64,000 nucleotides of DNA, from NCBI GenBank assembly GCA_946410665.1, contig CAMKBC010000002.1, forward strand, positions 11,926 to 75,925. The letters are read 5' to 3'. Under the pieces are notes generated by a model, which made no database searches, had not been told where the DNA came from, and worked only from the letters and a program-made list of their open reading frames with translations. Positions 1 to 64,000 of the stretch are shown in pieces. The stretch's first letter is position 1. The number at the start of each line of letters is the position of its first letter. The stretch comes from an uncultured Clostridia bacterium (lineage in GTDB: Bacteria > Bacillota > Clostridia > TANB77 > CAG-508). The position numbers were made by a program, and so were the translations under genes.

Positions 1-2393
1 TTAAAAATACTGATATTTCGAATAAATATGATGTACAAGGTGATGAAAAATATGGCAATGTCGGAGGATTAATTTCAACTAATAATGCGGAAACTGAATT
101 GATTAATTGTAAAGTTGAAGATATGGCCATTACTACAAGAGGACATATAGCAGCGGGTGGAATTGCAATATCTAATGGAATGGATAATACAGTAATTAAT
201 TGTGAGATAAAAAATGTAGCAATTAGCGATGAATGGCAAGAACCAGAATCATTAGAAGAAGTAGCCGATGCAATGCATAACGAAAGAATTTTTGCTGGAT
301 TTATAGGTGTACAAAACACAACACCAAGCATAAAATTTGACAGTGTTAAAATTTCAAACGTTGATATAGATGCTAAATATGCAAGCATAGGTGGTATCTA
401 TGGAAGCGCAAAGAGAGTTAGACAATTAAAAGATTGTGTAGTTGAAAATTGTAAGTTTACTTCAAAAAAATCAATAAGTGGAGTTAAAGGTTCATGTGCA
501 GGTATTGGAGCAGTAACTGAATCTATGAACTGTGTACCAACAAACAATAAAGTTTCAAATATTGAAATCACAACAGATTATCATATTAACGCAGGAATGT
601 TTGGATATATAAAAGATAGTAGCGCAGATACTATAACGATTAATGATTCAACAGTTGAGAATGTGACATTAACTCATGAAAATGAAGACTTAGAATACAA
701 TGTTGATCATGATGAAAATAATCCAAATATATTAATTAACTACAACCCACTAGTAGCAGGAGTAGTTGCTATAACAGAAAATGATGTTACAATAAACAAT
801 GCGACAGTTAAGAATAGCACAATGAATGTTAAGAATGGTGGTTCATCAGGATACACACATGTAGGTGGTATTATTGCATTATCAGGATCAAACATTAATA
901 TTGATAATTCTAAAGTTATAAATACATCAATAATAAATAATACTAATTTCTCAATCACGGGTGGATTAGTAGGATTAAATACAAAACTAATGACTCAACC
1001 AGAACAAGAGAGAACAACGACAATAACAAATTCTTCAATTGAGCAAAACAGTTCTATTGATGCAAACAATCAAATTGGTGGTTTAGTAGGATTTGCAAAA
1101 GTTCAATTGAACAATGACAAAGTTTTAAATCTAATAGTTAGACCTATACAAATGGGATACGTTGGTGGCGCAGTAGCATTAACTACAACTGGTGCAAGTA
1201 CAATATCAAATGTAACAATAAAAGATTTAACTGTACCTGATGGAGAGATAGTACCTACTAACGTAGGTGGAATAGCAGCACAATTTAGTGGAACGTTGAA
1301 AAATTCAACAGTAACAGATTCAACATTAGTTGCAAATCAATGTGCCGCAGGTGTTGTTGCAATTTCTCAAAATCCAACATCAGGACAACCATCTGAAATT
1401 AGCGATGTAACAGTAACAAATGTAACAGTAACATCAAAAGGAAATATTGCAGCAGGTGTAGTAGCAGTTACACCTGGAAAAATTGTAAATGCAAAAGTTT
1501 ATAGTTCGGAAATTGAAACAAAAGGAACAAACATGGCTGGTGGTATTGTTGGTACTTCAAACAACACAATAAGTGATGTAATAGTTGAAGGAACAGATAT
1601 CACATCAAATGTTGCATCATCTAGCTCAAGTGCAGGCGGTATTGGTGCATGTTTGTATGGTGCAGTATCGAATGCAAAAGTTAAAGACTCAAACATAAAA
1701 GCACAATGGCATGCGGGAGGTATTGCAGCAACAACAATGTCATCAATAACAGAAGCAGAAATTGACAATGTAGATATAAGCACAGTAATTCAAAGTGCAG
1801 GTGGCGTTGTATCATGTACAAATGGAACAGTAACAAATGCTAGTGTAAAAGATTCAACAGTAAAAGGAAATTTAATGGCAGGTGGTGTTGCAGGATTTGG
1901 AATATCATCAATTAGCGGAGTTGAGGTGAACAACACAAGTGTATATGCAGTAGAAGACGCAGGAGGCGTCGTAGGAGTAACGAGTGGAAGCATAAACGGT
2001 GCAGAAGTAACCGAATCAACAATTGTATGTAAAAAATTAGCAGGTGGTATTGCAGGAACTATGGAAACTGAAATTAAGAATGCAACTGTAGATGGAAGTA
2101 CAATTACATCAGAAGAAATGCACGTTGGTGGTATTGTAGCTTGTACTAGAGCAACAATAGATAACTGCACAACTAAAAATTCAACAATCAAAACATTAAA
2201 AGGATCATTCGGCACAAGTAATCCAAACCCAACATGCTTAGGAGGATTAGTTGGAGCAGGATCAGGTGATAGCCCATCAATAATTAATTCAACAGTTGAA
2301 AACAACACATTAACAGGAGCAACAGGAACATTAATAGGAAAATACATAGGAGCTCCTACAGAAATTAATGAGCAACTTGTAGCCGGAGAATAA
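1..2393 (+). CDS. C-terminal fragment (at least 797 aa) of a giant GLUG-repeat surface protein. The N-terminus lies upstream of the window.
   Basis: The reading frame is open from nt 3 to the stop at 2391-2393, so the ATG at 99 is internal. About 22-aa periodic repeats carry (A/V)GG(I/V)(A/V)G, i.e. GLUG-like, motifs. The C-terminal cap PTCLGGLVGAG...NNTLTGATGT.IGKYIGAP...QLVAGE is nearly identical to residues in the 2768-aa protein. Confidence 0.8.
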   Translation, partial: KNTDISNKYDVQGDEKYGNVGGLISTNNAETELINCKVEDMAITTRGHIAAGGIAISNGMDNTVINCEIKNVAISDEWQEPESLEEVADAMHNERIFAGFIGVQNTTPSIKFDSVKISNVDIDAKYASIGGIYGSAKRVRQLKDCVVENCKFTSKKSISGVKGSCAGIGAVTESMNCVPTNNKVSNIEITTDYHINAGMFGYIKDSSADTITINDSTVENVTLTHENEDLEYNVDHDENNPNILINYNPLVAGVVAITENDVTINNATVKNSTMNVKNGGSSGYTHVGGIIALSGSNINIDNSKVINTSIINNTNFSITGGLVGLNTKLMTQPEQERTTTITNSSIEQNSSIDANNQIGGLVGFAKVQLNNDKVLNLIVRPIQMGYVGGAVALTTTGASTISNVTIKDLTVPDGEIVPTNVGGIAAQFSGTLKNSTVTDSTLVANQCAAGVVAISQNPTSGQPSEISDVTVTNVTVTSKGNIAAGVVAVTPGKIVNAKVYSSEIETKGTNMAGGIVGTSNNTISDVIVEGTDITSNVASSSSSAGGIGACLYGAVSNAKVKDSNIKAQWHAGGIAATTMSSITEAEIDNVDISTVIQSAGGVVSCTNGTVTNASVKDSTVKGNLMAGGVAGFGISSISGVEVNNTSVYAVEDAGGVVGVTSGSINGAEVTESTIVCKKLAGGIAGTMETEIKNATVDGSTITSEEMHVGGIVACTRATIDNCTTKNSTIKTLKGSFGTSNPNPTCLGGLVGAGSGDSPSIINSTVENNTLTGATGTLIGKYIGAPTEINEQLVAGE
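1149..2199 (+). repeat. Intragenic tandem repeats of about 22 aa (GLUG-type solenoid repeats) in the giant-protein fragment
   Basis: The pattern ..AGG(I/V)A(G/A)T....I.....V...T(I/V).S.. recurs more than 15 times. Confidence 0.6.
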
Positions 2394-2425
2394 TACTACA
2401 TGATTGTGTAAAATAATAAATTAAA

Positions 2426-2458
2426 AAGGAAATAGAAAAATCTATTTCCTTTTTTTTA
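2426..2458 (+). terminator. Rho-independent terminator
   Basis: The stem ggaaatag/ctatttcc has a 6-nt loop and is followed by T8. Confidence 0.6.
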
Positions 2459-2679
2459 CATTTTTTAACATATAAAATTGGTAATTGTTTTACATGACGC
2501 AGCATTACGAACTCAAGGGGTTGAAGGATATTTTTGATGCAAGTTTTTAGTGAAGAAAAATAAAATGTAATGTAATAATACTAAAAATTACCATATATAT
2601 TATTTATTATATACGCGTGAGAAAAGTTTTATAGATTTCTTAAAAAAATCTAAATTTTAAACAAAAGAAGGAAAAGAAA

Positions 2680-4095
2680 ATGTTAAATCAAAAGACAAAA
2701 ACAAAAAGAGATATTGCGGTTATATCAATTGCGACAATGATTATTGTTACATCTTTAGTAATGATTGTTAGCATGATAAGAAGTAATTCAACAGCATCAT
2801 TCTCGTTAGTATCTAAAAGTTATTTAGAATCTAACACAGAGAAAACAGGAAAAGTTACAGTTAATTACTTAGACACATTTGGAAATGAAATTTCTGATTC
2901 AACAGAAGTTAGTGGAAAAGTTGGAGAAGAATACAGCGTTGAAGCGAAGAAAATCGAAAGTTATATTTTACGCACAAACCCTTTTAACAGAAAAGGTAAT
3001 TTTGATGTGGCTACACAAAATGTAGATTTTGTTTATGAGAAAGACACAACAACAGTTGATGAAAATTCTGATGGACAAAATGTCGTAGTTACTATTTATA
3101 AAAACAAGGATGCAAAAGTTGATGATTATAAGTTAGTTATCAAAACAATCGATGAAGAAGGAAATGCACTACCAGGAACAGGATATAAAACTGTAAATGC
3201 AAACAATGCTGTTGTAAGAAGCACAACTGACTACACAGGAAATTATGTTGTTGGCTGTATCACACTAGATGGTGTTGGAACAGAAAAATACACAACAACA
3301 GAATTAAAATGTGTTGAAGGTTACATTGCTTTAAATGGATCAATTAATTTAACAGTTAACAAAACACAAGATGGTGATGCTTATAAACTTGATGCATCAA
3401 TTGAAGAAAAGGAAAATGTTTCTTTAAATGTTGATCATCAAAACAAAGAAGTAGTTATCACAGTTGTTAAGAAATTAGTTCCTGCGCCAAATCCTCCAGA
3501 AACAGGAGAAAAGATTTTTGATTTAACAATTGATAAAAATATAAAGACAGTAAAAATTAAAAACTCAGCAGAAGAAAAAACAATAACAAAAAACAATAAA
3601 GATGAATTAGTAAAAATTGATTTACCAAAAAGTAAATTAGCAGAAACAGAGCTAACAGTTACTTATGAAATAGTTGTTAAGAATGTAGGAGAACTTGCAG
3701 GATATGCAACATCAGTAATTGATGACCTACCAGCAAGAATGAACTTAACAGAAAACAATGTTGATTGGACTCAAAATGATGCACATGCAATCTCAACAAA
3801 ATTTGCATCAACTTTATTAAATCCAGGAGATAGTGTAAGTCAAGAAATCGTAGTTAAAATTAATTTAACAAATGACGATGTAGGAACAAAAATAAATAAA
3901 GCAAACATTAGCACATATTACAATGATGAAGGAATTAAAGATAAAACTCCAGATAACAATACAGAAGAGCCATTATTAATTACAGTTAAAACTGGACATG
4001 ATGCATTAATTCCACTAGCAGCTTTAATGATGATTGGAGCAGCTACATTATTAGTTTATGTGGTTAAAAAGAGAAACACAAACTCAAATGAGTAA
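2680..4095 (+). CDS. DUF11-type surface protein (471 aa) with an N-terminal signal anchor and a C-terminal hydrophobic anchor plus KKR tail
   Basis: RBS agaaggaaaag precedes the start. The N-terminus has a TM segment. There is a DUF11-like segment, and DKTPDNNTEE resembles the D.DS.P.N...EDD signature. The C-terminus VKTGHDALIPLAALMMIGAATLLVYVVKKRN looks like a sorting signal but has no canonical LPXTG. Confidence 0.65.
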   Translation: MLNQKTKTKRDIAVISIATMIIVTSLVMIVSMIRSNSTASFSLVSKSYLESNTEKTGKVTVNYLDTFGNEISDSTEVSGKVGEEYSVEAKKIESYILRTNPFNRKGNFDVATQNVDFVYEKDTTTVDENSDGQNVVVTIYKNKDAKVDDYKLVIKTIDEEGNALPGTGYKTVNANNAVVRSTTDYTGNYVVGCITLDGVGTEKYTTTELKCVEGYIALNGSINLTVNKTQDGDAYKLDASIEEKENVSLNVDHQNKEVVITVVKKLVPAPNPPETGEKIFDLTIDKNIKTVKIKNSAEEKTITKNNKDELVKIDLPKSKLAETELTVTYEIVVKNVGELAGYATSVIDDLPARMNLTENNVDWTQNDAHAISTKFASTLLNPGDSVSQEIVVKINLTNDDVGTKINKANISTYYNDEGIKDKTPDNNTEEPLLITVKTGHDALIPLAALMMIGAATLLVYVVKKRNTNSNE

Positions 4096-4162
4096 GTACG
4101 AAAGATAAAAATGCAACATGTAAAGCACAAAGAAAAAAATTGAGAGAAACGGATGATAAAAA

Positions 4163-7100
4163 ATGAAAAGAAAAGTTTTTATTTTAAGTTCAATAATTTT
4201 CATATTGGTTGCAGCATTAGGAGCTATGTTCTTAGTGCCTAATAAAGTTGAAGCGGATGTAGCAACAGATGAAAATTCAATAACATGGAACTTCACAGTA
4301 AGTGGAGGAAATTTAATTAACTTAACATATAATTCAGGAACTATTCCTGCTGATGGAAAAGTTGTTATACCATCTAAATTAAATTTAAATGGAGTTGAAT
4401 ACACAGTAAGATCTTTAGGAAATACAACTTCTACTTATAGATCAATATTCTATAATGCATCATCAGCTAATAGAAATAGAATTAAAGAAGTAGTTATACC
4501 AGATACAGTTACAGAAGTTAAAAATTATGCTTTTTATAACGTACCTAATTTGACAAATATCGTATTCGGAGATGGAGTAACATCTCTTGGATATTACATA
4601 TTCGCAAACACATCAGTATCAGAGGTTGTATTACCTAAAAATATAACATACTTAAATTCTACTACATTTGCTGGTTATAATGGTAATAAAAATAATACAA
4701 TAAGAAAAATTTATATTAATGACAAACTAAATCTAAGCTACTTAAGTAGTGTTGTTTCATACACACCATACGTAACAGCGTGGGGAGTAAGAGAAGATAG
4801 CGAAAAATATGTTGAAGTAGACGGAGAATTATATAGTGTAGATGGCAAAACTTTATGTTTGATAAGACCTCAATACACAGAAGCAACATACACAGTTGGA
4901 GAAGAAGTTACAGACATAGGAGACTATGCTTTCTATAATAATAGAAATATAAGTACTGTTGTTTTGAACGATAACATCAAAACAATAGGAAATTACGCTT
5001 TTGGTTATTGTAGTAATTTAAACACTATAGATTTACCAGATTCATTAGTTTCGATTGGAAACGATGCGTTTATTAGTAGTGCATTAACGGGAGAATTAAA
5101 ACTACCAGAAAATCTTACTAATATAGGAAGAGAAGCCTTTTATAACTGCTCAAGACTTACAGGAGATTTAGTGATTCCTGATTCTGTAACGACAATGGGT
5201 GCATATGCGTTCAGAAGTTGCTCAGGATTTAATGGTAATTTAATAATAGGCAACGGATTAACAACTATAGAAAACTATGCTTTTTATGGTTCAGAGAATT
5301 TTAAGAGAATTACGATTGGATCTGGAGTTGAAAGAATTAAAGACAACGCTTTCAGCAATTTAAAAGATTTCTGGATTAATAGATTTGAAGGAGAAGTTTA
5401 TTTTGAAAGTAATTTCGGTGGATCAAACAGTAAACCATTCCCACATTATTTAAATGGAACACATAGAGTTACAATAGGTACTTCTGAAGGAATTAAAGTA
5501 GTAAATGCAGAAACAGGACTAGAAGTAGTAAGCGGAAATTACGAATGTGAAACATCATTCAGATATAAAGTAGTAATTGAACCAGGTTATAATTATCCTG
5601 ATTTGAAAATAGTTGAAATTAATAATGGAGAAATTGATAATGCAGTAAGTTATAACTATGTAGAAGGACAAGAATATGAATTTTCTACATTATTAAGAGA
5701 CAGAAGAATTTATATTGAATCAATTAAAGAAGGAAACGATTTATCATTAAGAACATTTGTAACAGATGTAAACTACACAACAATTTCTAAACCAAGAATT
5801 CCTATGGCAGAATTGACTAAAGGTGAATTCAAATATGTACACACAAAAAATCCAGTAAGAGTTGAAAACAATGATGACGTTACATTCAAGGTAAGAGTAT
5901 ATAACGAATCATTATCAAAAGTTTCAGCAGATGAAATAACAGTATATATTCCAGAAGGAATGTCATTTGATGAAGAAAACATAATTAACCAAAAAAATGG
6001 TTGGACTCTATCAAGTGAGGGAGTTGTTAAATCAACGAAGTTAGCAGAAAATTTAATTCCAGGATATTATGGAAATGGAATAATTTCTTATAGAGATTTA
6101 GAGTTATTATTAAAGGTTACAGATTCAACTTCTGAAGAAGATTTATACAAAACAGTATTTGCAGAAATAACAAGAGAAAGTGCAACAGATACTGATTCTA
6201 CACCAGGAAATGTCACTGTTTCTCAAAATTACATGATTAATGAAATTTTAAGTTCGAATGCAAATTCTGCTATTGTTTCACAAGAAGATGATGACGACTT
6301 TGATACAGTGGTATTAAATGCTAAGTTTAGAGTTGAATATGCAATTAGAATTAATAAAATTGATTCGAAGACAGATGAAGTTTTAAAAGGTGCAAAATTT
6401 AAACTAACTTCATTTGGAACAAATGAATTAGAAATTACAGAGAACAATACAAGAGTATTAAAGAGATACAATGATGGCGAGACAATTGCAACTGCAACTT
6501 CAGATGAGAATGGAGCTGTAGATTTCGGTGGCCTTGTATCATATGGTGAGGGTGAAAACGAATACTTAATTGAAGAAATTGATGCTCCATCAGGCTACTT
6601 AACAAACATCGGTAAAAAGATGAAAGTAAGAGTAGAAAAAATTATCATTGATAAAGAAAAAGGAACATACGGAGTAAAAGTATTCTGTGGTTCTACAGAC
6701 TATGCAATTGACACATCAACATATAATTTCACACCAGTAAAGACAGCTGAACAATTAGCTAAAATCGGTAGTGGTGAAGTAGTAAATGTTGATGGAGTAG
6801 ATTACGAATATAATATAGATACAAATTATAAATTAATCGATGATATTGATTTATCAGGAATTAATTGGACACCAATCAAGAATGAAATTAAAGGTGTGTT
6901 TGATGGTAATGGACATAAAATTAAGAATCTAACAATTACTTCAGATGATATATTAACATATTCAGAGGTTGGATTGATTTCTACATTCTCTGGAATTGTA
7001 GAAAACTTAACTTTCGAAGATCCTAATATTCACATTAGAACATTTGCTGAGAATGCAGTTTCTAATTCTGGATATACAGGAGTTGGATGTTTTGCAGGTG

Positions 7101-10100
7101 TAATGAGACAAGGTGGAATCTATAATTGTAAGACAACAGTAACAGAAGGTACATCAGCAAGCATTACTGCAGTAGCAGATAACTTAGGAGGTATGGTAGG
7201 ACATACTACTCCTGATGGATTAGTTACAGTAATTGATTGCGAAAACAATATTGAAATTATCGGACAAGAAGAAGAGATAGCTGGAGAACTTTTAAAGAAT
7301 AAAAATGTTGGTGGATTAATTGGATGTGCACTAGGCTCAATTAGCGTTCAAGACTCAGTAAATAACGGACATTTAATAGCAAAAGAATATAATGCCGGTG
7401 GATTAGTAGGTTTTGTAAACCCATCAGATTATAGAGAAATGTTATTATCAGCAGGTTATGATGAAGATAATAAACGTATTGATTTATTAGTAGAAAATGA
7501 AGCTGCAGAAGGTCAATACAACTTAACTCTTGAAATAAGAGACAGAAAAACACAAGCTTTAATCGGTGGAGCAACATACGAAATCGATAAAGTAGAAGAT
7601 ATGGTTATGACACAATTACTTGATACTGGATCATTAAAATTATTTGATAAAGTAATCGAGTATACAGGTAGAGATGTTTACTTCTTAACAGAAGATGAAA
7701 CAATCGAGGGTTATAGCAGATTAAATGGCATTATTAAAGTAGTTATCGAAAGATATTGGGATACTACTGCTCAAGAGTACAAAGTAAGAGCGGAAGCAAC
7801 AATCGTTTCACATAAAGAATACGAAGAGTTTGCAGAGCAAAGAGAAACAAACAATGCTGATGTAAAAGGTCAAGAATTTGACAGAGGTTCAGTATTCACA
7901 GATGCAAATATAGTAAATGCAAACTGGTATGGTAAGAAAGCTGATTTTATAAACAATACAAACAATGGATTAGTACAATCAAATTATATGAATGCAGCAG
8001 GTATACTTGGAACATCATACGGATTAGTAGAATTTGAAAACAATACAAACAATGGAACAATAGTATCTAACACAAAAGCAGCTGGTATGATTGCAGAATT
8101 AAGAACTGTTAATGGAAGAGATGGCTGGGACGATGTGCAGTACAATACTCAAGATACTACTGCAAATTCAAAATTCACAGAATGTACAAACAATGGTGAA
8201 ATTTACACTATAGGTCAAAGTTGGCAAGATTTAGGAAACGCTGGTGGATTGGTTTCAGAGATAAGAGGCTATGCGATTATTGAGAAAGCAACTAACAACG
8301 GAAAAATAACATCAAGTGGAAAAAGACAAGTTGGTGGTATTCTAGGACAAGCTTCTGGTGGAATTGAAATAAAGGAATCTGTAAATAAAGGCGAAATAAT
8401 AGCAGTATCGAGCGAATCTGATGTAGATAATCTTGCTGGTGGTATTATGGGACAACTTAGATGCGTTTCTGATTATTGCGAAAAAACACCATTCAAAAAT
8501 AATTATATTAGAATTAGTAAATGTAAGAACTATGCTAATGTAATGTCTTCTGGTGCAACATCTGGAATTTTAAGTGAAGCTTCAGGAAACGAAGTAACAA
8601 TCACAGACTGTGAAGTTAAAGGAACAGAAGAAAATAAATTAAATATAAGTATGACTCAAGATGGCGCTTGTGCTGGTGTACTTGCACTTGAAGGATGTAA
8701 ATATACGAATATTAAAAATAACATAGTAGAGAATTGTAAAATTGAAGTATTGAGTTTTGCAGGCTACGATACTTATGATTCATGTGCTGGAATTTTAGCA
8801 AATGTTGACTATAATTCAAATGTAGCAGGATTAACTCCAAAGAGCGGAGAAAACACATCAATTGAATCAATTATTGTTAATAACAATATTGTAAGAAATT
8901 GTTCAATAATAGATAGAAATAAAGAGTGTGGTGGTATCGTTGCTACTACTAACGTATATGATACAAATTGTTTAACATCAATTAACAATTGTTTAGTAAA
9001 AGACACAGAAATACTAAATTATAACTATCAAAATAGTACATATAACATTTCTGGTGGTATTTTCGCAGGTGGTGGATATGGAAATGGTAAAGTAGAGATT
9101 AACTACTGTCTTGTTGATAATACTAGAATCATCAAGAGCAATCCTGGCGGAGGTCCTGGTCCTGGACAATCAACAATTGGTGGTATCTTCGGTAGAGGAA
9201 ACCGCATAAAAGGAATCAAGATTGAAAATTGCGATTTCAAAGATTCATATATATATGATAATGCTCTAGATTCTACATCAGGTAGCCCTGGCGGAATCTT
9301 TGGAACATGTTATAGCATGTATGGAGATCTTGTTATAAGAGGATGTAATTTAATAAATTCAACAATTAGAGAATATGGACAAAATGTTGGTGGATTTATC
9401 GGCGGTGTCGAAGACGTTAATGGAACAGTTATAGTAGAAGACTGTGAAGCAATAGAGACTAATATTAGTAGAGAAATTTTGGGTGACTACAGAACAGTTT
9501 ATAACGATGTCGGATATGTAGTAGGTTTCATTATGGATGCCGATGCTATACGATTCAAAAATATAAATATTATAGGAAAAGATTTACCAAAAGGATCAGA
9601 AGGAAGAACAACAATTTATTCTGATGGTGCTAATATAGGTGCCGTTCTTGGTTGTGTAATGATTACTCCAAAATTCGAAGCAGAAAATATTACTGTAAAA
9701 AATATTGACATAGTAAACACAGTAGGCGAACATGGTTTTCCTGATCTAGATGCTGCACAAATTGGTGGTTTCGCTGGACTTATGATGTGTACCACACATT
9801 CAATTGATGGATTCACATTAGATAATTGCGATGTAAGAGGAAACAAAGTATTTAATGCTGGTGGTATTACATCTACAATGTTTGGTAGCAACAATGTAAT
9901 CAAAAACATAAATATAAAAGATTCATATATTACAACTAACTTAAATCTAGATGATGGAGTTAGTACATATGGACATGCAGCAGGTTTAATAGGAGAACAA
10001 ATTTATTCAGCATCATATGAAAACTGCAACGTTGAAAACTGTAAGATTTCGTCTGGCTGCGTTGGAGCATCAGGAATGATTTCATGTAACCACGGAAATA

Positions 10101-12469
10101 CAACAGTAAAGAATTGTACAATCAAAAATATCGAATTAGTTGATACATGGGAAAATCCACAAGGTGAAGTACCTGTTGGAAATGGATATCAACATTACAG
10201 ACCATTTGGTGGAGTTATATCTGTAGGAAACGGTATTGAAATAGACAATGTTTCAGTAGATGGATTTAAATGCTATGGAAAATATGCTCATATAGGTGCG
10301 ATAGCAGGATATGCTAGTAATGCTTCAATAACGAATTGTACTGTTAAAAATGCAGATATATATAGTGAAAGAAATATTTCAGGATCAAATGGAGCTGTAG
10401 GTGGAATAATAGCAGATGGTTGCTATTTAAAAGAATTTAACAACAACAAGATTAGTGATTCAAAAATTGTTACAACTACACACTTATTAGGCGGAATGAT
10501 AGGTACATTAAGTCCATATGGAAATCTAACTTTAAGTGATTGTGAAGTTGATAATGTAGAGCTTATTCATAAGAATATGAGCCATTTTGTAGAACAGGGA
10601 TATACTGCAAGTGCACCATCAATGGGTGGATTCGTATCTCAAACAAGTTCAAATTGTGAATTTAAGAATATAACAGTTAAGAATAGTACATTGAAAGCAG
10701 AAAATCCATCTGGAATTCCTCTACAAGTAGGTGGTATTTTAGGACATGGCAATTCAACATTAGATAATGTAAATGTAATCAATACAGAAATTGAAAACTT
10801 ATCAGCTAGCTCATGTACTGGTGGACTTGTAGGAATGGGCTTTGGCTTAACAATCAAAGATTCAGCAGTAAAACAAAACAGTAAAGTAAAAGGTAACTGG
10901 CATACAGCTGGTCTAGTTGGATTAGGTGTTATAACAGTTAACGATTCAAAAGTATTAAATACTAATATCGAAACATTAAGTGAAAATGGTGCGTTAGCAG
11001 CTGGTGTTCTAGCTATTGGAAATGAAAGAGATTCACAAGGCGTATTTAGACCATCAACAATTAATGGAGTAGAAATTAAAAACACAAATATCAGTGCACC
11101 AACAGTAAGCAATGCATATTCAAACCATGTAGGTGGTATTGCAGGAACTTACGCAGGAACAATTGAAGATGTTACAATGACAAATGTAGATATTACAACA
11201 GGAGCTCTTGCAGCAGGTGTTGTAGCTGTTCAAGAAAATGTTGGTAGCATTTCAGATGTAGAATTAAATGATGTAAACACAACATCAGCAAATGCTTTAG
11301 CAGGTGGTATTGCAGCTGTATCAAATTCAAATATTTCAGATGCAAAAATATTAAATTCTGAAGTAAAAGGTAAAGATATGACAGGTGGTATTGCAGCAAC
11401 AAATAATGGATCAACAATTGATGAAGTTGAGATAAATAATGTAAAAGTTACTTCTCAAGCATCGCATGCAGGTGGTGTTATAGCTTGCACAACTACAAAA
11501 GTATCAAATGCAATTGTAAAGAATTCAAATATTAAAGCAAATGCTTTAGCAGGTGGTATTACCGGAACAAGTTATTCAAATATTGAATCTGTAGAAATTA
11601 ATGGTACAACAATTAAGTCAACAGTATCACATGCAGGCGGCGTTGCTGGAACATCATATGTATTAATTAAAGATGCAACCGTAAAAGGTTCAACAATTAC
11701 AGGCAATCAATTAGTTGGTGGTATTGTAGGTACTTCAAATGCTGAAATTAATAATGCAAAAGTAGAGGGGTCAACAATTAAATCTGAAGCACTACATGCA
11801 GGTGGTATTGCTGCTTGTACAGTATTCCCTGTAACAGGATCAAAAGTAAAAGATTCAACAATTATTACTTTAAGTGGAACATTTGAATCAGTATCTAACA
11901 TACTTCCTACATGTCTAGGTGGATTAGTTGGAGCTGGAGATACAGATTCAACAACTGGTGAACTAAAACCAGACCTAGCAACATCAACTGTTGAAAATAA
12001 CACATTAACAGGAGCAACAGGAACAGTAGTAGGAAAATATATCGGAGCACCTAAAGCACTTAATGATCAATTAGTAGCAGGTGAAACAACAACTAATCCA
12101 GATACAAATAACACATCTGGAGCACCATTAAATTCAATGGCGCCAACATCATCAAATACACAAGCTTCACCTAAAACAATGTCATTAAATGCACAACCAA
12201 AATCAAGTGAAGATCAAGTAGATGATTCTGATAAAACAACTAATACTGAAACAACTAGTGGCACAAAAGAGGATAAAACAGAAACTGAATCAAATAAAGA
12301 AACAGAAATTGAAAAAGAATCTGAATCTAAAACAGAAGACACTCAAACAAAAGGTGAGAGTGAATCTGATAAAGAAGAAACAACAAGCACAAAAGAAGAT
12401 GACAAAACAGAAGATAAGACAGATTCAACAGACAAAACAGAAGAAAGTGCTACTAAAGGAAATGAATAA
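4163..12469 (+). CDS. Giant secreted surface protein (2768 aa): signal peptide, BspA-type LRR, DUF11, Cna-B-like domain, GLUG-like repeat solenoid, and an acidic K/E/T/S-rich tail
   Basis: Signal peptide MKRKVFILSSIIFILVAALGAMFLVPNKVEA. LRR_5/BspA-type repeats read (I/V)PDSVT.IG..AF..C..L. DUF11 carries DTDSTPGN...QEDDDDF. Cna-B-like segments read TDENGAVDF...EEIDAPSGY. Dozens of GGL(V/I)G GLUG-like units follow. There is no TM or LPXTG at the C-terminus. Confidence 0.85.
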   Translation: MKRKVFILSSIIFILVAALGAMFLVPNKVEADVATDENSITWNFTVSGGNLINLTYNSGTIPADGKVVIPSKLNLNGVEYTVRSLGNTTSTYRSIFYNASSANRNRIKEVVIPDTVTEVKNYAFYNVPNLTNIVFGDGVTSLGYYIFANTSVSEVVLPKNITYLNSTTFAGYNGNKNNTIRKIYINDKLNLSYLSSVVSYTPYVTAWGVREDSEKYVEVDGELYSVDGKTLCLIRPQYTEATYTVGEEVTDIGDYAFYNNRNISTVVLNDNIKTIGNYAFGYCSNLNTIDLPDSLVSIGNDAFISSALTGELKLPENLTNIGREAFYNCSRLTGDLVIPDSVTTMGAYAFRSCSGFNGNLIIGNGLTTIENYAFYGSENFKRITIGSGVERIKDNAFSNLKDFWINRFEGEVYFESNFGGSNSKPFPHYLNGTHRVTIGTSEGIKVVNAETGLEVVSGNYECETSFRYKVVIEPGYNYPDLKIVEINNGEIDNAVSYNYVEGQEYEFSTLLRDRRIYIESIKEGNDLSLRTFVTDVNYTTISKPRIPMAELTKGEFKYVHTKNPVRVENNDDVTFKVRVYNESLSKVSADEITVYIPEGMSFDEENIINQKNGWTLSSEGVVKSTKLAENLIPGYYGNGIISYRDLELLLKVTDSTSEEDLYKTVFAEITRESATDTDSTPGNVTVSQNYMINEILSSNANSAIVSQEDDDDFDTVVLNAKFRVEYAIRINKIDSKTDEVLKGAKFKLTSFGTNELEITENNTRVLKRYNDGETIATATSDENGAVDFGGLVSYGEGENEYLIEEIDAPSGYLTNIGKKMKVRVEKIIIDKEKGTYGVKVFCGSTDYAIDTSTYNFTPVKTAEQLAKIGSGEVVNVDGVDYEYNIDTNYKLIDDIDLSGINWTPIKNEIKGVFDGNGHKIKNLTITSDDILTYSEVGLISTFSGIVENLTFEDPNIHIRTFAENAVSNSGYTGVGCFAGVMRQGGIYNCKTTVTEGTSASITAVADNLGGMVGHTTPDGLVTVIDCENNIEIIGQEEEIAGELLKNKNVGGLIGCALGSISVQDSVNNGHLIAKEYNAGGLVGFVNPSDYREMLLSAGYDEDNKRIDLLVENEAAEGQYNLTLEIRDRKTQALIGGATYEIDKVEDMVMTQLLDTGSLKLFDKVIEYTGRDVYFLTEDETIEGYSRLNGIIKVVIERYWDTTAQEYKVRAEATIVSHKEYEEFAEQRETNNADVKGQEFDRGSVFTDANIVNANWYGKKADFINNTNNGLVQSNYMNAAGILGTSYGLVEFENNTNNGTIVSNTKAAGMIAELRTVNGRDGWDDVQYNTQDTTANSKFTECTNNGEIYTIGQSWQDLGNAGGLVSEIRGYAIIEKATNNGKITSSGKRQVGGILGQASGGIEIKESVNKGEIIAVSSESDVDNLAGGIMGQLRCVSDYCEKTPFKNNYIRISKCKNYANVMSSGATSGILSEASGNEVTITDCEVKGTEENKLNISMTQDGACAGVLALEGCKYTNIKNNIVENCKIEVLSFAGYDTYDSCAGILANVDYNSNVAGLTPKSGENTSIESIIVNNNIVRNCSIIDRNKECGGIVATTNVYDTNCLTSINNCLVKDTEILNYNYQNSTYNISGGIFAGGGYGNGKVEINYCLVDNTRIIKSNPGGGPGPGQSTIGGIFGRGNRIKGIKIENCDFKDSYIYDNALDSTSGSPGGIFGTCYSMYGDLVIRGCNLINSTIREYGQNVGGFIGGVEDVNGTVIVEDCEAIETNISREILGDYRTVYNDVGYVVGFIMDADAIRFKNINIIGKDLPKGSEGRTTIYSDGANIGAVLGCVMITPKFEAENITVKNIDIVNTVGEHGFPDLDAAQIGGFAGLMMCTTHSIDGFTLDNCDVRGNKVFNAGGITSTMFGSNNVIKNINIKDSYITTNLNLDDGVSTYGHAAGLIGEQIYSASYENCNVENCKISSGCVGASGMISCNHGNTTVKNCTIKNIELVDTWENPQGEVPVGNGYQHYRPFGGVISVGNGIEIDNVSVDGFKCYGKYAHIGAIAGYASNASITNCTVKNADIYSERNISGSNGAVGGIIADGCYLKEFNNNKISDSKIVTTTHLLGGMIGTLSPYGNLTLSDCEVDNVELIHKNMSHFVEQGYTASAPSMGGFVSQTSSNCEFKNITVKNSTLKAENPSGIPLQVGGILGHGNSTLDNVNVINTEIENLSASSCTGGLVGMGFGLTIKDSAVKQNSKVKGNWHTAGLVGLGVITVNDSKVLNTNIETLSENGALAAGVLAIGNERDSQGVFRPSTINGVEIKNTNISAPTVSNAYSNHVGGIAGTYAGTIEDVTMTNVDITTGALAAGVVAVQENVGSISDVELNDVNTTSANALAGGIAAVSNSNISDAKILNSEVKGKDMTGGIAATNNGSTIDEVEINNVKVTSQASHAGGVIACTTTKVSNAIVKNSNIKANALAGGITGTSYSNIESVEINGTTIKSTVSHAGGVAGTSYVLIKDATVKGSTITGNQLVGGIVGTSNAEINNAKVEGSTIKSEALHAGGIAACTVFPVTGSKVKDSTIITLSGTFESVSNILPTCLGGLVGAGDTDSTTGELKPDLATSTVENNTLTGATGTVVGKYIGAPKALNDQLVAGETTTNPDTNNTSGAPLNSMAPTSSNTQASPKTMSLNAQPKSSEDQVDDSDKTTNTETTSGTKEDKTETESNKETEIEKESESKTEDTQTKGESESDKEETTSTKEDDKTEDKTDSTDKTEESATKGNE
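4380..5400 (+). repeat. BspA-type leucine-rich repeat block (about 12 repeats)
   Basis: Repeating units include VVIPDTVTEVKNYAFYNVPNLTNIVF, IDLPDSLVSIGNDAFISSALTGELKLP and LVIPDSVTTMGAYAFRSC. Confidence 0.7.
5830..6310 (+). other. DUF11 (conserved repeat domain) within the 2768-aa protein
   Basis: FKVRVYNES...VYIPEGM...DTDSTPGN....SQEDDDDFDTV matches the D.DS.P.N / EDD signature typical of DUF11. Confidence 0.55.
7290..12070 (+). repeat. GLUG-like motif region, including Cna-B-like inserts
   Basis: Recurrent NVGGLIGCA, AGGLVGFV, AGGLVSEIRG, VGGILGQASGG, AGGIMGQL, IGGIFGRGN and similar units occur at roughly 25-30 aa spacing. Confidence 0.65.
11100..11840 (+). repeat. Tandem periodic repeats of about 22 aa, the same family as at 1149..2199
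   Basis: TGALAAGVVAVQENVGSISDVELNDVN / TSANALAGGIAAVSNSNISDAKILNSEVKGKD / MTGGIAATNNGSTIDEVEINNVKVTSQAS / HAGGVIACTTTKVSNAIVKNSNIKA and further copies. Confidence 0.65.
11906..12085 (+). repeat. DNA-level duplicate of 2228..2393, the C-terminal cap module shared by two giant genes
   Basis: gttgaaaa(t/c)aacacattaacaggagcaacaggaaca matches at 35 of 36 nt between copies, and the flanks are also similar. Confidence 0.7.
12080..12469 (+). other. Low-complexity acidic, Lys- and Thr-rich C-terminal tail. It contains no hydrophobic anchor.
   Basis: The tail reads TTTNPDTNNTSG...KTETESNKETEIEKESESKTEDTQTKGESESDKEETTSTKEDDKTEDKTDSTDKTEESATKGNE*. Confidence 0.7.
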
Positions 12470-12492
12470 TTAGACGTTTAATATAATAAATG

Positions 12493-12523
12493 AAGCGGAG
12501 AGTAAAATCTCCGCTTTATTTTT
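12493..12523 (+). terminator. Rho-independent terminator
   Basis: The stem gcggaga/tctccgc has loop gtaaaa and is followed by tttattttt. Confidence 0.65.
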
Positions 12524-12585
12524 GTGATGCGATTTTTTATCAATAAAATGTTTAAAATTAAAAGTCGTTATATTATAATAAGCAC

Positions 12586-13287
12586 ATGATGAAAACAAAG
12601 CGAGAAAAAAATAAAAAATCTAAGAGATTTATATCGTTTATATTCATCATCTTATTACTCACGACAATAGTCGTAGCGGCGATTTTTATAGGTGATAATA
12701 TGAATATAGTGGGACTAAATAAAGAAGCCTCAGATTATCTAGAAGAACTAGAAAGATTGAACGTAAGTTTAGATGATGAAGATAATAATAGTATTAATAC
12801 TCTCGAAATAAACGCTTCTGCGGAGGCAAATGAGATTGTTGAAGAAAAGGAATCTCCACGAGGAATAGCCTCAGAAAGTAGAGTATACAAAGGCTATACA
12901 GTAGCGGGAAAGATTGAAATGCCTTCAGTAAATTTAAGATACCCAGTATTAGATACAATGACTAATGCAAATGCACTTGAGGTTTCAGTATGTATTCAAT
13001 ATGGAGTACCATTAAATACTGTAGGAAACACAGTCATCATAGGTCACAATTATAAAAATGGATTGTTCTTTGGAAGCAACAAGAACATGAAAAACGGAGA
13101 TCAAATTCACATTACAAACTATGCAACAGGTGTAAAAAAGACATACAGTATTTACAGCATTTATCAAACAGAAGAATCTGATACATCTTTTTACAACCGT
13201 GACACGGGTGGAAAGAGCGAGATTACATTAATAACCTGTCAAAACAATAATAAATACAGATTAGTAATTAAAGCTAAAGAAATATAA
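12586..13287 (+). CDS. Sortase (233 aa). Its size and the NPQTN-like substrates nearby suggest class B.
   Basis: A basic N-terminal stretch precedes a TM anchor. Catalytic His sits in VIIGHNY, catalytic Cys in ITLITCQ, and the conserved Arg in YRLV. Confidence 0.85.
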   Translation: MMKTKREKNKKSKRFISFIFIILLLTTIVVAAIFIGDNMNIVGLNKEASDYLEELERLNVSLDDEDNNSINTLEINASAEANEIVEEKESPRGIASESRVYKGYTVAGKIEMPSVNLRYPVLDTMTNANALEVSVCIQYGVPLNTVGNTVIIGHNYKNGLFFGSNKNMKNGDQIHITNYATGVKKTYSIYSIYQTEESDTSFYNRDTGGKSEITLITCQNNNKYRLVIKAKEI

Positions 13288-13312
13288 AAAACGCAAAAGA
13301 ATAGAGGAAAAA

Positions 13313-14953
13313 ATGAAATTTTTAAAAGAATTGTTATACTCATTTACAATAATACTTACAATTGCTTACATAGTGTTTAGAATTGGCTTCACACTACCAG
13401 TAACAATTGGTCCAGTAGCAGTTATATTTTCAGTAATAGTACTACTCTTGGAAATTTGGGATGCAATTGATTTTACAGTATATTATATGAATATCTTAGG
13501 AGTAGATCGCAAAAACAAAGCCCTACCTAAGATTAAAGACGAAGACTATCCAGATGTAGATGTTTTTGTAGCAACAATTAACGAGAACGAAAAAGTTTTA
13601 GCAACAACAATTGAAGCTTGCAAAAATATGAAATATCCAGATAAAAAGAAAGTTCATATTTATATTTGTGATGATGGAAACAGAAAGAACATCAAAGAAC
13701 TTACAGAAAAATTAGAAGTAAATTATATTACTAGATTATCAAACAAAGATGCAAAAGCAGGAAACTACAATAACGCATTAAAAAAGACCAAGTCACCATA
13801 TATTGCAACATTTGATGCAGACATGATTCCTACTGAAGACTTCTTAATGAAAACAATTCCTTATTTCTTAGGAGAAGATAAAAAGGTTGGATTTGTACAA
13901 CTTCCACAGAGTTTCAAAAATCCAGATATCTTCCAATTACGTTTCAAATTGGCTGATAAAATTCCTTTCGAGCAAGATTATTTTTATCGTCAAATTCAAT
14001 TATCAAAAAATGATATTAACACAGCAATAAATTGCGGAACTAACTTAGTTCTTTCAAGAGAAGCATTAAATAGCATTGATGGTTTCGCAAGAAATACAAT
14101 AACAGAAGATATTGCAACTGGTATGTTAATGGAAAATGCAGGATATACAGGTATTGCAATTGACGAAGTTGGAGCTCATGGAAACAATGTTAACGATGTA
14201 ACATCATTCATTAAACAACGTTCAAGATGGGCAAGAGGATGTATCCAAGTTGCAAAGAACTATAAGATTTCAAAGCAAAGAGGATTATCATTTAGACAAA
14301 AGTTGGAATACAAATCATGTATTTCATATTGGTTTTACGGAATTAGAAGAATGCTTTATATGTTGGCACCATTACTATTCACAGTATTCGGAGTAATTAT
14401 CATCGACTGTGATTTAAGAATATTCTTAGCAGTATGGCTTCCAGCATATTTAATAAAGAGATTCTTAATTGACTTAACAGAAGGACATCATCGTTCATCT
14501 ACATGGAACAAAATTTACGAAACAATATTAACACCAGTACTTTGCAAGGAAGTATTAAAAGAACTATTAGGCTTCGGAAGCACAAAATTCGAAGTTACAC
14601 CAAAGTATTCAGTAAATAAAAAGATGACAAGAACACATAAGAAATTATTTGTTTCACATTTTATTTTATTAGCAATCAGTATTGCAGCTTTGGTATACAG
14701 TATAATTCGTGGACAAGGTGCATTCTACTTTGATTCATACTTCAATAGCATGACGTTCAACTTATCATTGATTTGGTTAGCATCAAATATATTCTACTTA
14801 ACATGTGCTGTAATATTTGATTTAAGTAATAGAACAAAGATACCAGAAGACTTTGTTCCTAACAAATTAGAAAAATACAAAAGATCTTCTATACCATTTA
14901 TCTTTATAAATATTTTTAGAAGAGATAAAAAAGAAGCAAAAGAAACTAAATAA
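13313..14953 (+). CDS. Processive family-2 glycosyltransferase, cellulose-synthase-like (BcsA/CcsA-like core with no PilZ domain)
   Basis: Motifs present are DVFVATINE, ICDDG, KDAKAGNYNNAL (HAKAGN-like), FDADM, QLPQSF (QTP-like), TED and QRSRWARG (Q.xRW). Multiple TM segments are present. Confidence 0.85.
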   Translation: MKFLKELLYSFTIILTIAYIVFRIGFTLPVTIGPVAVIFSVIVLLLEIWDAIDFTVYYMNILGVDRKNKALPKIKDEDYPDVDVFVATINENEKVLATTIEACKNMKYPDKKKVHIYICDDGNRKNIKELTEKLEVNYITRLSNKDAKAGNYNNALKKTKSPYIATFDADMIPTEDFLMKTIPYFLGEDKKVGFVQLPQSFKNPDIFQLRFKLADKIPFEQDYFYRQIQLSKNDINTAINCGTNLVLSREALNSIDGFARNTITEDIATGMLMENAGYTGIAIDEVGAHGNNVNDVTSFIKQRSRWARGCIQVAKNYKISKQRGLSFRQKLEYKSCISYWFYGIRRMLYMLAPLLFTVFGVIIIDCDLRIFLAVWLPAYLIKRFLIDLTEGHHRSSTWNKIYETILTPVLCKEVLKELLGFGSTKFEVTPKYSVNKKMTRTHKKLFVSHFILLAISIAALVYSIIRGQGAFYFDSYFNSMTFNLSLIWLASNIFYLTCAVIFDLSNRTKIPEDFVPNKLEKYKRSSIPFIFINIFRRDKKEAKETK

Positions 14954-14960
14954 AAAGGGA

Positions 14961-16286
14961 GTGATTAAAATAAGAAACAAGATTTTGGCACTTGTAATTG
15001 TTGCATTCATCATTACATTAGTTACAGCAGTAGCAATAAAAATGAATAATGACAACAATAAGCAAGCAAATGTAAATGAAACAAACGAAACAAATACAAT
15101 CGAGCAACCAACAGAGAACAATACTAACTGGCTTAGAGTTAATGGTTCAAAAATTGAAGACTACAAAGGCAATGTAGTTCAATTAAAAGGTTTAAGTAGC
15201 CATTCTGTTATAGATTTTTCAGAAGTAGTAACATATGAAAATCTTAAGAAACTTAAAGAAGGCTGGGGCATAAACTGTTTTAGAATCGCAATGTATACAG
15301 ATCCAAATGTTAATGGATATGTTTTAACAAAAGACAAGAACAAGGAAAACGCAATCAAGATAATTGACATGTGCGAACAACTTGGAATATATGCTGTTAT
15401 GGATTGGCATACATTAAATGATGGAAATCCTCAAACATATCAAACAGAAGCAATCGAGTTCTTTAATGAAATATCAGAAAAGTACAAAGAGAATCCTTTC
15501 TTAATATATGAAATTTGCAACGAACCCAATAATTGCGCATGGGGAGAAAATGTAAAACCATATGCAGAAGAAGTGATAAAAACAATTAGAAAGAATTCGC
15601 CCAAAGCAATGATTTGGGTAGGCGTACCAGGATGGGGTAAAAGCATCGGAGATGCAAAAGAAAGCCCTATAGAAGTTGAAAACATAGCATATACATTCCA
15701 TTTTTATGCCGGATCAATGGCAGATGATTATAGAAGAGCTGTAGATAAGTGCTTAGAAGCTAATCTTCCAATAGTTGTTTCAGAGTGTGGAATAACTGAC
15801 CTAACAGGAAATGGAGATATATACAAAGAAGAATTTGCAAAATGGGTAGATTACCTAAATTCACACAGTATTAGCTGGATATTCTGGCAATTTAGTAACA
15901 AGGAAGAAAGTTCATCTATTCTAACAAAAGAATACGAAGTTAGAAAGAAAGTGTTCGGAGTACCTGCAAATACAGAAGAAAATAGCACTGAAGATAATGC
16001 GGCAGAGCCTCAAGAAGTATGGATTGAAACAAATTATGACATCAATAACTTCCTAACAGAGACAGGAAAATATGTTAAGGAGATGCTATCAAGAGAAGCA
16101 CCACTAACACCAATAACAATACCAGATACAAACGAGACTAATATAACGAATACAACAGAAAATATAGTAAATGGAGTTGATGCAAACAGCACTAGTAACG
16201 TAATAAATAGTGTAAACGCTGAAAACACAGCAAATTCGGTAGAAAGTGACCTATTTAAACAACTTCAAGACTTATTAAATCAATAA
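14961..16286 (+). CDS. Glycoside hydrolase family 5 endo-beta-glucanase with an N-terminal signal anchor and a C-terminal Asn/Thr-rich tail
   Basis: The GH5 NEP acid/base motif is IYEICNEPNN and the nucleophile region is IVVSECGI. The start is GTG, lying 7 nt after the GT2 stop. Confidence 0.85.
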   Translation: MIKIRNKILALVIVAFIITLVTAVAIKMNNDNNKQANVNETNETNTIEQPTENNTNWLRVNGSKIEDYKGNVVQLKGLSSHSVIDFSEVVTYENLKKLKEGWGINCFRIAMYTDPNVNGYVLTKDKNKENAIKIIDMCEQLGIYAVMDWHTLNDGNPQTYQTEAIEFFNEISEKYKENPFLIYEICNEPNNCAWGENVKPYAEEVIKTIRKNSPKAMIWVGVPGWGKSIGDAKESPIEVENIAYTFHFYAGSMADDYRRAVDKCLEANLPIVVSECGITDLTGNGDIYKEEFAKWVDYLNSHSISWIFWQFSNKEESSSILTKEYEVRKKVFGVPANTEENSTEDNAAEPQEVWIETNYDINNFLTETGKYVKEMLSREAPLTPITIPDTNETNITNTTENIVNGVDANSTSNVINSVNAENTANSVESDLFKQLQDLLNQ

Positions 16287-16293
16287 AAATTAA

Positions 16294-16335
16294 AACAGCA
16301 AAACGATTTTATGTAAATCTTTTGCTGTTTTTTAT
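16294..16335 (+). terminator. Rho-independent terminator ending the sortase-GT2-GH5 operon
   Basis: The stem aacagcaaaa/ttttgctgtt has a 16-nt loop and is followed by tttt. Confidence 0.6.
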
Positions 16336-16419
16336 TATTTTGGTTGTGTTTAGGGTAAAAATTTGATAGAATAGGGGCACGATAATAGACTGTTATAGAT
16401 TATTTTTAGGGGTAGATGG

Positions 16420-18666
16420 ATGAAAAGATTCGATAACAGTACTAATGATAAATTAGATTTTGAAGAGGTTTCAAAATCTACCGAAGATAGAAGTTTAATT
16501 AAAAGATTATTCTCATTGAAGAATATTATTATATATGTTGTCGCTTTTTTGATATCAATGATATCTATAAAAAGAGGCAATTTTATTGCGCCTTTTGGAA
16601 TAGCCGTTGTTGCTGCATCTATGAGCAATGGTATTCCAATTATTTTTGTGCTTTTAGCATCATTGATAGGAACAACAATTAAGTTTGGATGGGGCGAAAC
16701 ATTATCGCAAGCAATAATTCATGCAGTATTTTTTATAACTGTATTATTCATAAAACCAAAGCGTGATGAATATGACAAATTAAAAGTAGGAAAACAATTT
16801 ATATTTGCAATATTAGCGCAATTCATAATAATGGGCATTGCAAATGGCTTTTCATGGGAAAGCGTATATGCAACAGCTTGCACGGTTTTCTTAGGGTATG
16901 TTCTTTATTTGATATTTGCAAATGCAATAGTAGCAATCGATTCATTACTACAAAAACTGATCTGTACTAACGAAGAAATTGTTAGTATAGCAATACTATT
17001 TACAATTGCTTTCCAATCATTTGATTTTGTAACGTTTGGACCAGTACCATTAAGTATAGTATTTGATTTTGTTGTATTAGCTGTACTTGCATGGAAGAAT
17101 GGACTATATCCAGCATTTATTACATCACTGGTAGTATCTTTATTGATCTGCTGCTTAACACCGATGAGTGATGAATTAATAACAACATTGATGATATTAA
17201 GTCCAATCATAATCTTAATTGGATTAATCAGATCATTTAGATTTAAGGGTGAAGAAGTGTTGAAAGTAACACCTCTATTACCAGAAAGAACAGGTGTTAT
17301 CGAAGAATATGATTCTGGATTTGCACCAGTAAATATTAGTGTTGAAACAGATAAAGAAGATCCTGCAGAACTAGAAAAGAAGAAAGAAAAGTTCAAGAAA
17401 TCTTTAAGTAAAGAAGTAGATACAATTCAAGATAATCTTCTATATTCATACGTAAAAGTAGGTGATGAGAAGTTAATTGATGGGTTGTTTGCAAAATTAG
17501 TTGTAAACAAAAAACTTACAAAACCAGAAATGACAAGTATCTTCGAGAGCAATAATATTTATCTAATACATACAGGTGATGACGAAATTGATAAAGAAAA
17601 CGACAAACAACTTGAAGCAATGCTTAATGTTATTAATAAGTCATTTGAAAAAACAAACAAGAAGAAAGAAGAAAAAGTTGAAACAAAACCAGTAAAAACA
17701 AAAGACTTCACTGACCAAGAATTTAAGTTGATTGAAAACTTGAGCTTTACTGGAGTAGTTGTAAAAAAAGCAGAGATTAATCAACTTAGAAGCGGACGCA
17801 AAGTTATAAGAGTTGTTTTCAATAAATGTGGAGATGCAAACGGAACATATTGCCCAATAAAAGGTATTGCACAAGAATTGTTCAAGATGTTTAATGAAAC
17901 ATTTGCCCTACAAGTTCAAAAGTGTGGAATTAGAGAAGACAGACCTGATTGTGAATTAATATTTATATCAAAAGATAAACACAATTTTGACATCTCATAT
18001 AATTCTCAAAAAATATATGGATCCACAATTAGTAGTGAAACTGTGGAAACAATAAGACTAGATAACGGAAATTATGTAATAACTGCTAGCGGCAGAGATA
18101 CTGCAGGTGCAAAAGCTCAAAAGATGAGCAAGCGTACAATTAAATTGTTCGAAGACATAATTAGTAAGCAAGCTCAAAATAATTTGTTATATGATGATTA
18201 TGATTCGGAAAAGCAAAACATATTCTTAAAGAAAACAATTAGCGAATTTGAAAAATATGCACTTGGTGATGACGAGATAAATAATAATTTGGATTCATTA
18301 ATACTTAATATGTATGACTGCTCAGGAAGATTTATTAAGTTTAACGCGACGCCAACATATTTAAAAAGAGGTAGAAAAGTTTCAATTATAAAACCTGAAA
18401 ATGCAATATCTGACTTAAGTACAGACAATACAAAATTTATTGATATTAAATTTAAACCGGGTGATTTAATTGTAATGCCTAATATTGGAGTACTTGAATC
18501 AAACCTTGAATATGTTGATATTACTTACTGGGTTCAAGAATTATTAGAAAACTTAAACTCAGATATTCCAGAGAGTGTAGCTAATATTATCATGAAAGAA
18601 TCAATTGAAAACACACAAGGAATTGTTGATAGTAATTTAAGGGTAATTGTAATAAGAATCAACTAA
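16420..18666 (+). CDS. SpoIIE-like polytopic membrane protein (748 aa) with a C-terminal PP2C-like domain whose catalytic motifs appear degenerate
   Basis: About 8-10 N-terminal TM segments resemble SpoIIE. The C-terminal RFIKFNATPTYLKRGRKVSIIK, KPGDLIVMPNIGVLESN and NLRVIVIRIN parallel the SpoIIE FLKIGS.PSFIKRG, GDLLIMMSDGV and DDMTVVVAKI blocks, but Asp is replaced by Asn/Pro in the SDG block. Confidence 0.55.
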   Translation: MKRFDNSTNDKLDFEEVSKSTEDRSLIKRLFSLKNIIIYVVAFLISMISIKRGNFIAPFGIAVVAASMSNGIPIIFVLLASLIGTTIKFGWGETLSQAIIHAVFFITVLFIKPKRDEYDKLKVGKQFIFAILAQFIIMGIANGFSWESVYATACTVFLGYVLYLIFANAIVAIDSLLQKLICTNEEIVSIAILFTIAFQSFDFVTFGPVPLSIVFDFVVLAVLAWKNGLYPAFITSLVVSLLICCLTPMSDELITTLMILSPIIILIGLIRSFRFKGEEVLKVTPLLPERTGVIEEYDSGFAPVNISVETDKEDPAELEKKKEKFKKSLSKEVDTIQDNLLYSYVKVGDEKLIDGLFAKLVVNKKLTKPEMTSIFESNNIYLIHTGDDEIDKENDKQLEAMLNVINKSFEKTNKKKEEKVETKPVKTKDFTDQEFKLIENLSFTGVVVKKAEINQLRSGRKVIRVVFNKCGDANGTYCPIKGIAQELFKMFNETFALQVQKCGIREDRPDCELIFISKDKHNFDISYNSQKIYGSTISSETVETIRLDNGNYVITASGRDTAGAKAQKMSKRTIKLFEDIISKQAQNNLLYDDYDSEKQNIFLKKTISEFEKYALGDDEINNNLDSLILNMYDCSGRFIKFNATPTYLKRGRKVSIIKPENAISDLSTDNTKFIDIKFKPGDLIVMPNIGVLESNLEYVDITYWVQELLENLNSDIPESVANIIMKESIENTQGIVDSNLRVIVIRIN

Positions 18667-18745
18667 TAATTTAATTAAAATAATCAATAATTACATATAT
18701 GTTTTTATTATTAAATAGCACGTTTTTCTATTGAAAAATAAAGCC

Positions 18746-18820
18746 AAAACTGATATATTTAATGTGAATTTTTGTAACAACAGAAAGGAGCATAATATAT
18801 CAGTTTTTTGTTGATATATT
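18746..18820 (+). promoter_or_regulatory. Perfect 14-bp inverted repeat (aaaactgatatatt ... aatatatcagtttt) followed by a T-run and a third direct copy of tgatatatt
   Basis: The arms lie at 18746-18759 and 18794-18807 with a 34-nt loop containing aaaggag. tttttt follows, and tgatatatt recurs at 18812-18820. Confidence 0.35.
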
Positions 18821-18830
18821 AAGGTTTTTA

Positions 18831-20357
18831 ATGAGTAGAGGAAAAAGATATAATTACGAAGGACAACAACTAAATATTAAAAAAGTAGCAGCATTAGTTT
18901 TAGCACTAGCCATCATAATTACTATTTTGGTTACAATTATTAAAGGGATTGTTTCAAACAGTCAAAACAAGGTAGATGAAAAAGCAGTAACTAATGGATA
19001 TTTTACTGTTTTTACAGGAAATAAATGGGGTGTAATAAACTCTAAAGGAAACAAAGTCATTGATCCGATTTACGATTCAATGGTAATTGTTCCTGATTAT
19101 ACAAAGCCTTTATTCTTTGTTCAAACAAATGTTGATCAAGAAAAAGAAACATTTGAAGCAAAGGCAATTAATGAAAAGAGCGAACAACAATTCACAGAAT
19201 ATTCAAAAGTTGAATTGTTTCAAAACAAAAATGCAGATGGATCAATTTATTTCGATTCATCAGCAATTAAGGTAATGAAAGACGGAAAATATGGAATGAT
19301 TAATTTCGAAGGAAAAGTCTTATTACCTTGCGAATATGAAGATGTAAGACCTGTTAGCAGAATCAAAAACAGTTTCATCACAGTAAAAGATGGAAAGTTG
19401 GGATTGGTTGATCAAAGTGGAAACACAATAGTAGAAAACAAGTATAAAGAAATTTCTGCTTTAACAAACAAATACGAAGATGGATACATTTTAAAAGATG
19501 ATTCTGAAAAGTATGGTGTTGTGAACTATAGCAAAAAGATGATTTTGGAATGCAAATACAATGAAATTAAGCACGTAACAGGTTCAGGATACTATGTAGT
19601 AAAAGACAATGATGGATTAGCAATCATTGATGCAAATGGAAAAGTTACAACACGTGATTTTGATGCAGTACAATCAATAAATAGTGGAAATGCAATTATT
19701 GAAAAAGGCGGAAAGCTTGGGGTCATCACTGTTAACGGAGATAAAAAAGTTGATGCAAAATATAATGCAATGACTTATTTATTTGAAGGAAATTATTCAG
19801 CAACACTTGATGGAAAAACAAGTATTATAGATGCAAATGATAAAACAAAATTAAGTGGATACAAATCAGTTACATACTTCAGTGATGAAGGTTTTATCAA
19901 AGCAGAAAAAGAAGATGGAACAGCAGATTTAATTGGAACAGATTTTGAAGTTAAAGTTAATGGACTTGTTTCTGAAATCAACACAAAGAAGAGTTATATT
20001 AAAGTTAGAAAAGATGATACATACAAATACTACAACTTTAAGTTAGAAGAAAAAACAATTCAAGAAGTACTTCCAGCAAACACACTATTCTTAAAGAAAG
20101 AAAATGGAAAGTATGGATACGTTAATAAAAACGGCAAAGTAGCAGTTGAAATTCAATTTGAAGATGCAAAAGAACAAAACGATTTCGGATATTCAGCTGT
20201 AAAGAAAAATGGCAAATGGGGTGTAATTGATTCAACAGGAAAGATGGTTGTTGATTTCAAATACACATTAGAAAACAACACAGTAATTGATTTTATTGGA
20301 AACTATCACTTAGCACCTGACTTAAATGCATACTATTACACAGATGTTGAAGAATAA
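18831..20357 (+). CDS. WG-repeat (KWG) protein with an N-terminal membrane anchor (508 aa)
   Basis: More than 8 repeats of the form (K/N)G(K/N)(W/Y/L)G(V/Y/L)(I/V)(N/D)..G..V(I/V)...(Y/F). occur, for example TGNKWGVINSKGNKVIDPIYD and KNGKWGVIDSTGKMVVDFKY. Confidence 0.75.
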   Translation: MSRGKRYNYEGQQLNIKKVAALVLALAIIITILVTIIKGIVSNSQNKVDEKAVTNGYFTVFTGNKWGVINSKGNKVIDPIYDSMVIVPDYTKPLFFVQTNVDQEKETFEAKAINEKSEQQFTEYSKVELFQNKNADGSIYFDSSAIKVMKDGKYGMINFEGKVLLPCEYEDVRPVSRIKNSFITVKDGKLGLVDQSGNTIVENKYKEISALTNKYEDGYILKDDSEKYGVVNYSKKMILECKYNEIKHVTGSGYYVVKDNDGLAIIDANGKVTTRDFDAVQSINSGNAIIEKGGKLGVITVNGDKKVDAKYNAMTYLFEGNYSATLDGKTSIIDANDKTKLSGYKSVTYFSDEGFIKAEKEDGTADLIGTDFEVKVNGLVSEINTKKSYIKVRKDDTYKYYNFKLEEKTIQEVLPANTLFLKKENGKYGYVNKNGKVAVEIQFEDAKEQNDFGYSAVKKNGKWGVIDSTGKMVVDFKYTLENNTVIDFIGNYHLAPDLNAYYYTDVEE

Positions 20358-20400
20358 ACATCAAGCACAAAAGATTTGAAAACACACGGAGGAAAACTAT

Positions 20401-21168
20401 ATGGAAAAGAGAATTTATCCATATTTAATTAAATCAAAAAGTATGGCGGGTTATTACGAATTACTTTTTGATGAAGGGTTTGAATTAAAAATTTTTGATA
20501 AAAAGAAAGATAAAAAATTATATGATTTCTTTTTACCAACCGTAAACAATTACATGTTTTGGACTTTTAATTTAACAGATATAAAAGGGTTCAATCAAAT
20601 GCAAAATGATTTAAAAGCACCTGTTTGTAGCGATTATGATTGCAATATATTTGTTAAAGGTGAAGACGAAGTTATATGTTTTAGAACCGGTGTATGTCTT
20701 GCGTTAACTGAAGATCCACATGTTTTAGAAAAATTAAAAACATATGAGGCGCGTCAAGACATGGCAGACATCAATATTAGAGACACAGATTCATATCCGA
20801 TTTTAGATAATGATATTGATAAATACATGTATATCATTCAATTGCATAAAATGATTTATTTAAATAAATTATTACATTACATGAAGAAAGAAAGCATGTT
20901 AGACAAAGCAAGAAATTCATTCGTTGAATTCACAACAAAGTTTTACGATGTAAAAATTACTGATGACAAAGAAGCAGAGAATAAACTAAAAAGATGGGCT
21001 GATGATTTTGAAATCGAAGATAAATATTTAAAAGCAGATAATCAATTTGATTTAATTTACAAAAACAGCAGAATCAACGATTATAAAGCAAAGCAAAATC
21101 TTTTAATTGGAGCAAGTGTAGTACTTCTTATTGTTTCAATTGTTTTATTAGCACTTCATATAAACTAA
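20401..21168 (+). CDS. Hypothetical protein (255 aa) with a C-terminal TM tail anchor
   Basis: A good RBS ggaggaaaactat precedes the start. No recognisable motifs. The C-terminus LLIGASVVLLIVSIVLLALHIN is hydrophobic. Confidence 0.55.
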   Translation: MEKRIYPYLIKSKSMAGYYELLFDEGFELKIFDKKKDKKLYDFFLPTVNNYMFWTFNLTDIKGFNQMQNDLKAPVCSDYDCNIFVKGEDEVICFRTGVCLALTEDPHVLEKLKTYEARQDMADINIRDTDSYPILDNDIDKYMYIIQLHKMIYLNKLLHYMKKESMLDKARNSFVEFTTKFYDVKITDDKEAENKLKRWADDFEIEDKYLKADNQFDLIYKNSRINDYKAKQNLLIGASVVLLIVSIVLLALHIN

Positions 21169-21190
21169 ATCAAAAAATGAAAGGTGAACA

Positions 21191-21592
21191 ATGAGAGTTT
21201 TTACAGGTACCGACATCATTGAAGTTAATAGAATTCAAAAAGCAATGCAAGATGAAAACTTTAGAAAAAGAGTTTTTACAAATGCTGAGATTGAATATTG
21301 CGAAAAATTTGGTGACAGAAAGTATGAACACTATGCTGCAAGATTTGCTGGTAAAGAGGCAATATTCAAAGCAATTTCACCTGAATTAACAAAAAAATAT
21401 GATATAGGTTGGAAGAACATTGAGATTCAAAGATCAGAAGACGGAAGACCTGTTGTTTCAATAATAGCTGATGCTGAAGGAAAGCTAACAGCTATTGTAG
21501 AAAAAATAAAAGAAGAAAATATGGTTATAGATGTAAGTCTATCACATCTTGAATCATACGCTATAGCTACAGCAACTGTAGTAGTAAAGTAG
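21191..21592 (+). CDS. acpS: Holo-[acyl-carrier-protein] synthase (4'-phosphopantetheinyl transferase)
   Basis: GTDIIEVNRI...RVFTNAEIEYC...AARFAGKEAIFKA is the canonical AcpS signature. The protein is 133 aa. Confidence 0.9.
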   Translation: MRVFTGTDIIEVNRIQKAMQDENFRKRVFTNAEIEYCEKFGDRKYEHYAARFAGKEAIFKAISPELTKKYDIGWKNIEIQRSEDGRPVVSIIADAEGKLTAIVEKIKEENMVIDVSLSHLESYAIATATVVVK

Positions 21593-21600
21593 GAGCAAAG

Positions 21601-22365
21601 ATGGAATATTTTGATGCACATGCACATTATGATGATGAACAATTTGATGAAGACAGAGACGAACTGATTAAAGCAATGCACGATTTTGGAGTTACCAGAA
21701 TTGTATGTAATGGATATAGTTTAAAAGGATCATTTGATGCATATGAATTAACAAAAAAATATGATTTTATTTATTCAACTGCTGGAATTTCACCTAATGA
21801 TTTAGATGAAAAATGGGAGGAGAACATTAATAAAATTGAAGAGTTACTAGACAAGCCTAAGGTTTTAGCTGTAGGCGAAATAGGACTCGATTATCATTAT
21901 GATACAGATAAAGAAATACAAAAGCAGGCTTTTATAAAACAAATTGAGCTTGCAAACAAGTATAATTTACCGATTACAATTCACACAAGAGATGCAGTAA
22001 TGGATACAATTCAAATACTAAAGGATCATCCCGTAAATCAAAAAGGAGTGTTCCACTGCTGTCCATTTAATCGCGAGCTAGTAAAAGAAGCACTAAAACT
22101 AGGGTTTTACATATCATTTTCTGGAGTTTGCACATTTAAGAACTCAAATGCGGAAGAAATCGCAAAAATGGTTCCAAATGACAAATTTACTATTGAGACT
22201 GATAGTCCTTACCTTTCTCCAGTGCCTAATAGAGGCAAGAGAAACGACTCTCGAAACCTACAATACATAGTAGACAAGCTTTCTGAGTTTAAGGGTCTTT
22301 CAAAAGAAGAAATCGCAAGGCTTTCATACAACAACACTATAAATCTTTACAAAATTGACATTTAA
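21601..22365 (+). CDS. tatD: TatD-family metal-dependent hydrolase/DNase
   Basis: Motifs present are HAHYDD, AVGEIGLDYHY, ITIHTRDA and IETDSPYLSPVPNRGKRN. Confidence 0.9.
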   Translation: MEYFDAHAHYDDEQFDEDRDELIKAMHDFGVTRIVCNGYSLKGSFDAYELTKKYDFIYSTAGISPNDLDEKWEENINKIEELLDKPKVLAVGEIGLDYHYDTDKEIQKQAFIKQIELANKYNLPITIHTRDAVMDTIQILKDHPVNQKGVFHCCPFNRELVKEALKLGFYISFSGVCTFKNSNAEEIAKMVPNDKFTIETDSPYLSPVPNRGKRNDSRNLQYIVDKLSEFKGLSKEEIARLSYNNTINLYKIDI

Positions 22366-22428
22366 TTGTAATAATGCTATAATATTTTTGTTACGCTTAA
22401 AGCATGAGAATGCTTGCAAGGAGGTTTT

Positions 22429-23442
22429 ATGAGGATACACGTAGCTGAAGCCGCTAAGCCTAGAGCAAGTTTTTCCTTTAAGAAAGTGTTAGCCATTACA
22501 ATAATATTCATGATGATGATGGGTATGATGGGTGTTTTAGCATCAAATGATCAAGTAAAGAGCGTTAAAATCACATTATCTAGTGGATACGAAATGAAAG
22601 TAATGACTACATCAACAAGGGTTTCAAAAATACTTAAGGAAAACAATGTTACTATATTAGATGGTGAAACAGTTACTCCTGATTTAAATTCTGACATCGA
22701 CGACAAAAATCGTCAAATCACTATTACTAAAGAAAAAAATGAGGAGAAACAAGAAACTAAACCTGAGGATTATTTCTCAGAGGAAGATATTCTTAAGAGT
22801 TACTCTCAAATAGTTGAAAAAATTGTTAAAGTTGAAGAAGAAATTCCATTTGAAACAATCACAAAAGATGTTTCAGGCGGATCATCTACAACTACAGACA
22901 GAGTCGTTACTGCAGGAGTTAATGGACTAAAAGAAGTAACATATAAAATTAAATATCAAAACGGTACTGAAATAGAGAAAACAGTTTTATCAGAAACAAT
23001 TATAAGAGAAAAAGTTGATAAAGTTGTTGAAGTTAGAACAATGATAACTTCAAGAGGATCTGTTGTTAGAACAGGTGCAGGAACTTGGTCTTATAGTGAA
23101 GAAGATATGAACTTATTATATGCAATAACAAGACAAGAAGCTGGTTCAAGTTATGAAGCTTCATTAGCAGTTATTACATGTGCTTGCAATAGAGCAGAGA
23201 GTGCTAGATGGAGAAGAAATGGATCAGACCCATTAAGCCAATATTGTGCAAAGAACCAATTCTGTTATTCAATAGACAGACACTGGGTTAAATACTTAGG
23301 TGGAAATGTTCCAGAACACGTAAAGAGAGCAGTTAAAGATGCTTTAAACGGAAAACGTAACCACAACTACTTATCATTCAGAGGTTATTACACAAATGGC
23401 TCAGTAAACATCGGCGGAAACTATTATTTCAGCCCAATGTAA
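22429..23442 (+). CDS. Cell-wall hydrolase: membrane anchor, DUF348-like, G5, and a C-terminal SleB-type (Hydrolase_2) domain
   Basis: The ATG at 22429 has RBS aggagg. The TTG at 22414 used by the ORF track lacks an RBS. The G5-like segment is VTAGVNGLKEVTYKIKYQNGTEIEKTV. The SleB-like segment is LLYAITRQEAGSSYEASLAVITCACNRAES...NQFCYS. Confidence 0.75.
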   Translation: MRIHVAEAAKPRASFSFKKVLAITIIFMMMMGMMGVLASNDQVKSVKITLSSGYEMKVMTTSTRVSKILKENNVTILDGETVTPDLNSDIDDKNRQITITKEKNEEKQETKPEDYFSEEDILKSYSQIVEKIVKVEEEIPFETITKDVSGGSSTTTDRVVTAGVNGLKEVTYKIKYQNGTEIEKTVLSETIIREKVDKVVEVRTMITSRGSVVRTGAGTWSYSEEDMNLLYAITRQEAGSSYEASLAVITCACNRAESARWRRNGSDPLSQYCAKNQFCYSIDRHWVKYLGGNVPEHVKRAVKDALNGKRNHNYLSFRGYYTNGSVNIGGNYYFSPM

Positions 23443-23468
23443 ATCAGAAGTAAATAAGAATTATCAAG

Positions 23469-23499
23469 GGAAATTACGTAAGTAATTTCTCTTTTTTTA
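23469..23499 (+). terminator. Rho-independent terminator
   Basis: The stem gaaattac/gtaatttc has loop gtaa and is followed by tcttttttta. Confidence 0.65.
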
Positions 23500-23591
23500 T
23501 GTACTAAAACAAATAGATGTAATGAGCGCAAACACTACGAAAATAAGGCGTAGAGCATTGTTTTTGTTGATAAAAAACAAAAAGGTTAATA

Positions 23592-23683
23592 ACTGTAACA
23601 TAAAAATTCTCAAAAAAGCCCTAATATATCTATATATTAGAAGCATCAAAAATATTAAGAAATATTTTCAAAGGAGAAGTTTT
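23592..23683 (+). promoter_or_regulatory. Conserved promoter/leader block, copy A, shared with 35353..35430
   Basis: tgtaacaNaaaaNttctcaaaaaa ... (c/g)tatatta(g/t)a(a/g)gcatc.aaa..tattttcaaaggagaa is conserved upstream of both giant genes. Confidence 0.5.
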
Positions 23684-26600
23684 ATGAAAGTAAATCTAAG
23701 AAAGTCGACAAAAACAATTTTAAAAGTTGCAAGTCTTATGATTGTATTGATAACAACAATAGTTGCTATCTGCTTAAACAACACAACTTTTAAAAGCTCT
23801 TTAACAGAAGAGCAACTATTCGAGAACAGAGTAGCAAAGAATTACAACGAGTTAACAAACGATGATAAGGAGACTAATGTACCTAATGTTAAATTTGGTG
23901 CTTATTTTTTACGTGACATGGAAGGCAACAATGTAGCACATATGCTTGATGGAACATGTAAGAGAATAGGCAGTTCAGATGATTTGTATTTTGACATTCA
24001 AGTAAGCGGCGATTCATATATCGACAACGCGAAAATCAGAATTACAAACGCAAACTTTAAAGCGGAATTCAATTATTTGAAAGATGACTACCTAAAATAC
24101 AATTACCAAGGTGTTTATAGTTTAATTGAATTCAATAAAATTGACGGTGGTTCAGAAGAGCAAATCTATGGAAACATACAGTTTACTCCTTTAAGTAATT
24201 ACAATGACTATTCAAAGACAGCAGTTGTTACTTTTACTGCTGACTATCATGATATTTATACAGGAGAAACAGCTCAAGTTGAAAAACAAGTACCAATAAC
24301 TGTTGATTGGTATGGAGATTTAAATACAGTAGTGTTTTCACAAAATAGAGCATATAGTCCTGATGACATTGAGGGTAATACTGTAAATACTTTATTTGAG
24401 ATTAAAGAATATGTAGATGAAACTAAAAAAGATGAAACTTTACTTTTGAAAGATAGAACAATAGAAATTAAAATTCCTAATTTAAGACAATGGGAACCGG
24501 TAACTGCTAGATTAAGTGACGGAAATGCAACATATGATCCTGAAACAAAAACACTTACTTTAACTAAAGAATCTAGATTTGATGAGAGTGGAAATTTAAT
24601 AAGTTCGATAGCTAACAAAACATCATACACAGTGTATATAACTTATCCAGAAGAAGCATATCAATATACAACACTAGTTGGGGCTGATGATATATTTAAT
24701 GGAAAAGAGCAACTTAGCCTAAAAACAACAGTTACAACTCATGCATATAATAATCCTGGGGTAGAATTCGAGAATATTGTTACTTCGGAAAACATTGTAT
24801 ATCCAACAATTAAATTTACTCCACCTTCTGCACCACCAGCACCATTAGGAACAACAGTTGTTGTAACTTATGAACATGAGGATAGTGAAATTTCAATACA
24901 GAGAGTATTAGAAAACTACGACAAGGTAAAAGAAGAAGGTTTTGATGCAGGAACACTAAGTTCATATTTTGATACACATATAACAGTTCAAAGAGGAGCA
25001 ATTAGAGACTTTGGACTTTTGAAAATTGATGAGGAATACGTTAAATTTGGACAAAATGATGTAAGTAAATATCTAAAAGACACAAGCATAAGTTACTATG
25101 GAATCAGCGAGATATTAGAGGACGACGGAAAGATTTTAGTATACAATGCAGAGACTGATGAATTAATAAAAGAAATCGGTATGGATGTCATAAGAAAAAA
25201 TTCATCAATAACTGTTCCTGAAAATGTAGCAAGAGTTAGAATTGAATTGACAAACTTCAAAAAATGTGAAGGAACAACAATTAGAGGAAACCGCATATAT
25301 GCAGGAAATCTAGCTGATATATATGTACATAAAGCATTAGACATTAATGCTATAATTAATGATTTTGAATATTCTACACTAAAGAGTTTATCTAACTATT
25401 ATTCAAAGATAGCAGATAAACTATATCAAAAAGATTCAGGTACATTGGAATATACAACTTCAGCAAGTGATTCTTCGAAATTAAAATATAATAAAACTGA
25501 AGCTATGATAAGAGCATATCCAGCAGCTTTTGGAAATAATGGAGAAATTGATGAAGATGCTGAACAACCAGGAGAAGATATAACTCTTACAGTATCTTCA
25601 AAACATGAACAAGACAGAGCTTATTGGGGTAAAGGTGAATTTGTAGTAGAGTTGCCAGATGAATTCAATTACTTTAATTTAAATAGTGTTGAATCAAGTA
25701 CATGTACAATTAATGGATATGAATACTTTGAAGAAAATGGAAAGAAATTAATAAGAGTTTTTGCAGAAACAAACTATAACATCATAATTACAATTAAAGG
25801 ACGTGTAGTAATAGATCCATTAGCTTCAAACGGAAATAAAGCAATAAGACTTTATTACAAGAACGAAAGTTGCGCAGATTACTATAATGGAAAAGTAAGT
25901 GATAAATATGATGTTGATTTAAATGAGGATACAACAGAAGGAATTGGTTATGCATCAACATATGTAACAGTAACGTCACCTGCAACATTTATTGTTAAGC
26001 AAATGGTAACAAATTTCGATGAAAAAGAATCATTTGTTACAGCACCTAATGTTGCTGAAGTAGACAAAGAAACAAATCATGCAACAATTCAAATTGGTGT
26101 AAAGAATAATAATGCAAGTCCAGTTATAGATTGTTATTTAGTAGGAAAGATTCCATACGAAGGAAACACAAAAGTAAAAACCACAACAGATTTGAAATCA
26201 AAATTCACAGCACATATGACATCAGAAGGTATTATTGTTCCAGAAAACTTAAGAAATGTAACAGTTTACTATTCAGAAAATGATTCGGTTAACTTTAACA
26301 TAGATGATGCATCGAATGGATGGAAGTTAAAAGAAGAAATTACTGATTGGAATAAAGTAAGATCTTTCTTAATCGATTTAAGTAATATAACAATTAGATC
26401 TGGAGACGCCAATCAGGTATTTAAATACAATGTTACAGTTCCAAATGGATTATCATATAATGATGCTTCATACTCTACAGTAGCATCTAAATACAACTTA
26501 CAAACAAATTCAGGAATACTTTATAATAGGGGAACAGAATCACAAAAGACAGGTATAAGAATTGTTAGAAAATACAATCTTGATACAACTTTATACAAAG

Positions 26601-29600
26601 AGACAACAAGTAGAGTGGTGCCAAATGAAACTTACATTGTTGAAGAATTAGATGATGAAGGAAATATTGAAAAGTCAAAAATCGGTAAATCTAATGCAAA
26701 TGGAAAATTTGTAATTAAAAATCTATATGCGGAGAAGAATTATAGAATCCGTCAATTAGAAGCAAATATTAATTATGAAAAAGATGAAAATGTTAGATAT
26801 TTCAGAGCGGACGAAAATGCTGAAGGGAATTTGGTGTTCTCATATGCAAATGAAAATTCTGAATTGTTTAACAACACCCCAAACTTTACAAAGGACAGTG
26901 AAACAAATAAAGATATATTAAATGTTTCGATATGGGAAACACCAAAATATGAAATCATACTTAAGAAATTGGATAGAGCGACAGATGAACCAATTAGCGG
27001 AGTAAACTTCTTATGCTATGATGCCAATACAACTGCTTCTGGAAAAACAGATGACACTGGAAAATTAGTGATGAGTAAATTCTTTGAAGATGCGACTTAC
27101 GTTTTAGAAGAAGTTACAGCTAAAGGATATTACCTACAAGACAGCACAGTTAAATTAGTAAAGAATGCTCAATACAACTATTCAGTAGCAATTGGAAATA
27201 ATGAATTTATAACTTCAGCTAGTGCAACAAATGGTGGTGAAGAACAAGATTTAGCAAGAGTAGAATTAGTATTATACAATGACTCAGTTCCAACATACAC
27301 ATTAAATGTTGTTAAAGTAAAAGAAGGAGCGGAAGCTACTAGATTAGCTGGAGCAGAATTTGAAATTACAAAATACGATGATAGCGAAAAGGAAAAAATT
27401 ACTACAGATGAAAATGGTACAGTAACTGTACAAAATATGTACCAATACAAAGAAGGCTTTGATATCACTGGTAAATATGGTTTACAAGAAATAACAGCAC
27501 CACGTGGATATGTTTTAAATAAAGAATATATCGAGTTTGTTGTTTCAAAAGAAAATGACACACTAAAGATTGACTATAAAGATGAAGAAGGTCTAACTTC
27601 TATCAAAGATACAGTAATTGATGGAAATAATGTAACAATTTATATTCAAGATAAAACATTATTTAAATTGACTAAGACAGATGACGATCAAGCATTAATT
27701 CCAAATGTAGCATTTGTAATTTATGAACTCGATGCAGAAGGCAAACTTCTTGATTATGCAAAAGATGCGAATGGCGAATATGTTGGAACGCAAAATGCAA
27801 GAGGAGCATATGAAGTAAGAACAGATGCAAATGGAGAGATAACGATTCCATTAAGAGATGGCGATTATATGCTATTCGAGGTTGAAGCTCCAGAACAATA
27901 TGAGTACAGCACAACAGGAAGAAGATTTAAAGTAAAGAGCGAAGAGACAACAGGCGAAGCAGGAACAGGAAGTGGAGAAGGAACTGAAACAACAGAAGAA
28001 AAATATACATATGCAGTTCAATACTACTATAACGGACAACGCGATGATACAAAGACAGAAACATATGAGGTAGACAAAGATACAGAAGTTACAACATATG
28101 AAGATAAGGTAGAGGATGGATATGAATTCCAATACGTAACTAAGTTGCCTTATAAAATTAGTTGTGATGATTTAGTAATAGATGTTTATTATGCAACACC
28201 AAAGACACAAACACTAGAAATTAATTACATTGAAGATTTAATTGAATTACAAAGAGCAGTAGATAATGGTAACAATTATGAAGACACAAAGGTTGTTTTA
28301 AATAGGAGTTTAGATTTCAATGATGCGGATTCATATAGAGATGCCGAAGGAACCACATATGGCGACTATAATGAAGACGGTACAACAGAAGGCATTAAGA
28401 AGGAAGTTACTTCAGGCAAGGGATGGAAATCTATTGGTGTAAGAAGCACACAAATTGCTGAAACTGCAAATGGTGATTATGTGTTAGATGGAAATAATAT
28501 AAAACATAATCAATTTGAATATAGCAAATTAAAATACTTTGCAGGAACCTTTGATGGAAACAATAATTCGATAAGTAATATGTATGCTAACTATACAGAT
28601 GAGGCATATAGAGATGATGAATACAAATTTACAGCTTCTAATGGTAACGAATATTCAGATTATCATAGTGCAGCTTTATTTGGCTGGACACATAATGCAA
28701 GTATTATGAATTTGAAATTTAGTGCACATATTTCTGAAAACAGAGGTAATGAATACAACAATTTCAACATGGCAAAAGGTGCGGGTTTGATTGGAAATGC
28801 ATACGGATCAATAAATGTATTTAATGTTGAGAATAGTTTAACGGGTAATTATTCTTATGCTGGTATAATTGGTAGTATAGATCAAAGAATAAATTATTAT
28901 GATAGAGAAAATACAAACATTAATATTCAAGATGTAAAAAACGCGATTTGTATTAGCGAAGATGAAGGTGAAAGAGGTGCAGGGTCTTATTCTTATTTGG
29001 GAGTAATAGGATACATGAAAGCTGCTAGTGCACATGACCCTTCTATTGTAGAGACTACAGAAATAAATAATGTAACTAATGATATAACTAACGATATAAG
29101 CGAAGAAAATTCAAGTGGTAAGTCAGTATCATATATAGGAACAATAGGATTTACTGAAGCAACTACAGATCGTACAAATTATGTAAATGATACATGCGGA
29201 ATATATTCGATAAATAGTAATATTATTACTGATAAAACTTGGAGTTACGAAATTGGCGCCGCAATTGGTTATATTGGAAATAAAAACATATCAGAGTATA
29301 AGATTAATAATATGAAGGCAAAAGTTGATTTTGGCGAAGCTTATTATCTTTCAGGAGCCATAGGAATGGGGTATCCAGGGGAAAGCAGTGGAATATTAAT
29401 CGAAAATTTCGATGTTGAAATTACTCAGACAAAAGAAAATGGCAGTTCATGTCAAGTTGGAGGTGTAATAGGATATTTAGCTTATACGGCCAATTCATCG
29501 GATCAATATTCAATAGGAATTGTAAGTATAAAAAATGGAAAAGGTAAGGTAGACTTAAAAAGAAGTTATATGGCTGGTGGAATAGTTGGCGAAGTATATA

Positions 29601-32600
29601 ACTATAATTTGTCGATTTCAAATGCCATAGCGCAAGGAAAGATACAAAGTAGTGATCAATCTGCAGGAATCGCTGGTTATGTATATTCACCAAAAAATCA
29701 GCTAATTATTGAAAATGTAAAAAACTATGCGGACATAACAGAAAGAGAAAATTCAAGTTCGAGTTACAATGGAGGAATAGTAGGATATTTATGCCCTTCA
29801 TATGCATCAATTAAAAATGCAGTTAATTATGGAACAATATATGGAACATATGATAATGGTGGAATAGTAGGAGATTTATCATCGAGCACTGGAGCTCTTT
29901 TTATAGAAAATGTACATAATTATGGAGATATAATCAATAATGCAAGTTATGGAGATGGACAAGGTGGAATAATAGGATACAGCAGTGGATCATATGTTAA
30001 TATTAAAAACGCAAAAAATTACGGAAAGGTAACAGGATATTACTACGTAGGAGGAATTGTTGGTCGTCAGTCTGGAAATAGAATTGAGTTACTAAACTGT
30101 GAAAACATGGGCGAAATAAGCGGAGATAGGCTATATGAATATGCAGGAGGACTATTAGGAACTAGTTATGGCAGCACGCAAATTGAAAGTTCGTTCAACA
30201 AAGGAACTATTAATGTTGTTGGTGAAAATCAAAGCGAGTGTTATTATATTGGTGGTTTGATTGGTTATCAAGGTGGTAGTAACAACGCCTCTTTATATAT
30301 TAACAATAGTTATAACGAAGGAAATATCAATATTTTGAATAAAAGAATGGTATACGAGACAGGTGGATTAGTTGGATGGTATGGTTCAGGTGTAATTCAA
30401 AACAGCTATAACGCCGGAGATATTAATATTGATTACACTGGGCAAGAATATGGATATGCATATGCTATTGGAGGAATAGGATCTTCTAGTGCTTCATCTG
30501 GATTGGTTAATAATGTAATAAATAAAGGAAATATACATATTAATAGCAAGTATGAAAATTCAACATCTTCCAATATAGGAGGAATACTAGGAAATCAAGG
30601 ACAAATAAGTGTAATGAATGTTATAAACCAAGGAGAAATCGAAATATTTTCTAATGGAGTTGATTATTATAGCGTTGGAGGAATCATAGGTGGAAGTAAT
30701 CAGAATGCAAATATACAAAATGCATATAATACAGGGAATATAACATTGTTGGGTGGCAGATATGCAGAAAGTGATTATCCTGACGAACGTGGATTAGGTG
30801 GAATCGTCGGAACTAACGACGAAGGAGCAATAGTAAATAGATGTTATAATTCAGGAAAAATCGTTTCGATGATATTTACAGGAGGTATCGTAGGATATAA
30901 CAAAGGAACCGTAGTAGATTGTTATAATGAAGGAAAAATAACGTCTTATAAGAAGATGGTAGGCGGTATAGCAGGAAAAAATGAATATGTATTATCTAAT
31001 GTATACAATGTAGGAAATGTAACAGCTAAAAACGAGAATGTAAAAATTGGTCCTATTGTGGGTGAAAGCAGTGACGGAATAGATTACAATGGAAACATTG
31101 AATCACAAGATGTCATAGAGAATGCACATTATAGTGATAAGATAACTGTAATTGGAGGCGTTCAAAATCAAGATGGAATAAAACAAGAAGATAATTACAT
31201 GAAGTCGGAAGAGTTTTACAACACTTTAAATACGCATAATGCATGGACTTATATAGATGATCAATATCCAAAACTAATGATTAGTGCAGGAGAAACAATT
31301 CCAGAAACTACAGAATTAAATATTATAAATGATCATAAGATTTATAATATTTCTACAATGTTAAATAATTCAGAAGGCGGATCAATTACAGGATATGGAC
31401 AAGATGTTTTAGAAGAAGTAAGACATGGAGCAAGCAACACAAAAGCAATTGAAATGATTCCAAATGAAGGATATGAAATTGGAAGAGTTACAATAAATGG
31501 TGAGCAACAAGAGATTACTTTAAATGCAGATGGTTCATACAAGATTGATGTTGGAGAATTACAAAACATAAAAGATGATAAGTTAATATATGTAGAATTC
31601 TTAAAACAAGATCAAATCTTATTAATTGAAAAAGTAGATAAAGATACAGATGAAACACTATCGAATGCAACATTTGATATACAACAAATTGAGAATAGTC
31701 CTATAACAGATGAAATAAGTGAACTTAAAGAATCAAATGTACAAAATGAAAATGCAGCTGATGTTGAAAATCTTGTCGATGAAACAATAGGAAATCCAAC
31801 GATGTCAACAGGAAGCTATTCAAAAAACAATGGTGTTTATACTTTAAATTCAGCATACTATAGATATCAATCAGGCAGATATTGGTACGCGATAAATGGA
31901 CGAATTCCAATTAATTTGAGCGATAAAACAGGTAATTATATTGTTAGATTTGAAAGTGAATATTGGGATAGTGCGTCAATTAATAATTCAAATGGCGAAA
32001 GTGTTGGATATATGGAAAGTCGTGCTGTTGAAGGTAGTCAATATAGTTACACATATCTTTTAACAGGTGGAAAATCGTATTATATACAACTTTATAGAGA
32101 TCAATCAGGAAGTACTTTTAGTAGAAGGTTAGATAACTTCCACGTTTATCCAGTGACAGATAAAGCTTATAATATGACAACAACAGATGAAGGATACTAT
32201 GAAACAACAAATGCAAATGTTCCATGGGCAATATCAGCAGGAAATGTGGAAATTGATTTAACAAATCATCCAGAAGAACATACTATATCAGTTAAGCATA
32301 AGAGTGTAGAAAATTCTAACAGGGAGATAGAATTCGATATAATAGTTAAAAATAGCATCACAGATGCGAAAGTGTATGAAAAAACAGTTTATGCACAAGC
32401 AAATGAACAAACAGATACAATTAGTGTTCCGGGTGGTACAAAATATAATTTAGAATTTCGATATAAGAATCTAGCTGGAAACGCTGGAAAACTTCAAATA
32501 ACAGGAGTTTCAATTGAACTAGATGAATCTAAATTAACTAAAGTAACAAGAACTACAAGTGTTGAAGGTCAAATAAAAGTCCAACTTCCAGTAGGTAAAT

Positions 32601-35212
32601 ATAGGATTACAGAAACAAATGCACCAGAACATTATTTACTAAATACCGAATCTACAGAATATTATGTAGATATAAACAAGGAGAATAAAGTAACAATTCA
32701 AGACACACATAAACCAATAGTAAGAGTACATCATTACTTGATGGAAAACGGACAAGAGACAACAAAGAAAGTTGCTGCAGATGAAGAATACGAAGGCAAT
32801 CTTGATGAAGATTATTACTTCAATCCTAAAGATAAGTTAGTAGGATTATCACTAGCTAAAGATGATAATGGCGAGTTAATAATTCCATCTAATTACAAAG
32901 GAAAATACACTTTAGGAGTAACAGATGTTAACTTCTACTATGAGGCAGACAATATCAAATTGACAATTCATCATTATCAAGAAGGAACACAAACAAAAGT
33001 AGCAGAAGATGAAGTAATTGAGAAAGATGCTGTTGTTGAATTTAAGCAAGACGGTTCATATAAAGTATCAGCAACTGGTACATATAAAGTAGCCGACAAT
33101 GCTAAATATCAAGAATTAACAGCAAGCACATATAACTTAACAAGTTTATACTCATCAGTACATGCGGGATTAGAAATTAGAGACACATTAGAATATAGTT
33201 CGAATGCCGAACTAATTTATAATTACAGCACTAAGAAGTATAGAATTGTAACAAGAGTTATAGAACACGAAGAAGTAGTACCAGATGAGGAAGAAGATGA
33301 TGAAGAATCAGAGGAAACAAATCCAATGACAAACACAACATCTAATGAAATCGAAAATACTACAACAAACGAAACAACAGATGAGAATACAACAAATGAA
33401 ACAACTAACACAACTGAAAACACAACAACAACTAATACAGAAACAACACCAAAGACTAAAACTATTTCAGTAAAAGGTGGAACAATTTCTGGTTATGATC
33501 TTGAATACTATGAAGAATTAGCAAGCAATGCAAATAGTACAAAAGACATCATAGTAACACCAGACAAAGGCTACAAGATCAAAGAAATCAAATTAAATGA
33601 TAATGTTGTTTATGATGCGGATCATACAACGAATGATTTATACACAGTCGAAAATGGCGTTGTTACATTTAACAAATTTAACAATGTAGTTGAAGACAAA
33701 ACAATTACTGTTGAATTTGAAGGTGTAGGATCAATTGTAAAAGTTCATCATATTATAACTGAAGAAGGTAAAGAAGACGTAGAGTACAAGACCGTAGAAA
33801 TTAGAGGAAAAGTTGGTTCAAGATACACAACAGAAGAAATTGAAATTGAAGGATATACATTATATTCAACTTCATTAAATACAACAGGTGAAATTGCAGA
33901 AGAACAAATTGATGTATACTACAATTACAAAGCAAATCCAGAAACAACATATACAATCAGATATTTCTATGACAATACAGAAGATGTAGAACTTGCTGAA
34001 AGAATTGTTGGAAAAACAAAAACAACAGTAACAATGGAAGATATTAAAGCTAAGATTGATGGGCATAAGAAAGATGTTTATGAATTTGAAAGAGCAGAGA
34101 ATATACCATTAATGATTGTTAACGACGTAGATGAATATGTAGTTAAGATTTATTACATTTCTACATTTGGTAAAGTAGTTGAAAAACATATTGATGCAGG
34201 ACACAACACACTTCTATACACAGAGATACATAAAGGTTCTATTGGAACTGCATACAATATCAAATCAAGAAAAATTGATGGTTATACATTACTTGAGAAA
34301 GATATAAATGGTAAGAGTGTTCTACCAACAAATGCAGAAGGAACATATGCAAAAGATGTTATTGATACAGTAATTTATTACTATACAAGAAACACAACAG
34401 TTAAGGTTATATATCAAGATGAAAACGAAACTGAGTTAGATAAAGTAATTATTGAAGGACATGAAGGAGACGAATATACAACAGAAGAGAAGACAATCAA
34501 AGGTTATGAACTTGTTGAAACACCAAAGAATGCAGAAGGTGTAATGTTAGTTACAAAAGATTCAAACGGAAATGACAATACAGAAACTGTAGTAATCTAC
34601 AAATACAAGAAATTAATACCAGCTGATGTTGTAGAGAAATATGTTGATATCAACACAAATGAACCTGTTGAAGAAATAACACACAAAGGTGAAATTGATG
34701 AAGAATATGAAATTACTCCAAAGACAATCGAAGGATATACATTAATAACAAAAGATAAAGATGGAAATGATATTCTTCCAACAAATACAAAAGGAAAGTA
34801 TTCAACAACTAAAGTAGAAGTAATCTACTATGTAGCAATGAATGCAACTGTAAGAGTTCAACATATTAACTTAATAACAAGTGAAAAGATGGCAAAAGAT
34901 GTTGTAATTGAAGGTTATGAAGGTAAAGAGTACGAAACAGAACCAATGACATTCGAGGGATATGAATTAACAGGTACTCCTGAAAATGCAAAAGGAAGAA
35001 TGCAAGTTACTTTAGATGAAGATGGAAATAAAGTAACAGAATTAGTAGTTAAATACTATTATGCCGAAAAACTAGAAGGTAAATTACCACAAACAAGTGA
35101 AACAAACTCAAAACAAGCAATTTTAATAGCAATACCTTTTGTAGTACTAATTAACTTAGGATTAGCAACAATAGCATTTAAGAAGAACAAAAAAGAAGAT
35201 ATGAACAAATAA
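23684..35212 (+). CDS. Giant sortase-anchored adhesin (about 3842 aa): signal anchor, Cna-B-like domains, GLUG-like repeat block, Ig-like repeats, Thr/Asn-rich linker, about 6-8 MucBP repeats, LPQTSE sorting signal
   Basis: The ATG at 23684 has RBS aaggag. The upstream 54 codons in the ORF track have no RBS and overlap the conserved leader. Cna-B-like segments read TDDTGKLVM...EEVTAKGYY. The GLUG block reads VGGIVGRQSG, AGGLLGTSYG and IGGLIGYQGG. MucBP repeats include V.V.Y.D..G.......I.G.EG.EY.T.......GYEL....NA.G.....D..V.YYY. The C-terminus is LPQTSE, then a TM segment, then KKNKK. Confidence 0.85.
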   Translation: MKVNLRKSTKTILKVASLMIVLITTIVAICLNNTTFKSSLTEEQLFENRVAKNYNELTNDDKETNVPNVKFGAYFLRDMEGNNVAHMLDGTCKRIGSSDDLYFDIQVSGDSYIDNAKIRITNANFKAEFNYLKDDYLKYNYQGVYSLIEFNKIDGGSEEQIYGNIQFTPLSNYNDYSKTAVVTFTADYHDIYTGETAQVEKQVPITVDWYGDLNTVVFSQNRAYSPDDIEGNTVNTLFEIKEYVDETKKDETLLLKDRTIEIKIPNLRQWEPVTARLSDGNATYDPETKTLTLTKESRFDESGNLISSIANKTSYTVYITYPEEAYQYTTLVGADDIFNGKEQLSLKTTVTTHAYNNPGVEFENIVTSENIVYPTIKFTPPSAPPAPLGTTVVVTYEHEDSEISIQRVLENYDKVKEEGFDAGTLSSYFDTHITVQRGAIRDFGLLKIDEEYVKFGQNDVSKYLKDTSISYYGISEILEDDGKILVYNAETDELIKEIGMDVIRKNSSITVPENVARVRIELTNFKKCEGTTIRGNRIYAGNLADIYVHKALDINAIINDFEYSTLKSLSNYYSKIADKLYQKDSGTLEYTTSASDSSKLKYNKTEAMIRAYPAAFGNNGEIDEDAEQPGEDITLTVSSKHEQDRAYWGKGEFVVELPDEFNYFNLNSVESSTCTINGYEYFEENGKKLIRVFAETNYNIIITIKGRVVIDPLASNGNKAIRLYYKNESCADYYNGKVSDKYDVDLNEDTTEGIGYASTYVTVTSPATFIVKQMVTNFDEKESFVTAPNVAEVDKETNHATIQIGVKNNNASPVIDCYLVGKIPYEGNTKVKTTTDLKSKFTAHMTSEGIIVPENLRNVTVYYSENDSVNFNIDDASNGWKLKEEITDWNKVRSFLIDLSNITIRSGDANQVFKYNVTVPNGLSYNDASYSTVASKYNLQTNSGILYNRGTESQKTGIRIVRKYNLDTTLYKETTSRVVPNETYIVEELDDEGNIEKSKIGKSNANGKFVIKNLYAEKNYRIRQLEANINYEKDENVRYFRADENAEGNLVFSYANENSELFNNTPNFTKDSETNKDILNVSIWETPKYEIILKKLDRATDEPISGVNFLCYDANTTASGKTDDTGKLVMSKFFEDATYVLEEVTAKGYYLQDSTVKLVKNAQYNYSVAIGNNEFITSASATNGGEEQDLARVELVLYNDSVPTYTLNVVKVKEGAEATRLAGAEFEITKYDDSEKEKITTDENGTVTVQNMYQYKEGFDITGKYGLQEITAPRGYVLNKEYIEFVVSKENDTLKIDYKDEEGLTSIKDTVIDGNNVTIYIQDKTLFKLTKTDDDQALIPNVAFVIYELDAEGKLLDYAKDANGEYVGTQNARGAYEVRTDANGEITIPLRDGDYMLFEVEAPEQYEYSTTGRRFKVKSEETTGEAGTGSGEGTETTEEKYTYAVQYYYNGQRDDTKTETYEVDKDTEVTTYEDKVEDGYEFQYVTKLPYKISCDDLVIDVYYATPKTQTLEINYIEDLIELQRAVDNGNNYEDTKVVLNRSLDFNDADSYRDAEGTTYGDYNEDGTTEGIKKEVTSGKGWKSIGVRSTQIAETANGDYVLDGNNIKHNQFEYSKLKYFAGTFDGNNNSISNMYANYTDEAYRDDEYKFTASNGNEYSDYHSAALFGWTHNASIMNLKFSAHISENRGNEYNNFNMAKGAGLIGNAYGSINVFNVENSLTGNYSYAGIIGSIDQRINYYDRENTNINIQDVKNAICISEDEGERGAGSYSYLGVIGYMKAASAHDPSIVETTEINNVTNDITNDISEENSSGKSVSYIGTIGFTEATTDRTNYVNDTCGIYSINSNIITDKTWSYEIGAAIGYIGNKNISEYKINNMKAKVDFGEAYYLSGAIGMGYPGESSGILIENFDVEITQTKENGSSCQVGGVIGYLAYTANSSDQYSIGIVSIKNGKGKVDLKRSYMAGGIVGEVYNYNLSISNAIAQGKIQSSDQSAGIAGYVYSPKNQLIIENVKNYADITERENSSSSYNGGIVGYLCPSYASIKNAVNYGTIYGTYDNGGIVGDLSSSTGALFIENVHNYGDIINNASYGDGQGGIIGYSSGSYVNIKNAKNYGKVTGYYYVGGIVGRQSGNRIELLNCENMGEISGDRLYEYAGGLLGTSYGSTQIESSFNKGTINVVGENQSECYYIGGLIGYQGGSNNASLYINNSYNEGNINILNKRMVYETGGLVGWYGSGVIQNSYNAGDINIDYTGQEYGYAYAIGGIGSSSASSGLVNNVINKGNIHINSKYENSTSSNIGGILGNQGQISVMNVINQGEIEIFSNGVDYYSVGGIIGGSNQNANIQNAYNTGNITLLGGRYAESDYPDERGLGGIVGTNDEGAIVNRCYNSGKIVSMIFTGGIVGYNKGTVVDCYNEGKITSYKKMVGGIAGKNEYVLSNVYNVGNVTAKNENVKIGPIVGESSDGIDYNGNIESQDVIENAHYSDKITVIGGVQNQDGIKQEDNYMKSEEFYNTLNTHNAWTYIDDQYPKLMISAGETIPETTELNIINDHKIYNISTMLNNSEGGSITGYGQDVLEEVRHGASNTKAIEMIPNEGYEIGRVTINGEQQEITLNADGSYKIDVGELQNIKDDKLIYVEFLKQDQILLIEKVDKDTDETLSNATFDIQQIENSPITDEISELKESNVQNENAADVENLVDETIGNPTMSTGSYSKNNGVYTLNSAYYRYQSGRYWYAINGRIPINLSDKTGNYIVRFESEYWDSASINNSNGESVGYMESRAVEGSQYSYTYLLTGGKSYYIQLYRDQSGSTFSRRLDNFHVYPVTDKAYNMTTTDEGYYETTNANVPWAISAGNVEIDLTNHPEEHTISVKHKSVENSNREIEFDIIVKNSITDAKVYEKTVYAQANEQTDTISVPGGTKYNLEFRYKNLAGNAGKLQITGVSIELDESKLTKVTRTTSVEGQIKVQLPVGKYRITETNAPEHYLLNTESTEYYVDINKENKVTIQDTHKPIVRVHHYLMENGQETTKKVAADEEYEGNLDEDYYFNPKDKLVGLSLAKDDNGELIIPSNYKGKYTLGVTDVNFYYEADNIKLTIHHYQEGTQTKVAEDEVIEKDAVVEFKQDGSYKVSATGTYKVADNAKYQELTASTYNLTSLYSSVHAGLEIRDTLEYSSNAELIYNYSTKKYRIVTRVIEHEEVVPDEEEDDEESEETNPMTNTTSNEIENTTTNETTDENTTNETTNTTENTTTTNTETTPKTKTISVKGGTISGYDLEYYEELASNANSTKDIIVTPDKGYKIKEIKLNDNVVYDADHTTNDLYTVENGVVTFNKFNNVVEDKTITVEFEGVGSIVKVHHIITEEGKEDVEYKTVEIRGKVGSRYTTEEIEIEGYTLYSTSLNTTGEIAEEQIDVYYNYKANPETTYTIRYFYDNTEDVELAERIVGKTKTTVTMEDIKAKIDGHKKDVYEFERAENIPLMIVNDVDEYVVKIYYISTFGKVVEKHIDAGHNTLLYTEIHKGSIGTAYNIKSRKIDGYTLLEKDINGKSVLPTNAEGTYAKDVIDTVIYYYTRNTTVKVIYQDENETELDKVIIEGHEGDEYTTEEKTIKGYELVETPKNAEGVMLVTKDSNGNDNTETVVIYKYKKLIPADVVEKYVDINTNEPVEEITHKGEIDEEYEITPKTIEGYTLITKDKDGNDILPTNTKGKYSTTKVEVIYYVAMNATVRVQHINLITSEKMAKDVVIEGYEGKEYETEPMTFEGYELTGTPENAKGRMQVTLDEDGNKVTELVVKYYYAEKLEGKLPQTSETNSKQAILIAIPFVVLINLGLATIAFKKNKKEDMNK
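28700..31050 (+). repeat. GLUG-like repeat block (about 25 units) in the 3842-aa protein
   Basis: Recurrent N(Y/K)G.(I/V)....(Y/N)(V/A)GG(I/L)(V/I)G units occur every 25-30 aa. Confidence 0.65.
33722..35075 (+). repeat. MucBP-like repeat array (6 clear units; 2 more degenerate units lie at about 32718-33020)
   Basis: Examples are VKVHHIITEEGKEDVEYKTVEIRGKVGSRYTTEEIEIEGYTL...IDVYYNY, and ATVRVQHINLITSEKMAKDVVIEGYEGKEYETEPMTFEGYELTGTPENAKGRMQV....LVVKYYY. Confidence 0.7.
35084..35101 (+). other. Sortase sorting-signal motif LPQTSE, followed by a hydrophobic segment and a basic tail
   Basis: tta cca caa aca agt gaa encodes LPQTSE, followed by ...AILIAIPFVVLINLGLATIAFKKNKK. Confidence 0.7.
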
Positions 35213-35229
35213 GAATAACTAAATAAAAA

Positions 35230-35265
35230 GGAGGGAGATAGAGATAATCTATCTCCTCTTTTTTA
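35230..35265 (+). terminator. Rho-independent terminator
   Basis: The stem ggagatag/ctatctcc has a 7-nt loop and is followed by tcttttttat. Confidence 0.65.
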
Positions 35266-35352
35266 TGTTTGCAAAACCTTAAAGCACGAAATCTTTACGG
35301 GATTAAAGGTTTAAAGCTGATTTTGGTAGTTAATTATAACAATGTATTAGAG

Positions 35353-35430
35353 ATGTAACAGAAAATTTCTCAAAAAAACAGTAATAAACCTGTATATTAT
35401 AGGCATCGAAAGTATTTTCAAAGGAGAATA
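35353..35430 (+). promoter_or_regulatory. Conserved promoter/leader block, copy B, paralogous to 23592..23683
   Basis: About 75% nucleotide identity over about 80 nt, including tgtaaca, ttctcaaaaaa, gtatatta, gcatcgaaa and tattttcaaaggagaa. Confidence 0.5.
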
Positions 35431-35479
35431 CTATGATGTGAAAATATTCATATCAAGCAAAAGAAAAAAGGAGAAAACA

Positions 35480-38400
35480 ATGAAAACACTTAAACTTAAA
35501 AAAGTAATAACAATAGTTACAATGTTTTTATTAGCAATTGCTCTAATAATAGTTGGAGAAACTAAGAGAGTTGAACTATCAGAGATTACAAAACAAAAAT
35601 ATCTTGATAACAACAATCAAACAAAAATCACATGGGGTGATTTAACTGGAAATGGCTATGATGCAACAGCATACAATACTGGCTGGAACGATGCTAGTAC
35701 AGGTATGGTGTTTAATGGCACGAGCTCATATGCCCAAATCAAAGAAGTTAACTTAGAGCAGTTCACTTTAGAAGTTGCATTTAGAGCTTCTAACTTATCA
35801 AAAGAAGGAGAACAAACTTTATTAGCAAACTTCCAAGAAGGTGGATATGGTTTATTAATCAGAGATAAAAGATTAATAGGTCAAGCATATTTAGACGGAG
35901 AATGGAAAACTATTTCAACAGAAGATGGTGAAGGAACAGTTAGTGATGTTTTAGAAGAAAATATCATGTATGTTGCTCATCTTACTTTTGATGGAACAAA
36001 TCTATCTTTGTATCTAGATGGTGAGTTAATTGGAACTGTAACAGGTACGACATTAACATATCCAAAGAATAATACAATCATGATGCTTGGTGAAAATCCA
36101 GACGGAACAAATGCTGTAGAAGATAAATACTTAGAAGGAACAATTCATGAAGCAAAGATTTATAGTAAGAGTTTAAGTGATAATGAAATAGAAAACAATT
36201 TAGAAATTGTTGAACGTGTATATGCAGATGGTGTAAGTGGAAGATTAAACAACATCGAAGGCTATGTTCAAGATGGATTATTAATGGATCTTGAAGGTAG
36301 AAAAATCGAACGTACACAAGAAAGAATTGCAGATTTAAGTTTAAGAACATTCATAACAAAAATAAATGGTGAAGAATTATCAACATCTAGAGAACCAAAT
36401 GTGGAAATCGTAGATGGAAAATTTAATTACAAACATTCAAAGAATAAAGTTAATGTTGTAAAAGGTGATGTTATAACATACAAAATCAGAGTTTACAACG
36501 AAGGTAAAGAAGCAGCAAATGCAGAGAAGGTTGGAATTTATTTACCTGAAGAAATGAAGGTAATCGGATTAGATGATAGCGAGAGTGTAAATTCAAAATA
36601 CTTATGGACACAAGATGAAGGAAACGTATTCATCACAAAATATTTATCAAACCAAGAAATTAAAAAGAATGGTGTTAAGGTAATTGAAAACAGAAGTATA
36701 CCAGCGTATTCAGAAAATGCAGGAATACAATACAAGGACATTGAATTAGAAATATTAGTAAACGAAGATATAACAATTGCCGATGGTTACAGATTAGTTG
36801 TTGTAGCAGAGATTATGAAAGAGAGTCAAAATGATAGTGACTCAACACCACGTAATTTCAACATGACACAAGCAGATATTAAAACATACAAAAAAGCAGA
36901 AGCAGAACAATCATCAGCAGAAAGCTACATTGCTGGAAAAGAAGATGATGACGATTTTGAAAATGTATATGTAAATAAAACATACGATGCAAAAATTGAG
37001 TTAAACAAAATCAGTATAGCTAACGAAAAAAATATTGGTGGCGGAAAAATTAAGATTACAAACAATGTTTCTGACAGTGATATTAGATTAAAAATTTATA
37101 ATAAAGCAACAATGTCAGAATTAGAAAAAGACGAAAATGGATATGTTGTTCCACCACAAGAAGGTGTATTAATCGGACTTTCAAGATTACAAAAGAATGT
37201 TGAAAATGAAATTTTAATCGAAGAAGAATCTGCAGCAGAAGGATATGTAAAAGTAATTGATAGCACAAAATTAAAAGTTAAGATAAATGCAAATGAAGAA
37301 ATTGAAGCTATCATTACAAGTGTTGTAGAAAAGAAAATTAAAGAAGACGGAACTGTTGAGACACAAGAGTTATCAGGTTCAATCGAAAAAGATGCATTCT
37401 TAAGAGACGAAGATCAAAATGGCTTAGTTACAAAAGATGGAATCGCAACAGGTCAAAGAGTTGAATACAAGATTGGTGAAGATGGCGAATGGAAGAGATA
37501 CACAGGATCATTCAAACTACAAACAAATAAAACAATTTATGCAAGAAGTACAGACGGAACAAATTACAGTGGTACAGCAATCAAAGTTGTAGATAACATT
37601 GATAAGATTGCACCAACAATAGATACAATTGCAGACAAAGAAGAAACACTAGATATTGAAACTTCAATTGAATTCCATGTTACAGATACAAGCACAGAAG
37701 ATTATGGTGCTTCAGGAGTTTCTAAATTTGGAATCAGCGAAAACGATGTTGATGAACCAGAAGAATGGTTAGATGCGGACAAGACAACAGACTTTACAGG
37801 AACAGTAGAGCATATTGAAGATGAAGGTACATTCAGAATTTGGGTAAAAGACGTTGCAGGAAACATTGCAATCTCAAATGAATTTAGAATTGATTTACCA
37901 GATATCTCAGTTGCAAAAATTACAGCAATTGTAGATAGAGATGGAAATGAAATCACAAGTTTAATTAATACAGAGTACTACACATTAGAATCATGTTTCG
38001 CAACAATACCAGAAGGTGCTACTGCAACTGTTCAAGTAATTCATAGAATTTACAACGAAGCAAATGTTCTTGATGGAAACAAAACAGTAACACTAGATTT
38101 AAACGGATACACAATTGGAAACAGAAGCAGAAGAGAACCAACATTCACAATCGGAAGTGAAAACTCAGATGCAAGTTTAACAGTTATAAACAACAAAGGT
38201 AGGGGTGGTGTTTCTAGTAACAACACAGAAGCTATAGTTATAAATGACGGAAGCATCTTCACATTGGGCGAAGATAACAAGAGAGTTGTACAAAGCCAAC
38301 CAAAGATTACAGGTAAGACAACAGGTATCGATGTAAAGAATGGTGGTGTGTTTAATTTCTATGATGGAAACATCACAGCTGAAAAAGCTATTTATGGAAA

Positions 38401-41400
38401 TGTAAGTTCAACACCAATTGGATACAATGCATTCATCGAAGATTCAACAACAGATGAATTACAAACAGCAACATTACAAGTTATATCAAACGTTGAAGCA
38501 AGAATCGGTAGAAAGATGTACACATTACTAGAAGATGCTATCGCTGATTGCCAAACAAAATATGGAACAGATGGTTCACAAGTAGAAGTTGTTTTATTAA
38601 AGAACATTGCTAAAGATATGACAATCGAGATTGCAGAGAATCAAAATATCAAATTAGATTTAAACGGACATGATTTTACAACAGTAACAAATGGATACGT
38701 AGTTGATAATAAAGGTAAGTTTGAATTATTTGATAGTTCTGTAATGACAGGAAGTTATGATTATAAAGTTGAAGCTGAGGATACATCAAGAGTATCAAGA
38801 AATGGTGGAAGCAATATTTCTACAAATGGATTCACAGGTGTACAAAAATACAAAGAATTAGCTTTCAATTTCGACATTGAAGAATATGGTACATACATGT
38901 TCTCTATATCAGGTATTTACATGAGTAGAGAATCAGATATCTATTTAGATGATAGCGATACAAGTATGTACAACTTTGCAGAAAGAACATATGGTGCAGA
39001 GTACACAACAGTAAATGTTATATTAGATAACCTAGATCCAGGAACACATAGACTAAGAGTTGTTAACAATGCAGAAGGTGGAGAACAACCAATCATTGAC
39101 TACTTCGAAGTAAGTAACAACAAAGGATCAGGAAGAATTTATAGTACAACAAATCACGTAATTCACAACTGGAATTTTGATGAGAGAGTAACAGACATCA
39201 GCAAAATTGATACAGTTGATTATGAAGAATTAATTACAGATGAAAAAGTAAGTATACACAATGCTTATAGACATTCAAGAACATGGACAGATGATTTAAG
39301 TGTATATAGAGATGAAGACAATTCAATTGCATTAAATGAAACAACATGTGAAGATTGGTCAGCAGGATACATTGAAATTGATTTAACAGATAAAGAAGTA
39401 AAACCATATTTAATTCAATTTGACTATCATGCAAAATCAACTGGAAATAGAAGATTAGATATGTACTTCTCAGCTTATGAATTTGGTGCATATGATAGAG
39501 AAGGTAGAATTCTTTATAGAGATGGCGGAAATTTTGATCTTAATGAAACTTATAAGGCATATGTAACTGGTGGATCTAAACACTATATTCATTTAGCAAT
39601 GTATAAGAATAGATATTGCAATAACGAATTTGATTTTAGAGTAAAAAGCATTAAATTAGTTGAGGTTAATGATTTCAACATGGCGCAAATGACAATCACA
39701 TCAGGAATTATCGACACACAAAAAACAGGTACATATGAAGAAAGAACAGGTGGTATCTTTAATGAAGGTAACCTTATTGTAAAAGGTGGTAGATTTACAA
39801 CAGCACTTCAAACAGGAGACGATGGTAGAAAATGCGGTATTAGAAACTATGGCTTTGTAACAATACAAGATGCTCAGTTTGATGGAATGATTCATGGTAT
39901 CTATAATGGATGGTACAACAATTCAAAGTACGGAGTAATGACGCCAATAGTAAAAATAAATAATGTTAATATGAATTGTACTCATATAAATTATATGGGA
40001 GCTGGCCACTCAATTGCCGAAATCAAGAAGGGTAAATTTAATTCTAAATCTTCGTATGAAGTATGGCAAAACTACGAAGATTCAACTGTTATTATTAATC
40101 CTGAATCAGATGAAGATGTTCAATTTATGAATGGTGGCGACTGGGAAATCTATATGAGTAGAGATAACGGAAAGCAACTTTATATTAAAGGTGGAACATT
40201 CAGACATGCTGGAGGCATTATTTATTCATATGATGATTACTGGAGAGGTTCACAAAGATGGATGTATAACCAAATAACTATTGATGGCGGAGATTTTCAA
40301 TCAACTTCAGGTGAAATGATAGCAACATCTTACAGTGCAAAGATCATTGTTAACGGAGGAAAATTTGTAACATCAGGAGATAGAATATTTAGAATAAACA
40401 ACTTCATGGATGTTACAATTAATGATGGTGAATTCTATGCTACAAGAGGAACTGGTAATATTCTTTACTGTGATTATTATGACAACAGCTACAGTAAATT
40501 AACAATTAATGGAGGTTATTTCACTAACGTAACAGAAGCAAATAATAGCTATTGGACATTATTCCAATTCTATTATGGAGCACATGTAACAATTAATGGT
40601 GGCGAGTTACATGCTGGTAGTACAGTATTCCATGAAAACAGAGGCAATCTAGACTTAAAGATTTTAGGTGGAAACATAACATCAAATGTTGGACCACTAA
40701 CAAATACAGATAATCATGATGGTGGATGCAGTGTTGTAATTGGAACTAAAGATGGTAATGTAGAAATGCAACCAGAAATTAAAGTTTCTACTTCATATCC
40801 GTTAGTTACAAATAACAATGCAACAGTAAAATTCTATGATGGTGTGTTGTATGCACAAAAGAATCCATTCTTAAATTGTAATCTAGAAGAAATTGAAGAC
40901 AACACAAATGTTGTTTCAGAAGATTACGGAGAAAGAGGATTAAAGGTTTGGCTAGGAGATAATTCTTCACAAGAGAATGTAGAAATATATGAATGTCCAG
41001 ACAATCAAAGTTTAGTTGGAACAAAGTATTCAACAATTCAAAAAGCATTAGATCAATGCAGTACAGATGCAGGAGATAATGTAACAAAGATTAGATTATT
41101 AAAAGATTATTCTAATTTTGAAATTAACACGATTAAAAAAGGACAAAATGTAATTATCGATCAGGATGCATATATTTTATGGAATTATAGAAACAACGGA
41201 TTTGATAACTATGGAAAAGTAGAATTTATAAATACACAAAATAATTTATATAGTAGAGAAATAAAAAACACAGAATTAGTAAGCAATCACATATATCCAG
41301 AGAGAGATTACAATTTCACAGACTATAGAATTATAAAAGATAAGAGCGGAAGAAATAATGATTTAGAGTTGTTATGCGCAGGAAAAGATGCTGATACAAA

Positions 41401-44400
41401 CGGAATTGCTTGCAATACTTATACTACAGGCGTAATTAGAAATTGGAATATAACAGATGCAGAACAAAAAGCAATGGAAATTGTATTAAAGACAACAACT
41501 AGAGAAAACACGTGTATTTTCATGTCACCAAATGGACAACATATGGCATTTGGCGTATGGAACAATACTTTCTTACTATCATGCAAAAGTAACAACAATC
41601 AAACTTTTGTGATACCAGATGATTTCTATGATGGCACAATGAAAGATATTGTAATAAACTACAACAGTGAAACCAACCAATATACAGTTTACTATAACGG
41701 AAGAAAGTTAGAAACTAGAGGATCTGGTAACTGGTGGGGAAATGGTAATAGTTATGGAGCTTTCTTTGGAAGAAGACCAAATCAAGATAACTTCCATGGA
41801 ACAGTATTTGCATTAAGACAATATAGTGAAAACTTAACAGAAGAACAAATCGCAACAAATTATGAATCAGCACAAGAAAAATACGTAGATGGAGAAGATG
41901 AAGATAACTATACAACAGATAATCTTATATTAGATATAGATTCTTCAACAATTGATTGGGAAAAAGTTGCATTGGCAAGCCATAATGTTAATAACTACAC
42001 GACGAACTCATGGGGATATCAAAAAATTGACTTAAGAGATCAAGCGGGAAGATTCTTAATTACAGTAAATGCAGAAACTAGAATATCTAACATTAGTGGA
42101 CGTACATCATGGGCGCATGCAAGAATATTAACAGACACTTCGATAAGAGGTGAAAGTGATACAACAGGAAGATTTATTCATGTTACTGGTGATACAACTG
42201 CAACAGACTATACTTATGAAGTAGAAGGTGGCAAGATATATTACTTACATTATGGTTTCTATCACAATAGTCAAGCACTAGAAACATTTACTATTAACAG
42301 CATTAAGGTAACAACAATACAACAAGGAAAAATCTTTAGTAGAAATTGTAATCTATTAAAGAATGGTAGATTGGTAGAGGAAGAATCATGGAAAGACTTG
42401 AGTGGAAATAATAGACATGGTGTGTTAGTAGGACCAGTATGGGATGATGACAACAGAGGATTAGTATTTGATGGAAATGATTATGTAAGAATTGCTCAAA
42501 TGAATTATAGACAGTTCACATTTGAATCAACATTTGAATTGAGCAGTATACATAATGGATGGAATACAGTTATGTCTAACTACCATTCTGGTGGTTGGGG
42601 ATTATCTGTAAATGGATCAGATAAGAAATTATATGCCAGAGCTTATATTAATGGAGATTATAGAAATATACCATTAGAAATTCCAATTGAAGTAAATACC
42701 AAATACACAGCAGGTATAATGTATGATGGCCATATGATGTATCTATATGTAAATGGAATGGTAGTAAATACATGGAAATCAACAGATTATGACACATACA
42801 AACATTGGCCAGATAGTTCAACTTATGTTGTACTAGGAGGAGATGCTGCAGGAAGCGGTGCTGATGGAGAATGGCTAAATGGAAAAGTATATTCAGCAAG
42901 AGGATATAGTAGAAAATTAACAGATTTAGAAATCGCGCAAAATTATCAAAAAGATAGAGCGTTGTATTATGGAGATGATGCAGAGTACATTGAAAATATC
43001 ACAGGCTACGTAGAAAAAGATAGAATATTAGATTTCGAAGGAAGACATCATGCTGATAGTTTAGATAATTCTATGTATGCAAAATTAGGTGCTAATTTAT
43101 ACATAGAGGAAAGAGGTTTAAAAAATAGAGACGTTATAAAAAATGCTGGAACCTTAGATATCGATACATATAAATTTATAGTAGATGGAAGAAATACAAA
43201 AACTATTAGAAACGACAATGATGGTATAGTTAATATTTATGGTTGGGATTATGACTCAACTTCATATGAGAACACAGTTGTATTTGATAATCATAGAAGA
43301 GGTACAATTAATTACTATGATGGAAATACAGAAGCAACGACATCAGAAAGTTCTATCATTTTCAACAACCTAAACAATTCAACTGCTAATATATACGATG
43401 GTATTATTAGAAAAAATGGTAGATATGTAATGAACCAAAATGGTGGTTATAGTACTATGAATATTTATGGTGGTACTATTACATGTGAAGGTAGATGGGA
43501 TGGCGAGACAAGAATACTTTATAATTATGAAAATGGTACATTAAATATTTCTGGAGGAATTATTAACTATTATGCAACGTCAAACTATTCTACACGATAT
43601 GGTATTGATAATATAAATAGTGCAGAGTTCCATATTACTGGAGGAAAGATAAATTGGCAATCAACATACTGTAATTACTCGCGTGTAATCCGTAATGCTA
43701 GTCCAAAACATAGTTCGATAGAAAACTATGAGATATATGCTAGAGAATTAAATACGAGCACAGATTTAATACATTTCTTAAATGAAGGTACAAATTCAGA
43801 GATAACTATTAAGAATTCAAAATTCTGGCAAGATGCACATACTACTAGTTGGAACAACCATGCGGCTATCTATAACAACGCATCAAATGCGGTTGTTAAC
43901 GTAGAAAACTTCATATCAGATACTATTTGGATTGGAATTAACAATCCTAACGGAACAGTAAATGTAAAAAATTGTAACATCTTAAACTCTGTTACAGGTA
44001 TTAATATTAGTGCTGGAGCAGTAAATTGTGATGGTGTTAATGTAGAATCTACAACAACAGGATTAAATCAAACCGGAGGAACATTACATGTATATGGAAA
44101 TAGTAGAATTACAAGCACAACAAATGGTGCAAATGTAACAGGTGGAACATTCATATTAGGACAAGAAGGTGCTAATAGTGAAGATGAAAATGAACCAATT
44201 GTTGATATTAATAAGCCATATATTCAAGGTGTAAATTATGGTGTAAACAATACAGCAACATTCAAGTTCTATGATGGTAGAATAAAAGCAAATGATGGAA
44301 AATCAATAACAGGAAATATTACAGCAAAAGAGGCTGGATACCAAGTAAAAGTAATTAAATATACTGAAGGTGAATCAGGAAATGAAATTGCAAAAGAAGA

Positions 44401-47400
44401 TAGTATATTAGCACAACTTCCAATCATTGAAATTGTTGGTGTTGGTGAATATACAAATCTAAGAGATTTCCAAACAGCAGTAGACGGATTAGAAACAACA
44501 GAAGAAGTTGATGGTGAAACTATTACAAGGGAGTATAAAATCAACTTATTACAAAATATTTCTATGGATGCTTCAGAAGAAGGACTTACATTTAAGGAAG
44601 GATTAAAAGCAACTTTTGATATCAAGGGATATAGATTTACATCAGCTAACAAAGATGTAATAACAAATAATGGAGATATGACATTTATAGATAGTGTTGG
44701 AACAGGTGAATACTATAACAATTCAAACGGATCATATTTCATAAACAATGGAAAAATGAAAGTATCAAATGCTATAGTAAGAGTCCTTGGAGCTGGAAAT
44801 AGTGGTAATTGGAAAAAGATATTTAACAACATTGGTGATCTAGAATTTGACACAATTAATTTCACAAGTTCAGGTGGAAGTTATACTCATATGATCTATG
44901 ACGAAGGAGAAGGTACTTTTAAAGATACAAATTCTAAGATTATAGGAACATCTTCATTAGGAGAAACAGATAGAGAAAGAATTTATAACAATGCGACAGG
45001 AGATATGGAATTTAACGGAACAACAATGAGTTATATTTCATATATCCAAAACGTGAAAACAGGAAACATGACATTCAACGATATATATCAAGACAATGGA
45101 TGGGAAATAGTAAATCATAACGTAGGAAATATTACATATAATGGTACATCAAAGTCTTATACAACATATGGAATAAGAGCTGAAGGTGGAGCTGGAACTA
45201 GCACAATCACAATTAATGATGAAACATTAATAAGCGGTTATTATAGAGCATTTACAAACGACACAACAGCACAATTTATCATGAATGGTGGTTCTATTGA
45301 AACAAGATATAGCTATAGTCCTGAAACAATTAGACAAACAGGAAATGGTTTAATTCAAATTAATGGTGGTACGGTAGTAAACCACGTTAAGAGAATATAC
45401 GCTGGTAAATTTGTTGTTGATGGTGAAACGGCAGTAGTAAATGGTGAATACATTTACTTAAATAATACAGGTGGAATGTATGGTACATTTGAATTACGAA
45501 ATGGTAATGTAAATTGTAGAATACAATCACAAGTAGATAATGCAACTATCAATATTTTAGGTGGAAATCTAAATTGTGATGCTGCTTCGTGGTCAATAGA
45601 TGCCGGTAGTTATAAAACAAATATTACTATTGGAACTAAAGACGGAGAAGTAACAAATTCACCACATATTAGAGGATATATCTGGTCATACTATTATTCA
45701 AACACATGTTACTATGATGGAACAATTACTGTATCAAATTCAGCTGATTATTTAAGTACAGAAGTCGGTTTCTATGGATTAGTAAATGAATTTGAAGAAG
45801 GATATACACCAGAAAAGAATGTAAATAGTGAACATGAAGATTGGTACGACATTACATTAGTAGAACAAAAAGAAATAGCAGAAGTAGATGGCGTGAAATA
45901 TGATGATTTACAAGAGGCAATCGATGCATGTACAACATCAGGAAAAACAATCAAAATGTTAAAAGATTACATTGAAGTAAAAACATATACAGTACCAAGT
46001 GGCATTGATGAAGAAAGTGAAGAAGAGCAAGAACTTAAGAAGATTACACTTGACTTAAATGGACATATTATTGCACCAATCGGAAGAGATTGGGGTGGAG
46101 ATGAACTTTCAAGAGAGTTCTTACATAACTATGGTGATTTAACAATCACAGACAGCGTTGAAGCGGAAGAAGATGAAAATGGTGACCGATTAGTAAAGAA
46201 TAAACGTGGAAAGATTCATGGATATGCGCAAGGATATATAGACAACTATGGTAACTTGAAGTTTGATTCATCAAAGATGATGTTTAAAGCTCAAGCTTGG
46301 ACAAACACAATAAGGAATTACAATGATGGAAATGTTTCTTTTGATAATTTCTATATGTATGACAGAGCATTACCAGATGGAAGTCCACAACACAGAGTTG
46401 TATATAACTATAGTACAGGAAAAATTGAATTAAATGATTCAATAATTGATTTTTATGGTGAATATGTATGGCGTCGAGGTGAATCACAACAATACTTTGT
46501 TTACAACACATCAAACAATTCAGAGCAACATACAGAGTATAATATTAACAATTCAGTAATCAATGCATTAGGAAGTTCATCATATTACTTTGTATTAGAT
46601 GATGCTAATGGACAAATGGATACTGAAATTCATGATTCAAAACTAGTTTCATTTAATAATATTAAGAAAGAATTAAAAATATATGATTCAAGCATAAATG
46701 GATACATGTATGCAAATAATTATGAAGCTGAAATATTATTAAAGAACGTAAGACAAAACAGATATATTAATTGTCAAAATGCATGGTTCACAATAGAAGA
46801 TTGTAATTTAGGAACAGATAACGATTGGAATTACACTTACTTCTATGGAAAAGTAAGAAGCATTAAGAATTCTAATTTCTCAACTAATACTAGTGAAGGA
46901 GCTCACATATATGGCACTGATGGCGCTGGCGTTATTGAAAATTCAAGATTCTACAGATTTAAAACATATAATGGATCAAACCTAGAATTAAAAGATGTAA
47001 CAATTCAGGATTATATTGAAAATGGTGCATCAAATCACCAAAATTGTAGAATAACAATTAATGGTGGTACATACGACAAGATTTATAGTAATACATTAAA
47101 CGATGTAATTACTTTAAACTCAGGAAACTTTAGATATATAGAAAATAGAGCAAATTCTAAACTATATATTTATGGTGGTAACTATAACAACACATCAGGC
47201 GAATGTGTAAACAATGCAGGTATATTCACATTAGGTGCTGATGATGGAGAAGTAAGTATCGAAGAACCAGCAATAACAGGTTCAACATATGGTGTAACAA
47301 ACACAGGAACATTCAATTTCTATGATGGTATTATCCAAGGTGGTAACAAAGCCATCAATGGTAGTGTAACAGCAAAACCTGTAAGTTATAGAGTAAGCTA

Positions 47401-50400
47401 CTTACAAAATAATACAGTAGCAATCTTAGACTATGTAACACAAGTTGAAAATGCAGTTACAATGAATGGCGTTTACTACAACACATTAGATGCAGCAATT
47501 AAAGTTGCTCCATCAAATCAAGAAATCTATTTATATATTAATAATGAGATTGGATTAACAGATACATTTGTAATACCAGAAGATAAAAACATTGTAATCA
47601 ACTTACAAGGAAACAGTATTACATATTCAAGTACAGAACCAGCAATCATAAATAACGGAATACTAAGAATTTATGATTACTTTGAGAATGAAGAGGGAAT
47701 ACATGAAACAACCTATGGTGCAGTAAGAAACGACAGAGGTTTAGCAATTGACAACAGAGGAACATTAACATTAGGTGAAAACGACGGAACAGTCGATACA
47801 ACAACTCCAAGCGTTGTAGGTTTGGGCGAAGCACTAAGAAATTCTGGCACATTCGCATTCTACGATGGTAGATGTGTTGTATTAGATAACAATGGAAATG
47901 AAACCGTTACAGTTGCAGATGAATCTGTACAAACTGCAGATGTTAAAGAATTATCAACACTAAGAAAATTGGGTGATAATACTCAAATTTCTATAGACGA
48001 TGAAGGAAGAGTAATCAGTAGATTATCAAGTCCTGAAATCGCAGTTACTCCATCTTATTGGACAAATCAAGATGTCGAAGTAACAATGAATGCAACAGAT
48101 AGAGTAATAATGAATATTGGTGATAGACAACAAGGTATGGACTTAAGCTTAAAGCAATATGTAAGCAAAGTTGGAAATACAGCAATAGATAGAAAACCAG
48201 TAATAACAGAAGAAACAGAACAAGCAATACTAAGAACACAAAATGGTGTATATGGAAGATCAGAAGACGAAGTTTACGCAAATGTAGAAGATGGCGACGA
48301 TGAAGTAACATATACTATTAGCATTTATAATGAAGGAACAGAAACTGGATATGCAGCTGAAATTATCGAATTCATTCCAGAAAACTTAGAGTTTGTTTCA
48401 GATAATGAAGTAAACATAGCAAATGGATGGGAAGTTGCAAGTACAGATTCTACAACAGGTAGAGTAACAGCAGTTAAGACAAACAACTTAGCTAATGTTG
48501 CAGCGCTAGCTGATTTAGATGGTGATAGCATAATGAAATTACTAAGAGGCGAAATCGAAACAGTACCAAGTGTAGATTTAGTATTAAAAGTACATGTAAC
48601 ACCAACAAGAGAAAAAGTATATCATACAGTAAATGGAGAAATTACAGCTGCAAAAGATAGCAGTGGTAATACATATGGAGCATATTTCACAGAAGGAAAC
48701 GGAGTAAATAGCGACTTAGACTCAACTCCTGCAAACTATCCAGCAAAATCAGAAGATGATAATGATGGAGATACATTCTACACATTAATGAAGAAAGGTA
48801 AAGTAAATATTAAATATGTAGATCAAAAAACAAATCAAGAGATTTCTGATTCAACAGTAATCGAAGGATTTGAAGGAGACCCATACAATGCTTTATCATA
48901 CGGCAAGATAATTGAAAACTATAGATTAATGAGAGAACCAGAAGAACCAACAGGAACATTTACAAAGGATACACAAGAAAAAGTATTCTACTATGCACAC
49001 ATTTCAGCAGGTGTCGTAGTAAATCATATTGATGTAAATACAGATAGAGTAATCAAAACAGAAACTCTAACAGGTATTGAAGATCAAGATTATACAACTT
49101 CAAGTGAAGAATTCGAAGGATATGACTTAGTAGAATCAAGATTACCAGATGCAAATATAGCAAACGGTAAAATGACAATTGACGCAATTACAGTAAATTA
49201 CTACTATGAGAGACAAACAACTGTAAGGGTTAAACATTTAGATAAATACTTAACAGGCGACAATGCAAAATTATGCGATGATATCGTAATCGAAGGTCAT
49301 GAAAAAGATGAATATACAACAGAAGCAAAAACATTTGATGGTTATAAATTAGATGAAACATCTTTACCACAAAACGCTTCTGGAACAATGGAAGTTGTTG
49401 ATAGAGGAAACGGAAACGTTCAAACAGAAACAACAGTAATCTATTATTATATATCAGAATCAGAAGGTGTAGATATCTTATACAAAGATACATATTCAGA
49501 TAAAGAGATCGCTGAAAAGACATCTATAACTGGATATGAAGGAGATCAATACACATCAGAAGCTAAGACATTTATGCTATATGATTTAGATGAAAGTAGA
49601 TTACCAACTAATGCATCAGGAACACTTGGAAAAGACAAGAAAACAGTTACATATTATTACAAACATGCAGCAAGCATAAGAGTAGAATATGTAGACAAGA
49701 ATGCAAATACAAAGATTGTGGATGACGATATAATTGAAGGTCATGAAAACGACGTAAAAGAAGTTAGACCAAAAGATATCGATGATTATGTATTAGATTC
49801 TGAAAGTCAAAAAGACGACTACAACGTAACAATGGTTGTTACAAGAGATGCAGACAAAAATGTTATATCATTTACAACTGTAGTAACATTCTACTATAAC
49901 AAAGTTTCTGCAGGTGTAATAGAGAAACACATTGATATTTATGATGATACACTAATGGAAGAACCAACAGTACATGAAGGAAGCGAAGGACAATACTATA
50001 AGATTAATCCAAAGACATTTGCAGGATTTGATCTAGTAGAAACAAGCTTACCAGATAATGCAGAAGGCCATATGTCAGTATCAGCAATAGAGGTTAAATA
50101 TTATTATGCAAGAAAGACTCAATTAATAATCAAACATATTGATGTTCAAACAAATACAGAAATACCAAATTCAAGAATAACAATTAACAATCACAGAAAA
50201 GATAACTATACAACCTCAGGAAAAGCTATAGCAGGATACAAATTACAAGAAGATAGATTACCAGATAATGCTTCAGGAGTAATGGAAATCACAGAAAATG
50301 AAGGTAATATTGATATAACTACAACAGTTACATACTACTATGAATCAACAAGTTCAGCAGGTGTAACAGTACACTTCAGAGACATTAAGACTAACAAAGA

Positions 50401-52345
50401 TATTAAGGTTAATGGAGAAACAACTACATATGTAATTAGGGGCGAAAGATATCAAACTTACGAAACAACTCCAAAAGAAATCGAAGGCTATACATTAGTA
50501 AGTACAGTTGAAGAAGAAATTGAAGTTGATGGCGAGACAATTACTCACCAAGTAAGTAAATTACCTGCAAATGCAAACGGACAATTATTAGAAGAAGCAC
50601 AAGATGTAATTTATTACTATATAAAACAAGCAACTGTAAAAGTTGAATACTATGATACTGCTACAGATGAAAAGATTGATGAAGATACAACATTAAATGG
50701 CGTTGAAGGTGAGAATTATACAACATCTCCAAAAGCTATAACAGGATTTGTAGTTGATGAAGATAAAACACCAACAAACGCAAATGGAGTTTATAAAGTA
50801 GAAAGAGATGAAAACTTTGAACCAACAAACACAGAAGTAATTGTTAAATACTATTACAAGGCAATCTCTAAAGGTGTAGTAGTACATCATATTGATGATA
50901 AGCACGATACAATTCTAGAAACAGAAACTCTAGAAGGTATTGAAGGCGATAATTACGAAACAGCAAGTAAGACATTCGAAGGATTTGATTTAGTTGAAAC
51001 AAAATTACCTACAAACAAGAATGGTAAGTTTGCGAAAGAATCAATAACAGTAAATTACTATTATGTACGAAAAACAAAAGTTATTGCAAGCTATATCGAT
51101 ATAGAAGGTGGAAAACTAGCTGAAGACGTAATTATAGAAAATCACGAAGGTGATGAGTATGAGACAGAAGCTAAGACATTCACAAATTACAAATTAGTAG
51201 AAACACCAGAAAATCATAAAGGAACAACTAAGGTTAAAGTTAACGAGGATGATTCAATTGATGTAGTTACACATGTAACTTATGAATATGAATCAACAGT
51301 TAGTGCAGGATTAGTTGTACATCATAAAGACTTAAAGACAAAAACAGAGTTAAAGACTGACACTTATAATGGTGAAAGACACTCTATTGTTAAGATAAGT
51401 TCTAAAGATATTCCATTGTATGATTTAGCTAGATCAGAGCTTGTAGATGGTAAAGAGGTAAGTCTATTACCAGAAAGCGAAGATATAGAACTACTAAAAG
51501 ATTTACAAGAAGTTACATACTACTATAGAAGAAAAGCTAAGGTAATTGTAGAATACAGAGACACATTAACAAATGAAACAGTAATGGAAACAGAAACAAT
51601 AGAAGGACACGAAGATGAGAATTACGAAGTATCTGCAAAAGATATTAAAGGTTATGTGTTAGATCAAAAGAGATTACCAAGCAATACAAAAGGAACAATG
51701 AAAGTAAATGGAACAGAAGACACAACAATTGTTACATTCTACTATAAATTGATTCCAGCAGATGTTATTGAAAGATATGTTGATATCAATACACAAAAAG
51801 TTATTGAAGAAGTGGTACATAAAGGCGAGTTTGGTGAAGAGTACACAATTACTCCAAAAACAATACCTGGATTCACATTAATGACAAAAGATAAAGACGG
51901 AAATGATATTGTTCAAACAGCTAAAGGTAAATACACAACAACAAAGATTGAGATTGTTTACTATGTAGCACTAAATACTACAGTAAGAGTTCAATATATT
52001 AACTTAATAACAGACGAAAAGATGTCAGATGATCTTGTAATTAGAGGCTATGAAGGAAAAGAATACACAACAAGTCCTGATGAATTCGAAGGATACGAAT
52101 TAACAAACGATCCTGAAGAAGCACATGGAAGAATGAAAGCTGAAGAAATAGTTGTTAAATATTACTATGCTAAGAAACTAGATGGATTATTACCTCAAAC
52201 AAATGAAACAAACACAAAACAAATGGTATTAATTGCAATTCCAATCATAGTATTAGTTAACCTAGCTTTAGGTGTAAAAGCATTCAAGAGAACTAAAAAA
52301 GAAGAAGCAAAAGTAGAGAATGTAAAACAAACCGAAAGTAAATAA
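35480..52345 (+). CDS. Giant sortase-anchored adhesin (about 5621 aa): signal anchor, LamG, DUF11, beta-helix-like repeats, LamG x2, more beta-helix-like repeats, DUF11, about 15 MucBP repeats, LPQTNE sorting signal
   Basis: The ATG at 35480 has RBS aaaaggag. The ORF track's GTG at 35438 is a possible alternative start. LamG/ConA-like domains show the F.G.......L...(F/T).(E/L)..F...........L......GGYGL..........W........Y.....DG....LY..G pattern. Beta-helix-like units are INGG.F/ILGGN. DUF11 signatures are DSDSTPRN...KEDDDDF and DLDSTPAN...SEDDNDGD. Confidence 0.85.
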   Translation: MKTLKLKKVITIVTMFLLAIALIIVGETKRVELSEITKQKYLDNNNQTKITWGDLTGNGYDATAYNTGWNDASTGMVFNGTSSYAQIKEVNLEQFTLEVAFRASNLSKEGEQTLLANFQEGGYGLLIRDKRLIGQAYLDGEWKTISTEDGEGTVSDVLEENIMYVAHLTFDGTNLSLYLDGELIGTVTGTTLTYPKNNTIMMLGENPDGTNAVEDKYLEGTIHEAKIYSKSLSDNEIENNLEIVERVYADGVSGRLNNIEGYVQDGLLMDLEGRKIERTQERIADLSLRTFITKINGEELSTSREPNVEIVDGKFNYKHSKNKVNVVKGDVITYKIRVYNEGKEAANAEKVGIYLPEEMKVIGLDDSESVNSKYLWTQDEGNVFITKYLSNQEIKKNGVKVIENRSIPAYSENAGIQYKDIELEILVNEDITIADGYRLVVVAEIMKESQNDSDSTPRNFNMTQADIKTYKKAEAEQSSAESYIAGKEDDDDFENVYVNKTYDAKIELNKISIANEKNIGGGKIKITNNVSDSDIRLKIYNKATMSELEKDENGYVVPPQEGVLIGLSRLQKNVENEILIEEESAAEGYVKVIDSTKLKVKINANEEIEAIITSVVEKKIKEDGTVETQELSGSIEKDAFLRDEDQNGLVTKDGIATGQRVEYKIGEDGEWKRYTGSFKLQTNKTIYARSTDGTNYSGTAIKVVDNIDKIAPTIDTIADKEETLDIETSIEFHVTDTSTEDYGASGVSKFGISENDVDEPEEWLDADKTTDFTGTVEHIEDEGTFRIWVKDVAGNIAISNEFRIDLPDISVAKITAIVDRDGNEITSLINTEYYTLESCFATIPEGATATVQVIHRIYNEANVLDGNKTVTLDLNGYTIGNRSRREPTFTIGSENSDASLTVINNKGRGGVSSNNTEAIVINDGSIFTLGEDNKRVVQSQPKITGKTTGIDVKNGGVFNFYDGNITAEKAIYGNVSSTPIGYNAFIEDSTTDELQTATLQVISNVEARIGRKMYTLLEDAIADCQTKYGTDGSQVEVVLLKNIAKDMTIEIAENQNIKLDLNGHDFTTVTNGYVVDNKGKFELFDSSVMTGSYDYKVEAEDTSRVSRNGGSNISTNGFTGVQKYKELAFNFDIEEYGTYMFSISGIYMSRESDIYLDDSDTSMYNFAERTYGAEYTTVNVILDNLDPGTHRLRVVNNAEGGEQPIIDYFEVSNNKGSGRIYSTTNHVIHNWNFDERVTDISKIDTVDYEELITDEKVSIHNAYRHSRTWTDDLSVYRDEDNSIALNETTCEDWSAGYIEIDLTDKEVKPYLIQFDYHAKSTGNRRLDMYFSAYEFGAYDREGRILYRDGGNFDLNETYKAYVTGGSKHYIHLAMYKNRYCNNEFDFRVKSIKLVEVNDFNMAQMTITSGIIDTQKTGTYEERTGGIFNEGNLIVKGGRFTTALQTGDDGRKCGIRNYGFVTIQDAQFDGMIHGIYNGWYNNSKYGVMTPIVKINNVNMNCTHINYMGAGHSIAEIKKGKFNSKSSYEVWQNYEDSTVIINPESDEDVQFMNGGDWEIYMSRDNGKQLYIKGGTFRHAGGIIYSYDDYWRGSQRWMYNQITIDGGDFQSTSGEMIATSYSAKIIVNGGKFVTSGDRIFRINNFMDVTINDGEFYATRGTGNILYCDYYDNSYSKLTINGGYFTNVTEANNSYWTLFQFYYGAHVTINGGELHAGSTVFHENRGNLDLKILGGNITSNVGPLTNTDNHDGGCSVVIGTKDGNVEMQPEIKVSTSYPLVTNNNATVKFYDGVLYAQKNPFLNCNLEEIEDNTNVVSEDYGERGLKVWLGDNSSQENVEIYECPDNQSLVGTKYSTIQKALDQCSTDAGDNVTKIRLLKDYSNFEINTIKKGQNVIIDQDAYILWNYRNNGFDNYGKVEFINTQNNLYSREIKNTELVSNHIYPERDYNFTDYRIIKDKSGRNNDLELLCAGKDADTNGIACNTYTTGVIRNWNITDAEQKAMEIVLKTTTRENTCIFMSPNGQHMAFGVWNNTFLLSCKSNNNQTFVIPDDFYDGTMKDIVINYNSETNQYTVYYNGRKLETRGSGNWWGNGNSYGAFFGRRPNQDNFHGTVFALRQYSENLTEEQIATNYESAQEKYVDGEDEDNYTTDNLILDIDSSTIDWEKVALASHNVNNYTTNSWGYQKIDLRDQAGRFLITVNAETRISNISGRTSWAHARILTDTSIRGESDTTGRFIHVTGDTTATDYTYEVEGGKIYYLHYGFYHNSQALETFTINSIKVTTIQQGKIFSRNCNLLKNGRLVEEESWKDLSGNNRHGVLVGPVWDDDNRGLVFDGNDYVRIAQMNYRQFTFESTFELSSIHNGWNTVMSNYHSGGWGLSVNGSDKKLYARAYINGDYRNIPLEIPIEVNTKYTAGIMYDGHMMYLYVNGMVVNTWKSTDYDTYKHWPDSSTYVVLGGDAAGSGADGEWLNGKVYSARGYSRKLTDLEIAQNYQKDRALYYGDDAEYIENITGYVEKDRILDFEGRHHADSLDNSMYAKLGANLYIEERGLKNRDVIKNAGTLDIDTYKFIVDGRNTKTIRNDNDGIVNIYGWDYDSTSYENTVVFDNHRRGTINYYDGNTEATTSESSIIFNNLNNSTANIYDGIIRKNGRYVMNQNGGYSTMNIYGGTITCEGRWDGETRILYNYENGTLNISGGIINYYATSNYSTRYGIDNINSAEFHITGGKINWQSTYCNYSRVIRNASPKHSSIENYEIYARELNTSTDLIHFLNEGTNSEITIKNSKFWQDAHTTSWNNHAAIYNNASNAVVNVENFISDTIWIGINNPNGTVNVKNCNILNSVTGINISAGAVNCDGVNVESTTTGLNQTGGTLHVYGNSRITSTTNGANVTGGTFILGQEGANSEDENEPIVDINKPYIQGVNYGVNNTATFKFYDGRIKANDGKSITGNITAKEAGYQVKVIKYTEGESGNEIAKEDSILAQLPIIEIVGVGEYTNLRDFQTAVDGLETTEEVDGETITREYKINLLQNISMDASEEGLTFKEGLKATFDIKGYRFTSANKDVITNNGDMTFIDSVGTGEYYNNSNGSYFINNGKMKVSNAIVRVLGAGNSGNWKKIFNNIGDLEFDTINFTSSGGSYTHMIYDEGEGTFKDTNSKIIGTSSLGETDRERIYNNATGDMEFNGTTMSYISYIQNVKTGNMTFNDIYQDNGWEIVNHNVGNITYNGTSKSYTTYGIRAEGGAGTSTITINDETLISGYYRAFTNDTTAQFIMNGGSIETRYSYSPETIRQTGNGLIQINGGTVVNHVKRIYAGKFVVDGETAVVNGEYIYLNNTGGMYGTFELRNGNVNCRIQSQVDNATINILGGNLNCDAASWSIDAGSYKTNITIGTKDGEVTNSPHIRGYIWSYYYSNTCYYDGTITVSNSADYLSTEVGFYGLVNEFEEGYTPEKNVNSEHEDWYDITLVEQKEIAEVDGVKYDDLQEAIDACTTSGKTIKMLKDYIEVKTYTVPSGIDEESEEEQELKKITLDLNGHIIAPIGRDWGGDELSREFLHNYGDLTITDSVEAEEDENGDRLVKNKRGKIHGYAQGYIDNYGNLKFDSSKMMFKAQAWTNTIRNYNDGNVSFDNFYMYDRALPDGSPQHRVVYNYSTGKIELNDSIIDFYGEYVWRRGESQQYFVYNTSNNSEQHTEYNINNSVINALGSSSYYFVLDDANGQMDTEIHDSKLVSFNNIKKELKIYDSSINGYMYANNYEAEILLKNVRQNRYINCQNAWFTIEDCNLGTDNDWNYTYFYGKVRSIKNSNFSTNTSEGAHIYGTDGAGVIENSRFYRFKTYNGSNLELKDVTIQDYIENGASNHQNCRITINGGTYDKIYSNTLNDVITLNSGNFRYIENRANSKLYIYGGNYNNTSGECVNNAGIFTLGADDGEVSIEEPAITGSTYGVTNTGTFNFYDGIIQGGNKAINGSVTAKPVSYRVSYLQNNTVAILDYVTQVENAVTMNGVYYNTLDAAIKVAPSNQEIYLYINNEIGLTDTFVIPEDKNIVINLQGNSITYSSTEPAIINNGILRIYDYFENEEGIHETTYGAVRNDRGLAIDNRGTLTLGENDGTVDTTTPSVVGLGEALRNSGTFAFYDGRCVVLDNNGNETVTVADESVQTADVKELSTLRKLGDNTQISIDDEGRVISRLSSPEIAVTPSYWTNQDVEVTMNATDRVIMNIGDRQQGMDLSLKQYVSKVGNTAIDRKPVITEETEQAILRTQNGVYGRSEDEVYANVEDGDDEVTYTISIYNEGTETGYAAEIIEFIPENLEFVSDNEVNIANGWEVASTDSTTGRVTAVKTNNLANVAALADLDGDSIMKLLRGEIETVPSVDLVLKVHVTPTREKVYHTVNGEITAAKDSSGNTYGAYFTEGNGVNSDLDSTPANYPAKSEDDNDGDTFYTLMKKGKVNIKYVDQKTNQEISDSTVIEGFEGDPYNALSYGKIIENYRLMREPEEPTGTFTKDTQEKVFYYAHISAGVVVNHIDVNTDRVIKTETLTGIEDQDYTTSSEEFEGYDLVESRLPDANIANGKMTIDAITVNYYYERQTTVRVKHLDKYLTGDNAKLCDDIVIEGHEKDEYTTEAKTFDGYKLDETSLPQNASGTMEVVDRGNGNVQTETTVIYYYISESEGVDILYKDTYSDKEIAEKTSITGYEGDQYTSEAKTFMLYDLDESRLPTNASGTLGKDKKTVTYYYKHAASIRVEYVDKNANTKIVDDDIIEGHENDVKEVRPKDIDDYVLDSESQKDDYNVTMVVTRDADKNVISFTTVVTFYYNKVSAGVIEKHIDIYDDTLMEEPTVHEGSEGQYYKINPKTFAGFDLVETSLPDNAEGHMSVSAIEVKYYYARKTQLIIKHIDVQTNTEIPNSRITINNHRKDNYTTSGKAIAGYKLQEDRLPDNASGVMEITENEGNIDITTTVTYYYESTSSAGVTVHFRDIKTNKDIKVNGETTTYVIRGERYQTYETTPKEIEGYTLVSTVEEEIEVDGETITHQVSKLPANANGQLLEEAQDVIYYYIKQATVKVEYYDTATDEKIDEDTTLNGVEGENYTTSPKAITGFVVDEDKTPTNANGVYKVERDENFEPTNTEVIVKYYYKAISKGVVVHHIDDKHDTILETETLEGIEGDNYETASKTFEGFDLVETKLPTNKNGKFAKESITVNYYYVRKTKVIASYIDIEGGKLAEDVIIENHEGDEYETEAKTFTNYKLVETPENHKGTTKVKVNEDDSIDVVTHVTYEYESTVSAGLVVHHKDLKTKTELKTDTYNGERHSIVKISSKDIPLYDLARSELVDGKEVSLLPESEDIELLKDLQEVTYYYRRKAKVIVEYRDTLTNETVMETETIEGHEDENYEVSAKDIKGYVLDQKRLPSNTKGTMKVNGTEDTTIVTFYYKLIPADVIERYVDINTQKVIEEVVHKGEFGEEYTITPKTIPGFTLMTKDKDGNDIVQTAKGKYTTTKIEIVYYVALNTTVRVQYINLITDEKMSDDLVIRGYEGKEYTTSPDEFEGYELTNDPEEAHGRMKAEEIVVKYYYAKKLDGLLPQTNETNTKQMVLIAIPIIVLVNLALGVKAFKRTKKEEAKVENVKQTESK
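35630..36215 (+). other. LamG/concanavalin-A-like lectin domain 1
   Basis: LTGNGYDATAYNTGWNDASTGMVFNGTSSYAQIKEV...FTLEVAFRASN...TLLANFQEGGYGLLI...YLDGEWKTI...YVAHLTFDGTNLSLYLDGELIGT...LGENPDG...LEGTIHEAKIYSKSLSDNEIENN. Confidence 0.7.
41343..41875 (+). other. LamG/concanavalin-A-like lectin domain 2
   Basis: SGRNNDLELLCAGKDAD...AMEIVLKTTTRENTCIFMSPNGQHMAFGVWNNTFLLS...YDGTMKDIVINYNSETNQYTVYYNGRKLETRG...FFGRRPNQDNFHGTVFALRQYSENLTEEQIATNY. Confidence 0.65.
42395..42950 (+). other. LamG/concanavalin-A-like lectin domain 3
   Basis: LSGNNRHGVLVGPVWDDDNRGLVFDGNDYVRIAQMNYRQFTFESTFEL....NTVMSNYHSGGWGLSVNGSDKKLYARAYINGDYRNIPLEIPIEVNTKYTAGIMYDGHMMYLYVNGMVVNTW...LGGDAAG...WLNGKVYSARGYSRKLTDLEIAQNY. Confidence 0.7.
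48793..52185 (+). repeat. MucBP-like repeat array (about 15 tandem units of 65-85 aa)
   Basis: Each unit starts at a V.V.(Y/H)(I/V)D block, contains I(E/T)G.EG(D/E).Y.T......GY(K/D)L.E..LP.NA.G, and ends in (V/I).YYY. The last two units are about 70% identical to the last two MucBP units of the 3842-aa protein. Confidence 0.75.
52201..52218 (+). other. Sortase sorting-signal motif LPQTNE, followed by a hydrophobic segment and a basic tail
   Basis: tta cct caa aca aat gaa encodes LPQTNE, followed by ...MVLIAIPIIVLVNLALGVKAFKRTKK. Confidence 0.7.
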
Positions 52346-52355
52346 AAGCAAGTAA

Positions 52356-52390
52356 GTAGAGACTATAAGAAATTATAGTCTCTATTTTTT
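52356..52390 (+). terminator. Rho-independent terminator
   Basis: The stem tagagactataa/ttatagtctcta has loop gaaat and is followed by ttttttg. Confidence 0.7.
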
Positions 52391-52461
52391 GTGACAACTT
52401 GACTTTTTATTATATATATAATAGAAGAAATATATAGATTTAGTTTAAACGAGGTATAAAA

Positions 52462-53250
52462 ATGAAATTAATTTCATGGAATGTTAATGGCTTAAGAGCT
52501 TGCATGACAAAAGGATTTAAGAATTTTTTTGAAGAGATTGATGCAGATGCATTTTGTATTCAAGAAACAAAAATGCAAGAAGAACAAATTGATATAGATA
52601 TAATGAGTTTAGGTACACAGTATTTCAATAGTGCAGAGAAAAAAGGATATTCAGGAACCGCTGTGTTTGTTAAAAATGAACCAATAAAAGTTACAAGAGG
52701 CATTGTAGATGAGTTTAAAAACAACAAAGAAGTAAAAGTTTTAGCGGAAGATAACGAAGGAAGAATTATCACAGTTGAATACGAAAAATTCTATTTGGTT
52801 AATTGCTATGTACCAAATGCACAAAGAGAACTTACAAGACTTGATTATAGAATGACTTGGGAAGATGGAATGAGAAACTACTTAAAACTTTTAGATAGCA
52901 AAAAGCCAATTGTTTATTGTGGAGATTTAAATGTTGCACATGAAGAAATTGACTTAAAGAATCCAAAAACAAATCGTGGTAATGCGGGTTTTACTGATGA
53001 AGAAAGAGAAAAAATGACAAAGCTTTTAGATAGTGATTTCATCGATACTTTCAGATACAAATATCCAGACACAACTGATGCATATACTTGGTGGAGTTAT
53101 ATGAGAAACGTAAGAGAAAAGAATATAGGATGGAGAATAGATTATTTTATCGTTTCAGATAGAATCAAAGATAAAGTAATTGATGCAAAAATCCATTCAA
53201 ACATTTATGGAAGTGACCATTGCCCAATCGAGCTAGATTTGGATATTTAG
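52462..53250 (+). CDS. xthA: Exodeoxyribonuclease III (AP endonuclease, ExoA/Xth family)
   Basis: MKLISWNVNGLRA...QETK...GDLNVAH...SDHCPI is the classic ExoIII pattern. The protein is 262 aa. Confidence 0.9.
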   Translation: MKLISWNVNGLRACMTKGFKNFFEEIDADAFCIQETKMQEEQIDIDIMSLGTQYFNSAEKKGYSGTAVFVKNEPIKVTRGIVDEFKNNKEVKVLAEDNEGRIITVEYEKFYLVNCYVPNAQRELTRLDYRMTWEDGMRNYLKLLDSKKPIVYCGDLNVAHEEIDLKNPKTNRGNAGFTDEEREKMTKLLDSDFIDTFRYKYPDTTDAYTWWSYMRNVREKNIGWRIDYFIVSDRIKDKVIDAKIHSNIYGSDHCPIELDLDI

Positions 53251-53355
53251 AACGCATTGTTTACATAAAAACAAATTTAATAATTACAAAAATTACAGTT
53301 TGGTTTTCTAGTTTACATATAGATAATTAGACTGTAATTTTTTTGTCTTTTTTTA

Positions 53356-53384
53356 TTGATAAATGAGGACCTATATGATATAAA
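53356..53384 (+). promoter_or_regulatory. Sigma-A-type promoter, TTGATA-17-TGaTATAAA, for the two-component operon
   Basis: The -35 is ttgata at 53356-61, the spacer is 17 nt, and the extended -10 tgatataaa ends at 53384. Confidence 0.5.
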
Positions 53385-53442
53385 TAAGAAGTATTTAAGA
53401 GCATTTTTTTCAAAATAAAATAAACGAAAGGAAAGCGTAAAA

Positions 53443-54192
53443 ATGGAGAACGAAAATATTGTCCCAAATGAAGTTACAAATGAAGAAGAGAAAAAATTAA
53501 TTCTTGCTGTAGATGATGAAGAATCAATATTAGATTTATTAAAATTCAATATTGAAAAAGAAGGTTATAGCGTTGAAACAGCAACAAATGGTGAAGACGG
53601 ATTTAAGAAGGCAATGGAGTTAAAACCAGACGTTATTATTCTTGATGTAATGTTACCAAAACAAGATGGTTTAACAGTTTGTAGAAGACTAAGACAAGAA
53701 AATATCAACACACCTATTATTATGCTTTCTGCAAGAAGTGAAGAAATTGATAAAATCTTAGGATTAGAAATTGGTGCAGATGATTACATGACTAAGCCAT
53801 TTAGTACAAGAGAATTAACTGCAAGAATTAAAGCTAATCTTAGAAAAGCTGATCAAGCTGCAAATATCATGGCTTCAAGAAGAGACAATAAAATCGATGT
53901 CGGAAGTATGACATTAGATTTAGATAAATTTGAAGTTAATGTTAGAGGAGAAATTATCTCTGACTTAACAAGAAGAGAATTCGAAGTATTAAAATACTTA
54001 GCTCAAAAACCAGGACAAGTAGTTACAAGAGAAGACTTACTTGAAAAGGTTTGGGGATATGAATACTATGGAGACATCAGAACAGTTGATGTTACTGTAA
54101 GAAGAATTAGAGAAAAAATTGAAAAGAATACTGCAAACCCTAAAATCTTAATTACAAAAAGAGGAGTAGGATATTATATTGCTAATAAATAG
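53443..54192 (+). CDS. OmpR-family response regulator, WalR/YycF-like
   Basis: The receiver domain reads LAVDDEESILDLL...DVIILDVMLP. GLEIGADDYMTKPFSTRELTARIKANLRK is near-identical to WalR. A winged-helix domain sits at the C-terminus. Confidence 0.9.
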   Translation: MENENIVPNEVTNEEEKKLILAVDDEESILDLLKFNIEKEGYSVETATNGEDGFKKAMELKPDVIILDVMLPKQDGLTVCRRLRQENINTPIIMLSARSEEIDKILGLEIGADDYMTKPFSTRELTARIKANLRKADQAANIMASRRDNKIDVGSMTLDLDKFEVNVRGEIISDLTRREFEVLKYLAQKPGQVVTREDLLEKVWGYEYYGDIRTVDVTVRRIREKIEKNTANPKILITKRGVGYYIANK

Positions 54193-54235
54193 TTAATATA
54201 AAACAAAACCATTAATTAGATTAAGAGGCATTATT

Positions 54236-55606
54236 ATGAAAAATTATCATTTTAGATATATTCTTTTGTCTGATCTAATTTGTACTTTAGTAATTTTAGT
54301 AATGTGGTTTACTATATCAATTGTAATAGGTAATATAACAGGCAACGAAGCAATAATTACCAAGATTGGTATTATTGCTTTTATTGCATTATGTGCTTGT
54401 TCATTCTTATTTATAGTTATAGCAATTTACACACAATTGAAAGTAATTGTTCCAACATCAAGAATGTTAAAGAGTGCAAACTTAACACCAATTGATAAGA
54501 TGCCTAAAAATGAGTCAGAATTAAATGCACTTGTTAGCGAATTACAGTACAGACTAAGAGATACAGACAAACAAAGAACAGAGATTAGTACAATATTAAA
54601 CAATTTAAATGATGGAGTTATTTCGTTTGATATGGACGGAACAGTAAATTACATCAACCCTACAGCTAAGTATTTACTAGAACTTAGGGACACTGATGAT
54701 ACATTTACAAAAATCTTTTCTAAATTTGGTGGAAGTGAAGACGACAACTACAATATGGAAAAGATTATTTACCTAGATAACTTAACTTCATCTGATAACA
54801 CAATAACAAACAATGTTGGAACAATGAATATAGCATTTGTTCCATTCAAAGATGAAATAAACAGACCTACAGGTCTTATGACAATAATTCATGACATTAC
54901 AAACAGTGTAAAGAATGACGAAATGAGAAAACGTTTCGTAGCTGACGTATCACATGAATTAAAGACCCCATTAACATCAATTAAAGGATTTTCAGAAACT
55001 TTACTTGATGGCGTTCAAGATGCAGAAACAATAAATCACTTTATTAAAGTTATTTATGAAAATGCTGAACGTATGGAAAAATTAGTTCAAGATTTATTAA
55101 CGCTTTCAAAATATGATAGAAAAACTGAAATTAAATTCACAACATTTGATCTTGGAAAATTAACTAAGAGTTGTGTTGAAAAATTTGAAATTGAAGTTCA
55201 AAGAAAAGGACAAAAGCTTAATAGTTATGTAACATCTAATATTCCTGACATTGAGGGAGATTATGATGGCTTAGAAAGAGTTATAATTAACATTATTAGC
55301 AATAGTGTTAAATATACTCCAGAAGGTGGCTCAATTGATGTTTATGTTGGATCATTCAGAAATATAGCATACATCAAGATTAAAGACACAGGTATCGGAA
55401 TTTCAAGAAAAGACTTAGACAGAGTATTCGATAGATTCTATAGAGTAGACAAAGCTCGTTCAAGAGAAATGGGTGGAACTGGACTTGGTCTTTCTATAGC
55501 TAAGCAAATTGTTGAGCAAAATGGCGGAAATATTGAAATTAAGAGTGAGCCAGGAAAAGGTACAGAAGTAATCATTCAAGTACCAATTAAGAATGATAAA
55601 GAATAA
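54236..55606 (+). CDS. Sensor histidine kinase with 2 TM segments, a PAS-like domain, HisKA and HATPase (456 aa)
   Basis: The H-box is FVADVSHELKTPLTSIKGF, the N-box is IISNSVKYTPEGG, and the G-boxes are DTGIGI and GGTGLGLSIAKQIVEQNGG. Confidence 0.9.
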   Translation: MKNYHFRYILLSDLICTLVILVMWFTISIVIGNITGNEAIITKIGIIAFIALCACSFLFIVIAIYTQLKVIVPTSRMLKSANLTPIDKMPKNESELNALVSELQYRLRDTDKQRTEISTILNNLNDGVISFDMDGTVNYINPTAKYLLELRDTDDTFTKIFSKFGGSEDDNYNMEKIIYLDNLTSSDNTITNNVGTMNIAFVPFKDEINRPTGLMTIIHDITNSVKNDEMRKRFVADVSHELKTPLTSIKGFSETLLDGVQDAETINHFIKVIYENAERMEKLVQDLLTLSKYDRKTEIKFTTFDLGKLTKSCVEKFEIEVQRKGQKLNSYVTSNIPDIEGDYDGLERVIINIISNSVKYTPEGGSIDVYVGSFRNIAYIKIKDTGIGISRKDLDRVFDRFYRVDKARSREMGGTGLGLSIAKQIVEQNGGNIEIKSEPGKGTEVIIQVPIKNDKE

Positions 55607-55617
55607 GGAAGAAGAAC

Positions 55618-56547
55618 ATGAGAAAAAGTAATTTAGATGAAGAAAATAATGAAGTAGTTAATCAAAAAGAAGAAACAGCTCAAGTTGAACCCAAAGTAGA
55701 ACAAGCAGCTGAGCAACCTAAAGAAGTTTCAACTGAAGAAGTTAAGGCGGGAGTTAAAGAAGATTTAAACAAAGATAACACACCATTTAATAATCCTATT
55801 TATGATGAGGTTAATCCATCTAGATTACAACATGACAATCATAACGATAATAGAATCGACAAGTTTGGAAACATTGAAGAAGAATCTGAAGAAAGACCAG
55901 AACCAAAAAAGAGAATGAATCCAAAGCTTAAAGCTGTTCTTGAATGGGTATATTGCATAATAATTGCAGTAGTAATTGCAATTGTTATTAAATATTTCAT
56001 TGGTGCACCTACAGTAGTTAGACAAGAATCAATGGACCCAACATTAAAACCTGGTGATAGATTAATTCTAAATAGAATATGCAGAACATTCCATCAAGAA
56101 TACGAAAAAGGCGATATTATTACTTTTACAGCACCTTCAAATGATTCAATACAACAAACAAATATTGATCAAAAGAATCCAGTAGCTAAATACGAAAATG
56201 AACCAACAAATCCATTTGAATCATTTGTTTATTATGTTTTAGAAATTGGAAAAACAAGTTTTATTAAGAGAATTGTAGCAACAGCAGGTGATCACGTAGT
56301 AATAAAAGATGGTAAAGTATTTGTAAATGGACATCAATTAGTAGAAGATTATTTACCAGCAGGAACAGAGACATTTTCAGAGAATTACAATGATTTTGTT
56401 GTTCCTGATGGATATGTATTTGCAGTAGGTGATAACAGATCTGTATCACTTGATTGCAGAGCGTTTGGATGTATTCCAATCGACAAGATTGAAGGAAAAG
56501 TTGTTTTAAGATTCTTCCCATTTGATAAATTTGGCGGAGTTGATTAA
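55618..56547 (+). CDS. lepB: Signal peptidase I with an unusually long (about 105 aa) acidic N-terminal cytoplasmic extension
   Basis: The catalytic Ser lies in RQESMDPTLKPGD, the Lys box is FIKRIVATAGD, and GDNRSVSLDCRAFG follows. One TM segment sits before the catalytic domain. Confidence 0.85.
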   Translation: MRKSNLDEENNEVVNQKEETAQVEPKVEQAAEQPKEVSTEEVKAGVKEDLNKDNTPFNNPIYDEVNPSRLQHDNHNDNRIDKFGNIEEESEERPEPKKRMNPKLKAVLEWVYCIIIAVVIAIVIKYFIGAPTVVRQESMDPTLKPGDRLILNRICRTFHQEYEKGDIITFTAPSNDSIQQTNIDQKNPVAKYENEPTNPFESFVYYVLEIGKTSFIKRIVATAGDHVVIKDGKVFVNGHQLVEDYLPAGTETFSENYNDFVVPDGYVFAVGDNRSVSLDCRAFGCIPIDKIEGKVVLRFFPFDKFGGVD

Positions 56548-56568
56548 TAATATTTATGGAGGAGAAAA

Positions 56569-57423
56569 TTGTTTAACGATTTAGTTGGAAATGCTGAAGT
56601 AAAAAAATATTTAGAAAAAACAATTGAGTTAGACAATGCTTCTCATAGTTATATGTTTGTTGGAAAATCAGGCATTGGCAAGAGATTGTTTGCTAGAGAA
56701 TTTGCAAAGAAATTATTATGCTTAGACAAAAACTGCGATGGAACTTGCGATTCTTGTATCAAGTTTGATGCAGGAACACATACTGATTTTTACGAACTCG
56801 AGCCAGATGGCAACATGATCAAGATTTCACAAATCAGATCATTATTAGAAAAGATATCGGTTAAACCGGTTACTTCAAGTAAAAAGGTTTACATTATAAA
56901 TGATGCTGACAAGATGAATCAAGAAAGCCAAAATAGCTTATTGAAAACATTAGAAGAGCCAGCAGAATATGTTACTATAATATTAATAGTAGAAAATGAA
57001 AATATTATCTTACCTACAATCAAATCAAGATGTATTAAGGTAAGCTTCAACAAATTAAAACAAGAAGATATAAAGAAGATTAATCCAGAAATCTCAGATG
57101 AATTAATTGAGATTTTAGATGGAAGTATGAGTAATGTTTCCACAATTTCTGCAAATATTGTGGATTACGAAGCAATAAAAACTCTAATTGGAGAAATTAA
57201 AAGTAAGCCATTACAAGAATTTTTGAAAGATGCAGATGTTTTATACAATGGCAAAGACAATATTAATTCTTTCCTAGAGTATATGAATATTTTGTTTTTT
57301 AAAAATGGCATGATTGATGCAGTTGAACATGTTGAAAAAACAAAACAAAAATTATTGATGAATAATAATTATGAAATGTGTATTGATTATTTATTAATGA
57401 ACGCATGGAAATCAGTACATTAA
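56569..57423 (+). CDS. holB: DNA polymerase III delta-prime subunit
   Basis: The start is TTG. SHSYMFVGKSGIGK, the zinc-module-like segment C.DK.C.GTCDSC, and YIINDADKMNQESQNSLLKTLEEP are present. Confidence 0.85.
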   Translation: MFNDLVGNAEVKKYLEKTIELDNASHSYMFVGKSGIGKRLFAREFAKKLLCLDKNCDGTCDSCIKFDAGTHTDFYELEPDGNMIKISQIRSLLEKISVKPVTSSKKVYIINDADKMNQESQNSLLKTLEEPAEYVTIILIVENENIILPTIKSRCIKVSFNKLKQEDIKKINPEISDELIEILDGSMSNVSTISANIVDYEAIKTLIGEIKSKPLQEFLKDADVLYNGKDNINSFLEYMNILFFKNGMIDAVEHVEKTKQKLLMNNNYEMCIDYLLMNAWKSVH

Positions 57424-57502
57424 AATGAAGTGGTTACGAAAGAAAATGTTTAATAGCGACAAGAACTATTAAATAAGTATATATAATAAGAAAGGAAATT
57501 AA

Positions 57503-58432
57503 ATGGTTAAAGCAGCAGGCGTTAGATTTAGTGAGAATGGTAGAATTTATTACTTTAATCCAAACGACATAGAATTAAAAGTAGGTGATCAAGTTATCAC
57601 TGAAACAAGAATGGGACCTGAATTTGGTACTGTTGTTTCTCTAGGAAAACTAGTTGATGAAACAAAGGGTGCCGAACCATTAAAGAAAGTATTAAAACTT
57701 GCTGATGAAAAAGATAAAAAACATCAAGCAGAGAACGAAAAGAAAAATGCTGAAGCATTTGAAACATGCAAGCAAAAGATTAAAGAACACAATCTAGATA
57801 TGACATTAACAGATGCTAAGTATTTGTTTGATAATTCAAAATTGATATTCTCTTTTACAGCAGATAATAGAATAGACTTCAGAGATTTAGTAAAAGATTT
57901 AGCTAGTATATTTAGAACAAGAATTGAACTTAGACAAATCAGTACAAGAGACGAAGTTAAGAAAATTGGCGGATACGGAATGTGCGGTAGAGAATTATGT
58001 TGTTGTTCATTCTTAAAGCAATTTGATGGTGTTTCTATCAAGATGGCTAAAGAGCAAAGTTTATCTTTAGATGCTTCAAAGATTACTGGAGCATGCGGAA
58101 GATTAATGTGTTGTTTAAAATATGAACAAGATGTTTATACAGATATTTTAAAAACATTACCTCATCCAGGCGCATTAGTAAGAACAGAAGAAGATGGAGA
58201 GGGAACAGTTGAAAGTGTTGAAGCTCTAAGACAAGTGGTTAGAGTAAAATTAAAAGACGAAGACGGAAACAATTACTTCAAAAAATACAAAGTTGATGAA
58301 GTAAAAGTTTTAAAAGATACAAAAAAGAGCATTTCACAAGACTTTGCAAGTAAGGAAGAGATGCAAGAATTAAAGAAACTAGAAGCAATGGATAAAGCAG
58401 AAAAGAAGAATTCATCAGGTGATGAGATTTAA
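57503..58432 (+). CDS. ricT: PSP1-domain protein YaaT/RicT (regulatory iron-sulfur protein, stage-0 sporulation/competence)
   Basis: The PSP1 C-terminal domain reads GGYGMCGRELCCCSFL....ITGACGRLMCCLKYE. The conserved holB-yaaT gene order is present. Confidence 0.85.
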   Translation: MVKAAGVRFSENGRIYYFNPNDIELKVGDQVITETRMGPEFGTVVSLGKLVDETKGAEPLKKVLKLADEKDKKHQAENEKKNAEAFETCKQKIKEHNLDMTLTDAKYLFDNSKLIFSFTADNRIDFRDLVKDLASIFRTRIELRQISTRDEVKKIGGYGMCGRELCCCSFLKQFDGVSIKMAKEQSLSLDASKITGACGRLMCCLKYEQDVYTDILKTLPHPGALVRTEEDGEGTVESVEALRQVVRVKLKDEDGNNYFKKYKVDEVKVLKDTKKSISQDFASKEEMQELKKLEAMDKAEKKNSSGDEI

Positions 58433-58452
58433 TTAATTCTGGGAGAATTCGA

Positions 58453-59061
58453 ATGAGAAGAGAAGTTTTAGAAATAATTGAAAGAGAAAAAGAAAAGTAT
58501 AAAACTATAGATATGCACGACGAAAAAGTTTATGATTGTGGTTTTATCACAGTTGATGAAGCGGAATACGACTTAAACAATGGTGAAACAATCAGTAGAC
58601 AAATCATAAAGAAGCAAGGTAAAGATGGAAGCGGAACAATAATATTCCCAATTACTAAAGAAGGAAATGTGGTTATAATTGTAGAACCAAGAGTTGCAGT
58701 TAAAGGTGGAGTATCTGTTGAAGTACCAGCCGGACTTGTAGAAGAAGGCGAAGATGCAGAAGAAGTAGCCAAGAGAGAATTAGTAGAAGAGACAGGCTAC
58801 ATTGGCGAAAAATTCACCAAATTAGTAGATTATTATCCAGATGAGGCATCTAGTAAATCAATAAATTATATTTATTTGGCAGAAGGTTGTGAAAAAAAGA
58901 GTGAACAAGACTTAGATGATGATGAGTATATCTCAACATTAGAAATCACAATTGAAGAATTTGCAGAATTAATTAGATTAGGTTATATTAGAGGTGGAAT
59001 TTCAATAACAGCATATTTAGCAGTTAAAGAATACTTGAATAATAATGAGACAATTAATTAG
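58453..59061 (+). CDS. NUDIX hydrolase (ADP-ribose pyrophosphatase-like)
   Basis: The Nudix box is PAGLVEEGEDAEEVAKRELVEETGY, matching G.5E.7REU.EE.GU. Confidence 0.8.
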   Translation: MRREVLEIIEREKEKYKTIDMHDEKVYDCGFITVDEAEYDLNNGETISRQIIKKQGKDGSGTIIFPITKEGNVVIIVEPRVAVKGGVSVEVPAGLVEEGEDAEEVAKRELVEETGYIGEKFTKLVDYYPDEASSKSINYIYLAEGCEKKSEQDLDDDEYISTLEITIEEFAELIRLGYIRGGISITAYLAVKEYLNNNETIN

Positions 59062-59091
59062 TAAAAGCTAATAATATATAGGAGGTACACA

Positions 59092-60369
59092 ATGAGCGAA
59101 GAGAAGAAAGAAAAGAAAGCTCCAGCTAAGAAGGCAACAACAGCAAAGAAGACTGCAACAAAAGCAACAGCAAATAAAACAGCTACTAAGACAGCAGCAA
59201 AGAAACCAGCAACAAAAGTTGCAAAGACTGCTACAAAAGCTGCAACAAAAACTGCTGCTAAGAAAACAGCTACAAAGGCTGCAACAAAGACAACAGCTAA
59301 GAAGACAGCTGCTAAAAAAACAGCAACAAAAACTACAACAAAGAAAGCAACAACAAAAGCGGCAGCAAAGAAAACTACTGCTAAAACAACTAAGAAAACT
59401 ACAACAAAAAAAGCTCCAGCTAAGAAAACTACTAGAGCAAAGAAAGTTGAAGAAGTAGTTGCTGACGATGCAAAATTAATTCAAGATTTAGAAATGGAAG
59501 AAGCAACACTTAACACAGAGCCAGTAGTAGAAACTCCTGTTGAAGTTCCTGTTGAATCAACTTCAACAAACGAATTTGGAACAACTACAATTAGTGCTGA
59601 AGTAAGCAAAGCTTATGTTCAACAACCAGTAGAAGAACAACCTTTTACTACAACTGTTTCTCAAGAAGAAAAGAAAGCAAGAAAAGGTGGAAGAAAAGTC
59701 ATAATTACTATGGTTATAGTAATTGTGTTAGCAATTGCAGCATTCCTAGGATTATGGTATTTCTCAAAGATTACTGCACACAATAAGATTGTTGATACAT
59801 TAGATAAGTTAAAAGCAGGTGATCAAGCTACAGAAGTTGAATTAATTGATTTAACTAATACACTAGGACTAGATGTACCTACTGAAACTAATACAGAAAA
59901 TGTTTCTGATTTGTTAATTACAAATAATGAAACAAATACAGATACAACTACAAGTTTAACAAACGAAATTATTCAACAAAGCAAGAAAGACGAAAAAGAT
60001 TACATCGATTTCTTTAAGAAGATGGAATACGAAATCGTTGAAGAAAAAGCTGATTTTGTTGATGGATATGTAAAAGTTAAAATTGTTAACAAAAACATTG
60101 GAAAGATTATTAAAAAATACTATGTTAGAGCATTTGCATTATCAATAAGAACTGCTTTCTCAACACAAGAATCTTCTCAAGTTCAAGAAAACCTTGACTC
60201 ATATTTAAAACAACTATTAACAAGTGATGAAATTGAAAGAGTTTCTACAGAAGTTACATTTAAATTAAAGAGAGAAGGATTTGAATGGAAGTTAGACGTT
60301 AACAAAGAAGAATTATGTGACGCTATCTTACCAGGATTAAGAGAACAATTAAAAGATTTTGAGTTCTAA
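59092..60369 (+). CDS. Single-pass membrane protein with an N-terminal histone-H1-like Lys/Ala/Thr repeat tail (about 130 aa) and a C-terminal extracytoplasmic domain
   Basis: The N-terminus carries more than 20 units of (A/T)KK(T/P)A(T/A)K(A/T). The TM segment is KVIITMVIVIVLAIAAFLGLWYF. The C-terminal roughly 200 aa have no recognisable motif. Confidence 0.7.
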   Translation: MSEEKKEKKAPAKKATTAKKTATKATANKTATKTAAKKPATKVAKTATKAATKTAAKKTATKAATKTTAKKTAAKKTATKTTTKKATTKAAAKKTTAKTTKKTTTKKAPAKKTTRAKKVEEVVADDAKLIQDLEMEEATLNTEPVVETPVEVPVESTSTNEFGTTTISAEVSKAYVQQPVEEQPFTTTVSQEEKKARKGGRKVIITMVIVIVLAIAAFLGLWYFSKITAHNKIVDTLDKLKAGDQATEVELIDLTNTLGLDVPTETNTENVSDLLITNNETNTDTTTSLTNEIIQQSKKDEKDYIDFFKKMEYEIVEEKADFVDGYVKVKIVNKNIGKIIKKYYVRAFALSIRTAFSTQESSQVQENLDSYLKQLLTSDEIERVSTEVTFKLKREGFEWKLDVNKEELCDAILPGLREQLKDFEF

Positions 60370-60384
60370 AATAGAATAAATTAA

Positions 60385-60427
60385 GAGACTTTTGAAAGGC
60401 ATTTAGCCTACCAAAAGTCTCTTTTTG
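60385..60427 (+). terminator. Rho-independent terminator
   Basis: The stem agagacttttg/caaaagtctct has a 16-nt loop and is followed by ttttg. Confidence 0.6.
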
Positions 60428-60452
60428 TAACTCACTTGTAAAATGGTTTTTA

Positions 60453-60481
60453 TTGACTTTATATATGCGTAAATATATAAT
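60453..60481 (+). promoter_or_regulatory. Near-consensus sigma-A promoter, TTGACT-17-TATAAT, for the por operon
   Basis: ttgact at 60453-58, a 17-nt spacer, and tataat at 60476-81. Confidence 0.55.
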
Positions 60482-60531
60482 TTTTAGTGAAAAATACTAT
60501 ATAAATAGTGTTTTATTATATGGAGGCTCAC

Positions 60532-61113
60532 ATGAAAGATTTAATTGAAATTAGATGGCATGGAAGAGGTGGCCAAGGTGCAAAAACAGCTTCACTTTTA
60601 TTAGCTGATGCTGCATTCAACACAGGTAAATTTATTCAAGGTTTCCCTGAATATGGACCTGAAAGAATGGGTGCGCCAATTACTGCTTATAATCGTATAA
60701 GCGTAAACCCAATTAGAATTCATAGTAACATCTATGAACCTGATTTTGTTGTAGTTGTAGATGACACTTTATTAAGCTCTGTAGATGTAACAGCAGGACT
60801 TAAGAAAGAAGGAGCAATTGTTATTAATACTACAAAAACAATTGATGAATTAAAACCTTTATTAAAAGGTTATGAAGGAAGAGTTTTTGCAATTGATGCA
60901 AGAGCTGTTTCTGAAGAAGCGCTAGGAAAGTATTTTCCTAATACTCCAATGCTTGCATCTATTGTTAAAGTTTCAGAAGTTATGTCTGAAGAAGATTTTA
61001 TTAAAGATATGGAAGGATCTTTCAAACACAAATTTGCAAAGAAACCAGAAGTTATCGAAGGAAACATGAAAGCGTTAACTTTAGCATTAGAACAAGTTAA
61101 GCAATTACAATAA
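60532..61113 (+). CDS. porG: 2-oxoacid (pyruvate/ketoisovalerate):ferredoxin oxidoreductase, gamma subunit
   Basis: WHGRGGQGAKTASLLLADAA....GFPEYGPERMGAPI is present. The ATG at 60532 has RBS ggagg. The upstream GTG and ATG alternatives lack an RBS. Confidence 0.85.
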   Translation: MKDLIEIRWHGRGGQGAKTASLLLADAAFNTGKFIQGFPEYGPERMGAPITAYNRISVNPIRIHSNIYEPDFVVVVDDTLLSSVDVTAGLKKEGAIVINTTKTIDELKPLLKGYEGRVFAIDARAVSEEALGKYFPNTPMLASIVKVSEVMSEEDFIKDMEGSFKHKFAKKPEVIEGNMKALTLALEQVKQLQ

Positions 61114-61126
61114 GAAGGAGGAAGAG

Positions 61127-61420
61127 ATGGATATAAATAAAGATTCAACTTGGGAAGAATTAACCCCAGGCGGAACAATATATGAAGCAGGAAACGCTAG
61201 AGAATTCAAAACTGGTGACTGGAGAAGTATGACACCAGTATGGATTCCTGAGAAGTGCAAACAATGTGGTCTTTGTTACCCAGTTTGCCCAGATGATGCT
61301 ATTCCTGTAGGAAAAGATTTATGTAGAGGCGAGTTCAATTATGAATATTGCAAAGGTTGCGGAATCTGCGCAAAGGCTTGCCCATTCAAAGCAATAGAGA
61401 TGAGAGAGGAGGGCAAATAA
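61127..61420 (+). CDS. porD: 2-oxoacid:ferredoxin oxidoreductase delta subunit (2 x [4Fe-4S] ferredoxin)
   Basis: The cluster motifs are CKQCGLCYPVCP and CKGCGICAKACP. Confidence 0.9.
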   Translation: MDINKDSTWEELTPGGTIYEAGNAREFKTGDWRSMTPVWIPEKCKQCGLCYPVCPDDAIPVGKDLCRGEFNYEYCKGCGICAKACPFKAIEMREEGK

Positions 61421-61421
61421 T

Positions 61422-62600
61422 ATGAGTATTAGAGAACGTTTAAGTGGTAACGAAGCTACAGCTTATGCCATGAAACAAATTAATCCTGATGTTGTTGCTG
61501 CTTTCCCAATTACTCCATCAACAGAAATTCCACAATACTTCTCAACATATGTAGCAAACGGACAAGTTGATACAGAGTTTGTTGCAGTTGAAAGTGAGCA
61601 TAGTGCAATGAGTGCATGTATCGGTGCTGAAGCAGCAGGAGCTAGAGCTATGACAGCAACTTCTGCAAACGGACTTGAATATATGTGGGAGATGGTTCAA
61701 ATTGCTTCATCTTCAAGATTACCTATAGTTATGGGACTTGTAAACAGAGCTATTTCAGGACCATTAAATATCCATTGTGATCATACTGATGCAATGAGTG
61801 TTAGAGACGCAGGATGGATAATGTTATTTAGTGAAAACAACCAAGAAGCATATGATAACATGCTTATGGCTCACAGAATTGCAGAGCACAAAGATGTTAT
61901 GCTTCCATTAATGGTATGCCAAGACGGTTTCATTACATCACATGCTATTGAAGCAATTCAACTTGAAGAAGATGAAAAAGTAAAAGCATTTGTTGGTGAA
62001 TATCATCCAGAACATTACTTATTAGATAGAGATAATCCTATTGCAGTAGGTCCTATGGATTTACAACCATACCTAACTGAACATAAGAAACAACAAGCAG
62101 TTGCTATGGCAAATGCAAAACAGGTAATCCTAGATGTAGCAAAAGAATTCGAAGATATGACAGGAAGACATTATGAATTCTTTGAAAGATATCAAATGGA
62201 TGATGCTGAATTTGTAATCGTATGTATGAACTCTACAGCAGGAACAGTAAAAACAGTTGTAGATGAATTAAGAGAACAAGGCATCAAAGCTGGATTATTA
62301 AAAATTAGAGTATTTAGACCTTTCCCAGGTGAAGAAATTGCAGACGCATTGAGAAATGCAAAAGCAGTTGCAGTACTTGATAAAGTTCCATTAGTATCAA
62401 ATGTTGGTGGACCACTTTATGAAGATATTACTTCATCAATGTTTAATAGAGGTGTTCATGTAAACACAATCAACTACACATATGGTGTAGGTGGAAGAGA
62501 CGTTACAGCTGATCAAATTAAGAGTGTTTATCACGACTTACAATACACAACAGATATGAGCGTTCCTTATAGATTTTTAGGATTAAAGGAGGGTAAATAG
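61422..62600 (+). CDS. porA: 2-oxoacid:ferredoxin oxidoreductase alpha subunit
   Basis: The typical N-terminus LSGNEATAYAMKQINPDVVAAFPITPSTEI is present. The protein is 392 aa, and its start overlaps the porD stop. Confidence 0.9.
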   Translation: MSIRERLSGNEATAYAMKQINPDVVAAFPITPSTEIPQYFSTYVANGQVDTEFVAVESEHSAMSACIGAEAAGARAMTATSANGLEYMWEMVQIASSSRLPIVMGLVNRAISGPLNIHCDHTDAMSVRDAGWIMLFSENNQEAYDNMLMAHRIAEHKDVMLPLMVCQDGFITSHAIEAIQLEEDEKVKAFVGEYHPEHYLLDRDNPIAVGPMDLQPYLTEHKKQQAVAMANAKQVILDVAKEFEDMTGRHYEFFERYQMDDAEFVIVCMNSTAGTVKTVVDELREQGIKAGLLKIRVFRPFPGEEIADALRNAKAVAVLDKVPLVSNVGGPLYEDITSSMFNRGVHVNTINYTYGVGGRDVTADQIKSVYHDLQYTTDMSVPYRFLGLKEGK

Positions 62601-62603
62601 TCT

Positions 62604-63563
62604 ATGTATAATGTTAAAGAAATAGTAGCAAATAAGCCATCAAGATTTACAGCAGGACATAGAATGTGTGCAGGTTGTGGTGCTCCAGCTTTAGCTAGAA
62701 TGATTTTAAGAGCAGTTAAGCCAGAAGATCATGTTGTTGTTTCAAATGCAACAGGATGTATGGAAGTTTCAACTTGTATTTATCCATACACAGCATGGTC
62801 AGATTCTTATATTCACACAGCTTTTGAGTGTGCATCAGCAACAGCTTCAGGAGTTGAAGCAGCATACAAATCAATGAAGAAACAAGGTAAATTACCTGCA
62901 GATAAAGATACAAAATTCATCGTATTCGGTGGAGACGGTGGAACATATGATATCGGTATCCAATCACTTTCTGGAGCAATGGAAAGAGGACATAACTTAA
63001 CTTATGTTTGCTATGATAATGGTGCTTATATGAATACAGGTATCCAAAGATCATCAGCAACACCACGTTTTGCAGATACAACAACATCACCAGCAGGAAA
63101 TGTTATTCCTGGAAAGATGCAATCAAGAAAAGATTTAACAGAGATTATGGTACAACACCATATTCCATATGTATGTCAAACAGCTGCAATTGGTGTATTC
63201 CAAGATTTATATGAAAAAGCTGAGAAGGCTATTTACACAGATGGACCAGCATTTATTAATGCATTAGCTCCTTGTCCTAGAGGATGGGGATATTCAACGG
63301 AAGACTTAATGGAAATTAACAAGCTTGCTGTAGAAACATGCTATTGGCCATTATATGAGGTTGTAGATGGCGTATATCACGTAAACTATAAACCAGCAAA
63401 CAAATTACCTGTAAGCGAATGGTTAAAGAAACAAAAGAGATTTAAGCATATGTTTAAACCAGGTAATGAGTGGATGATTGAAGAATTCCAAAAAGAAGTA
63501 GATAAGAGATGGAATGAACTTCTTGCAAAAGAAGAAATGACAAATAAGTCTCAAGAAGCCTAA
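62604..63563 (+). CDS. porB: 2-oxoacid:ferredoxin oxidoreductase beta subunit (TPP-binding)
   Basis: CAGCG is present. The TPP motif is GGDGGTYDIGIQSL.....N..Y.NTG. Confidence 0.9.
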   Translation: MYNVKEIVANKPSRFTAGHRMCAGCGAPALARMILRAVKPEDHVVVSNATGCMEVSTCIYPYTAWSDSYIHTAFECASATASGVEAAYKSMKKQGKLPADKDTKFIVFGGDGGTYDIGIQSLSGAMERGHNLTYVCYDNGAYMNTGIQRSSATPRFADTTTSPAGNVIPGKMQSRKDLTEIMVQHHIPYVCQTAAIGVFQDLYEKAEKAIYTDGPAFINALAPCPRGWGYSTEDLMEINKLAVETCYWPLYEVVDGVYHVNYKPANKLPVSEWLKKQKRFKHMFKPGNEWMIEEFQKEVDKRWNELLAKEEMTNKSQEA

Positions 63564-63608
63564 TTTAAAAGAAAATAAACGTTAGGCAAATAACTAAAAA
63601 ACATAAAA

Positions 63609-63646
63609 CTCTAGTAACTGTAAGTAATGGTTGCTAGAGTTTTTTA
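63609..63646 (+). terminator. Rho-independent terminator of the por operon
   Basis: The stem ctctagtaac/gttgctagag has one mismatch and an 11-nt loop, and is followed by tttttt. Confidence 0.65.
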
Positions 63647-63654
63647 TTCGTGTG

Positions 63655-63683
63655 TTGTAAAAGCCCCAGAAACGTGCTATAAT
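63655..63683 (+). promoter_or_regulatory. Near-consensus sigma-A promoter with extended -10, TTGTAA-17-TGcTATAAT
   Basis: ttgtaa at 63655-60, a 17-nt spacer, and tgctataat at 63675-83. Confidence 0.55.
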
Positions 63684-63755
63684 GGTGGAGATGTTATTTT
63701 TATAACAGGGCGCAATAGGTTAAAGTATTTTTAAATGGTTTTACAGGAGGTTAAC

Positions 63756-64000
63756 ATGAAAAGAATTATTTCACCAGAAACCATTACCGTTAACTTTGTT
63801 CCGGAAGATGTAGAAGATATTTATCCGGAACGGTATCATCAGTTGCCTTACTACCAGGATGAAGGCTACGAGACTGAAGACTATGGTGAATACACCAAAG
63901 TTATCAGAAAAGCAGCTATCAAGGTATGTATCGATGAGACTACTGAGGTTGAGAATGTAGTGTTCAAACTCAAGACTTGGTATGGTCCTAAGAATGCAGA
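63756..64000 (+). CDS. Hypothetical protein, 5' partial (81 codons visible), with atypical GC-richer codon usage
   Basis: RBS acaggagg precedes the ATG at 63756. Codons ccg, cgg, ctg and cag are frequent here and rare in the rest of the window. Confidence 0.55.
   Translation, partial: MKRIISPETITVNFVPEDVEDIYPERYHQLPYYQDEGYETEDYGEYTKVIRKAAIKVCIDETTEVENVVFKLKTWYGPKNA

Follow-up and report, generated by a model that had tools for sequence, protein, structure and literature searches.

The window, meaning here the whole stretch of 64,000 nt that was analysed, carries four giant open reading frames (A, C, D, and E), and both these and their neighbouring genes all lie on the plus strand (Table 1). 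GC content is 30-33% across the window. The host belongs to the low-GC, spore-former-type gut Clostridia, and probably to TANB77/CAG-508; among relatives that have a name, Clostridium sp. CAG:793 is the closest, with a TatD identity of ~60%. Gut Clostridia of this kind, from humans and animals, are uncultured, so their surface biology is known from sequence alone. An initial annotation of this DNA had described four giant secreted proteins on one strand, taking up ~62% of the coding capacity; all four ORFs are uninterrupted and, on recounting, they total 13,095 codons, or 61% of the window. The unusual mix of modules that it listed is supported by Pfam (LRR_5, SpaA/CnaB-type, GLUG, Laminin_G_3, MucBP, and DUF11), with matches above the gathering score for Glug, MucBP, LRR_5, DUF11, and Laminin_G_3. 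The reading that holds is of predicted secreted megaproteins of the surface or adhesin type, and their MucBP, LamG, and LRR content makes host or mucus attachment a plausible function.

Table 1. Features of the window discussed in the text.
Feature	Position	Strand	Basis or remark
A, C-terminal fragment of giant GLUG beta-helix protein	3-2393	+	ORF, Pfam Glug
B, small surface protein, 471 aa	2680-4095	+	Pfam, anchor model
C, predicted secreted giant, 2768 aa	4163-12469	+	ORF, Pfam, AlphaFold2
Terminator-like hairpin and T-run	12493-12516	+	3' of C, parts C from sortase operon
Sortase, 233 aa	12586-13287	+	PF04203, 69.6 bits
BcsA-like processive GT2, 546 aa	13313-14953	+	DAD168, TED264, QRSRW302; BcsA match
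Membrane-anchored GH5 endoglucanase, 441 aa	14961-16286	+	PF00150, 185 bits
Terminator-like hairpin	~16296-16335	+	3' of GH5
Backbone, outside the adhesin system	16420-23442	+	Pfam, conserved order
D+E segment, 28.9 kb	23460-52399	+	Absent from L002
D, ~3842 aa	23684-35212	+	ORF 23522-35212 (3896 codons), likely start ATG 23684
E, ~5621 aa	35480-52345	+	ORF 35438-52345 (5635 codons), likely start ATG 35480

Locus 1 covers bases 1-16.3 kb and consists of A, B, and C followed by the genes for a sortase, GT2, and GH5; it was kept in 4/4 of the congeneric lineages seen. A is a fragment of 796 aa from a protein of at least that length, which runs past the left edge of the window. It matches Pfam Glug (PF07581, gathering score 20.5 bits) at 68.7 bits and is paralogous to the C-terminal part of C, with 33% identity over ~800 aa. 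C starts with a signal peptide (..VEA before D), which is followed by BspA-type LRR_5 at ~aa 60-400 (161.9 bits), a DUF11-like/SpaA region at ~aa 526-846, a GLUG-type right-handed beta-helix of ~1600 aa (~aa 1000-2650), and an acidic tail of low complexity. Its Glug match reaches 28.7 bits on a fragment (aa 1898-2228) and 19.1 bits, just under the gathering score, on the whole protein. The motif GG[LIV][VIA]G, at a spacing of 27-30 aa, occurs 13 times in A, 29 times in C, and 14 times in D. No C-terminal sorting signal was found in A or C by inspection of the C-terminus or with the TIGR01167 model.

The solenoid proposed for these repeats was borne out by structure prediction. AlphaFold2 modelled aa 1900-2650 of C as an all-beta solenoid with a periodicity of ~27-30 aa (pLDDT 87.5, pTM 0.89), and the Foldseek matches of the model are right-handed beta-helix proteins, so that the GLUG repeats of C are predicted to form such a helix. 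These matches include the GLUG entry 3n6z, the 'putative IgA1 protease' BACOVA_03286 of B. ovatus, which shares the Glug motif with the window proteins, as does the IgA1 protease of S. pneumoniae (6xjb, 7uvl). Foldseek probabilities of the modelled beta-helix against 3n6z, 6xjb, and 7uvl were 0.97-1.00; however, no peptidase domain was detected in the window proteins, and their GLUG solenoid is several times longer. In its N-terminal 400 aa, a strong LRR_5 match, C resembles BspA of Tannerella and streptococcal HupY/LrrG, with a partial match to the NCBIfam HupY/LrrG adhesin model (89.8 bits vs an equivalog cut-off of 1250). Unlike BspA and HupY, C continues into a GLUG beta-helix of ~1600 aa, lacks an anchor, and is linked to a glucan synthase gene.

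The small protein B is encoded upstream of C, with an intergenic gap of 68 bp. Its layout is an N-terminal TM segment or signal, MucBP, a SpaA fold, DUF11, the sequence 'EEPLLITVKTG', a hydrophobic helix, and a KKR tail. The MucBP match (PF06458) scores 57.4 bits; that to DUF11 scores 27.8 bits, above the cut-off of 24.6, and is visible only when the C-terminal half is scanned alone. The SpaA prealbumin/CnaB-type fold was matched by Pfam in B, C, and D. On the LPXTG_anchor model TIGR01167, B scores 14.4 bits with its TVKTG variant, just under the cut-off of 15.9. Furthermore, a C-terminus of the form (I/V)x(I/V)KTG, TM segment, and basic tail is kept in B-like proteins of five lineages, and B-like genes adjoin C-like genes in every C-like locus, separated by gaps of 1-68 bp or overlapping them.

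The sortase has an N-terminal TM anchor, the His of IIGHN, the Cys of TLITC, and an Arg downstream. It scores 42.4 bits on TIGR01076 (cut-off 39.35) and 48.5 bits on the class C model, far under 160. The closest solved structure is B. anthracis 2kw8 (1.4e-10), labelled 'LPXTG-site transpeptidase family protein' in the PDB, which we take to be SrtA, a class A sortase; an exact-sequence look-up returned no recorded match. The SpaA domains had raised the idea of a sortase-assembled pilus, which was rejected on the low class C score and the lack of a pilin motif, as a search for the YPK pilin motif (YPKN) gave no meaningful match in B, C, D, or E. Terminator-like hairpins bracket the sortase, GT2, and GH5 genes. 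The sortase appears to be co-transcribed with GT2-GH5 in this genus only, and it is absent nearby in the related GT2/giant loci of other lineages.

The GT2 matches BcsA (4hg6/4p00) at 4e-66 over residues 7-460 by phmmer, and scores 363.7 bits on TIGR03030, under the cut-off of 699.1. Its D,D,D,QxxRW signature, its likeness to BcsA, and the glycoside hydrolase gene paired with it recall the Bcs (BcsA-BcsB-BcsZ) and Ccs systems; clostridial ccsZABHI is a cellulose synthase locus (PMC7710045), and the paired hydrolase is a GH5, as is CcsZ. Unlike these systems, the window GT2 has no PilZ match and no RxxxR or D/NxSxxG motif by Pfam and motif search, and no BcsB/CcsB-like partner or ccsH/I O-acetylation genes occur between the two terminator-like hairpins of the operon. 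The GH5 gene, which starts 8 bp downstream of GT2, has intact catalytic motifs (NEP188, acid/base; VSECG275, nucleophile context). It is of the Bacillus Cel5A type (3e-70) and distant from CcsZ (6uje, just 1.4e-8), which points to another GH5 lineage. The GT2 is predicted to be a beta-glucan synthase whose product could be cellulose, a mixed-linkage glucan, or another beta-glucan. Deletion of PilZ abolished activity of the related mixed-linkage glucan synthase RiGT2 of Romboutsia (PMC10374906), so the activity of the PilZ-less window GT2 is not assured.

Locus 2, which holds D and E, lies beyond a backbone of genes for a SpoIIE-like protein, a WG-repeat protein, a 255 aa protein of no assigned function, ACPS, TatD, and a G5/YabE-like protein, in an order that is the same in ~20 related MAGs. 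D has a signal peptide, 1100 aa without a family match, SpaA-fold repeats, a GLUG beta-helix at ~aa 1980-2500 (ORF numbering; Glug 35.8 bits), further SpaA, five stretches of MucBP (84.6 bits), and a terminus of LPQTS, TM segment, and KK, which scores 16.7 bits on TIGR01167 (cut-off 15.9). Fragment scans of aa 1-1140 found no family in Pfam or NCBIfam. The AlphaFold2 model of the N-terminal 1096 aa is poor (pLDDT 62, pTM 0.33, from seven sequences), and its Foldseek matches (integrin legs, alpha-2-macroglobulin, and Gram-positive pilins) indicate no more than a chain of beta-sandwich domains.

E is built differently. It has a signal peptide, three Laminin_G_3 domains (aa 93-251, ~1990-2130, and 2345-2500, ORF numbering here and below), DUF11-like segments, and ~14 MucBP repeats at aa ~4450-5590 (13 stretches in the C-terminal part, 383.3 bits), and ends in LPQTN, a TM segment, and a basic anchor (17.2 bits on TIGR01167 vs 15.9). 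Scans of 600 aa fragments with Pfam and NCBIfam found no family at aa 620-2340 and 2500-4280. Much of the protein consists of a rare, unannotated module of ~260 aa, present in at least four copies (aa 836-1105, ~1765-1935, 2880-3100, and 3860-4100). Pfam and NCBIfam have no family for it, and its profile, run against PDB sequences, gave noise only (E of 0.14 or worse). The module was also considered as a divergent GLUG, and at sequence level it is not one, since hhalign against a GLUG alignment gave a probability of 0.04. The initial annotation had all four giants built from GLUG repeats; Pfam Glug matches support this for A, C, and D, but E has none, either as a whole protein or in ten fragments, and has one regex match in 5635 aa.

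Among known proteins, D and E come closest to the mucus-binding MucBP proteins that lactobacilli anchor by sortase (Mub/MUB type) and to the other giant LPXTG adhesins found in Firmicutes. Like Mub, they have a signal peptide, a C-terminal LPXTG-type anchor, and MucBP repeats in tandem on the wall side (5 in D and ~14 in E). They differ in their pentapeptides, LPQTS and LPQTN rather than LPXTG, and in the 3400-4400 aa of their N-terminal parts, which are unrelated to Mub (LamG, SpaA-fold, GLUG beta-helix, and the ~260 aa module); mucin binding is only predicted.

Comparison with relatives shows that the two loci have different histories. D+E is placed between the terminator of the yabE-like gene and the promoter of an exoIII-family (Exo_endo_phos) nuclease gene. 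Where the window has these 28.9 kb, the sister species L002 (~84% nt identity) has 45 bp, and in outgroups the yabE-like gene directly adjoins the nuclease gene. The segment is present in three lineages closer than L002 (L001, L082, and L083). D+E is a lineage-specific insertion and a presence/absence polymorphism. Its junctions hold terminator and promoter sequence only; ORF and Pfam maps placed no integrase or transposase near it, and its surroundings showed no tRNA genes, flanking direct repeats, or GC shift. Presence/absence variation between relatives was seen for D+E, and A-B-C/sortase-GT2-GH5 is conserved in the congeneric lineages.

A wider comparison points to a second pattern, in which giant LRR_5 proteins accompany the synthase. 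A large LRR_5 ORF occurs at most 10 kb from GT2 in 10 of 12 informative lineages vs 2 of 75 control loci (Fisher p ~1e-9), a count in which the LRR panel was built from five of the counted loci and the controls came from other genomes, so that a general abundance of such proteins in the counted genomes may account for part of the enrichment. The 12 lineages are distant metagenomic ones, with GT2 identities of 46-97% to that of the window; two of them (L112 and L114) have no LRR giant near GT2. At the TatD loci of the closest relatives, an LRR_5 giant was seen in 1 of ~21. By sequence criteria, a core of giant LRR_5 protein, BcsA-like GT2, and GH5 recurs in distant lineages. In the most distant of these the LRR giants are without GLUG and have a Pro/Glu linker and a TM tail, so the conserved feature may be just a big LRR surface protein beside the synthase. 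A dockerin protein adjoins one related locus.

The reading that we prefer, at a rough probability of 0.55, is of two adjacent but separable surface loci, one specifying a glucan-protein layer from GT2-GH5, B, and C, the other being the D+E insertion of wall-anchored giants. In the first, the synthase would extrude a beta-1,4-containing glucan that GH5 trims or releases. C would be exported by Sec and then held non-covalently at the surface, either by the glucan or by B, which is probably coupled to it in transcription and bears a conserved, KTG-type candidate anchor signal. Glucan, C, and B may together make up an adhesive or matrix layer of protein and polysaccharide. In the second, D and E would be LPXTG-type wall-anchored giants with the MucBP stalk adjoining the wall, and their N-terminal modules (LamG, beta-sandwich, and beta-helix type) would be held outward by it as putative binders of glycan or host ligands. 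The two giants are presumably anchored by the one sortase that the window contains; since the window covers just 64 kb of the genome, further sortases may exist.

The locus shows which giants stay stable and which vary between close species. The variable pair is the wall-anchored, MucBP-stalked one, which makes D and E candidates for adaptation to a host or mucus niche. The giants and EPS genes belong to already known kinds of adhesin and EPS system, and the persistent linkage of a cellulose-synthase-like enzyme to a giant LRR protein over deep lineages is a moderately novel lead. A literature search for a link between BspA/LRR proteins and cellulose synthase, or for giants with GLUG and MucBP, found nothing relevant; a paper on TANB77 pilins concerns type IV-like pilins and is unrelated. 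We would advance only tentatively the bolder proposal of an undescribed module, widely conserved in gut Clostridia, in which a PilZ-less GT2 and GH5 are coupled to an anchor-less LRR/beta-helix giant and a KTG-anchored MucBP-SpaA-DUF11 partner to give a glucan-protein adhesive matrix, with E and ~200 relatives forming a new family of ~260 aa domains. If the coupling is functional, it offers a testable model of how an adhesive matrix is built without c-di-GMP/PilZ control; if not, this is an ordinary, though large, case of modular Firmicute adhesins. Should the joint reading be true, the module would be a Gram-positive analogue of pairs of EPS and matrix adhesin. CdrA-Psl of Pseudomonas aeruginosa is such a pair of matrix adhesin and exopolysaccharide. 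The analogy is one of function, a large secreted beta-helix protein without covalent anchor that is encoded or works with an EPS system; it differs in having no homology, in Sec rather than two-partner secretion, and in the Gram-positive-type setting, and glucan binding by C is purely hypothetical.

The linkage could also be coincidental, with giants accumulating at permissive sites in genomes rich in them and the EPS genes being independent. Gene order and orientation do vary between lineages, and both the other kind of LRR giant in the most distant lineages and the two without linkage fit this view. We nevertheless consider it unlikely given the counts against control and TatD loci; moreover, the linkage is still seen where GT2 identity has fallen to 46-50% and the genes have been rearranged, a pattern that usually marks functional coupling. 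Another alternative is the model of the initial annotation, in which a single ~40 kb adhesin island of four paralogous GLUG megaproteins, with a dedicated sortase and an EPS operon, forms one apparatus. Its appeal lies in genes that are closely spaced on one strand, in paralogous segments common to A and C and to D and E, and in the position of the sortase and GT2/GH5 among the giants. Yet 7 kb of conserved housekeeping genes, from spoIIE-like to yabE-like, split the region in two, D+E is an independent indel, and E is without GLUG. The sortase is grouped with GT2-GH5, and its dedication to the giants is not supported: its neighbours A and C lack sorting signals, the proteins that have them, D and E, are encoded 10-40 kb off, and homologous GT2/giant loci of other lineages do without it. 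Of the EPS operon, a BcsA-like GT2 and GH5 are indeed present, but these are just two genes, or three with the sortase. The single-island model is already largely refuted, and we regard it as quite improbable.

Two further explanations question what the giants are. They might be mainly enzymes or glycan-harvesting scaffolds, with the beta-helix a lyase, hydrolase, or protease and LamG serving as carbohydrate-binding modules in support of a lifestyle of glycan degradation. The structural neighbours of the GLUG beta-helix include PL6 alginate lyases, AlgE epimerases, and phage tailspikes/depolymerases as well as the IgA1 protease entries, E carries LamG (ConA-like) modules, GH5 lies within the locus, and the dockerin protein was noted beside a related one. 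However, Pfam and NCBIfam assigned none of the giants to a PL, GH, or peptidase family, TM-scores to the enzymes are low (~0.2) and reflect shared solenoid topology only, and the self-associating adhesin Ag43 matches equally well. With stalk architectures of MucBP, LRR_5, and SpaA being typical of adhesins, an enzymatic role appears doubtful. Misassembly or pseudogene decay is a highly improbable source of the giant ORFs, although D is divided into at least seven called genes on the related contig L082, whose alignment with the window shows 27 frameshifting gaps within this gene. The four ORFs run uninterrupted for 0.8-5.6 thousand codons in DNA of 31% GC, without DNA-level tandem repeats able to cause collapse; L083 has an intact C orthologue (2757 aa, 77% identity); and an independent assembly, L001, aligns without gaps over 8.7 kb at 99.8%, a stretch that takes in 1.7 kb at the start of D. 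Of 40 single-base gaps on L082, just 4 fall in homopolymers. On this contig the breaks also affect the SpoIIE-like and GH5 genes, which suggests a matter of contig quality.

Comparison with related genomes supports a division of this surface region into two units. The conserved unit combines a glucan synthase (GT2) and the GH5 endoglucanase with a giant secreted LRR/beta-helix protein (C) and a small anchored partner (B); the variable unit consists of D and E, two giants anchored to the wall and carrying MucBP stalks. The initial annotation had proposed a single adhesin island of about 40 kb working as one apparatus, a view that is largely refuted by this separation.

Coordinates and main features of the surface genes and neighbouring elements (window positions)
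Feature	Coordinates	Strand	Product	Domains and scores
A	3-2393	+	fragment, 796 aa	Glug 68.7 bits (Pfam)
B	2680-4095		471 aa; C-terminal region 3970-4095	MucBP, SpaA-fold, DUF11
C	4163-12469	+	2768 aa	LRR_5 161.9 bits; SpaA; Glug 28.7 bits on fragment
Terminator-like hairpin	12493-12516
Sortase	12586-13287
GT2	13313-14953		BcsA-like glucan synthase
GH5	14961-16286		endoglucanase
Terminator-like hairpin	~16296-16335
D	ORF 23522-35212	+	signal-peptide-like start MKVNLRK at 23684, giving 3842 aa	SpaA 113.5 bits, four stretches on whole protein; Glug 35.8; five MucBP
E	ORF 35438-52345	+	start MKTLKLKK at 35480, giving 5621 aa	three Laminin_G_3; ~14 MucBP; DUF11 sub-threshold only; no Glug
E module copies	37943-38752 (E aa 836-1105)			others at E aa ~1765-1935, ~2880-3100, ~3860-4100

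Related loci were retrieved from GTDB representative genomes with the TatD gene as anchor. The nearest species, an uncultured Clostridia MAG (L002), is collinear with the window at ~84% nucleotide identity, in the order [GLUG protein C-terminus]-sortase-GT2-GH5-SpoIIE-like-WG-255aa-ACPS-TatD-YabE-like-ExoIII-family nuclease-RR-HK-signal peptidase-HolB. Only 45 bp separate its YabE-like terminator from the nuclease gene promoter, and at this position the window holds 28.9 kb (23460-52399) carrying D and E, a segment for which no mobility signature was found. D is also present in the metagenomic loci L001 (99.8%), L082 (91%), and L083 (~88%), as is the start of E where the contig extends far enough. 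About 20 remoter relatives with TatD identities of 54-65%, Clostridium sp. CAG:793 among them, retain the genes from SpoIIE-like through TatD and YabE-like to the nuclease. None has a giant between the last two, so that D and E are most simply read as a gain within the window's genus, and none has sortase, GT2, or GH5 upstream of this backbone. Between L083 and the window (3293-25014), identities are 77% for C, 67-69% for D, 82% for the sortase, and 83% for GH5, compared with 92-97% for the neighbouring GT2, SpoIIE-like, WG, TatD, and G5 genes, which suggests diversifying selection or recombination on exposed proteins.

A search of metagenome contigs with GT2 recovered 43 loci (22 clusters at 90% identity), and linkage was counted in the 12 clusters with 8 kb or more of context. 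In 10 of them, GT2 is directly followed by GH5. Coincidence was considered as the source of the linkage between GT2 and giant LRR proteins, and is to be weighed against the finding of a large BspA-type LRR_5 ORF within 10 kb of GT2 in 10/12 clusters versus 2/75 TatD-anchored control loci (Fisher p ~1e-9), a comparison made with an LRR search panel built from five of the loci in the count and with controls from other genomes. Lineages whose GT2 is 54-60% identical have a giant that resembles C along its full length (LRR, SpaA, and GLUG-type helix, 2400-2630 aa) and is without an anchor; a B-like gene always directly adjoins it, upstream or downstream and in any orientation relative to GT2. Where GT2 identity falls to ~50%, GT2 has beside it an LRR_5 protein of 1800 aa that carries a Pro/Glu linker and ends in a TM tail. 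No sortase was found near the GT2/giant loci of other lineages, this gene being present there only in the window's own genus. In a human gut locus (L098, 55% GT2 identity), a gene 4 kb from GT2 (1620-5642, − strand) encodes a 1341 aa protein that combines a type I dockerin with Big_13, which hints at cohesin-dockerin surface assemblies in such relatives; neither domain was seen in the window.

The possibility that the giant ORFs are assembly artefacts or pseudogenes is unlikely. All 27 relevant ORFs of at least 150 aa in the window map lie on the + strand, GC content is 29-35%, and GC skew is positive along the entire length; A, C, D, and E together comprise 13,095 codons (61% of the window), and ORFs of such length cannot have arisen by chance in AT-rich DNA. 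No DNA-level tandem repeats or tRNAs were found in the window. The ORFs are independently supported, because L001, assembled from a separate metagenome, aligns to 16570-25266 at 99.8% identity and with zero gaps (covering the first 1.7 kb of D), and L083 (~88% nucleotide identity) carries an intact C orthologue of 2757 aa. On the 275 kb contig of L082 (ENA ERZ4903520, locus 1-22115, 91% identical), D is split into several called genes; since the SpoIIE-like and GH5 genes are broken up in this way there too, this is tentatively put down to contig quality. Of 40 single-base gaps in the alignment to the window, only 4 fall within homopolymers, so that the cause may be either assembly error or gene decay. 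A role for the beta-helices of the giants as enzymes was also considered, but Pfam and NCBIfam searches of these proteins gave no catalytic family. A confident AlphaFold2 model (pLDDT 87.5, pTM 0.89), built on a 13-sequence alignment, shows aa 1900-2650 of C as an all-beta solenoid. Foldseek matched it to proteins with a right-handed beta-helix, namely PL6 lyases, AlgE4, Ag43, tailspikes, IgA1 protease, and the GLUG protein 3n6z.

All four giants had been described as GLUG solenoids, which holds for A, C, and D but not for E; GG[LIV][VIA]G motifs number 13, 29, 14, and 1 in A, C, D, and E, respectively. The proposed DUF11 surface protein is acceptable as B, which scores 27.8 bits against a cut-off of 24.6 when its C-terminal half is scanned alone. 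Additional SpaA stretches of D appear in fragment scans. Paralogy among the giants is partial and mosaic: A shares 33% identity over ~800 aa with the C-terminus of C, the C-termini of D and E are alike (32% over ~1000 aa), and C aa 526-846 matches E aa 299-650 (35%).

GT2 aligns to BcsA (4e-66) with motifs DAD, TED, and QRSRW, falls under the NCBIfam cellulose-synthase cut-off, and has no PilZ domain. In this it differs from RiGT2, which requires PilZ for activity (PMC10374906), and the locus differs from ccsZABHI in lacking PilZ, CcsB, and acetylation genes (PMC7710045). Cellulose, mixed-linkage glucan, or another beta-glucan are candidate products. GH5 is membrane-anchored, with catalytic motifs present, and is Cel5A-like (3e-70), with only remote similarity to clostridial CcsZ (1.4e-8). 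Since the two hairpins bracket the sortase, GT2, and GH5, and internal gaps are 25 and 7 bp, the trio looks like its own operon, distinct from C. The best promoter-like site before the sortase (12551-12590, TTTAAA-17-TATAAT) ends 6 nt ahead of the ATG, too close to fit a Shine-Dalgarno sequence in between; either a leaderless transcript or a different true start may account for this.

D ends in ...LPQTSETNSKQ, a hydrophobic segment, and KKNKK, and E in ...LPQTNETNTKQ, a hydrophobic segment, and KRTKK; both exceed the TIGR01167 LPXTG_anchor cut-off of 15.9 (16.7 and 17.2 bits). B ends in EEPLLITVKTGHD, a hydrophobic segment, and KKRN, and scores slightly under it (14.4 bits). B-like proteins from five lineages retain its (I/V)x(I/V)KTG motif, as do several unrelated E-family giants, and the motif is therefore probably a genuine sorting signal. 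It is similar to (S/P)PxTG and NVQTG, which serve SrtB of Clostridioides difficile as substrates. The wider form (I/V)x(I/V)(K/Q)TG, non-canonical and scoring just under the anchor model, precedes a TM helix and basic tail in B-like proteins of L087, L089, L094, L098, and L121, and occurs in other giants (P0026, P0113, P0115, P0126, P0165). No anchor signal was found in A or C; C and its L083 and L085 orthologues share an acidic tail of low complexity. In the sortase, the His lies in IIGHN and the Cys in TLITC, and the Arg is also present; the protein passes the general model for sortases and no class model, and among solved structures 2kw8, a B. anthracis sortase entry, is closest to it. The GH5 tail ITIPDTNETN (16120-16160, aa ~386-395) resembles the E context LLPQTNETN with no TM segment after it, a likeness that N/T-rich low complexity probably explains.

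No Pfam or NCBIfam family was found in E aa 620-2340 and 2500-4280 or in D aa 1-1140. E holds at least four copies of a well-conserved ~260 aa module (TEYxTLxxAI...DLNG...FNFYDG...EAxIG...GSQVEI...KNIKLDLNG), which may represent a new domain family. Only 196 of 1.84 billion representatives matched E aa 830-2029 in an exhaustive HMMER search, nearly all of them multi-copy giants of 1-5 thousand aa from uncultured Clostridia. The module profile showed no match to PDB sequences and no relationship to the GLUG profile. For the D N-terminus, 5.8 billion sequences gave six homologues, and modelling yielded only a low-confidence beta-sandwich chain.

Judged from architecture and linkage, the conserved unit would most likely form a glucan-protein adhesive or matrix layer, accompanied by long-reach adhesins anchored by the sortase. 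Giant modular adhesins are common in Firmicutes, and known families account for every recognisable piece. What goes beyond them is the persistence with which giant LRR proteins are coupled to a BcsA-like synthase without PilZ, the B-C pairing with its conserved KTG-type signal, and the unannotated ~260 aa module. That the locus is a new conserved EPS-adhesin module is a tentative proposal, with a probability of roughly 0.3.

The backbone between the two units (16420-23442) comprises SpoIIE-like, WG-repeat (508 aa), 255 aa TM-tailed, ACPS, TatD, and G5-YabE-like proteins, kept in ~20 uncultured Clostridia MAGs (L003-L022). The SpoIIE-like protein is much more divergent (26-29% identity) than its neighbours (~50-65%), and its 118 bits are well under the SpoIIE equivalog cut-off of 491. 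An OmpR-type response regulator, a PAS histidine kinase, and an S26 signal peptidase extended by ~100 aa at its N-terminus (53443-56547) follow immediately after E and the exoIII-family (Exo_endo_phos) nuclease gene; L002 keeps all three despite having no D or E, so they are not specific to the insertion.

Follow-up and report, generated by a model that had tools for sequence, protein, structure and literature searches.

In the window, the whole 64,000-nucleotide stretch of DNA that was analysed, a sortase gene directly precedes the genes of a processive GT2 and a GH5 glucanase, but the conserved unit is a smaller one: it consists of a PilZ-less cellulose-synthase-like GT2 and a membrane-tethered GH5, sometimes fused, and not of the trio with the sortase. 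We propose, with a probability of roughly 70%, that this core forms a two-component membrane machine, in which a β-glucan synthase devoid of PilZ and BcsB is paired with an extracellular, tethered endo-β-1,4-glucanase that would trim or release the chain.

The three open reading frames were found exactly where an earlier note on this DNA had placed them. Their coordinates, together with RNA folding, also confirmed the gaps of 25 nt (sortase/GT2) and 7 nt (GT2/GH5) and the terminator after the GH5 gene. The features of the locus are as follows:

12488..12527, + strand: intrinsic terminator-like hairpin with a U-run (folding ΔG −20 kcal/mol, z −7.1)
12551..12579, + strand: promoter-like TTTAAA-17-TATAAT (consensus match)
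12586..13287, + strand: membrane-anchored sortase, 233 aa (PF04203, E 2.6e-19, 69.6 bits; TIGR01076)
13288..13312, + strand: sortase-GT2 spacer of 25 nt with GAGG as the GT2 ribosome-binding site (unstructured, ΔG 0)
13313..14953, + strand: predicted PilZ-less BcsA-type processive β-glucan synthase (GT2), 546 aa (TIGR03030, PDB, Foldseek, motifs)
14961..16286, + strand: predicted type-II membrane-anchored GH5 endo-β-1,4-glucanase, 441 aa (PF00150, PDB relatives, motifs)
16292..16343, + strand: terminator-like hairpin with a U-run that closes the unit (ΔG −17.5 kcal/mol, z −5.4)

The terminator hairpins flank the trio, one ahead of the sortase and one behind the GH5, with none inside it, and this layout is thus compatible with a single transcription unit. 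The upstream hairpin, which is also kept in the close relatives L096 and L097, marks the end of the preceding giant-protein gene and shields the sortase unit from it. Two ATG codons (12586 and 12589) follow the −10 box by only 7–10 nt and have no Shine-Dalgarno sequence before them, and a transcript with a very short leader, or with none, is therefore possible; the same promoter-like/ATG arrangement is seen in L096 and L097. Promoter-like matches as such show no excess in this region (23 found, versus 26.8 expected in shuffled sequence). The sortase-GT2-GH5 layout is repeated in three close relatives (L096–L098), where the spacer between sortase and GT2 measures 23 nt, and the operon-like arrangement that the earlier note had suggested thus appears to hold in the window and in these relatives. 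The three genes are probably co-transcribed in the window's genome, a reading drawn solely from the lack of an internal terminator.

The GT2 (Pfam domains PF00535, PF13641 and PF13632) scored 363.7 bits against the TIGR03030 CelA model, far above PgaC as the next GT2 family (46 bits) and NodC (35 bits). It also matched BcsA in the PDB (E about 1e-66), and BcsA gave the best Foldseek matches (TMq 0.70–0.74), in support of its earlier description as cellulose-synthase-like. When weighed against chitin, hyaluronan and PNAG synthases it sided with BcsA/CcsA, and we classify it, from these comparisons, as a BcsA/CcsA-type processive synthase. It nevertheless falls below the curated equivalog cutoffs of both BcsA membership models, reaching about half of that of TIGR03030 (699.1) and 280.2 versus 992 bits for PRK11498, and it covers the CelA model at positions 59–562 of 714 only. 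All of the motifs announced for it were located (the Q.xRW motif as QRSRW at 302, TED at 264, and the HAKAGN-like motif as DAKAGN at 146), along with CDDG at 119, FDAD at 167 and FEVTPK at 426; D, DxD, TED, QxxRW and the FxVTxK gating loop are kept without exception across the family, as a 12-sequence alignment shows.

The GT2 has two N-terminal and about four C-terminal transmembrane (TM) helices, and it ends 40 residues beyond the last of these, in a short and conserved cytosolic tail (FxPNK...Y...S). As the confidence of its AlphaFold model is low in the TM region, with a mean pLDDT of 59.6, the channel and the topology rest on homology. No PilZ domain was found in the protein: the match to the CelA model stops at position 562, the BcsA alignments end before PilZ, and a search for the RxxxR...D/NxSxxG motif was negative, all in agreement with what had been noted before. 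Compared with L097, the window GT2 is 98% identical, as opposed to 82% for both the sortase and the GH5, which indicates that the synthase is under strong constraint.

The glucanase matched PF00150 with 185 bits (E 2.2e-54), which confirms that the synthase is partnered by a GH5 and not a GH8 enzyme. A TM helix (residues 8–26) precedes the catalytic domain, and an N/T-rich extension runs from about residue 322 to the C-terminus at 441. Both expected motifs are present, NEP at 187–189 with the acid/base Glu188 and SECG at 274–277 with the nucleophile Glu275. The closest PDB entries are of the Bacillus Cel5A/EglS type (6gjf, 3pzt and 1h11; E 1e-64 to 1e-70), and the characteristics of the Bacillus Cel5A type, i.e. 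a (β/α)8 GH5 domain, the NEP and nucleophile glutamates and the His/Asn/His/Tyr set, are all found in the window protein. Residues E188, E275, H81, H150, N187, H247 and Y249 are invariant in 46/46 relatives, and the TM anchor is present in all 46 as well; the catalytic residues are intact and the protein is, by prediction, membrane-tethered. Bacillus Cel5A-type endo-β-1,4-glucanases are what we take to be CAZy subfamily GH5_2, and from its best PDB relatives we regard the window enzyme as GH5_2-like. Characterised GH5_2 enzymes are overwhelmingly endo-β-1,4-glucanases.

The conserved unit was defined on relatives of the GT2 at ≥ 45% identity, about 520–575 aa long and without a PilZ motif, and on 51 non-redundant PilZ-less loci of gut or rumen origin, which come from Clostridia, Bacilli and Saccharibacteria MAGs. 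In nearly every locus for which downstream sequence exists, a GH5 of the window type directly adjoins the GT2, and no third conserved gene was found across the 51 loci. At least seven loci encode both enzymes as a single in-frame ORF of 873–902 aa, in the order GT2, linker, extra TM helix, GH5; in one gene-called fusion (P0242), Pfam places GT2 at 86–381 and GH5 at 592–839. These fusions occupy two separate places inside the PilZ-less clade of an unbootstrapped neighbour-joining (NJ) tree. A further GT2 fusion, in L065, has a CcsZ-type GH5 as its partner.

As a counterpoint to the two-component reading, the GH5 could be a degradative enzyme that serves nutrition in a gut rich in fibre. Secreted cellulases are classically of the GH5_2 subfamily, and the source organisms of the loci are all gut or rumen bacteria, as would suit a cellulase or β-glucanase that acts on dietary fibre and whose adjacency to the GT2 is meaningless. 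However, adjacency is kept from Clostridia to Bacilli and Saccharibacteria MAGs, in-frame fusions that retain the intervening TM helix have arisen repeatedly, and every homologue is membrane-tethered, while a Pfam scan detected no CBM in the window GH5, unlike in typical free cellulases. We therefore consider a purely nutritional enzyme very improbable.

The sortase has a TM helix at residues 18–36 and the complete catalytic triad His154, Cys218 and Arg225. It exceeded the cutoff of TIGR01076 (42.4 versus 39.35 bits), whereas NF033745 (class C) and NF033747 (class E) gave 48.5 and 23.8 bits, far short of the 160 bits that each of these models demands; its top PDB match was 2kw8. Genes for large surface proteins, several of them candidate sortase substrates, lie on both sides of the locus:

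2680..4095, + strand: MucBP/SpaA surface protein with TVKTG, a TM helix and KKRN at its end; non-canonical sorting motif, candidate sortase substrate
4163..12469, + strand: giant LRR_5/SpaA secreted protein, 2768 aa, without a C-terminal anchor
23522..35212, + strand: giant SpaA/MucBP/Glug protein with an LPQTS, TM helix and K-rich sorting signal; candidate sortase substrate
35438..52345, + strand: giant MucBP/Laminin_G_3 protein with an LPQTN, TM helix and basic sorting signal; candidate sortase substrate

The [IV]T[IV]KTG motif, TM helix and basic tail of the first protein are kept in its homologues in L006, L011, L015 and L021. The giant LRR_5/SpaA family recurs beside the GT2-GH5 pair (in 30 of the 51 non-redundant PilZ-less loci), and most of its Clostridia-type copies lack a C-terminal hydrophobic anchor. 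The adhesin island of the earlier note holds in a loose sense only: giant surface-protein genes do flank the locus, but housekeeping genes occur among them and the base composition does not vary.

Could glucan synthesis and adhesin anchoring be one co-evolved programme, perhaps with glucan-dependent attachment of proteins? In the window and L096–L098, sortase and GT2 are just 23–25 nt apart, lie behind one terminator and promoter and have no terminator between them; this, together with the sorting-signal proteins encoded nearby, would fit such a role. On the other hand, a sortase next to the GT2 is limited to the window's own shallow, genus-level clade; none of the other loci in the set of 51 has one within 6 kb of the pair. 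In the sister species L010, sortase and GT2 are 233 nt apart, with a strong terminator and a TATAAT box in between. Sortase orthologues at 46–57% identity reside in a conserved tRNA-synt_2c/HIT/sortase housekeeping context that is unlinked to GT2, and in GCA_017512025.1 the orthologue and the GT2 are on different contigs. Moreover, neither GT2 nor GH5 carries a sorting signal. A co-evolved programme is therefore improbable, and the functional coupling of sortase and synthase that the earlier note had read from the gene order is not supported as a property of the system. Most likely, the sortase is a recent, genus-restricted neighbour of the GT2-GH5 pair, brought there by local rearrangement.

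For the two-component machine we envisage the following course. The GT2 would most probably polymerise UDP-glucose at the cytosolic face and export a β-(1,4)-linked glucan by way of its own TM channel; this glucan would be cellulose-like and may be of mixed linkage. The GH5 would sit outside, tethered to the membrane by its one N-terminal TM helix, and cut the emerging chain for release or sizing, as has been proposed for BcsZ, CcsZ and plant KORRIGAN, and its helix may take the place of the TM anchor of BcsB or GlxA. The GT2 lacks PilZ and no riboswitch was found, which makes c-di-GMP control at the enzyme level unlikely; the level of activity probably depends on transcription. A point against this picture is that deletion of PilZ abolished activity in RiGT2 (PMC10374906), so that a naturally PilZ-less enzyme must compensate somehow. 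A sortase gene of housekeeping type would, in the window's genus, have come to sit directly upstream of the GT2 behind the same promoter, and owing to this shared promoter co-transcription of the trio is probable. The most likely substrates of the sortase are the nearby LPQTS/LPQTN giants and/or the TVKTG-bearing MucBP protein; it would not act on GT2 or GH5, as these carry no sorting signal.

The linkage of the product is not readable from sequence, which does not separate cellulose from mixed-linkage glucan synthases. An alternative therefore has to be weighed in which the GT2 makes a mixed-linkage (1,3;1,4)-β-glucan like the clostridial Cgs enzyme RiGT2, with the GH5 trimming its β-1,4 bonds. 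The specificity that prevails among characterised GH5_2 enzymes, endo-β-1,4-glucanases, speaks against it. RiGT2 is itself a BcsA-like GT2 from Clostridia that produces mixed-linkage glucan (PMC10374906), and the synthase-linked GH5 CcsZ prefers mixed-linkage glucan to CMC, with a fivefold higher activity (PMC7710045). RiGT2 and the Cgs proteins, however, carry a PilZ domain that they need for activity (PMC10374906), and the PilZ-bearing relatives all fall outside the window's clade. We regard a mixed-linkage product as rather unlikely, though the most credible of the alternatives considered here.

Pairing with a GH5 had led the earlier note to liken the locus to the Ccs type, i.e. to the ccsZABHI acetylated-cellulose system of C. 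difficile, whose GH5, CcsZ, is tethered to the membrane (Scott et al., 2020; PMC7710045). Both systems are Gram-positive, both combine a BcsA homologue with a GH5, and not the GH8 BcsZ, on a single N-terminal TM helix, and across the GT and TM core the window synthase shares 45% identity with C. difficile CcsA. In contrast to the window GT2, CcsA has a PilZ domain, as do all CcsA-type relatives, which form a clade separate from the PilZ-less GT2s in the NJ tree. When C. difficile CcsB (CBM11-like), CcsH (MBOAT) and CcsI (DHHW) were used as tblastn queries, they matched neither the window nor a single PilZ-less locus, but did match nearly all PilZ-bearing loci. The window GH5 is Bacillus Cel5A-like whereas CcsZ is GH5_25; the two share 31% identity over about 105 aa (E 8e-07), compared with 49–56% for true CcsZ orthologues, and no CcsZ structure was among the PDB matches of the GH5 at E below 1e-10. 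Gene order differs too, with GT2 first and GH5 second, or the two fused. Membership in the Ccs system is thus very improbable, and with its defining genes missing we rejected it.

Streptomyces CslA, likewise BcsA-like and from a Gram-positive, has no complete PilZ domain; it needs GlxA, an extracellular partner with a single TM helix whose gene follows immediately downstream, and its cluster (CslA-GlxA(-CslZ/LpmP)) also holds a glucanase gene (PMC11022532). GlxA, however, is a radical copper oxidase and is translationally coupled, whereas the partner here is a GH5, and no GlxA or LpmP homologue or copper oxidase domain was found in the ORFs flanking the window locus. CslA also differs from the window GT2 in keeping the RxxxR motif and responding to c-di-GMP (PMC11022532). 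Cgs/RiGT2 of Romboutsia ilealis resembles the window enzyme as a BcsA-like GT2 of Clostridia, and acts without BcsB and without c-di-GMP, but it retains the essential PilZ that the window GT2 lacks, and a conserved GH5 partner was not reported for it (PMC10374906).

With proteobacterial BcsA-BcsB-BcsZ (PDB 4hg6, 4p00 and 9b8v), the window pair shares the GT2 fold, the D/DxD/TED/QxxRW/FxVTxK motifs, the architecture of the TM channel and a dedicated endoglucanase encoded alongside. It differs by the absence of PilZ, BcsB and BcsC, by two fewer N-terminal TM helices and by a GH5 in place of the GH8; no BcsB domain came up when the flanking ORFs between 2680 and 23442 were scanned with Pfam. Plant CesA is likewise a processive synthase without PilZ or BcsB, and it works with KORRIGAN, a type-II membrane-anchored endo-β-1,4-glucanase, at the outer face of the membrane. 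KORRIGAN is a eukaryotic GH9 enzyme that, unlike the GH5 of the window, is neither encoded with nor fused to its synthase, so the likeness between the two pairs is one of analogy only.

Three genes follow one another closely on the forward strand of the window and are flanked by two strong hairpins with U-runs:

12488–12527: hairpin and U-run upstream of the sortase gene (ΔG −20, z −7.1)
12586–13287, + strand: sortase, 233 aa (PF04203, E = 2.6e-19; TIGR01076 above cutoff)
13313–14953, + strand: GT2, the BcsA-like processive synthase, 546 aa (TIGR03030, 363.7 bits)
14961–16286, + strand: GH5, the membrane-tethered glucanase, 441 aa (PF00150, E = 2.2e-54)
16292–16343: hairpin and U-run 3′ of GH5 (ΔG −17.5, z −5.4)

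The ORFs and their spacing (25 nt between sortase and GT2, 7 nt between GT2 and GH5) are as an earlier note had described them, and the terminator it placed after GH5 corresponds to the second hairpin. Its further step, to a single operon, holds in part: the flanking hairpins and the sortase–GT2 spacer, in which folding revealed no structure, make one transcription unit structurally plausible, but no stronger than that, because promoter-like matches were no commoner in this AT-rich region than in shuffled sequence (23 matches, 26.8 expected). A TTTAAA-17-TATAAT match ends 7 nt 5′ of the sortase ATG. Since this ATG lies 7–10 nt after the TATAAT box and no Shine-Dalgarno sequence was seen before it (window 12574–12591), the mRNA may be leaderless. 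Two other start-codon contexts are also unusual. In the stretch 14955–14972, the GTG start of GH5 (14961) sits within its own Shine-Dalgarno sequence, AAGGGAG, from which an in-frame ATA at 14970 is ideally spaced. The sortase gene of L010, the related locus of a sister species, has AAGGAG with an ATA 9 nt on and no more than a TTG further in (409–475).

The only strong family match of GT2 was to the cellulose synthase catalytic subunit. Assignment as a PNAG, chitin, hyaluronan or NodC synthase was rejected, as the competing models scored at most 46 bits (PgaC 46, NodC 35) against 364 for CelA, and a Foldseek search with the predicted structure returned BcsA chains as top matches (TMq 0.70–0.74), with plant CesA, hyaluronan synthases and chitin synthases far below. 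The BcsA/CcsA type named in the earlier note thus fits both the scores and the model. The model was built from a 12-sequence alignment (mean pLDDT 59.6) and is confident in the GT domain alone; because pLDDT is < 50 in the transmembrane (TM) region, its use is limited to the global BcsA match and does not extend to channel or topology. Every GT2 and GH5 motif that had been quoted was located: DAKAGN (146), TED (264) and QRSRW (302) in GT2, and NEP (187–189) and SECG (274–277) in GH5. GT2 also has CDDG (119), FDAD (167) and the gating-loop FEVTPK (426). The predicted lack of a PilZ domain was also borne out. The CelA match covers only positions 59–562 of 714, alignments to solved BcsA structures (E ∼1e-66) stop short of PilZ, no RxxxR...D/NxSxxG motif occurs in GT2, and its C-terminus lies ∼40 residues past the last TM helix. 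By these sequence criteria GT2 is BcsA-like and truly PilZ-less. It is also under strong constraint, being 98% identical to its counterpart in the related locus L097, compared with 82% for both sortase and GH5.

To place GT2 among its relatives, we scanned species-representative genomes and obtained 80 related loci, which split cleanly into two groups by motif check and neighbour-joining (NJ) tree. Synthases of ≤ 45% identity to the window GT2 have 725–805 aa and a PilZ motif, and come from C. difficile, Clostridium spp., Paenibacillus, Tepidibacter and others; those of ≥ 45% identity have ∼520–575 aa, lack the motif, and make up a clade of their own, to which the window belongs. The earlier note had been reminded of the Ccs-type loci, of which C. 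difficile ccsZABHI is the example, but the window proved not to be one of them. Queried by tblastn with CcsB, CcsH, CcsI and CcsZ of C. difficile (sequences from locus L071), the PilZ-bearing loci yielded CcsH and CcsI, and usually CcsB and CcsZ too, while CcsB, CcsH and CcsI had no match in the window or any PilZ-less locus. The window GH5 shares only 31% identity with CcsZ over ∼105 residues. Ccs membership was rejected on these grounds together with the separate PilZ-less clade. This clade is a compact family, since clustering at 50% identity left it with few representatives among the 1327 BcsA-like matches (E < 1e-30). Three GT2 relatives of 623–651 aa (L034 5986–7878, L038 5983–7854, L085 5953–7908) carry a ∼110-residue C-terminal extension without canonical PilZ motifs, which may be a degenerate PilZ remnant marking the route of domain loss.

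What is conserved in the clade is the pairing with GH5. A GH5 of the window type adjoins GT2 in nearly every PilZ-less locus with downstream sequence. Among solved structures, the window GH5 is closest to Bacillus enzymes of the Cel5A/EglS group (E 1e-64 to 1e-70), which we take to be GH5_2 endo-β-1,4-glucanases in the CAZy scheme. The catalytic Glu188 and Glu275, a conserved His/Asn/His/Tyr set and a TM helix before the catalytic domain are invariant in 46 GH5 partners. In seven loci (L029, L040, L042, L045, L047, L051 and L053) the pair is a single in-frame ORF of 873–902 aa, in the order GT2 core, cytosolic linker, one additional TM helix and GH5 domain. An independent library contains a gene-called fusion of 898 aa (P0242; Pfam GT2 at 86–381, GH5 at 592–839), and the fusions fall at two separate positions within the clade (NJ tree without bootstrap). 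All-against-all clustering of the flanking ORFs of 51 non-redundant loci revealed no third conserved gene, and thus no BcsB- or CcsB-like partner. Collectively, the comparison identifies the conserved entity as GT2 plus GH5, repeatedly fused.

Three further loci bear on the pair. L065, from the termite-protist endosymbiont Ca. Paraimprobicoccus trichonymphae (AP027925.1, 5953–8622; listed with library protein P0244), encodes a PilZ-less GT2 of the CcsA clade fused to a CcsZ-type GH5 that is 54% identical to C. difficile CcsZ, a separate synthase–hydrolase fusion. In L096 (6624–9388), a close relative of the window locus, the GT2 reading frame is disrupted around residue 490 and no gene was called for GH5 (88% identical); the assembly could be at fault here, or the pair could have become pseudogenes. 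L076, from the rumen acetogen Acetitomaculum ruminis DSM 5522 (4861–7638), encodes a PilZ-less GT2 of 562 aa, directly preceded by a GH5 of the window type (35% identical); as the sole cultured organism with such a pair among the 80 loci, it offers a possible experimental entry point.

The sortase, by comparison, is a local addition. The enzyme is anchored by a TM helix and its His154/Cys218/Arg225 triad is intact; it reached none of the class-specific NCBIfam cutoffs. The earlier note had made its coupling to the synthase the headline; among the 51 non-redundant loci, no locus outside the window's own shallow clade has a sortase within 6 kb of GT2–GH5. L009 is a contig identical to that of the window, and in L096–L098 (sortase 80–84%, GT2 95–98% identical) the arrangement is again giant protein, terminator, TATAAT, sortase, 23–25-nt spacer, GT2, 7-nt spacer, GH5, SpoIIE-like gene and WG-repeat gene. 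The tight sortase–GT2 spacing is therefore not peculiar to the window, as L096–L098 share it. In L010 (GT2 92%, sortase 73% identical) the spacer is 233 nt long and holds a TATAAT box and a strong terminator with a U-run (ΔG −22.5, z −6.7); the difference may have arisen by deletion on the window's side or by insertion in L010. Outside this shallow clade, sortase orthologues at 46–57% identity share a conserved tRNA-synt_2c/tRNA_SAD–HIT–sortase neighbourhood that lacks GT2, and in GCA_017512025.1 sortase and GT2 are on different contigs, with GT2 after rpoB–rpoC. From gene order, the linkage is a shallow, lineage-specific rearrangement; for genome scans the lesson is that so striking a linkage was a shallow synteny feature. 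The SpoIIE-like gene keeps its place beside the locus in L010 and L096–L098; in the window it encodes a 748-aa protein 3′ of GH5 (16420–18666) with a weak SpoIIE match (SpoIIE_N 31.6 bits; TIGR02865 118 bits against a cutoff of 490).

By their record labels, members of the PilZ-less clade come from animal-gut and rumen metagenome-assembled genomes (MAGs) of Clostridia, Bacilli, Lachnospiraceae and many Candidatus Saccharibacteria or Nanosyncoccus. The last two account for ∼17 loci with the pair, on contigs of up to 342 kb (L028, L031, L032, L035–L037, L039, L041, L043, L044, L046, L048, L049, L052, L054, L056 and L083). These sequences, their taxonomy taken from record labels alone, form one cluster nested amid Firmicutes, which suggests transfer of the pair between gut Clostridia and gut Saccharibacteria.

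The window also encodes surface proteins:

99–2393 and 4163–12469: giant LRR_5/SpaA (BspA-like) secreted proteins
2680–4095: MucBP protein with TVKTG, TM helix and KKRN; plausible sortase substrate
23522–35212: giant protein with LPQTS, TM helix and basic tail; plausible sortase substrate
35438–52345: giant protein with LPQTN, TM helix and basic tail; plausible sortase substrate

The Pfam scan of the 5635-aa protein covered its first 5000 residues. Neither GT2 nor GH5 has a sorting signal. MucBP proteins beside the giant LRR_5 gene (window, L006, L011, L015 and L021) share a conserved, sorting-like C-terminal signal made up of a proline-less [IV]T[IV]KTG motif, a TM helix and a K/R tail. The TVKTG-type signal is reminiscent of the NVQTG-type motifs that C. 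difficile SrtB processes, and since TVKTG and LPQTS/LPQTN represent two motif classes, the locus may need two sortases. The giant LRR_5/SpaA family occurs within 6 kb of GT2–GH5 in 30 of 51 non-redundant PilZ-less loci, a raw count of loci, and lies upstream on the same strand, divergently or downstream. Most Clostridia-type giants, including the window's 2768-aa protein (4163–12469), have no C-terminal anchor or sorting signal; in Saccharibacteria-labelled loci the giant has a TM helix and RRR tail (e.g. VPNTG in L044). This proximity and the anchorless copies lead to a speculative reading, which we consider improbable as matters stand: that GT2–GH5 makes a short wall-associated β-glucan serving as a non-covalent docking layer for the giants, which would give gut Clostridia with small genomes, and perhaps gut Saccharibacteria, a glucan-based alternative to sortase for anchoring megadalton adhesins.

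How might the pair work? By homology to BcsA, GT2 would begin with a pair of TM helices, followed by the GT domain in the cytosol, interface helices, the FxVTxK gating loop and a further four TM helices, a layout that would put its C-terminal end on the cytosolic side. In GH5 a single TM helix comes after a basic N-terminus, so that the catalytic domain is expected on the outer side; the addition of exactly one TM helix between the synthase's cytosolic end and GH5 in the fusions fits this topology. The synthase would extrude a glucan containing β-(1,4) bonds, either cellulose or mixed-linkage, between which the sequence does not separate, and the tethered endoglucanase, analogous to plant KORRIGAN, would cut or size the chain at its exit. 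The same cutting role has been proposed for BcsZ and CcsZ (PMC7710045, PMC8892547). The TM helix of GH5 may in addition lend stability to the synthase: CslA requires the single-TM partner GlxA, and BcsA the TM anchor of BcsB (PMC11022532). A more speculative and less probable reading makes this helix an obligatory structural subunit in a BcsB-like role, which would account for the recurrent fusions. A related clostridial GT2 makes mixed-linkage glucan, but depends on its own PilZ domain (PMC10374906). An RNA element as a substitute for PilZ was considered and rejected, since no c-di-GMP riboswitch or other known RNA element passed the Rfam gathering thresholds anywhere in the window; with neither PilZ nor riboswitch in the window, post-translational c-di-GMP control of GT2 seems unlikely.

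The literature searched (Saccharibacteria, sortase-linked and PilZ-less Gram-positive cellulose synthases) yielded no description of the PilZ-less GT2–GH5 clade, although one may exist. Confined to uncultured Clostridia and Bacilli of gut and rumen and to Saccharibacteria-labelled MAGs, the clade could explain an unrecognised surface glucan in abundant, unstudied gut bacteria. The genomes with GH5 and synthase in one polypeptide offer a ready-made construct for asking how a BcsA-like enzyme works without c-di-GMP gating, and why synthases need a cognate glucanase. Bacterial cellulose-type synthesis is known mainly from BcsA–BcsB with PilZ and c-di-GMP control. To our knowledge, the Gram-positive models are Ccs, the mixed-linkage glucan synthase Cgs and Streptomyces CslA–GlxA only, all of which either retain at least a portion of PilZ or rely on a dedicated partner. 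Next to these, the PilZ-less clade seems to be the most reduced form found in nature so far, consisting of a synthase and a tethered GH5 with no PilZ and no BcsB-like gene. The parts are familiar, and it is their combination that is distinctive: a BcsA-type synthase with neither PilZ nor a BcsB-like partner, obligately linked to a tethered glucanase of the Cel5A type and fused with it time and again, confined to gut Firmicutes and Saccharibacteria-labelled MAGs.

Follow-up and report, generated by a model that had tools for sequence, protein, structure and literature searches.

The window analysed here, a 64,000-nt stretch of DNA from an uncultured Clostridia bacterium, contains two giant genes for wall-anchored adhesins, gene 1 and gene 2, whose upstream regions (copies A and B) resemble each other. 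The features discussed are listed in Table 1. Since a terminator precedes each of the two genes, each forms a transcription unit of its own and needs its own promoter, within the 190-220 nt that hold the shared block. The ORF of gene 1 is open in the window over 23522-35212; a coding extension upstream of the start codon was rejected because an in-frame stop is present in the orthologous contigs L054 and L055 and because no RBS accompanies it.

Table 1. Positions of the adhesin genes, their upstream regions and neighbouring features in the window.
Feature	Position	Strand	Details
Copy C, diverged third copy	2503..2610	+	CATTACG 2503; TGTAAT 2566; CTAA 2581; TATTAT 2605-2610
Rho-independent terminator of upstream G5/cell-wall-hydrolase gene	23466..23493	+	12-bp stem and T-run; 0.0 expected in shuffles
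Copy A upstream module	23533..23593	+	CACTACGAAAATAAGG...TTTTT...; weakly conserved between copies
Copy A conserved core, 46 nt	23594..23639	+	TGTAAC 23594-23599; TTCTCA and A-tract 23607-23617; -10-like TATATT 23633-23638
Copy A leader and working RBS	23640..23683	+	AGGAGA 23672-23677; gene 1 ATG at 23684
Gene 1, 3842-aa wall-anchored adhesin	23684..35212	+	SpaA, GLUG, 5 MucBP domains; LPQTS anchor
Gene 1 3' end (MucBP repeats and anchor)	34604..35199	+	paralogous to 51740-52305 of gene 2, 74-78%
Terminator of gene 1	35233..35257	+	before gene 2
Copy B upstream module	35293..35353	+	CTTTACGGGATTAAAGG...TTTTG...
Copy B conserved core, 46 nt	35354..35399	+	TGTAAC 35354-35359; TTCTCA and A-tract 35367-35378; TATATT 35393-35398
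Copy B fossil RBS and mini-ORF	35422..35441	+	AGGAGA 35422-35427; ATG ATG TGA 35433-35441
Gene 2 working RBS and start	35469..35482	+	AGGAGA 35469-35474; ATG 35480; orthologous genes start here too
Gene 2, 5621-aa wall-anchored adhesin	35480..52345	+	Laminin_G_3, 13 MucBP domains; LPQTN anchor
WalR/VicR-like response regulator	53443-54192		1.1 kb downstream of gene 2
Kinase partnering the response regulator	54236-55606		

The sequence-only reading had proposed that the two largest adhesin genes share a duplicated upstream cassette of about 75% identity, and local alignment of the two intergenic regions confirmed this. Positions 23594-23678 and 35354-35428 agree in 64 of 85 columns (75.3%) with one 10-nt indel, and in 85% of the ungapped columns. 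The alignment score was 69, and none of 2000 dinucleotide-preserving shuffles, the control named beforehand, reached it (mean 23.0, sd 3.2, max 40). No other pair drawn from the window's 17 intergenic regions scores as high; the second-best pair (score 48) is merely two terminators. The word TGTAACANAAAANTTCTCAAAAAA occurs exactly twice in the window, compared with 0.01 expected, and the longest exact run common to both copies is tattttcaaaggagaa (16 nt). The shared words listed earlier were found in both copies (tgtaaca at 23594 and 35354, ttctcaaaaaa at 23607 and 35367, and gcatc.aaa), except that gtatatta is exact in copy B only, the common word being tatatta. The block beginning at 23594/35354 is real, but its limits had been drawn too narrowly: weaker homology reaches about 60 nt beyond its 5' edge, to CAYTACG at 23533/35293, and in all the homology takes in about 150 nt, everything between the upstream terminator and the RBS. 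In front of each giant adhesin gene stands a diverged copy of a single ancestral control region.

The coding 5' ends of the two genes show no detectable relation, as had been stated, and BLASTP matches between the proteins are restricted to the C-terminal ~800 aa. The 3' ends are paralogous (67% identical in amino acids, 73% in nucleotides and 68% at 4-fold-degenerate sites), and that of gene 1 marks the duplicated unit's second homologous end. The shared tattttcaaaggagaa serves as the working RBS for gene 1 only; in gene 2 it is a fossil, with the real RBS and ATG 47 nt downstream. This fossil and the two-codon mini-ORF behind it share an origin with the gene 1 RBS and start codon; in orthologues of gene 2 the fossil RBS has decayed to AAGAAA (L051) or AAGAGA (L059), and the segment is missing in L060. 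The suggestion that the block offers homologous sequence for recombination between the paralogues found no support, with a longest identical run of 16 nt at 75-85% identity. A-type and B-type cores are about 83-87% identical in three strains, whereas orthologues of the same type are 89-98% identical, so there is no sign of exchange between A and B.

Related metagenome contigs revealed where the control region is constrained. A 46-nt core, TGTAAY-N9-CTMA-N20-TATATT, is 89-100% identical between orthologues, compared with 35-61% in the flanking spacer. The core is free of indels, and the distance from TGTAA to TATATT is exactly 33 nt, in L051, L054, L055/L059 and L060, which represent four other assemblies, and in L052. 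The last is a distant orthologue whose protein is 53% identical; its spacer outside the core cannot be aligned, whereas its core aligns to that of copy A ungapped with 32 of 46 positions identical (70%), compared with a maximum of 29 over ~128,000 background 46-mers of the window. Between copy A of the window and that of L054, the core is 89% identical and two upstream segments are 61% and 35% identical, while identity at 4-fold-degenerate sites in the genes on either side is 72-85%. Between L054 and L055 the core is identical at 46 of 46 positions and the two upstream segments at 36 of 61 and 13 of 34, a contrast (100% versus 59%) that could in part reflect a recombination breakpoint rather than selection. 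L060 carries the gene 2 orthologue in a different neighbourhood and yet has the same module and core. All 11 cores begin with TGTAAC, TGTAAT or TGTAAA, and CAYTACG of the upstream module is invariant across the A, B and C types; no consensus RNA structure was found in that module. A search of species-representative genomes gave 49 matches to TGTAACA-N6-TTCTCAAAAAA, spread over all phyla, which we regard as chance because none extends past the seed. In JGI metagenomes the strict pattern gave five matches, three of them true (L055, L057 and L059); the other two, in coding sequence (L056) and in a tandem repeat (L058), were attributed to chance.

The expectation that the motif would also precede other surface-protein genes was borne out, and two neighbouring adhesin operons probably carry diverged copies of the ancestral control region likewise. 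Copy C lies upstream of a 471-aa MucBP/SpaA gene (ATG 2680) and a 2768-aa LRR adhesin, has an orthologue in L063, and scored 15.1 bits with nhmmer, compared with a maximum of 5.7 in 3000 shuffles and at most -1.3 in every other intergenic region. This profile search is the sole support for copy C among the searches made, pairwise alignments being not significant and its core alone (28-30 of 46 identical) lying inside the window background. A fourth copy, D, at 14-58 of L062, precedes a tandem paralogue of the 471-aa MucBP gene just outside the window; its core alone is also within the window background. Copy C fits the three-box pattern, which was composed after copies C and D had been seen, and the support for C and D is weaker than for A and B. 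Distant adhesin homologues in L064 and L065 (31-33% amino acid identity) lack the element.

The similarity of A and B might be no more than a relic of tandem duplication: the promoter would be constitutive, weak and of an ordinary kind, and it and the RBS would not yet have diverged, with no dedicated regulator and no special constraint on TGTAAY or CTMA. The genes are clearly duplicates, as their 3' ends attest, and poor -35 elements are common in promoters of AT-rich Firmicutes. Between the paralogues, the core (83-87%) exceeds the upstream module (51-66%), and the excess over 4-fold sites is moderate (83% versus 68%); taken alone it is not statistically compelling (38/46 versus 36/53). We nevertheless regard this explanation as unlikely, because the orthologue cores are kept far better than the adjacent spacer, down to the ungapped core of L052, and other adhesin operons are preceded by the same arrangement.

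We then considered what the core contains. TATATT (5/6 of TATAAT) occupies core positions 40-45 in A, B, L060 and L052 and is the only invariant -10-like hexamer; TATTAT or TAATAT stands at this position in C, D and L063. A sigma-70 consensus scan of the plus strand found no promoter candidate in regions A, B or C. In the same scan the sequence upstream of porG, TTGACT-17-TATAAT, matched at 11 of 12 positions, which indicates that the organism uses normal promoters elsewhere. By eye, the nearest -35 candidates are TCAAAA (3/6) at 17 bp and TTCTCA (4/6) at 20 bp, the latter too far for a normal -35. TGTAACA and TTCTCA had both been put forward as regulator or sigma sites. The former fares well: it is kept as TGTAAY or TGTAAA at a fixed distance from the -10-like hexamer in every lineage recovered, and is therefore a good candidate for a protein-recognition site. 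Of TTCTCA, only CT.A remains in distant copies.

Several known site classes were compared with the core. Promoters of SigX-type ECF sigma factors have TGTAAC at -35 and CGAC at -10. The hexamer is identical, but no copy has a CG-containing -10 at 16-18 nt after TGTAAC; core positions 23-30 read AAGCCCTA in A, AAACAGTA in B and AAGATAAA in L052, with no conserved CG, and the AT-rich TATATT lies 33 nt away. Inspection by eye also rejected ECF/SigX and sigma-54 (-24/-12) promoters, cre, TnrA/GlnR sites, CRP/FNR-type palindromes, LytTR repeats and a MerR-type 19-20-bp spacer with internal dyad, all for wrong spacing or missing key bases, and the CodY box (at most 9/15). The CAYTACGAA module looks like the SigH/ComX cin-box, TACGAATA, but lacks a T-tract and a -35 partner.

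Judging from position and conservation, the 46-nt core is most likely an atypical promoter. We think it probable, if well short of certain, that the block is the best-kept part of a paralogous 5' control region copied along with the adhesin genes and that its core is a promoter dependent on an activator or an alternative sigma factor. Whole transcription units would have been duplicated within the adhesin island, the control region being carried along. Each copy follows directly on the preceding terminator and comprises a loose upstream module of ~60 nt (CAYTACG...TTTT), the core, and a short leader with the RBS. With TATATT as the -10 element, transcription is predicted to start near 23645 and 35405. 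In place of a TTGACA-like -35, CTMA and the A-tract would lie at about -36 to -28 and TGTAAY at about -51 to -46, with fixed spacing, as the boxes to be recognised by such a factor. If the core is a factor-dependent promoter, all adhesin units that carry it would respond to the same factor; co-regulation of these genes, as the sequence-only reading had supposed, is thus plausible.

One property of the A-type copies counts against a promoter: the RBS and AUG have their complement in the 5' half of the core, which is sensible only if that half is transcribed. Accordingly, the block might be a transcribed 5' leader with the promoter further upstream, in which CAUAAAAAUUCUC pairs with GGAGAAnUUUUAUG, hides the RBS and start codon and is opened by temperature, a protein or a small RNA. 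In copy A the helix comprises 7+5 bp (23599-23611 with 23673-23686). Fold z-scores are -3.5 for A and -4.4 for B, UUCUC:GGAGA closes the minimum-energy fold in each of the eight sequences (A, B and L060) whatever the leader length, and the core-RBS duplex of the A type is stronger than in shuffles (nominal p = 0.003-0.03). However, core-RBS complementarity is no better than in shuffles for B (p = 0.09-0.56), L060 (0.29), L052 (0.83), C (1.0) and D (0.44), and these copies keep the boxes and their spacing all the same. The leader helix shows no covariation, and none is possible because both arms are invariant. Upstream of the block there is no conserved -10 or -35, whereas TATATT inside it is invariant, and Rfam gave no gathering-level match in the window and, at E<=1, just terminator-like or chance matches. 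That the block is such a leader and not a promoter appears doubtful.

A candidate for the factor is encoded close by. In a version of the promoter model, TGTAAY(A) would be a half-site of a WalR/VicR-like response regulator of the OmpR family that activates the adhesin promoters from about -50. The TGTAAC, TGTAAT and TGTAAA variants, mostly followed by A, all fit the half-site TGTWAH(A), including the A at the seventh position. The WalR/VicR operator is TGTWAH-N5-TGTWAH, refined in S. mutans to TGTWAHA-N4-TGTWAHA, and in that species the promoters bound by VicR include those of wapA, gtfB/C and gbpB, genes with surface and adhesion roles (PMC4168254). In the window, a WalR-like regulator is encoded beside gene 2. 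Its best NCBIfam match is YycF/WalR, but the score of 315 bits is below the family cut-off of 340, and for the kinase PnpS is the better match. With an upstream half-site, B-type copies reach 11/12 (TGTATT-N5-TGTAAC), and the distant adhesin homologue L065 has a perfect TGTAAT-N5-TGTAAT ~170 nt upstream. Unlike in known operators, however, the defining direct repeat is absent from most copies, the second half-site not being conserved in A, L060, L052, C and D. In the window, TGTWAH-N5-TGTWAH with at most one mismatch occurs at the chance rate (46 observed, 45.3 expected), and the agreement amounts to one 6-mer fitting one of many consensus sequences compared. This identification of the factor is quite unlikely.

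An invertible, phase-variable promoter is highly improbable: adhesins are often phase-variable, and in A-type copies an imperfect inverted repeat (CATAAAAATTCTC / GAGAAnTTTTATG) flanks a potentially flippable 62-bp segment with the -10, but copies of the B, C, D and X types have no such repeat, known switches are much longer than this segment, the window holds no recombinase gene, and the orientation is identical in all four independent A-type assemblies.

The proposed factor-dependent promoter has counterparts in known systems. In Listeria, internalin genes (inlA/inlB and others for LRR/LPXTG surface proteins) have PrfA-box promoters with a 14-bp palindrome, TTAACANNTGTTAA, centred near -41. 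They share with the present case paralogous wall-anchored adhesin genes, a common short box and a poor -35, and there the common box before each paralogue lets one activator switch them on together. They differ in that the box here, TGTAAY near -50, is not palindromic, and the window showed no regulator of the Crp/Fnr type. More speculatively, and with only a small chance of being right, TGTAAY-N9-CTMA-N20-TATATT may define a dedicated 'adhesin regulon' promoter class in an uncultured, AT-rich gut or rumen Firmicute. An uncharacterised activator or alternative sigma factor would recognise it, perhaps the neighbouring WalR-like two-component regulator; in the gene 1 lineage the same bases, if transcribed, may also hide the start codon and RBS. 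Should the core prove to be a factor-dependent promoter, the profile and three-box pattern could find the whole set of co-switched surface proteins of this uncultured gut or rumen bacterium, and the core would be a concrete DNA probe for identifying the regulator.

Upstream homology within families of surface-protein paralogues is also found in the 'upstream homology box' lipoproteins of Borrelia and at the vlp/vsa promoters of Mycoplasma. As here, promoter and leader were duplicated with the genes and are more similar than the replaced coding 5' ends. Those families involve plasmid-borne paralogy or phase and antigenic variation via repeat tracts or recombination, whereas no variable tract or exchange was seen here. 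The shared control region is real yet a fairly ordinary by-product of gene duplication, and it challenges no current concept. It is a clean case of giant adhesin gene evolution, in which the promoter/leader and the anchor end persisted through replacement of the passenger region and even of the start codon, leaving a fossil RBS behind.

The two largest adhesin genes belong to an adhesin island on the chromosome of a Firmicute with low GC content (31.5%). The island also encodes a sortase, a G5 wall hydrolase, further adhesins of the MucBP/LRR kind, and a two-component system of the OmpR family. Both products carry the sortase signal LPQT(S/N) at the C-terminus, and their paralogy is confined to the C-terminal ~800 aa, the final ~200 aa being 67% identical. 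A strong intrinsic terminator precedes each gene; therefore, gene 1 and gene 2 are separate transcription units, and each must find its promoter within the 190-220 nt that contains the block common to both. We conclude that this region (copy A, 5' of gene 1; copy B, 5' of gene 2) is a genuine paralogous control region, probably promoter plus leader, that selection has maintained; at least two adhesin transcription units share it, and probably four, and it arose by duplication of whole transcription units. A coding extension of gene 1 into 23522-23683 (open and in frame, 54 extra codons from ATG 23522) was rejected as chance, since a stop interrupts the frame in orthologues and an RBS is lacking.

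Genes, terminators, and parts and copies of the control region (window positions unless a contig is named)
Feature	Position	Description
Gene 1	ATG 23684	3842 aa; SpaA, GLUG, MucBP domains
Gene 2	ATG 35480	5621 aa; Laminin_G_3, 13 MucBP domains
Terminator preceding gene 1	23466-23493	strong, intrinsic
Terminator preceding gene 2	35233-35257	strong, intrinsic
Upstream module	23533 (A) / 35293 (B)	begins CAYTACG; from alignment
Core	23594-23639 (A) / 35354-35399 (B)	46 nt; from alignment
Leader		third part of homologous region, reaching RBS; from alignment
Copy C	2503-2587	profile HMM match 5' of 471-aa MucBP/SpaA gene, first of 2768-aa LRR-adhesin operon
Copy D	contig L062, just beyond window	TGTAAC, TTCTAA, TATTAT; register as in other copies

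Local alignment of the two spacers gave 64 identical columns out of 85 (75%; 85% with one 10-nt indel set aside) between 23594-23678 and 35354-35428. The score of 69, compared with 23.0 ± 3.2 (maximum, 40) in 2000 dinucleotide-preserving shuffles, lies above all of them; therefore, the upstream similarity noticed in the sequence-only reading is real and far exceeds that of shuffled AT-rich sequence. When all intergenic regions of the window were compared, A/B was the highest-scoring pair, the second (48) being two terminators, and TGTAACANAAAANTTCTCAAAAAA occurred twice versus 0.01 expected. Alignment with related sequences extended the homology beyond what that reading gave, from the 3' side of the terminator to the RBS.

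Further copies of the motif, which the same reading had proposed to seek 5' of other surface-protein genes, were found as copies C and D and in L063 (L0xx, related metagenome contigs). Copy C was the sole additional window site found by the profile HMM of the region, with 15.1 bits, whereas 3000 shuffles of its spacer reached at most 5.7 and all other window spacers scored ≤ -1.3. Its core alone (28-30/46) is within background, so copy C rests on profile and register. Copy D adjoins a tandem paralogue of the copy-C operon (486-aa MucBP gene and 2699-aa LRR gene), and the C-type orthologue in L063 retains CTACGAACTCAAGGG, TGTAAT, CTAA, and a -10-like TAATAT. The pattern TGTAAY-N9-CTMA-N20-TATWWT, composed after the sites were known, matches precisely the window sites of copies A, B, and C, versus 0.01 matches expected.

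About 150 kb of related sequence, obtained via protein and DNA routes, was compared: A-type regions from L051, L054, and L055, B-type regions from L051 and L059/L057, a gene-2 orthologue in another neighbourhood (L060), and a distant gene-1 orthologue (L052; 53% aa identity). The TGTAA to TATATT spacing was 33 nt in all recovered A, B, L060, and L052 regions, and the core was indel-free in all recovered regions except for one homopolymer base in L051, a noisy long-read contig. Between copy A of the window and that of L054, identity was 89% in the core, 61% in the upstream module, 35% in the spacer 5' of the module, and 72-85% at 4-fold sites of neighbouring genes; between L054 and L055, it was 46/46, 59%, and 38% for the first three. 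The L052 core matched A at 32/46 positions, compared with 29 for the best among about 128,000 background 46-mers, and its spacer was unalignable outside the core. This orthologue footprint, together with the distant orthologue, indicates that the core is under purifying selection. The A versus B paralogue comparison (cores, 83-87%; upstream module, 51-66%; 4-fold sites of the paralogous 3' coding end, 68%) is by itself insufficient to prove it.

The proposal that the two regions serve as a recombination substrate found no support: the longest identical A/B run is 16 nt (17 nt between the homologous 3' coding ends), and each core is closer to its own orthologues. Such tracts are short for RecA-type recombination. 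Core comparison in three strains gave equal A- versus B-type divergence and no sign of gene conversion or exchange. That the L060 core resembles A is accounted for by substitutions derived in the B type (core positions 8, 13, and 39). In L060 (1877-2192), the gene-2 orthologue (82% aa identity) follows a Zn-ribbon protein gene instead of gene 1 and retains module and core; the control region thus moves together with its gene.

On balance, the core is best explained as an activator-dependent or alternative-sigma promoter. TATATT (5/6 of TATAAT) is the sole invariant -10-like hexamer of the entire spacer, and the aligned spacers hold no conserved alternative -10 upstream of it. Scanned for the sigma-70 consensus, regions A, B, and C yielded no plus-strand promoter, whereas the same scan found an 11/12 promoter 5' of porG. 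Taking TATATT as the -10 would set the transcription start; the A-tract would then occupy the nominal -35, with TGTAAY at -51 to -46 and TTCTCA at -38 to -33, 20 bp from the -10 and too distant for a -35. Of TTCTCA, only CT.A persists in L052, C, and D. The box layout suggests that a trans factor acts on the core. Among the closest analogues, as regulon-specific promoters of paralogous surface-protein genes, are PrfA-dependent internalin genes, VicR/WalR targets, and upstream homology boxes.

It is unlikely that the block instead acts as a transcribed leader, which would mask RBS and AUG by a helix between CAUAAAAAUUCUC (23599-23611) and GGAGAAGUUUUAUG (23673-23686). The folds surpassed shuffles in stability (z = -3.5 and -4.4), every A, B, and L060 sequence has a minimum-energy fold closed by UUCUC:GGAGA, and the core-RBS duplex exceeded shuffles in the A type (p = 0.003-0.03), but it did not in B, L060, L052, C, and D, all with boxes and spacing intact. 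Moreover, covariation between the pairing arms was absent, no promoter lay upstream of the block, and no Rfam family matched. The RBS-masking helix is possibly an add-on in the A lineage.

The RBS, also described as shared, serves as such only in gene 1. TATTTTCAAAGGAGAA, a 16-nt A/B identity, contains the working RBS of gene 1. The gene-2 copy is followed by ATG ATG TGA (35433-35441); the RBS and ATG that gene 2 actually uses form a similar, second copy lying 47 nt downstream (35469-35482). Among orthologues of gene 2, the first RBS has decayed to AAGAAA in L051 and to AAGAGA in L059, and L060 lacks the segment. The first RBS of gene 2 is a fossil of the ancestral start rather than part of a shared functional leader. 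With the fossil RBS, the two-codon mini-ORF covers 35422-35441, and its TGA is retained in all three B-type orthologues although the RBS decays. D-type leaders hold a comparable fossil, GAGG...ATG GGT TTC GTA AAA ACC TAA (L062).

As for the factor acting on such a promoter, a WalR/VicR-type regulator reading the TGTAAY box is a lead, if a long shot. TGTAAY(A) agrees with TGTWAH(A), the half-site of WalR/VicR, and in S. mutans the promoters bound by VicR include those of surface-protein genes (PMC4168254). The response regulator 1.1 kb 3' of gene 2 has YycF/WalR as its top match, just under the NCBIfam cut-off (315 vs 340 bits), and the PAS histidine kinase of the pair best matches PnpS / WalK. 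An 11/12 direct repeat is present in B-type copies and a perfect one in the distant adhesin homologue L065, but the WalR-type repeat is missing in most copies and matches in the window at chance rate (46 vs 45.3). ECF/SigX-type recognition of TGTAAC was ruled out, there being no CG-type -10.

The OmpR-family response regulator and short PAS histidine kinase occupy 53443-55606, directly 3' of the adhesin island. In L065 (~205-235), TGTAAT-ATAAT-TGTAAT and then TAATAT stand ~170 nt 5' of the adhesin homologue (31% aa identity, other metagenome). Two overlapping matches to the WalR consensus, each with one mismatch and not significant alone, lie at 22367-22394, within the 48 nt of spacer 5' of the G5 / cell-wall-hydrolase gene; genes of this kind are classic WalR targets.

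The two-gene module of a small MucBP protein (486 / 471 aa) and a giant LRR_5/SpaA adhesin (2699 / 2768 aa) is tandemly duplicated (L062:127-19796 and window 99-12469), with C-terminal ends of 85% DNA identity (2289-2390 vs 11984-12085). C/D-type leaders share a small hairpin ~25 nt 5' of the RBS (window 2632-2652; L062 ~70-95; L063 ~200-225), whose stem varies by compensatory substitutions (TAGATTT/AAATCTA; GGTTT/AAACC; AAGTTT/AAACTT), which points to genuine RNA structure in the corresponding mRNAs. A D-type upstream region (L063:100-248) carries a GC-rich insertion of ~33 nt (CTTCCGCAGTCCATAAATCGGGCAGGCTGGTCC) between the GTAACA box and the -10-like TATTAT, so the usual box spacing is broken. 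At 18740-18810, 5' of a WG-repeat protein gene (18831), a terminator- or attenuator-like hairpin (CTGATATATT ... AATATATCAG, then T6) has TGTAACA in its loop. The seed pattern also caught an unrelated dispersed repeat of >100 nt, beginning TGTAACAATAAATTTCTCAAAAAAAGCTTGACAG, on three contigs (L027, L037, L045) of the Holosporaceae MAG JAISZX01. Finally, 59092-60369 encodes a 425-aa protein without Pfam hit, with Lys/Ala/Thr-rich tandem repeats of 12-15-nt periodicity that resemble a histone-H1-like tail.
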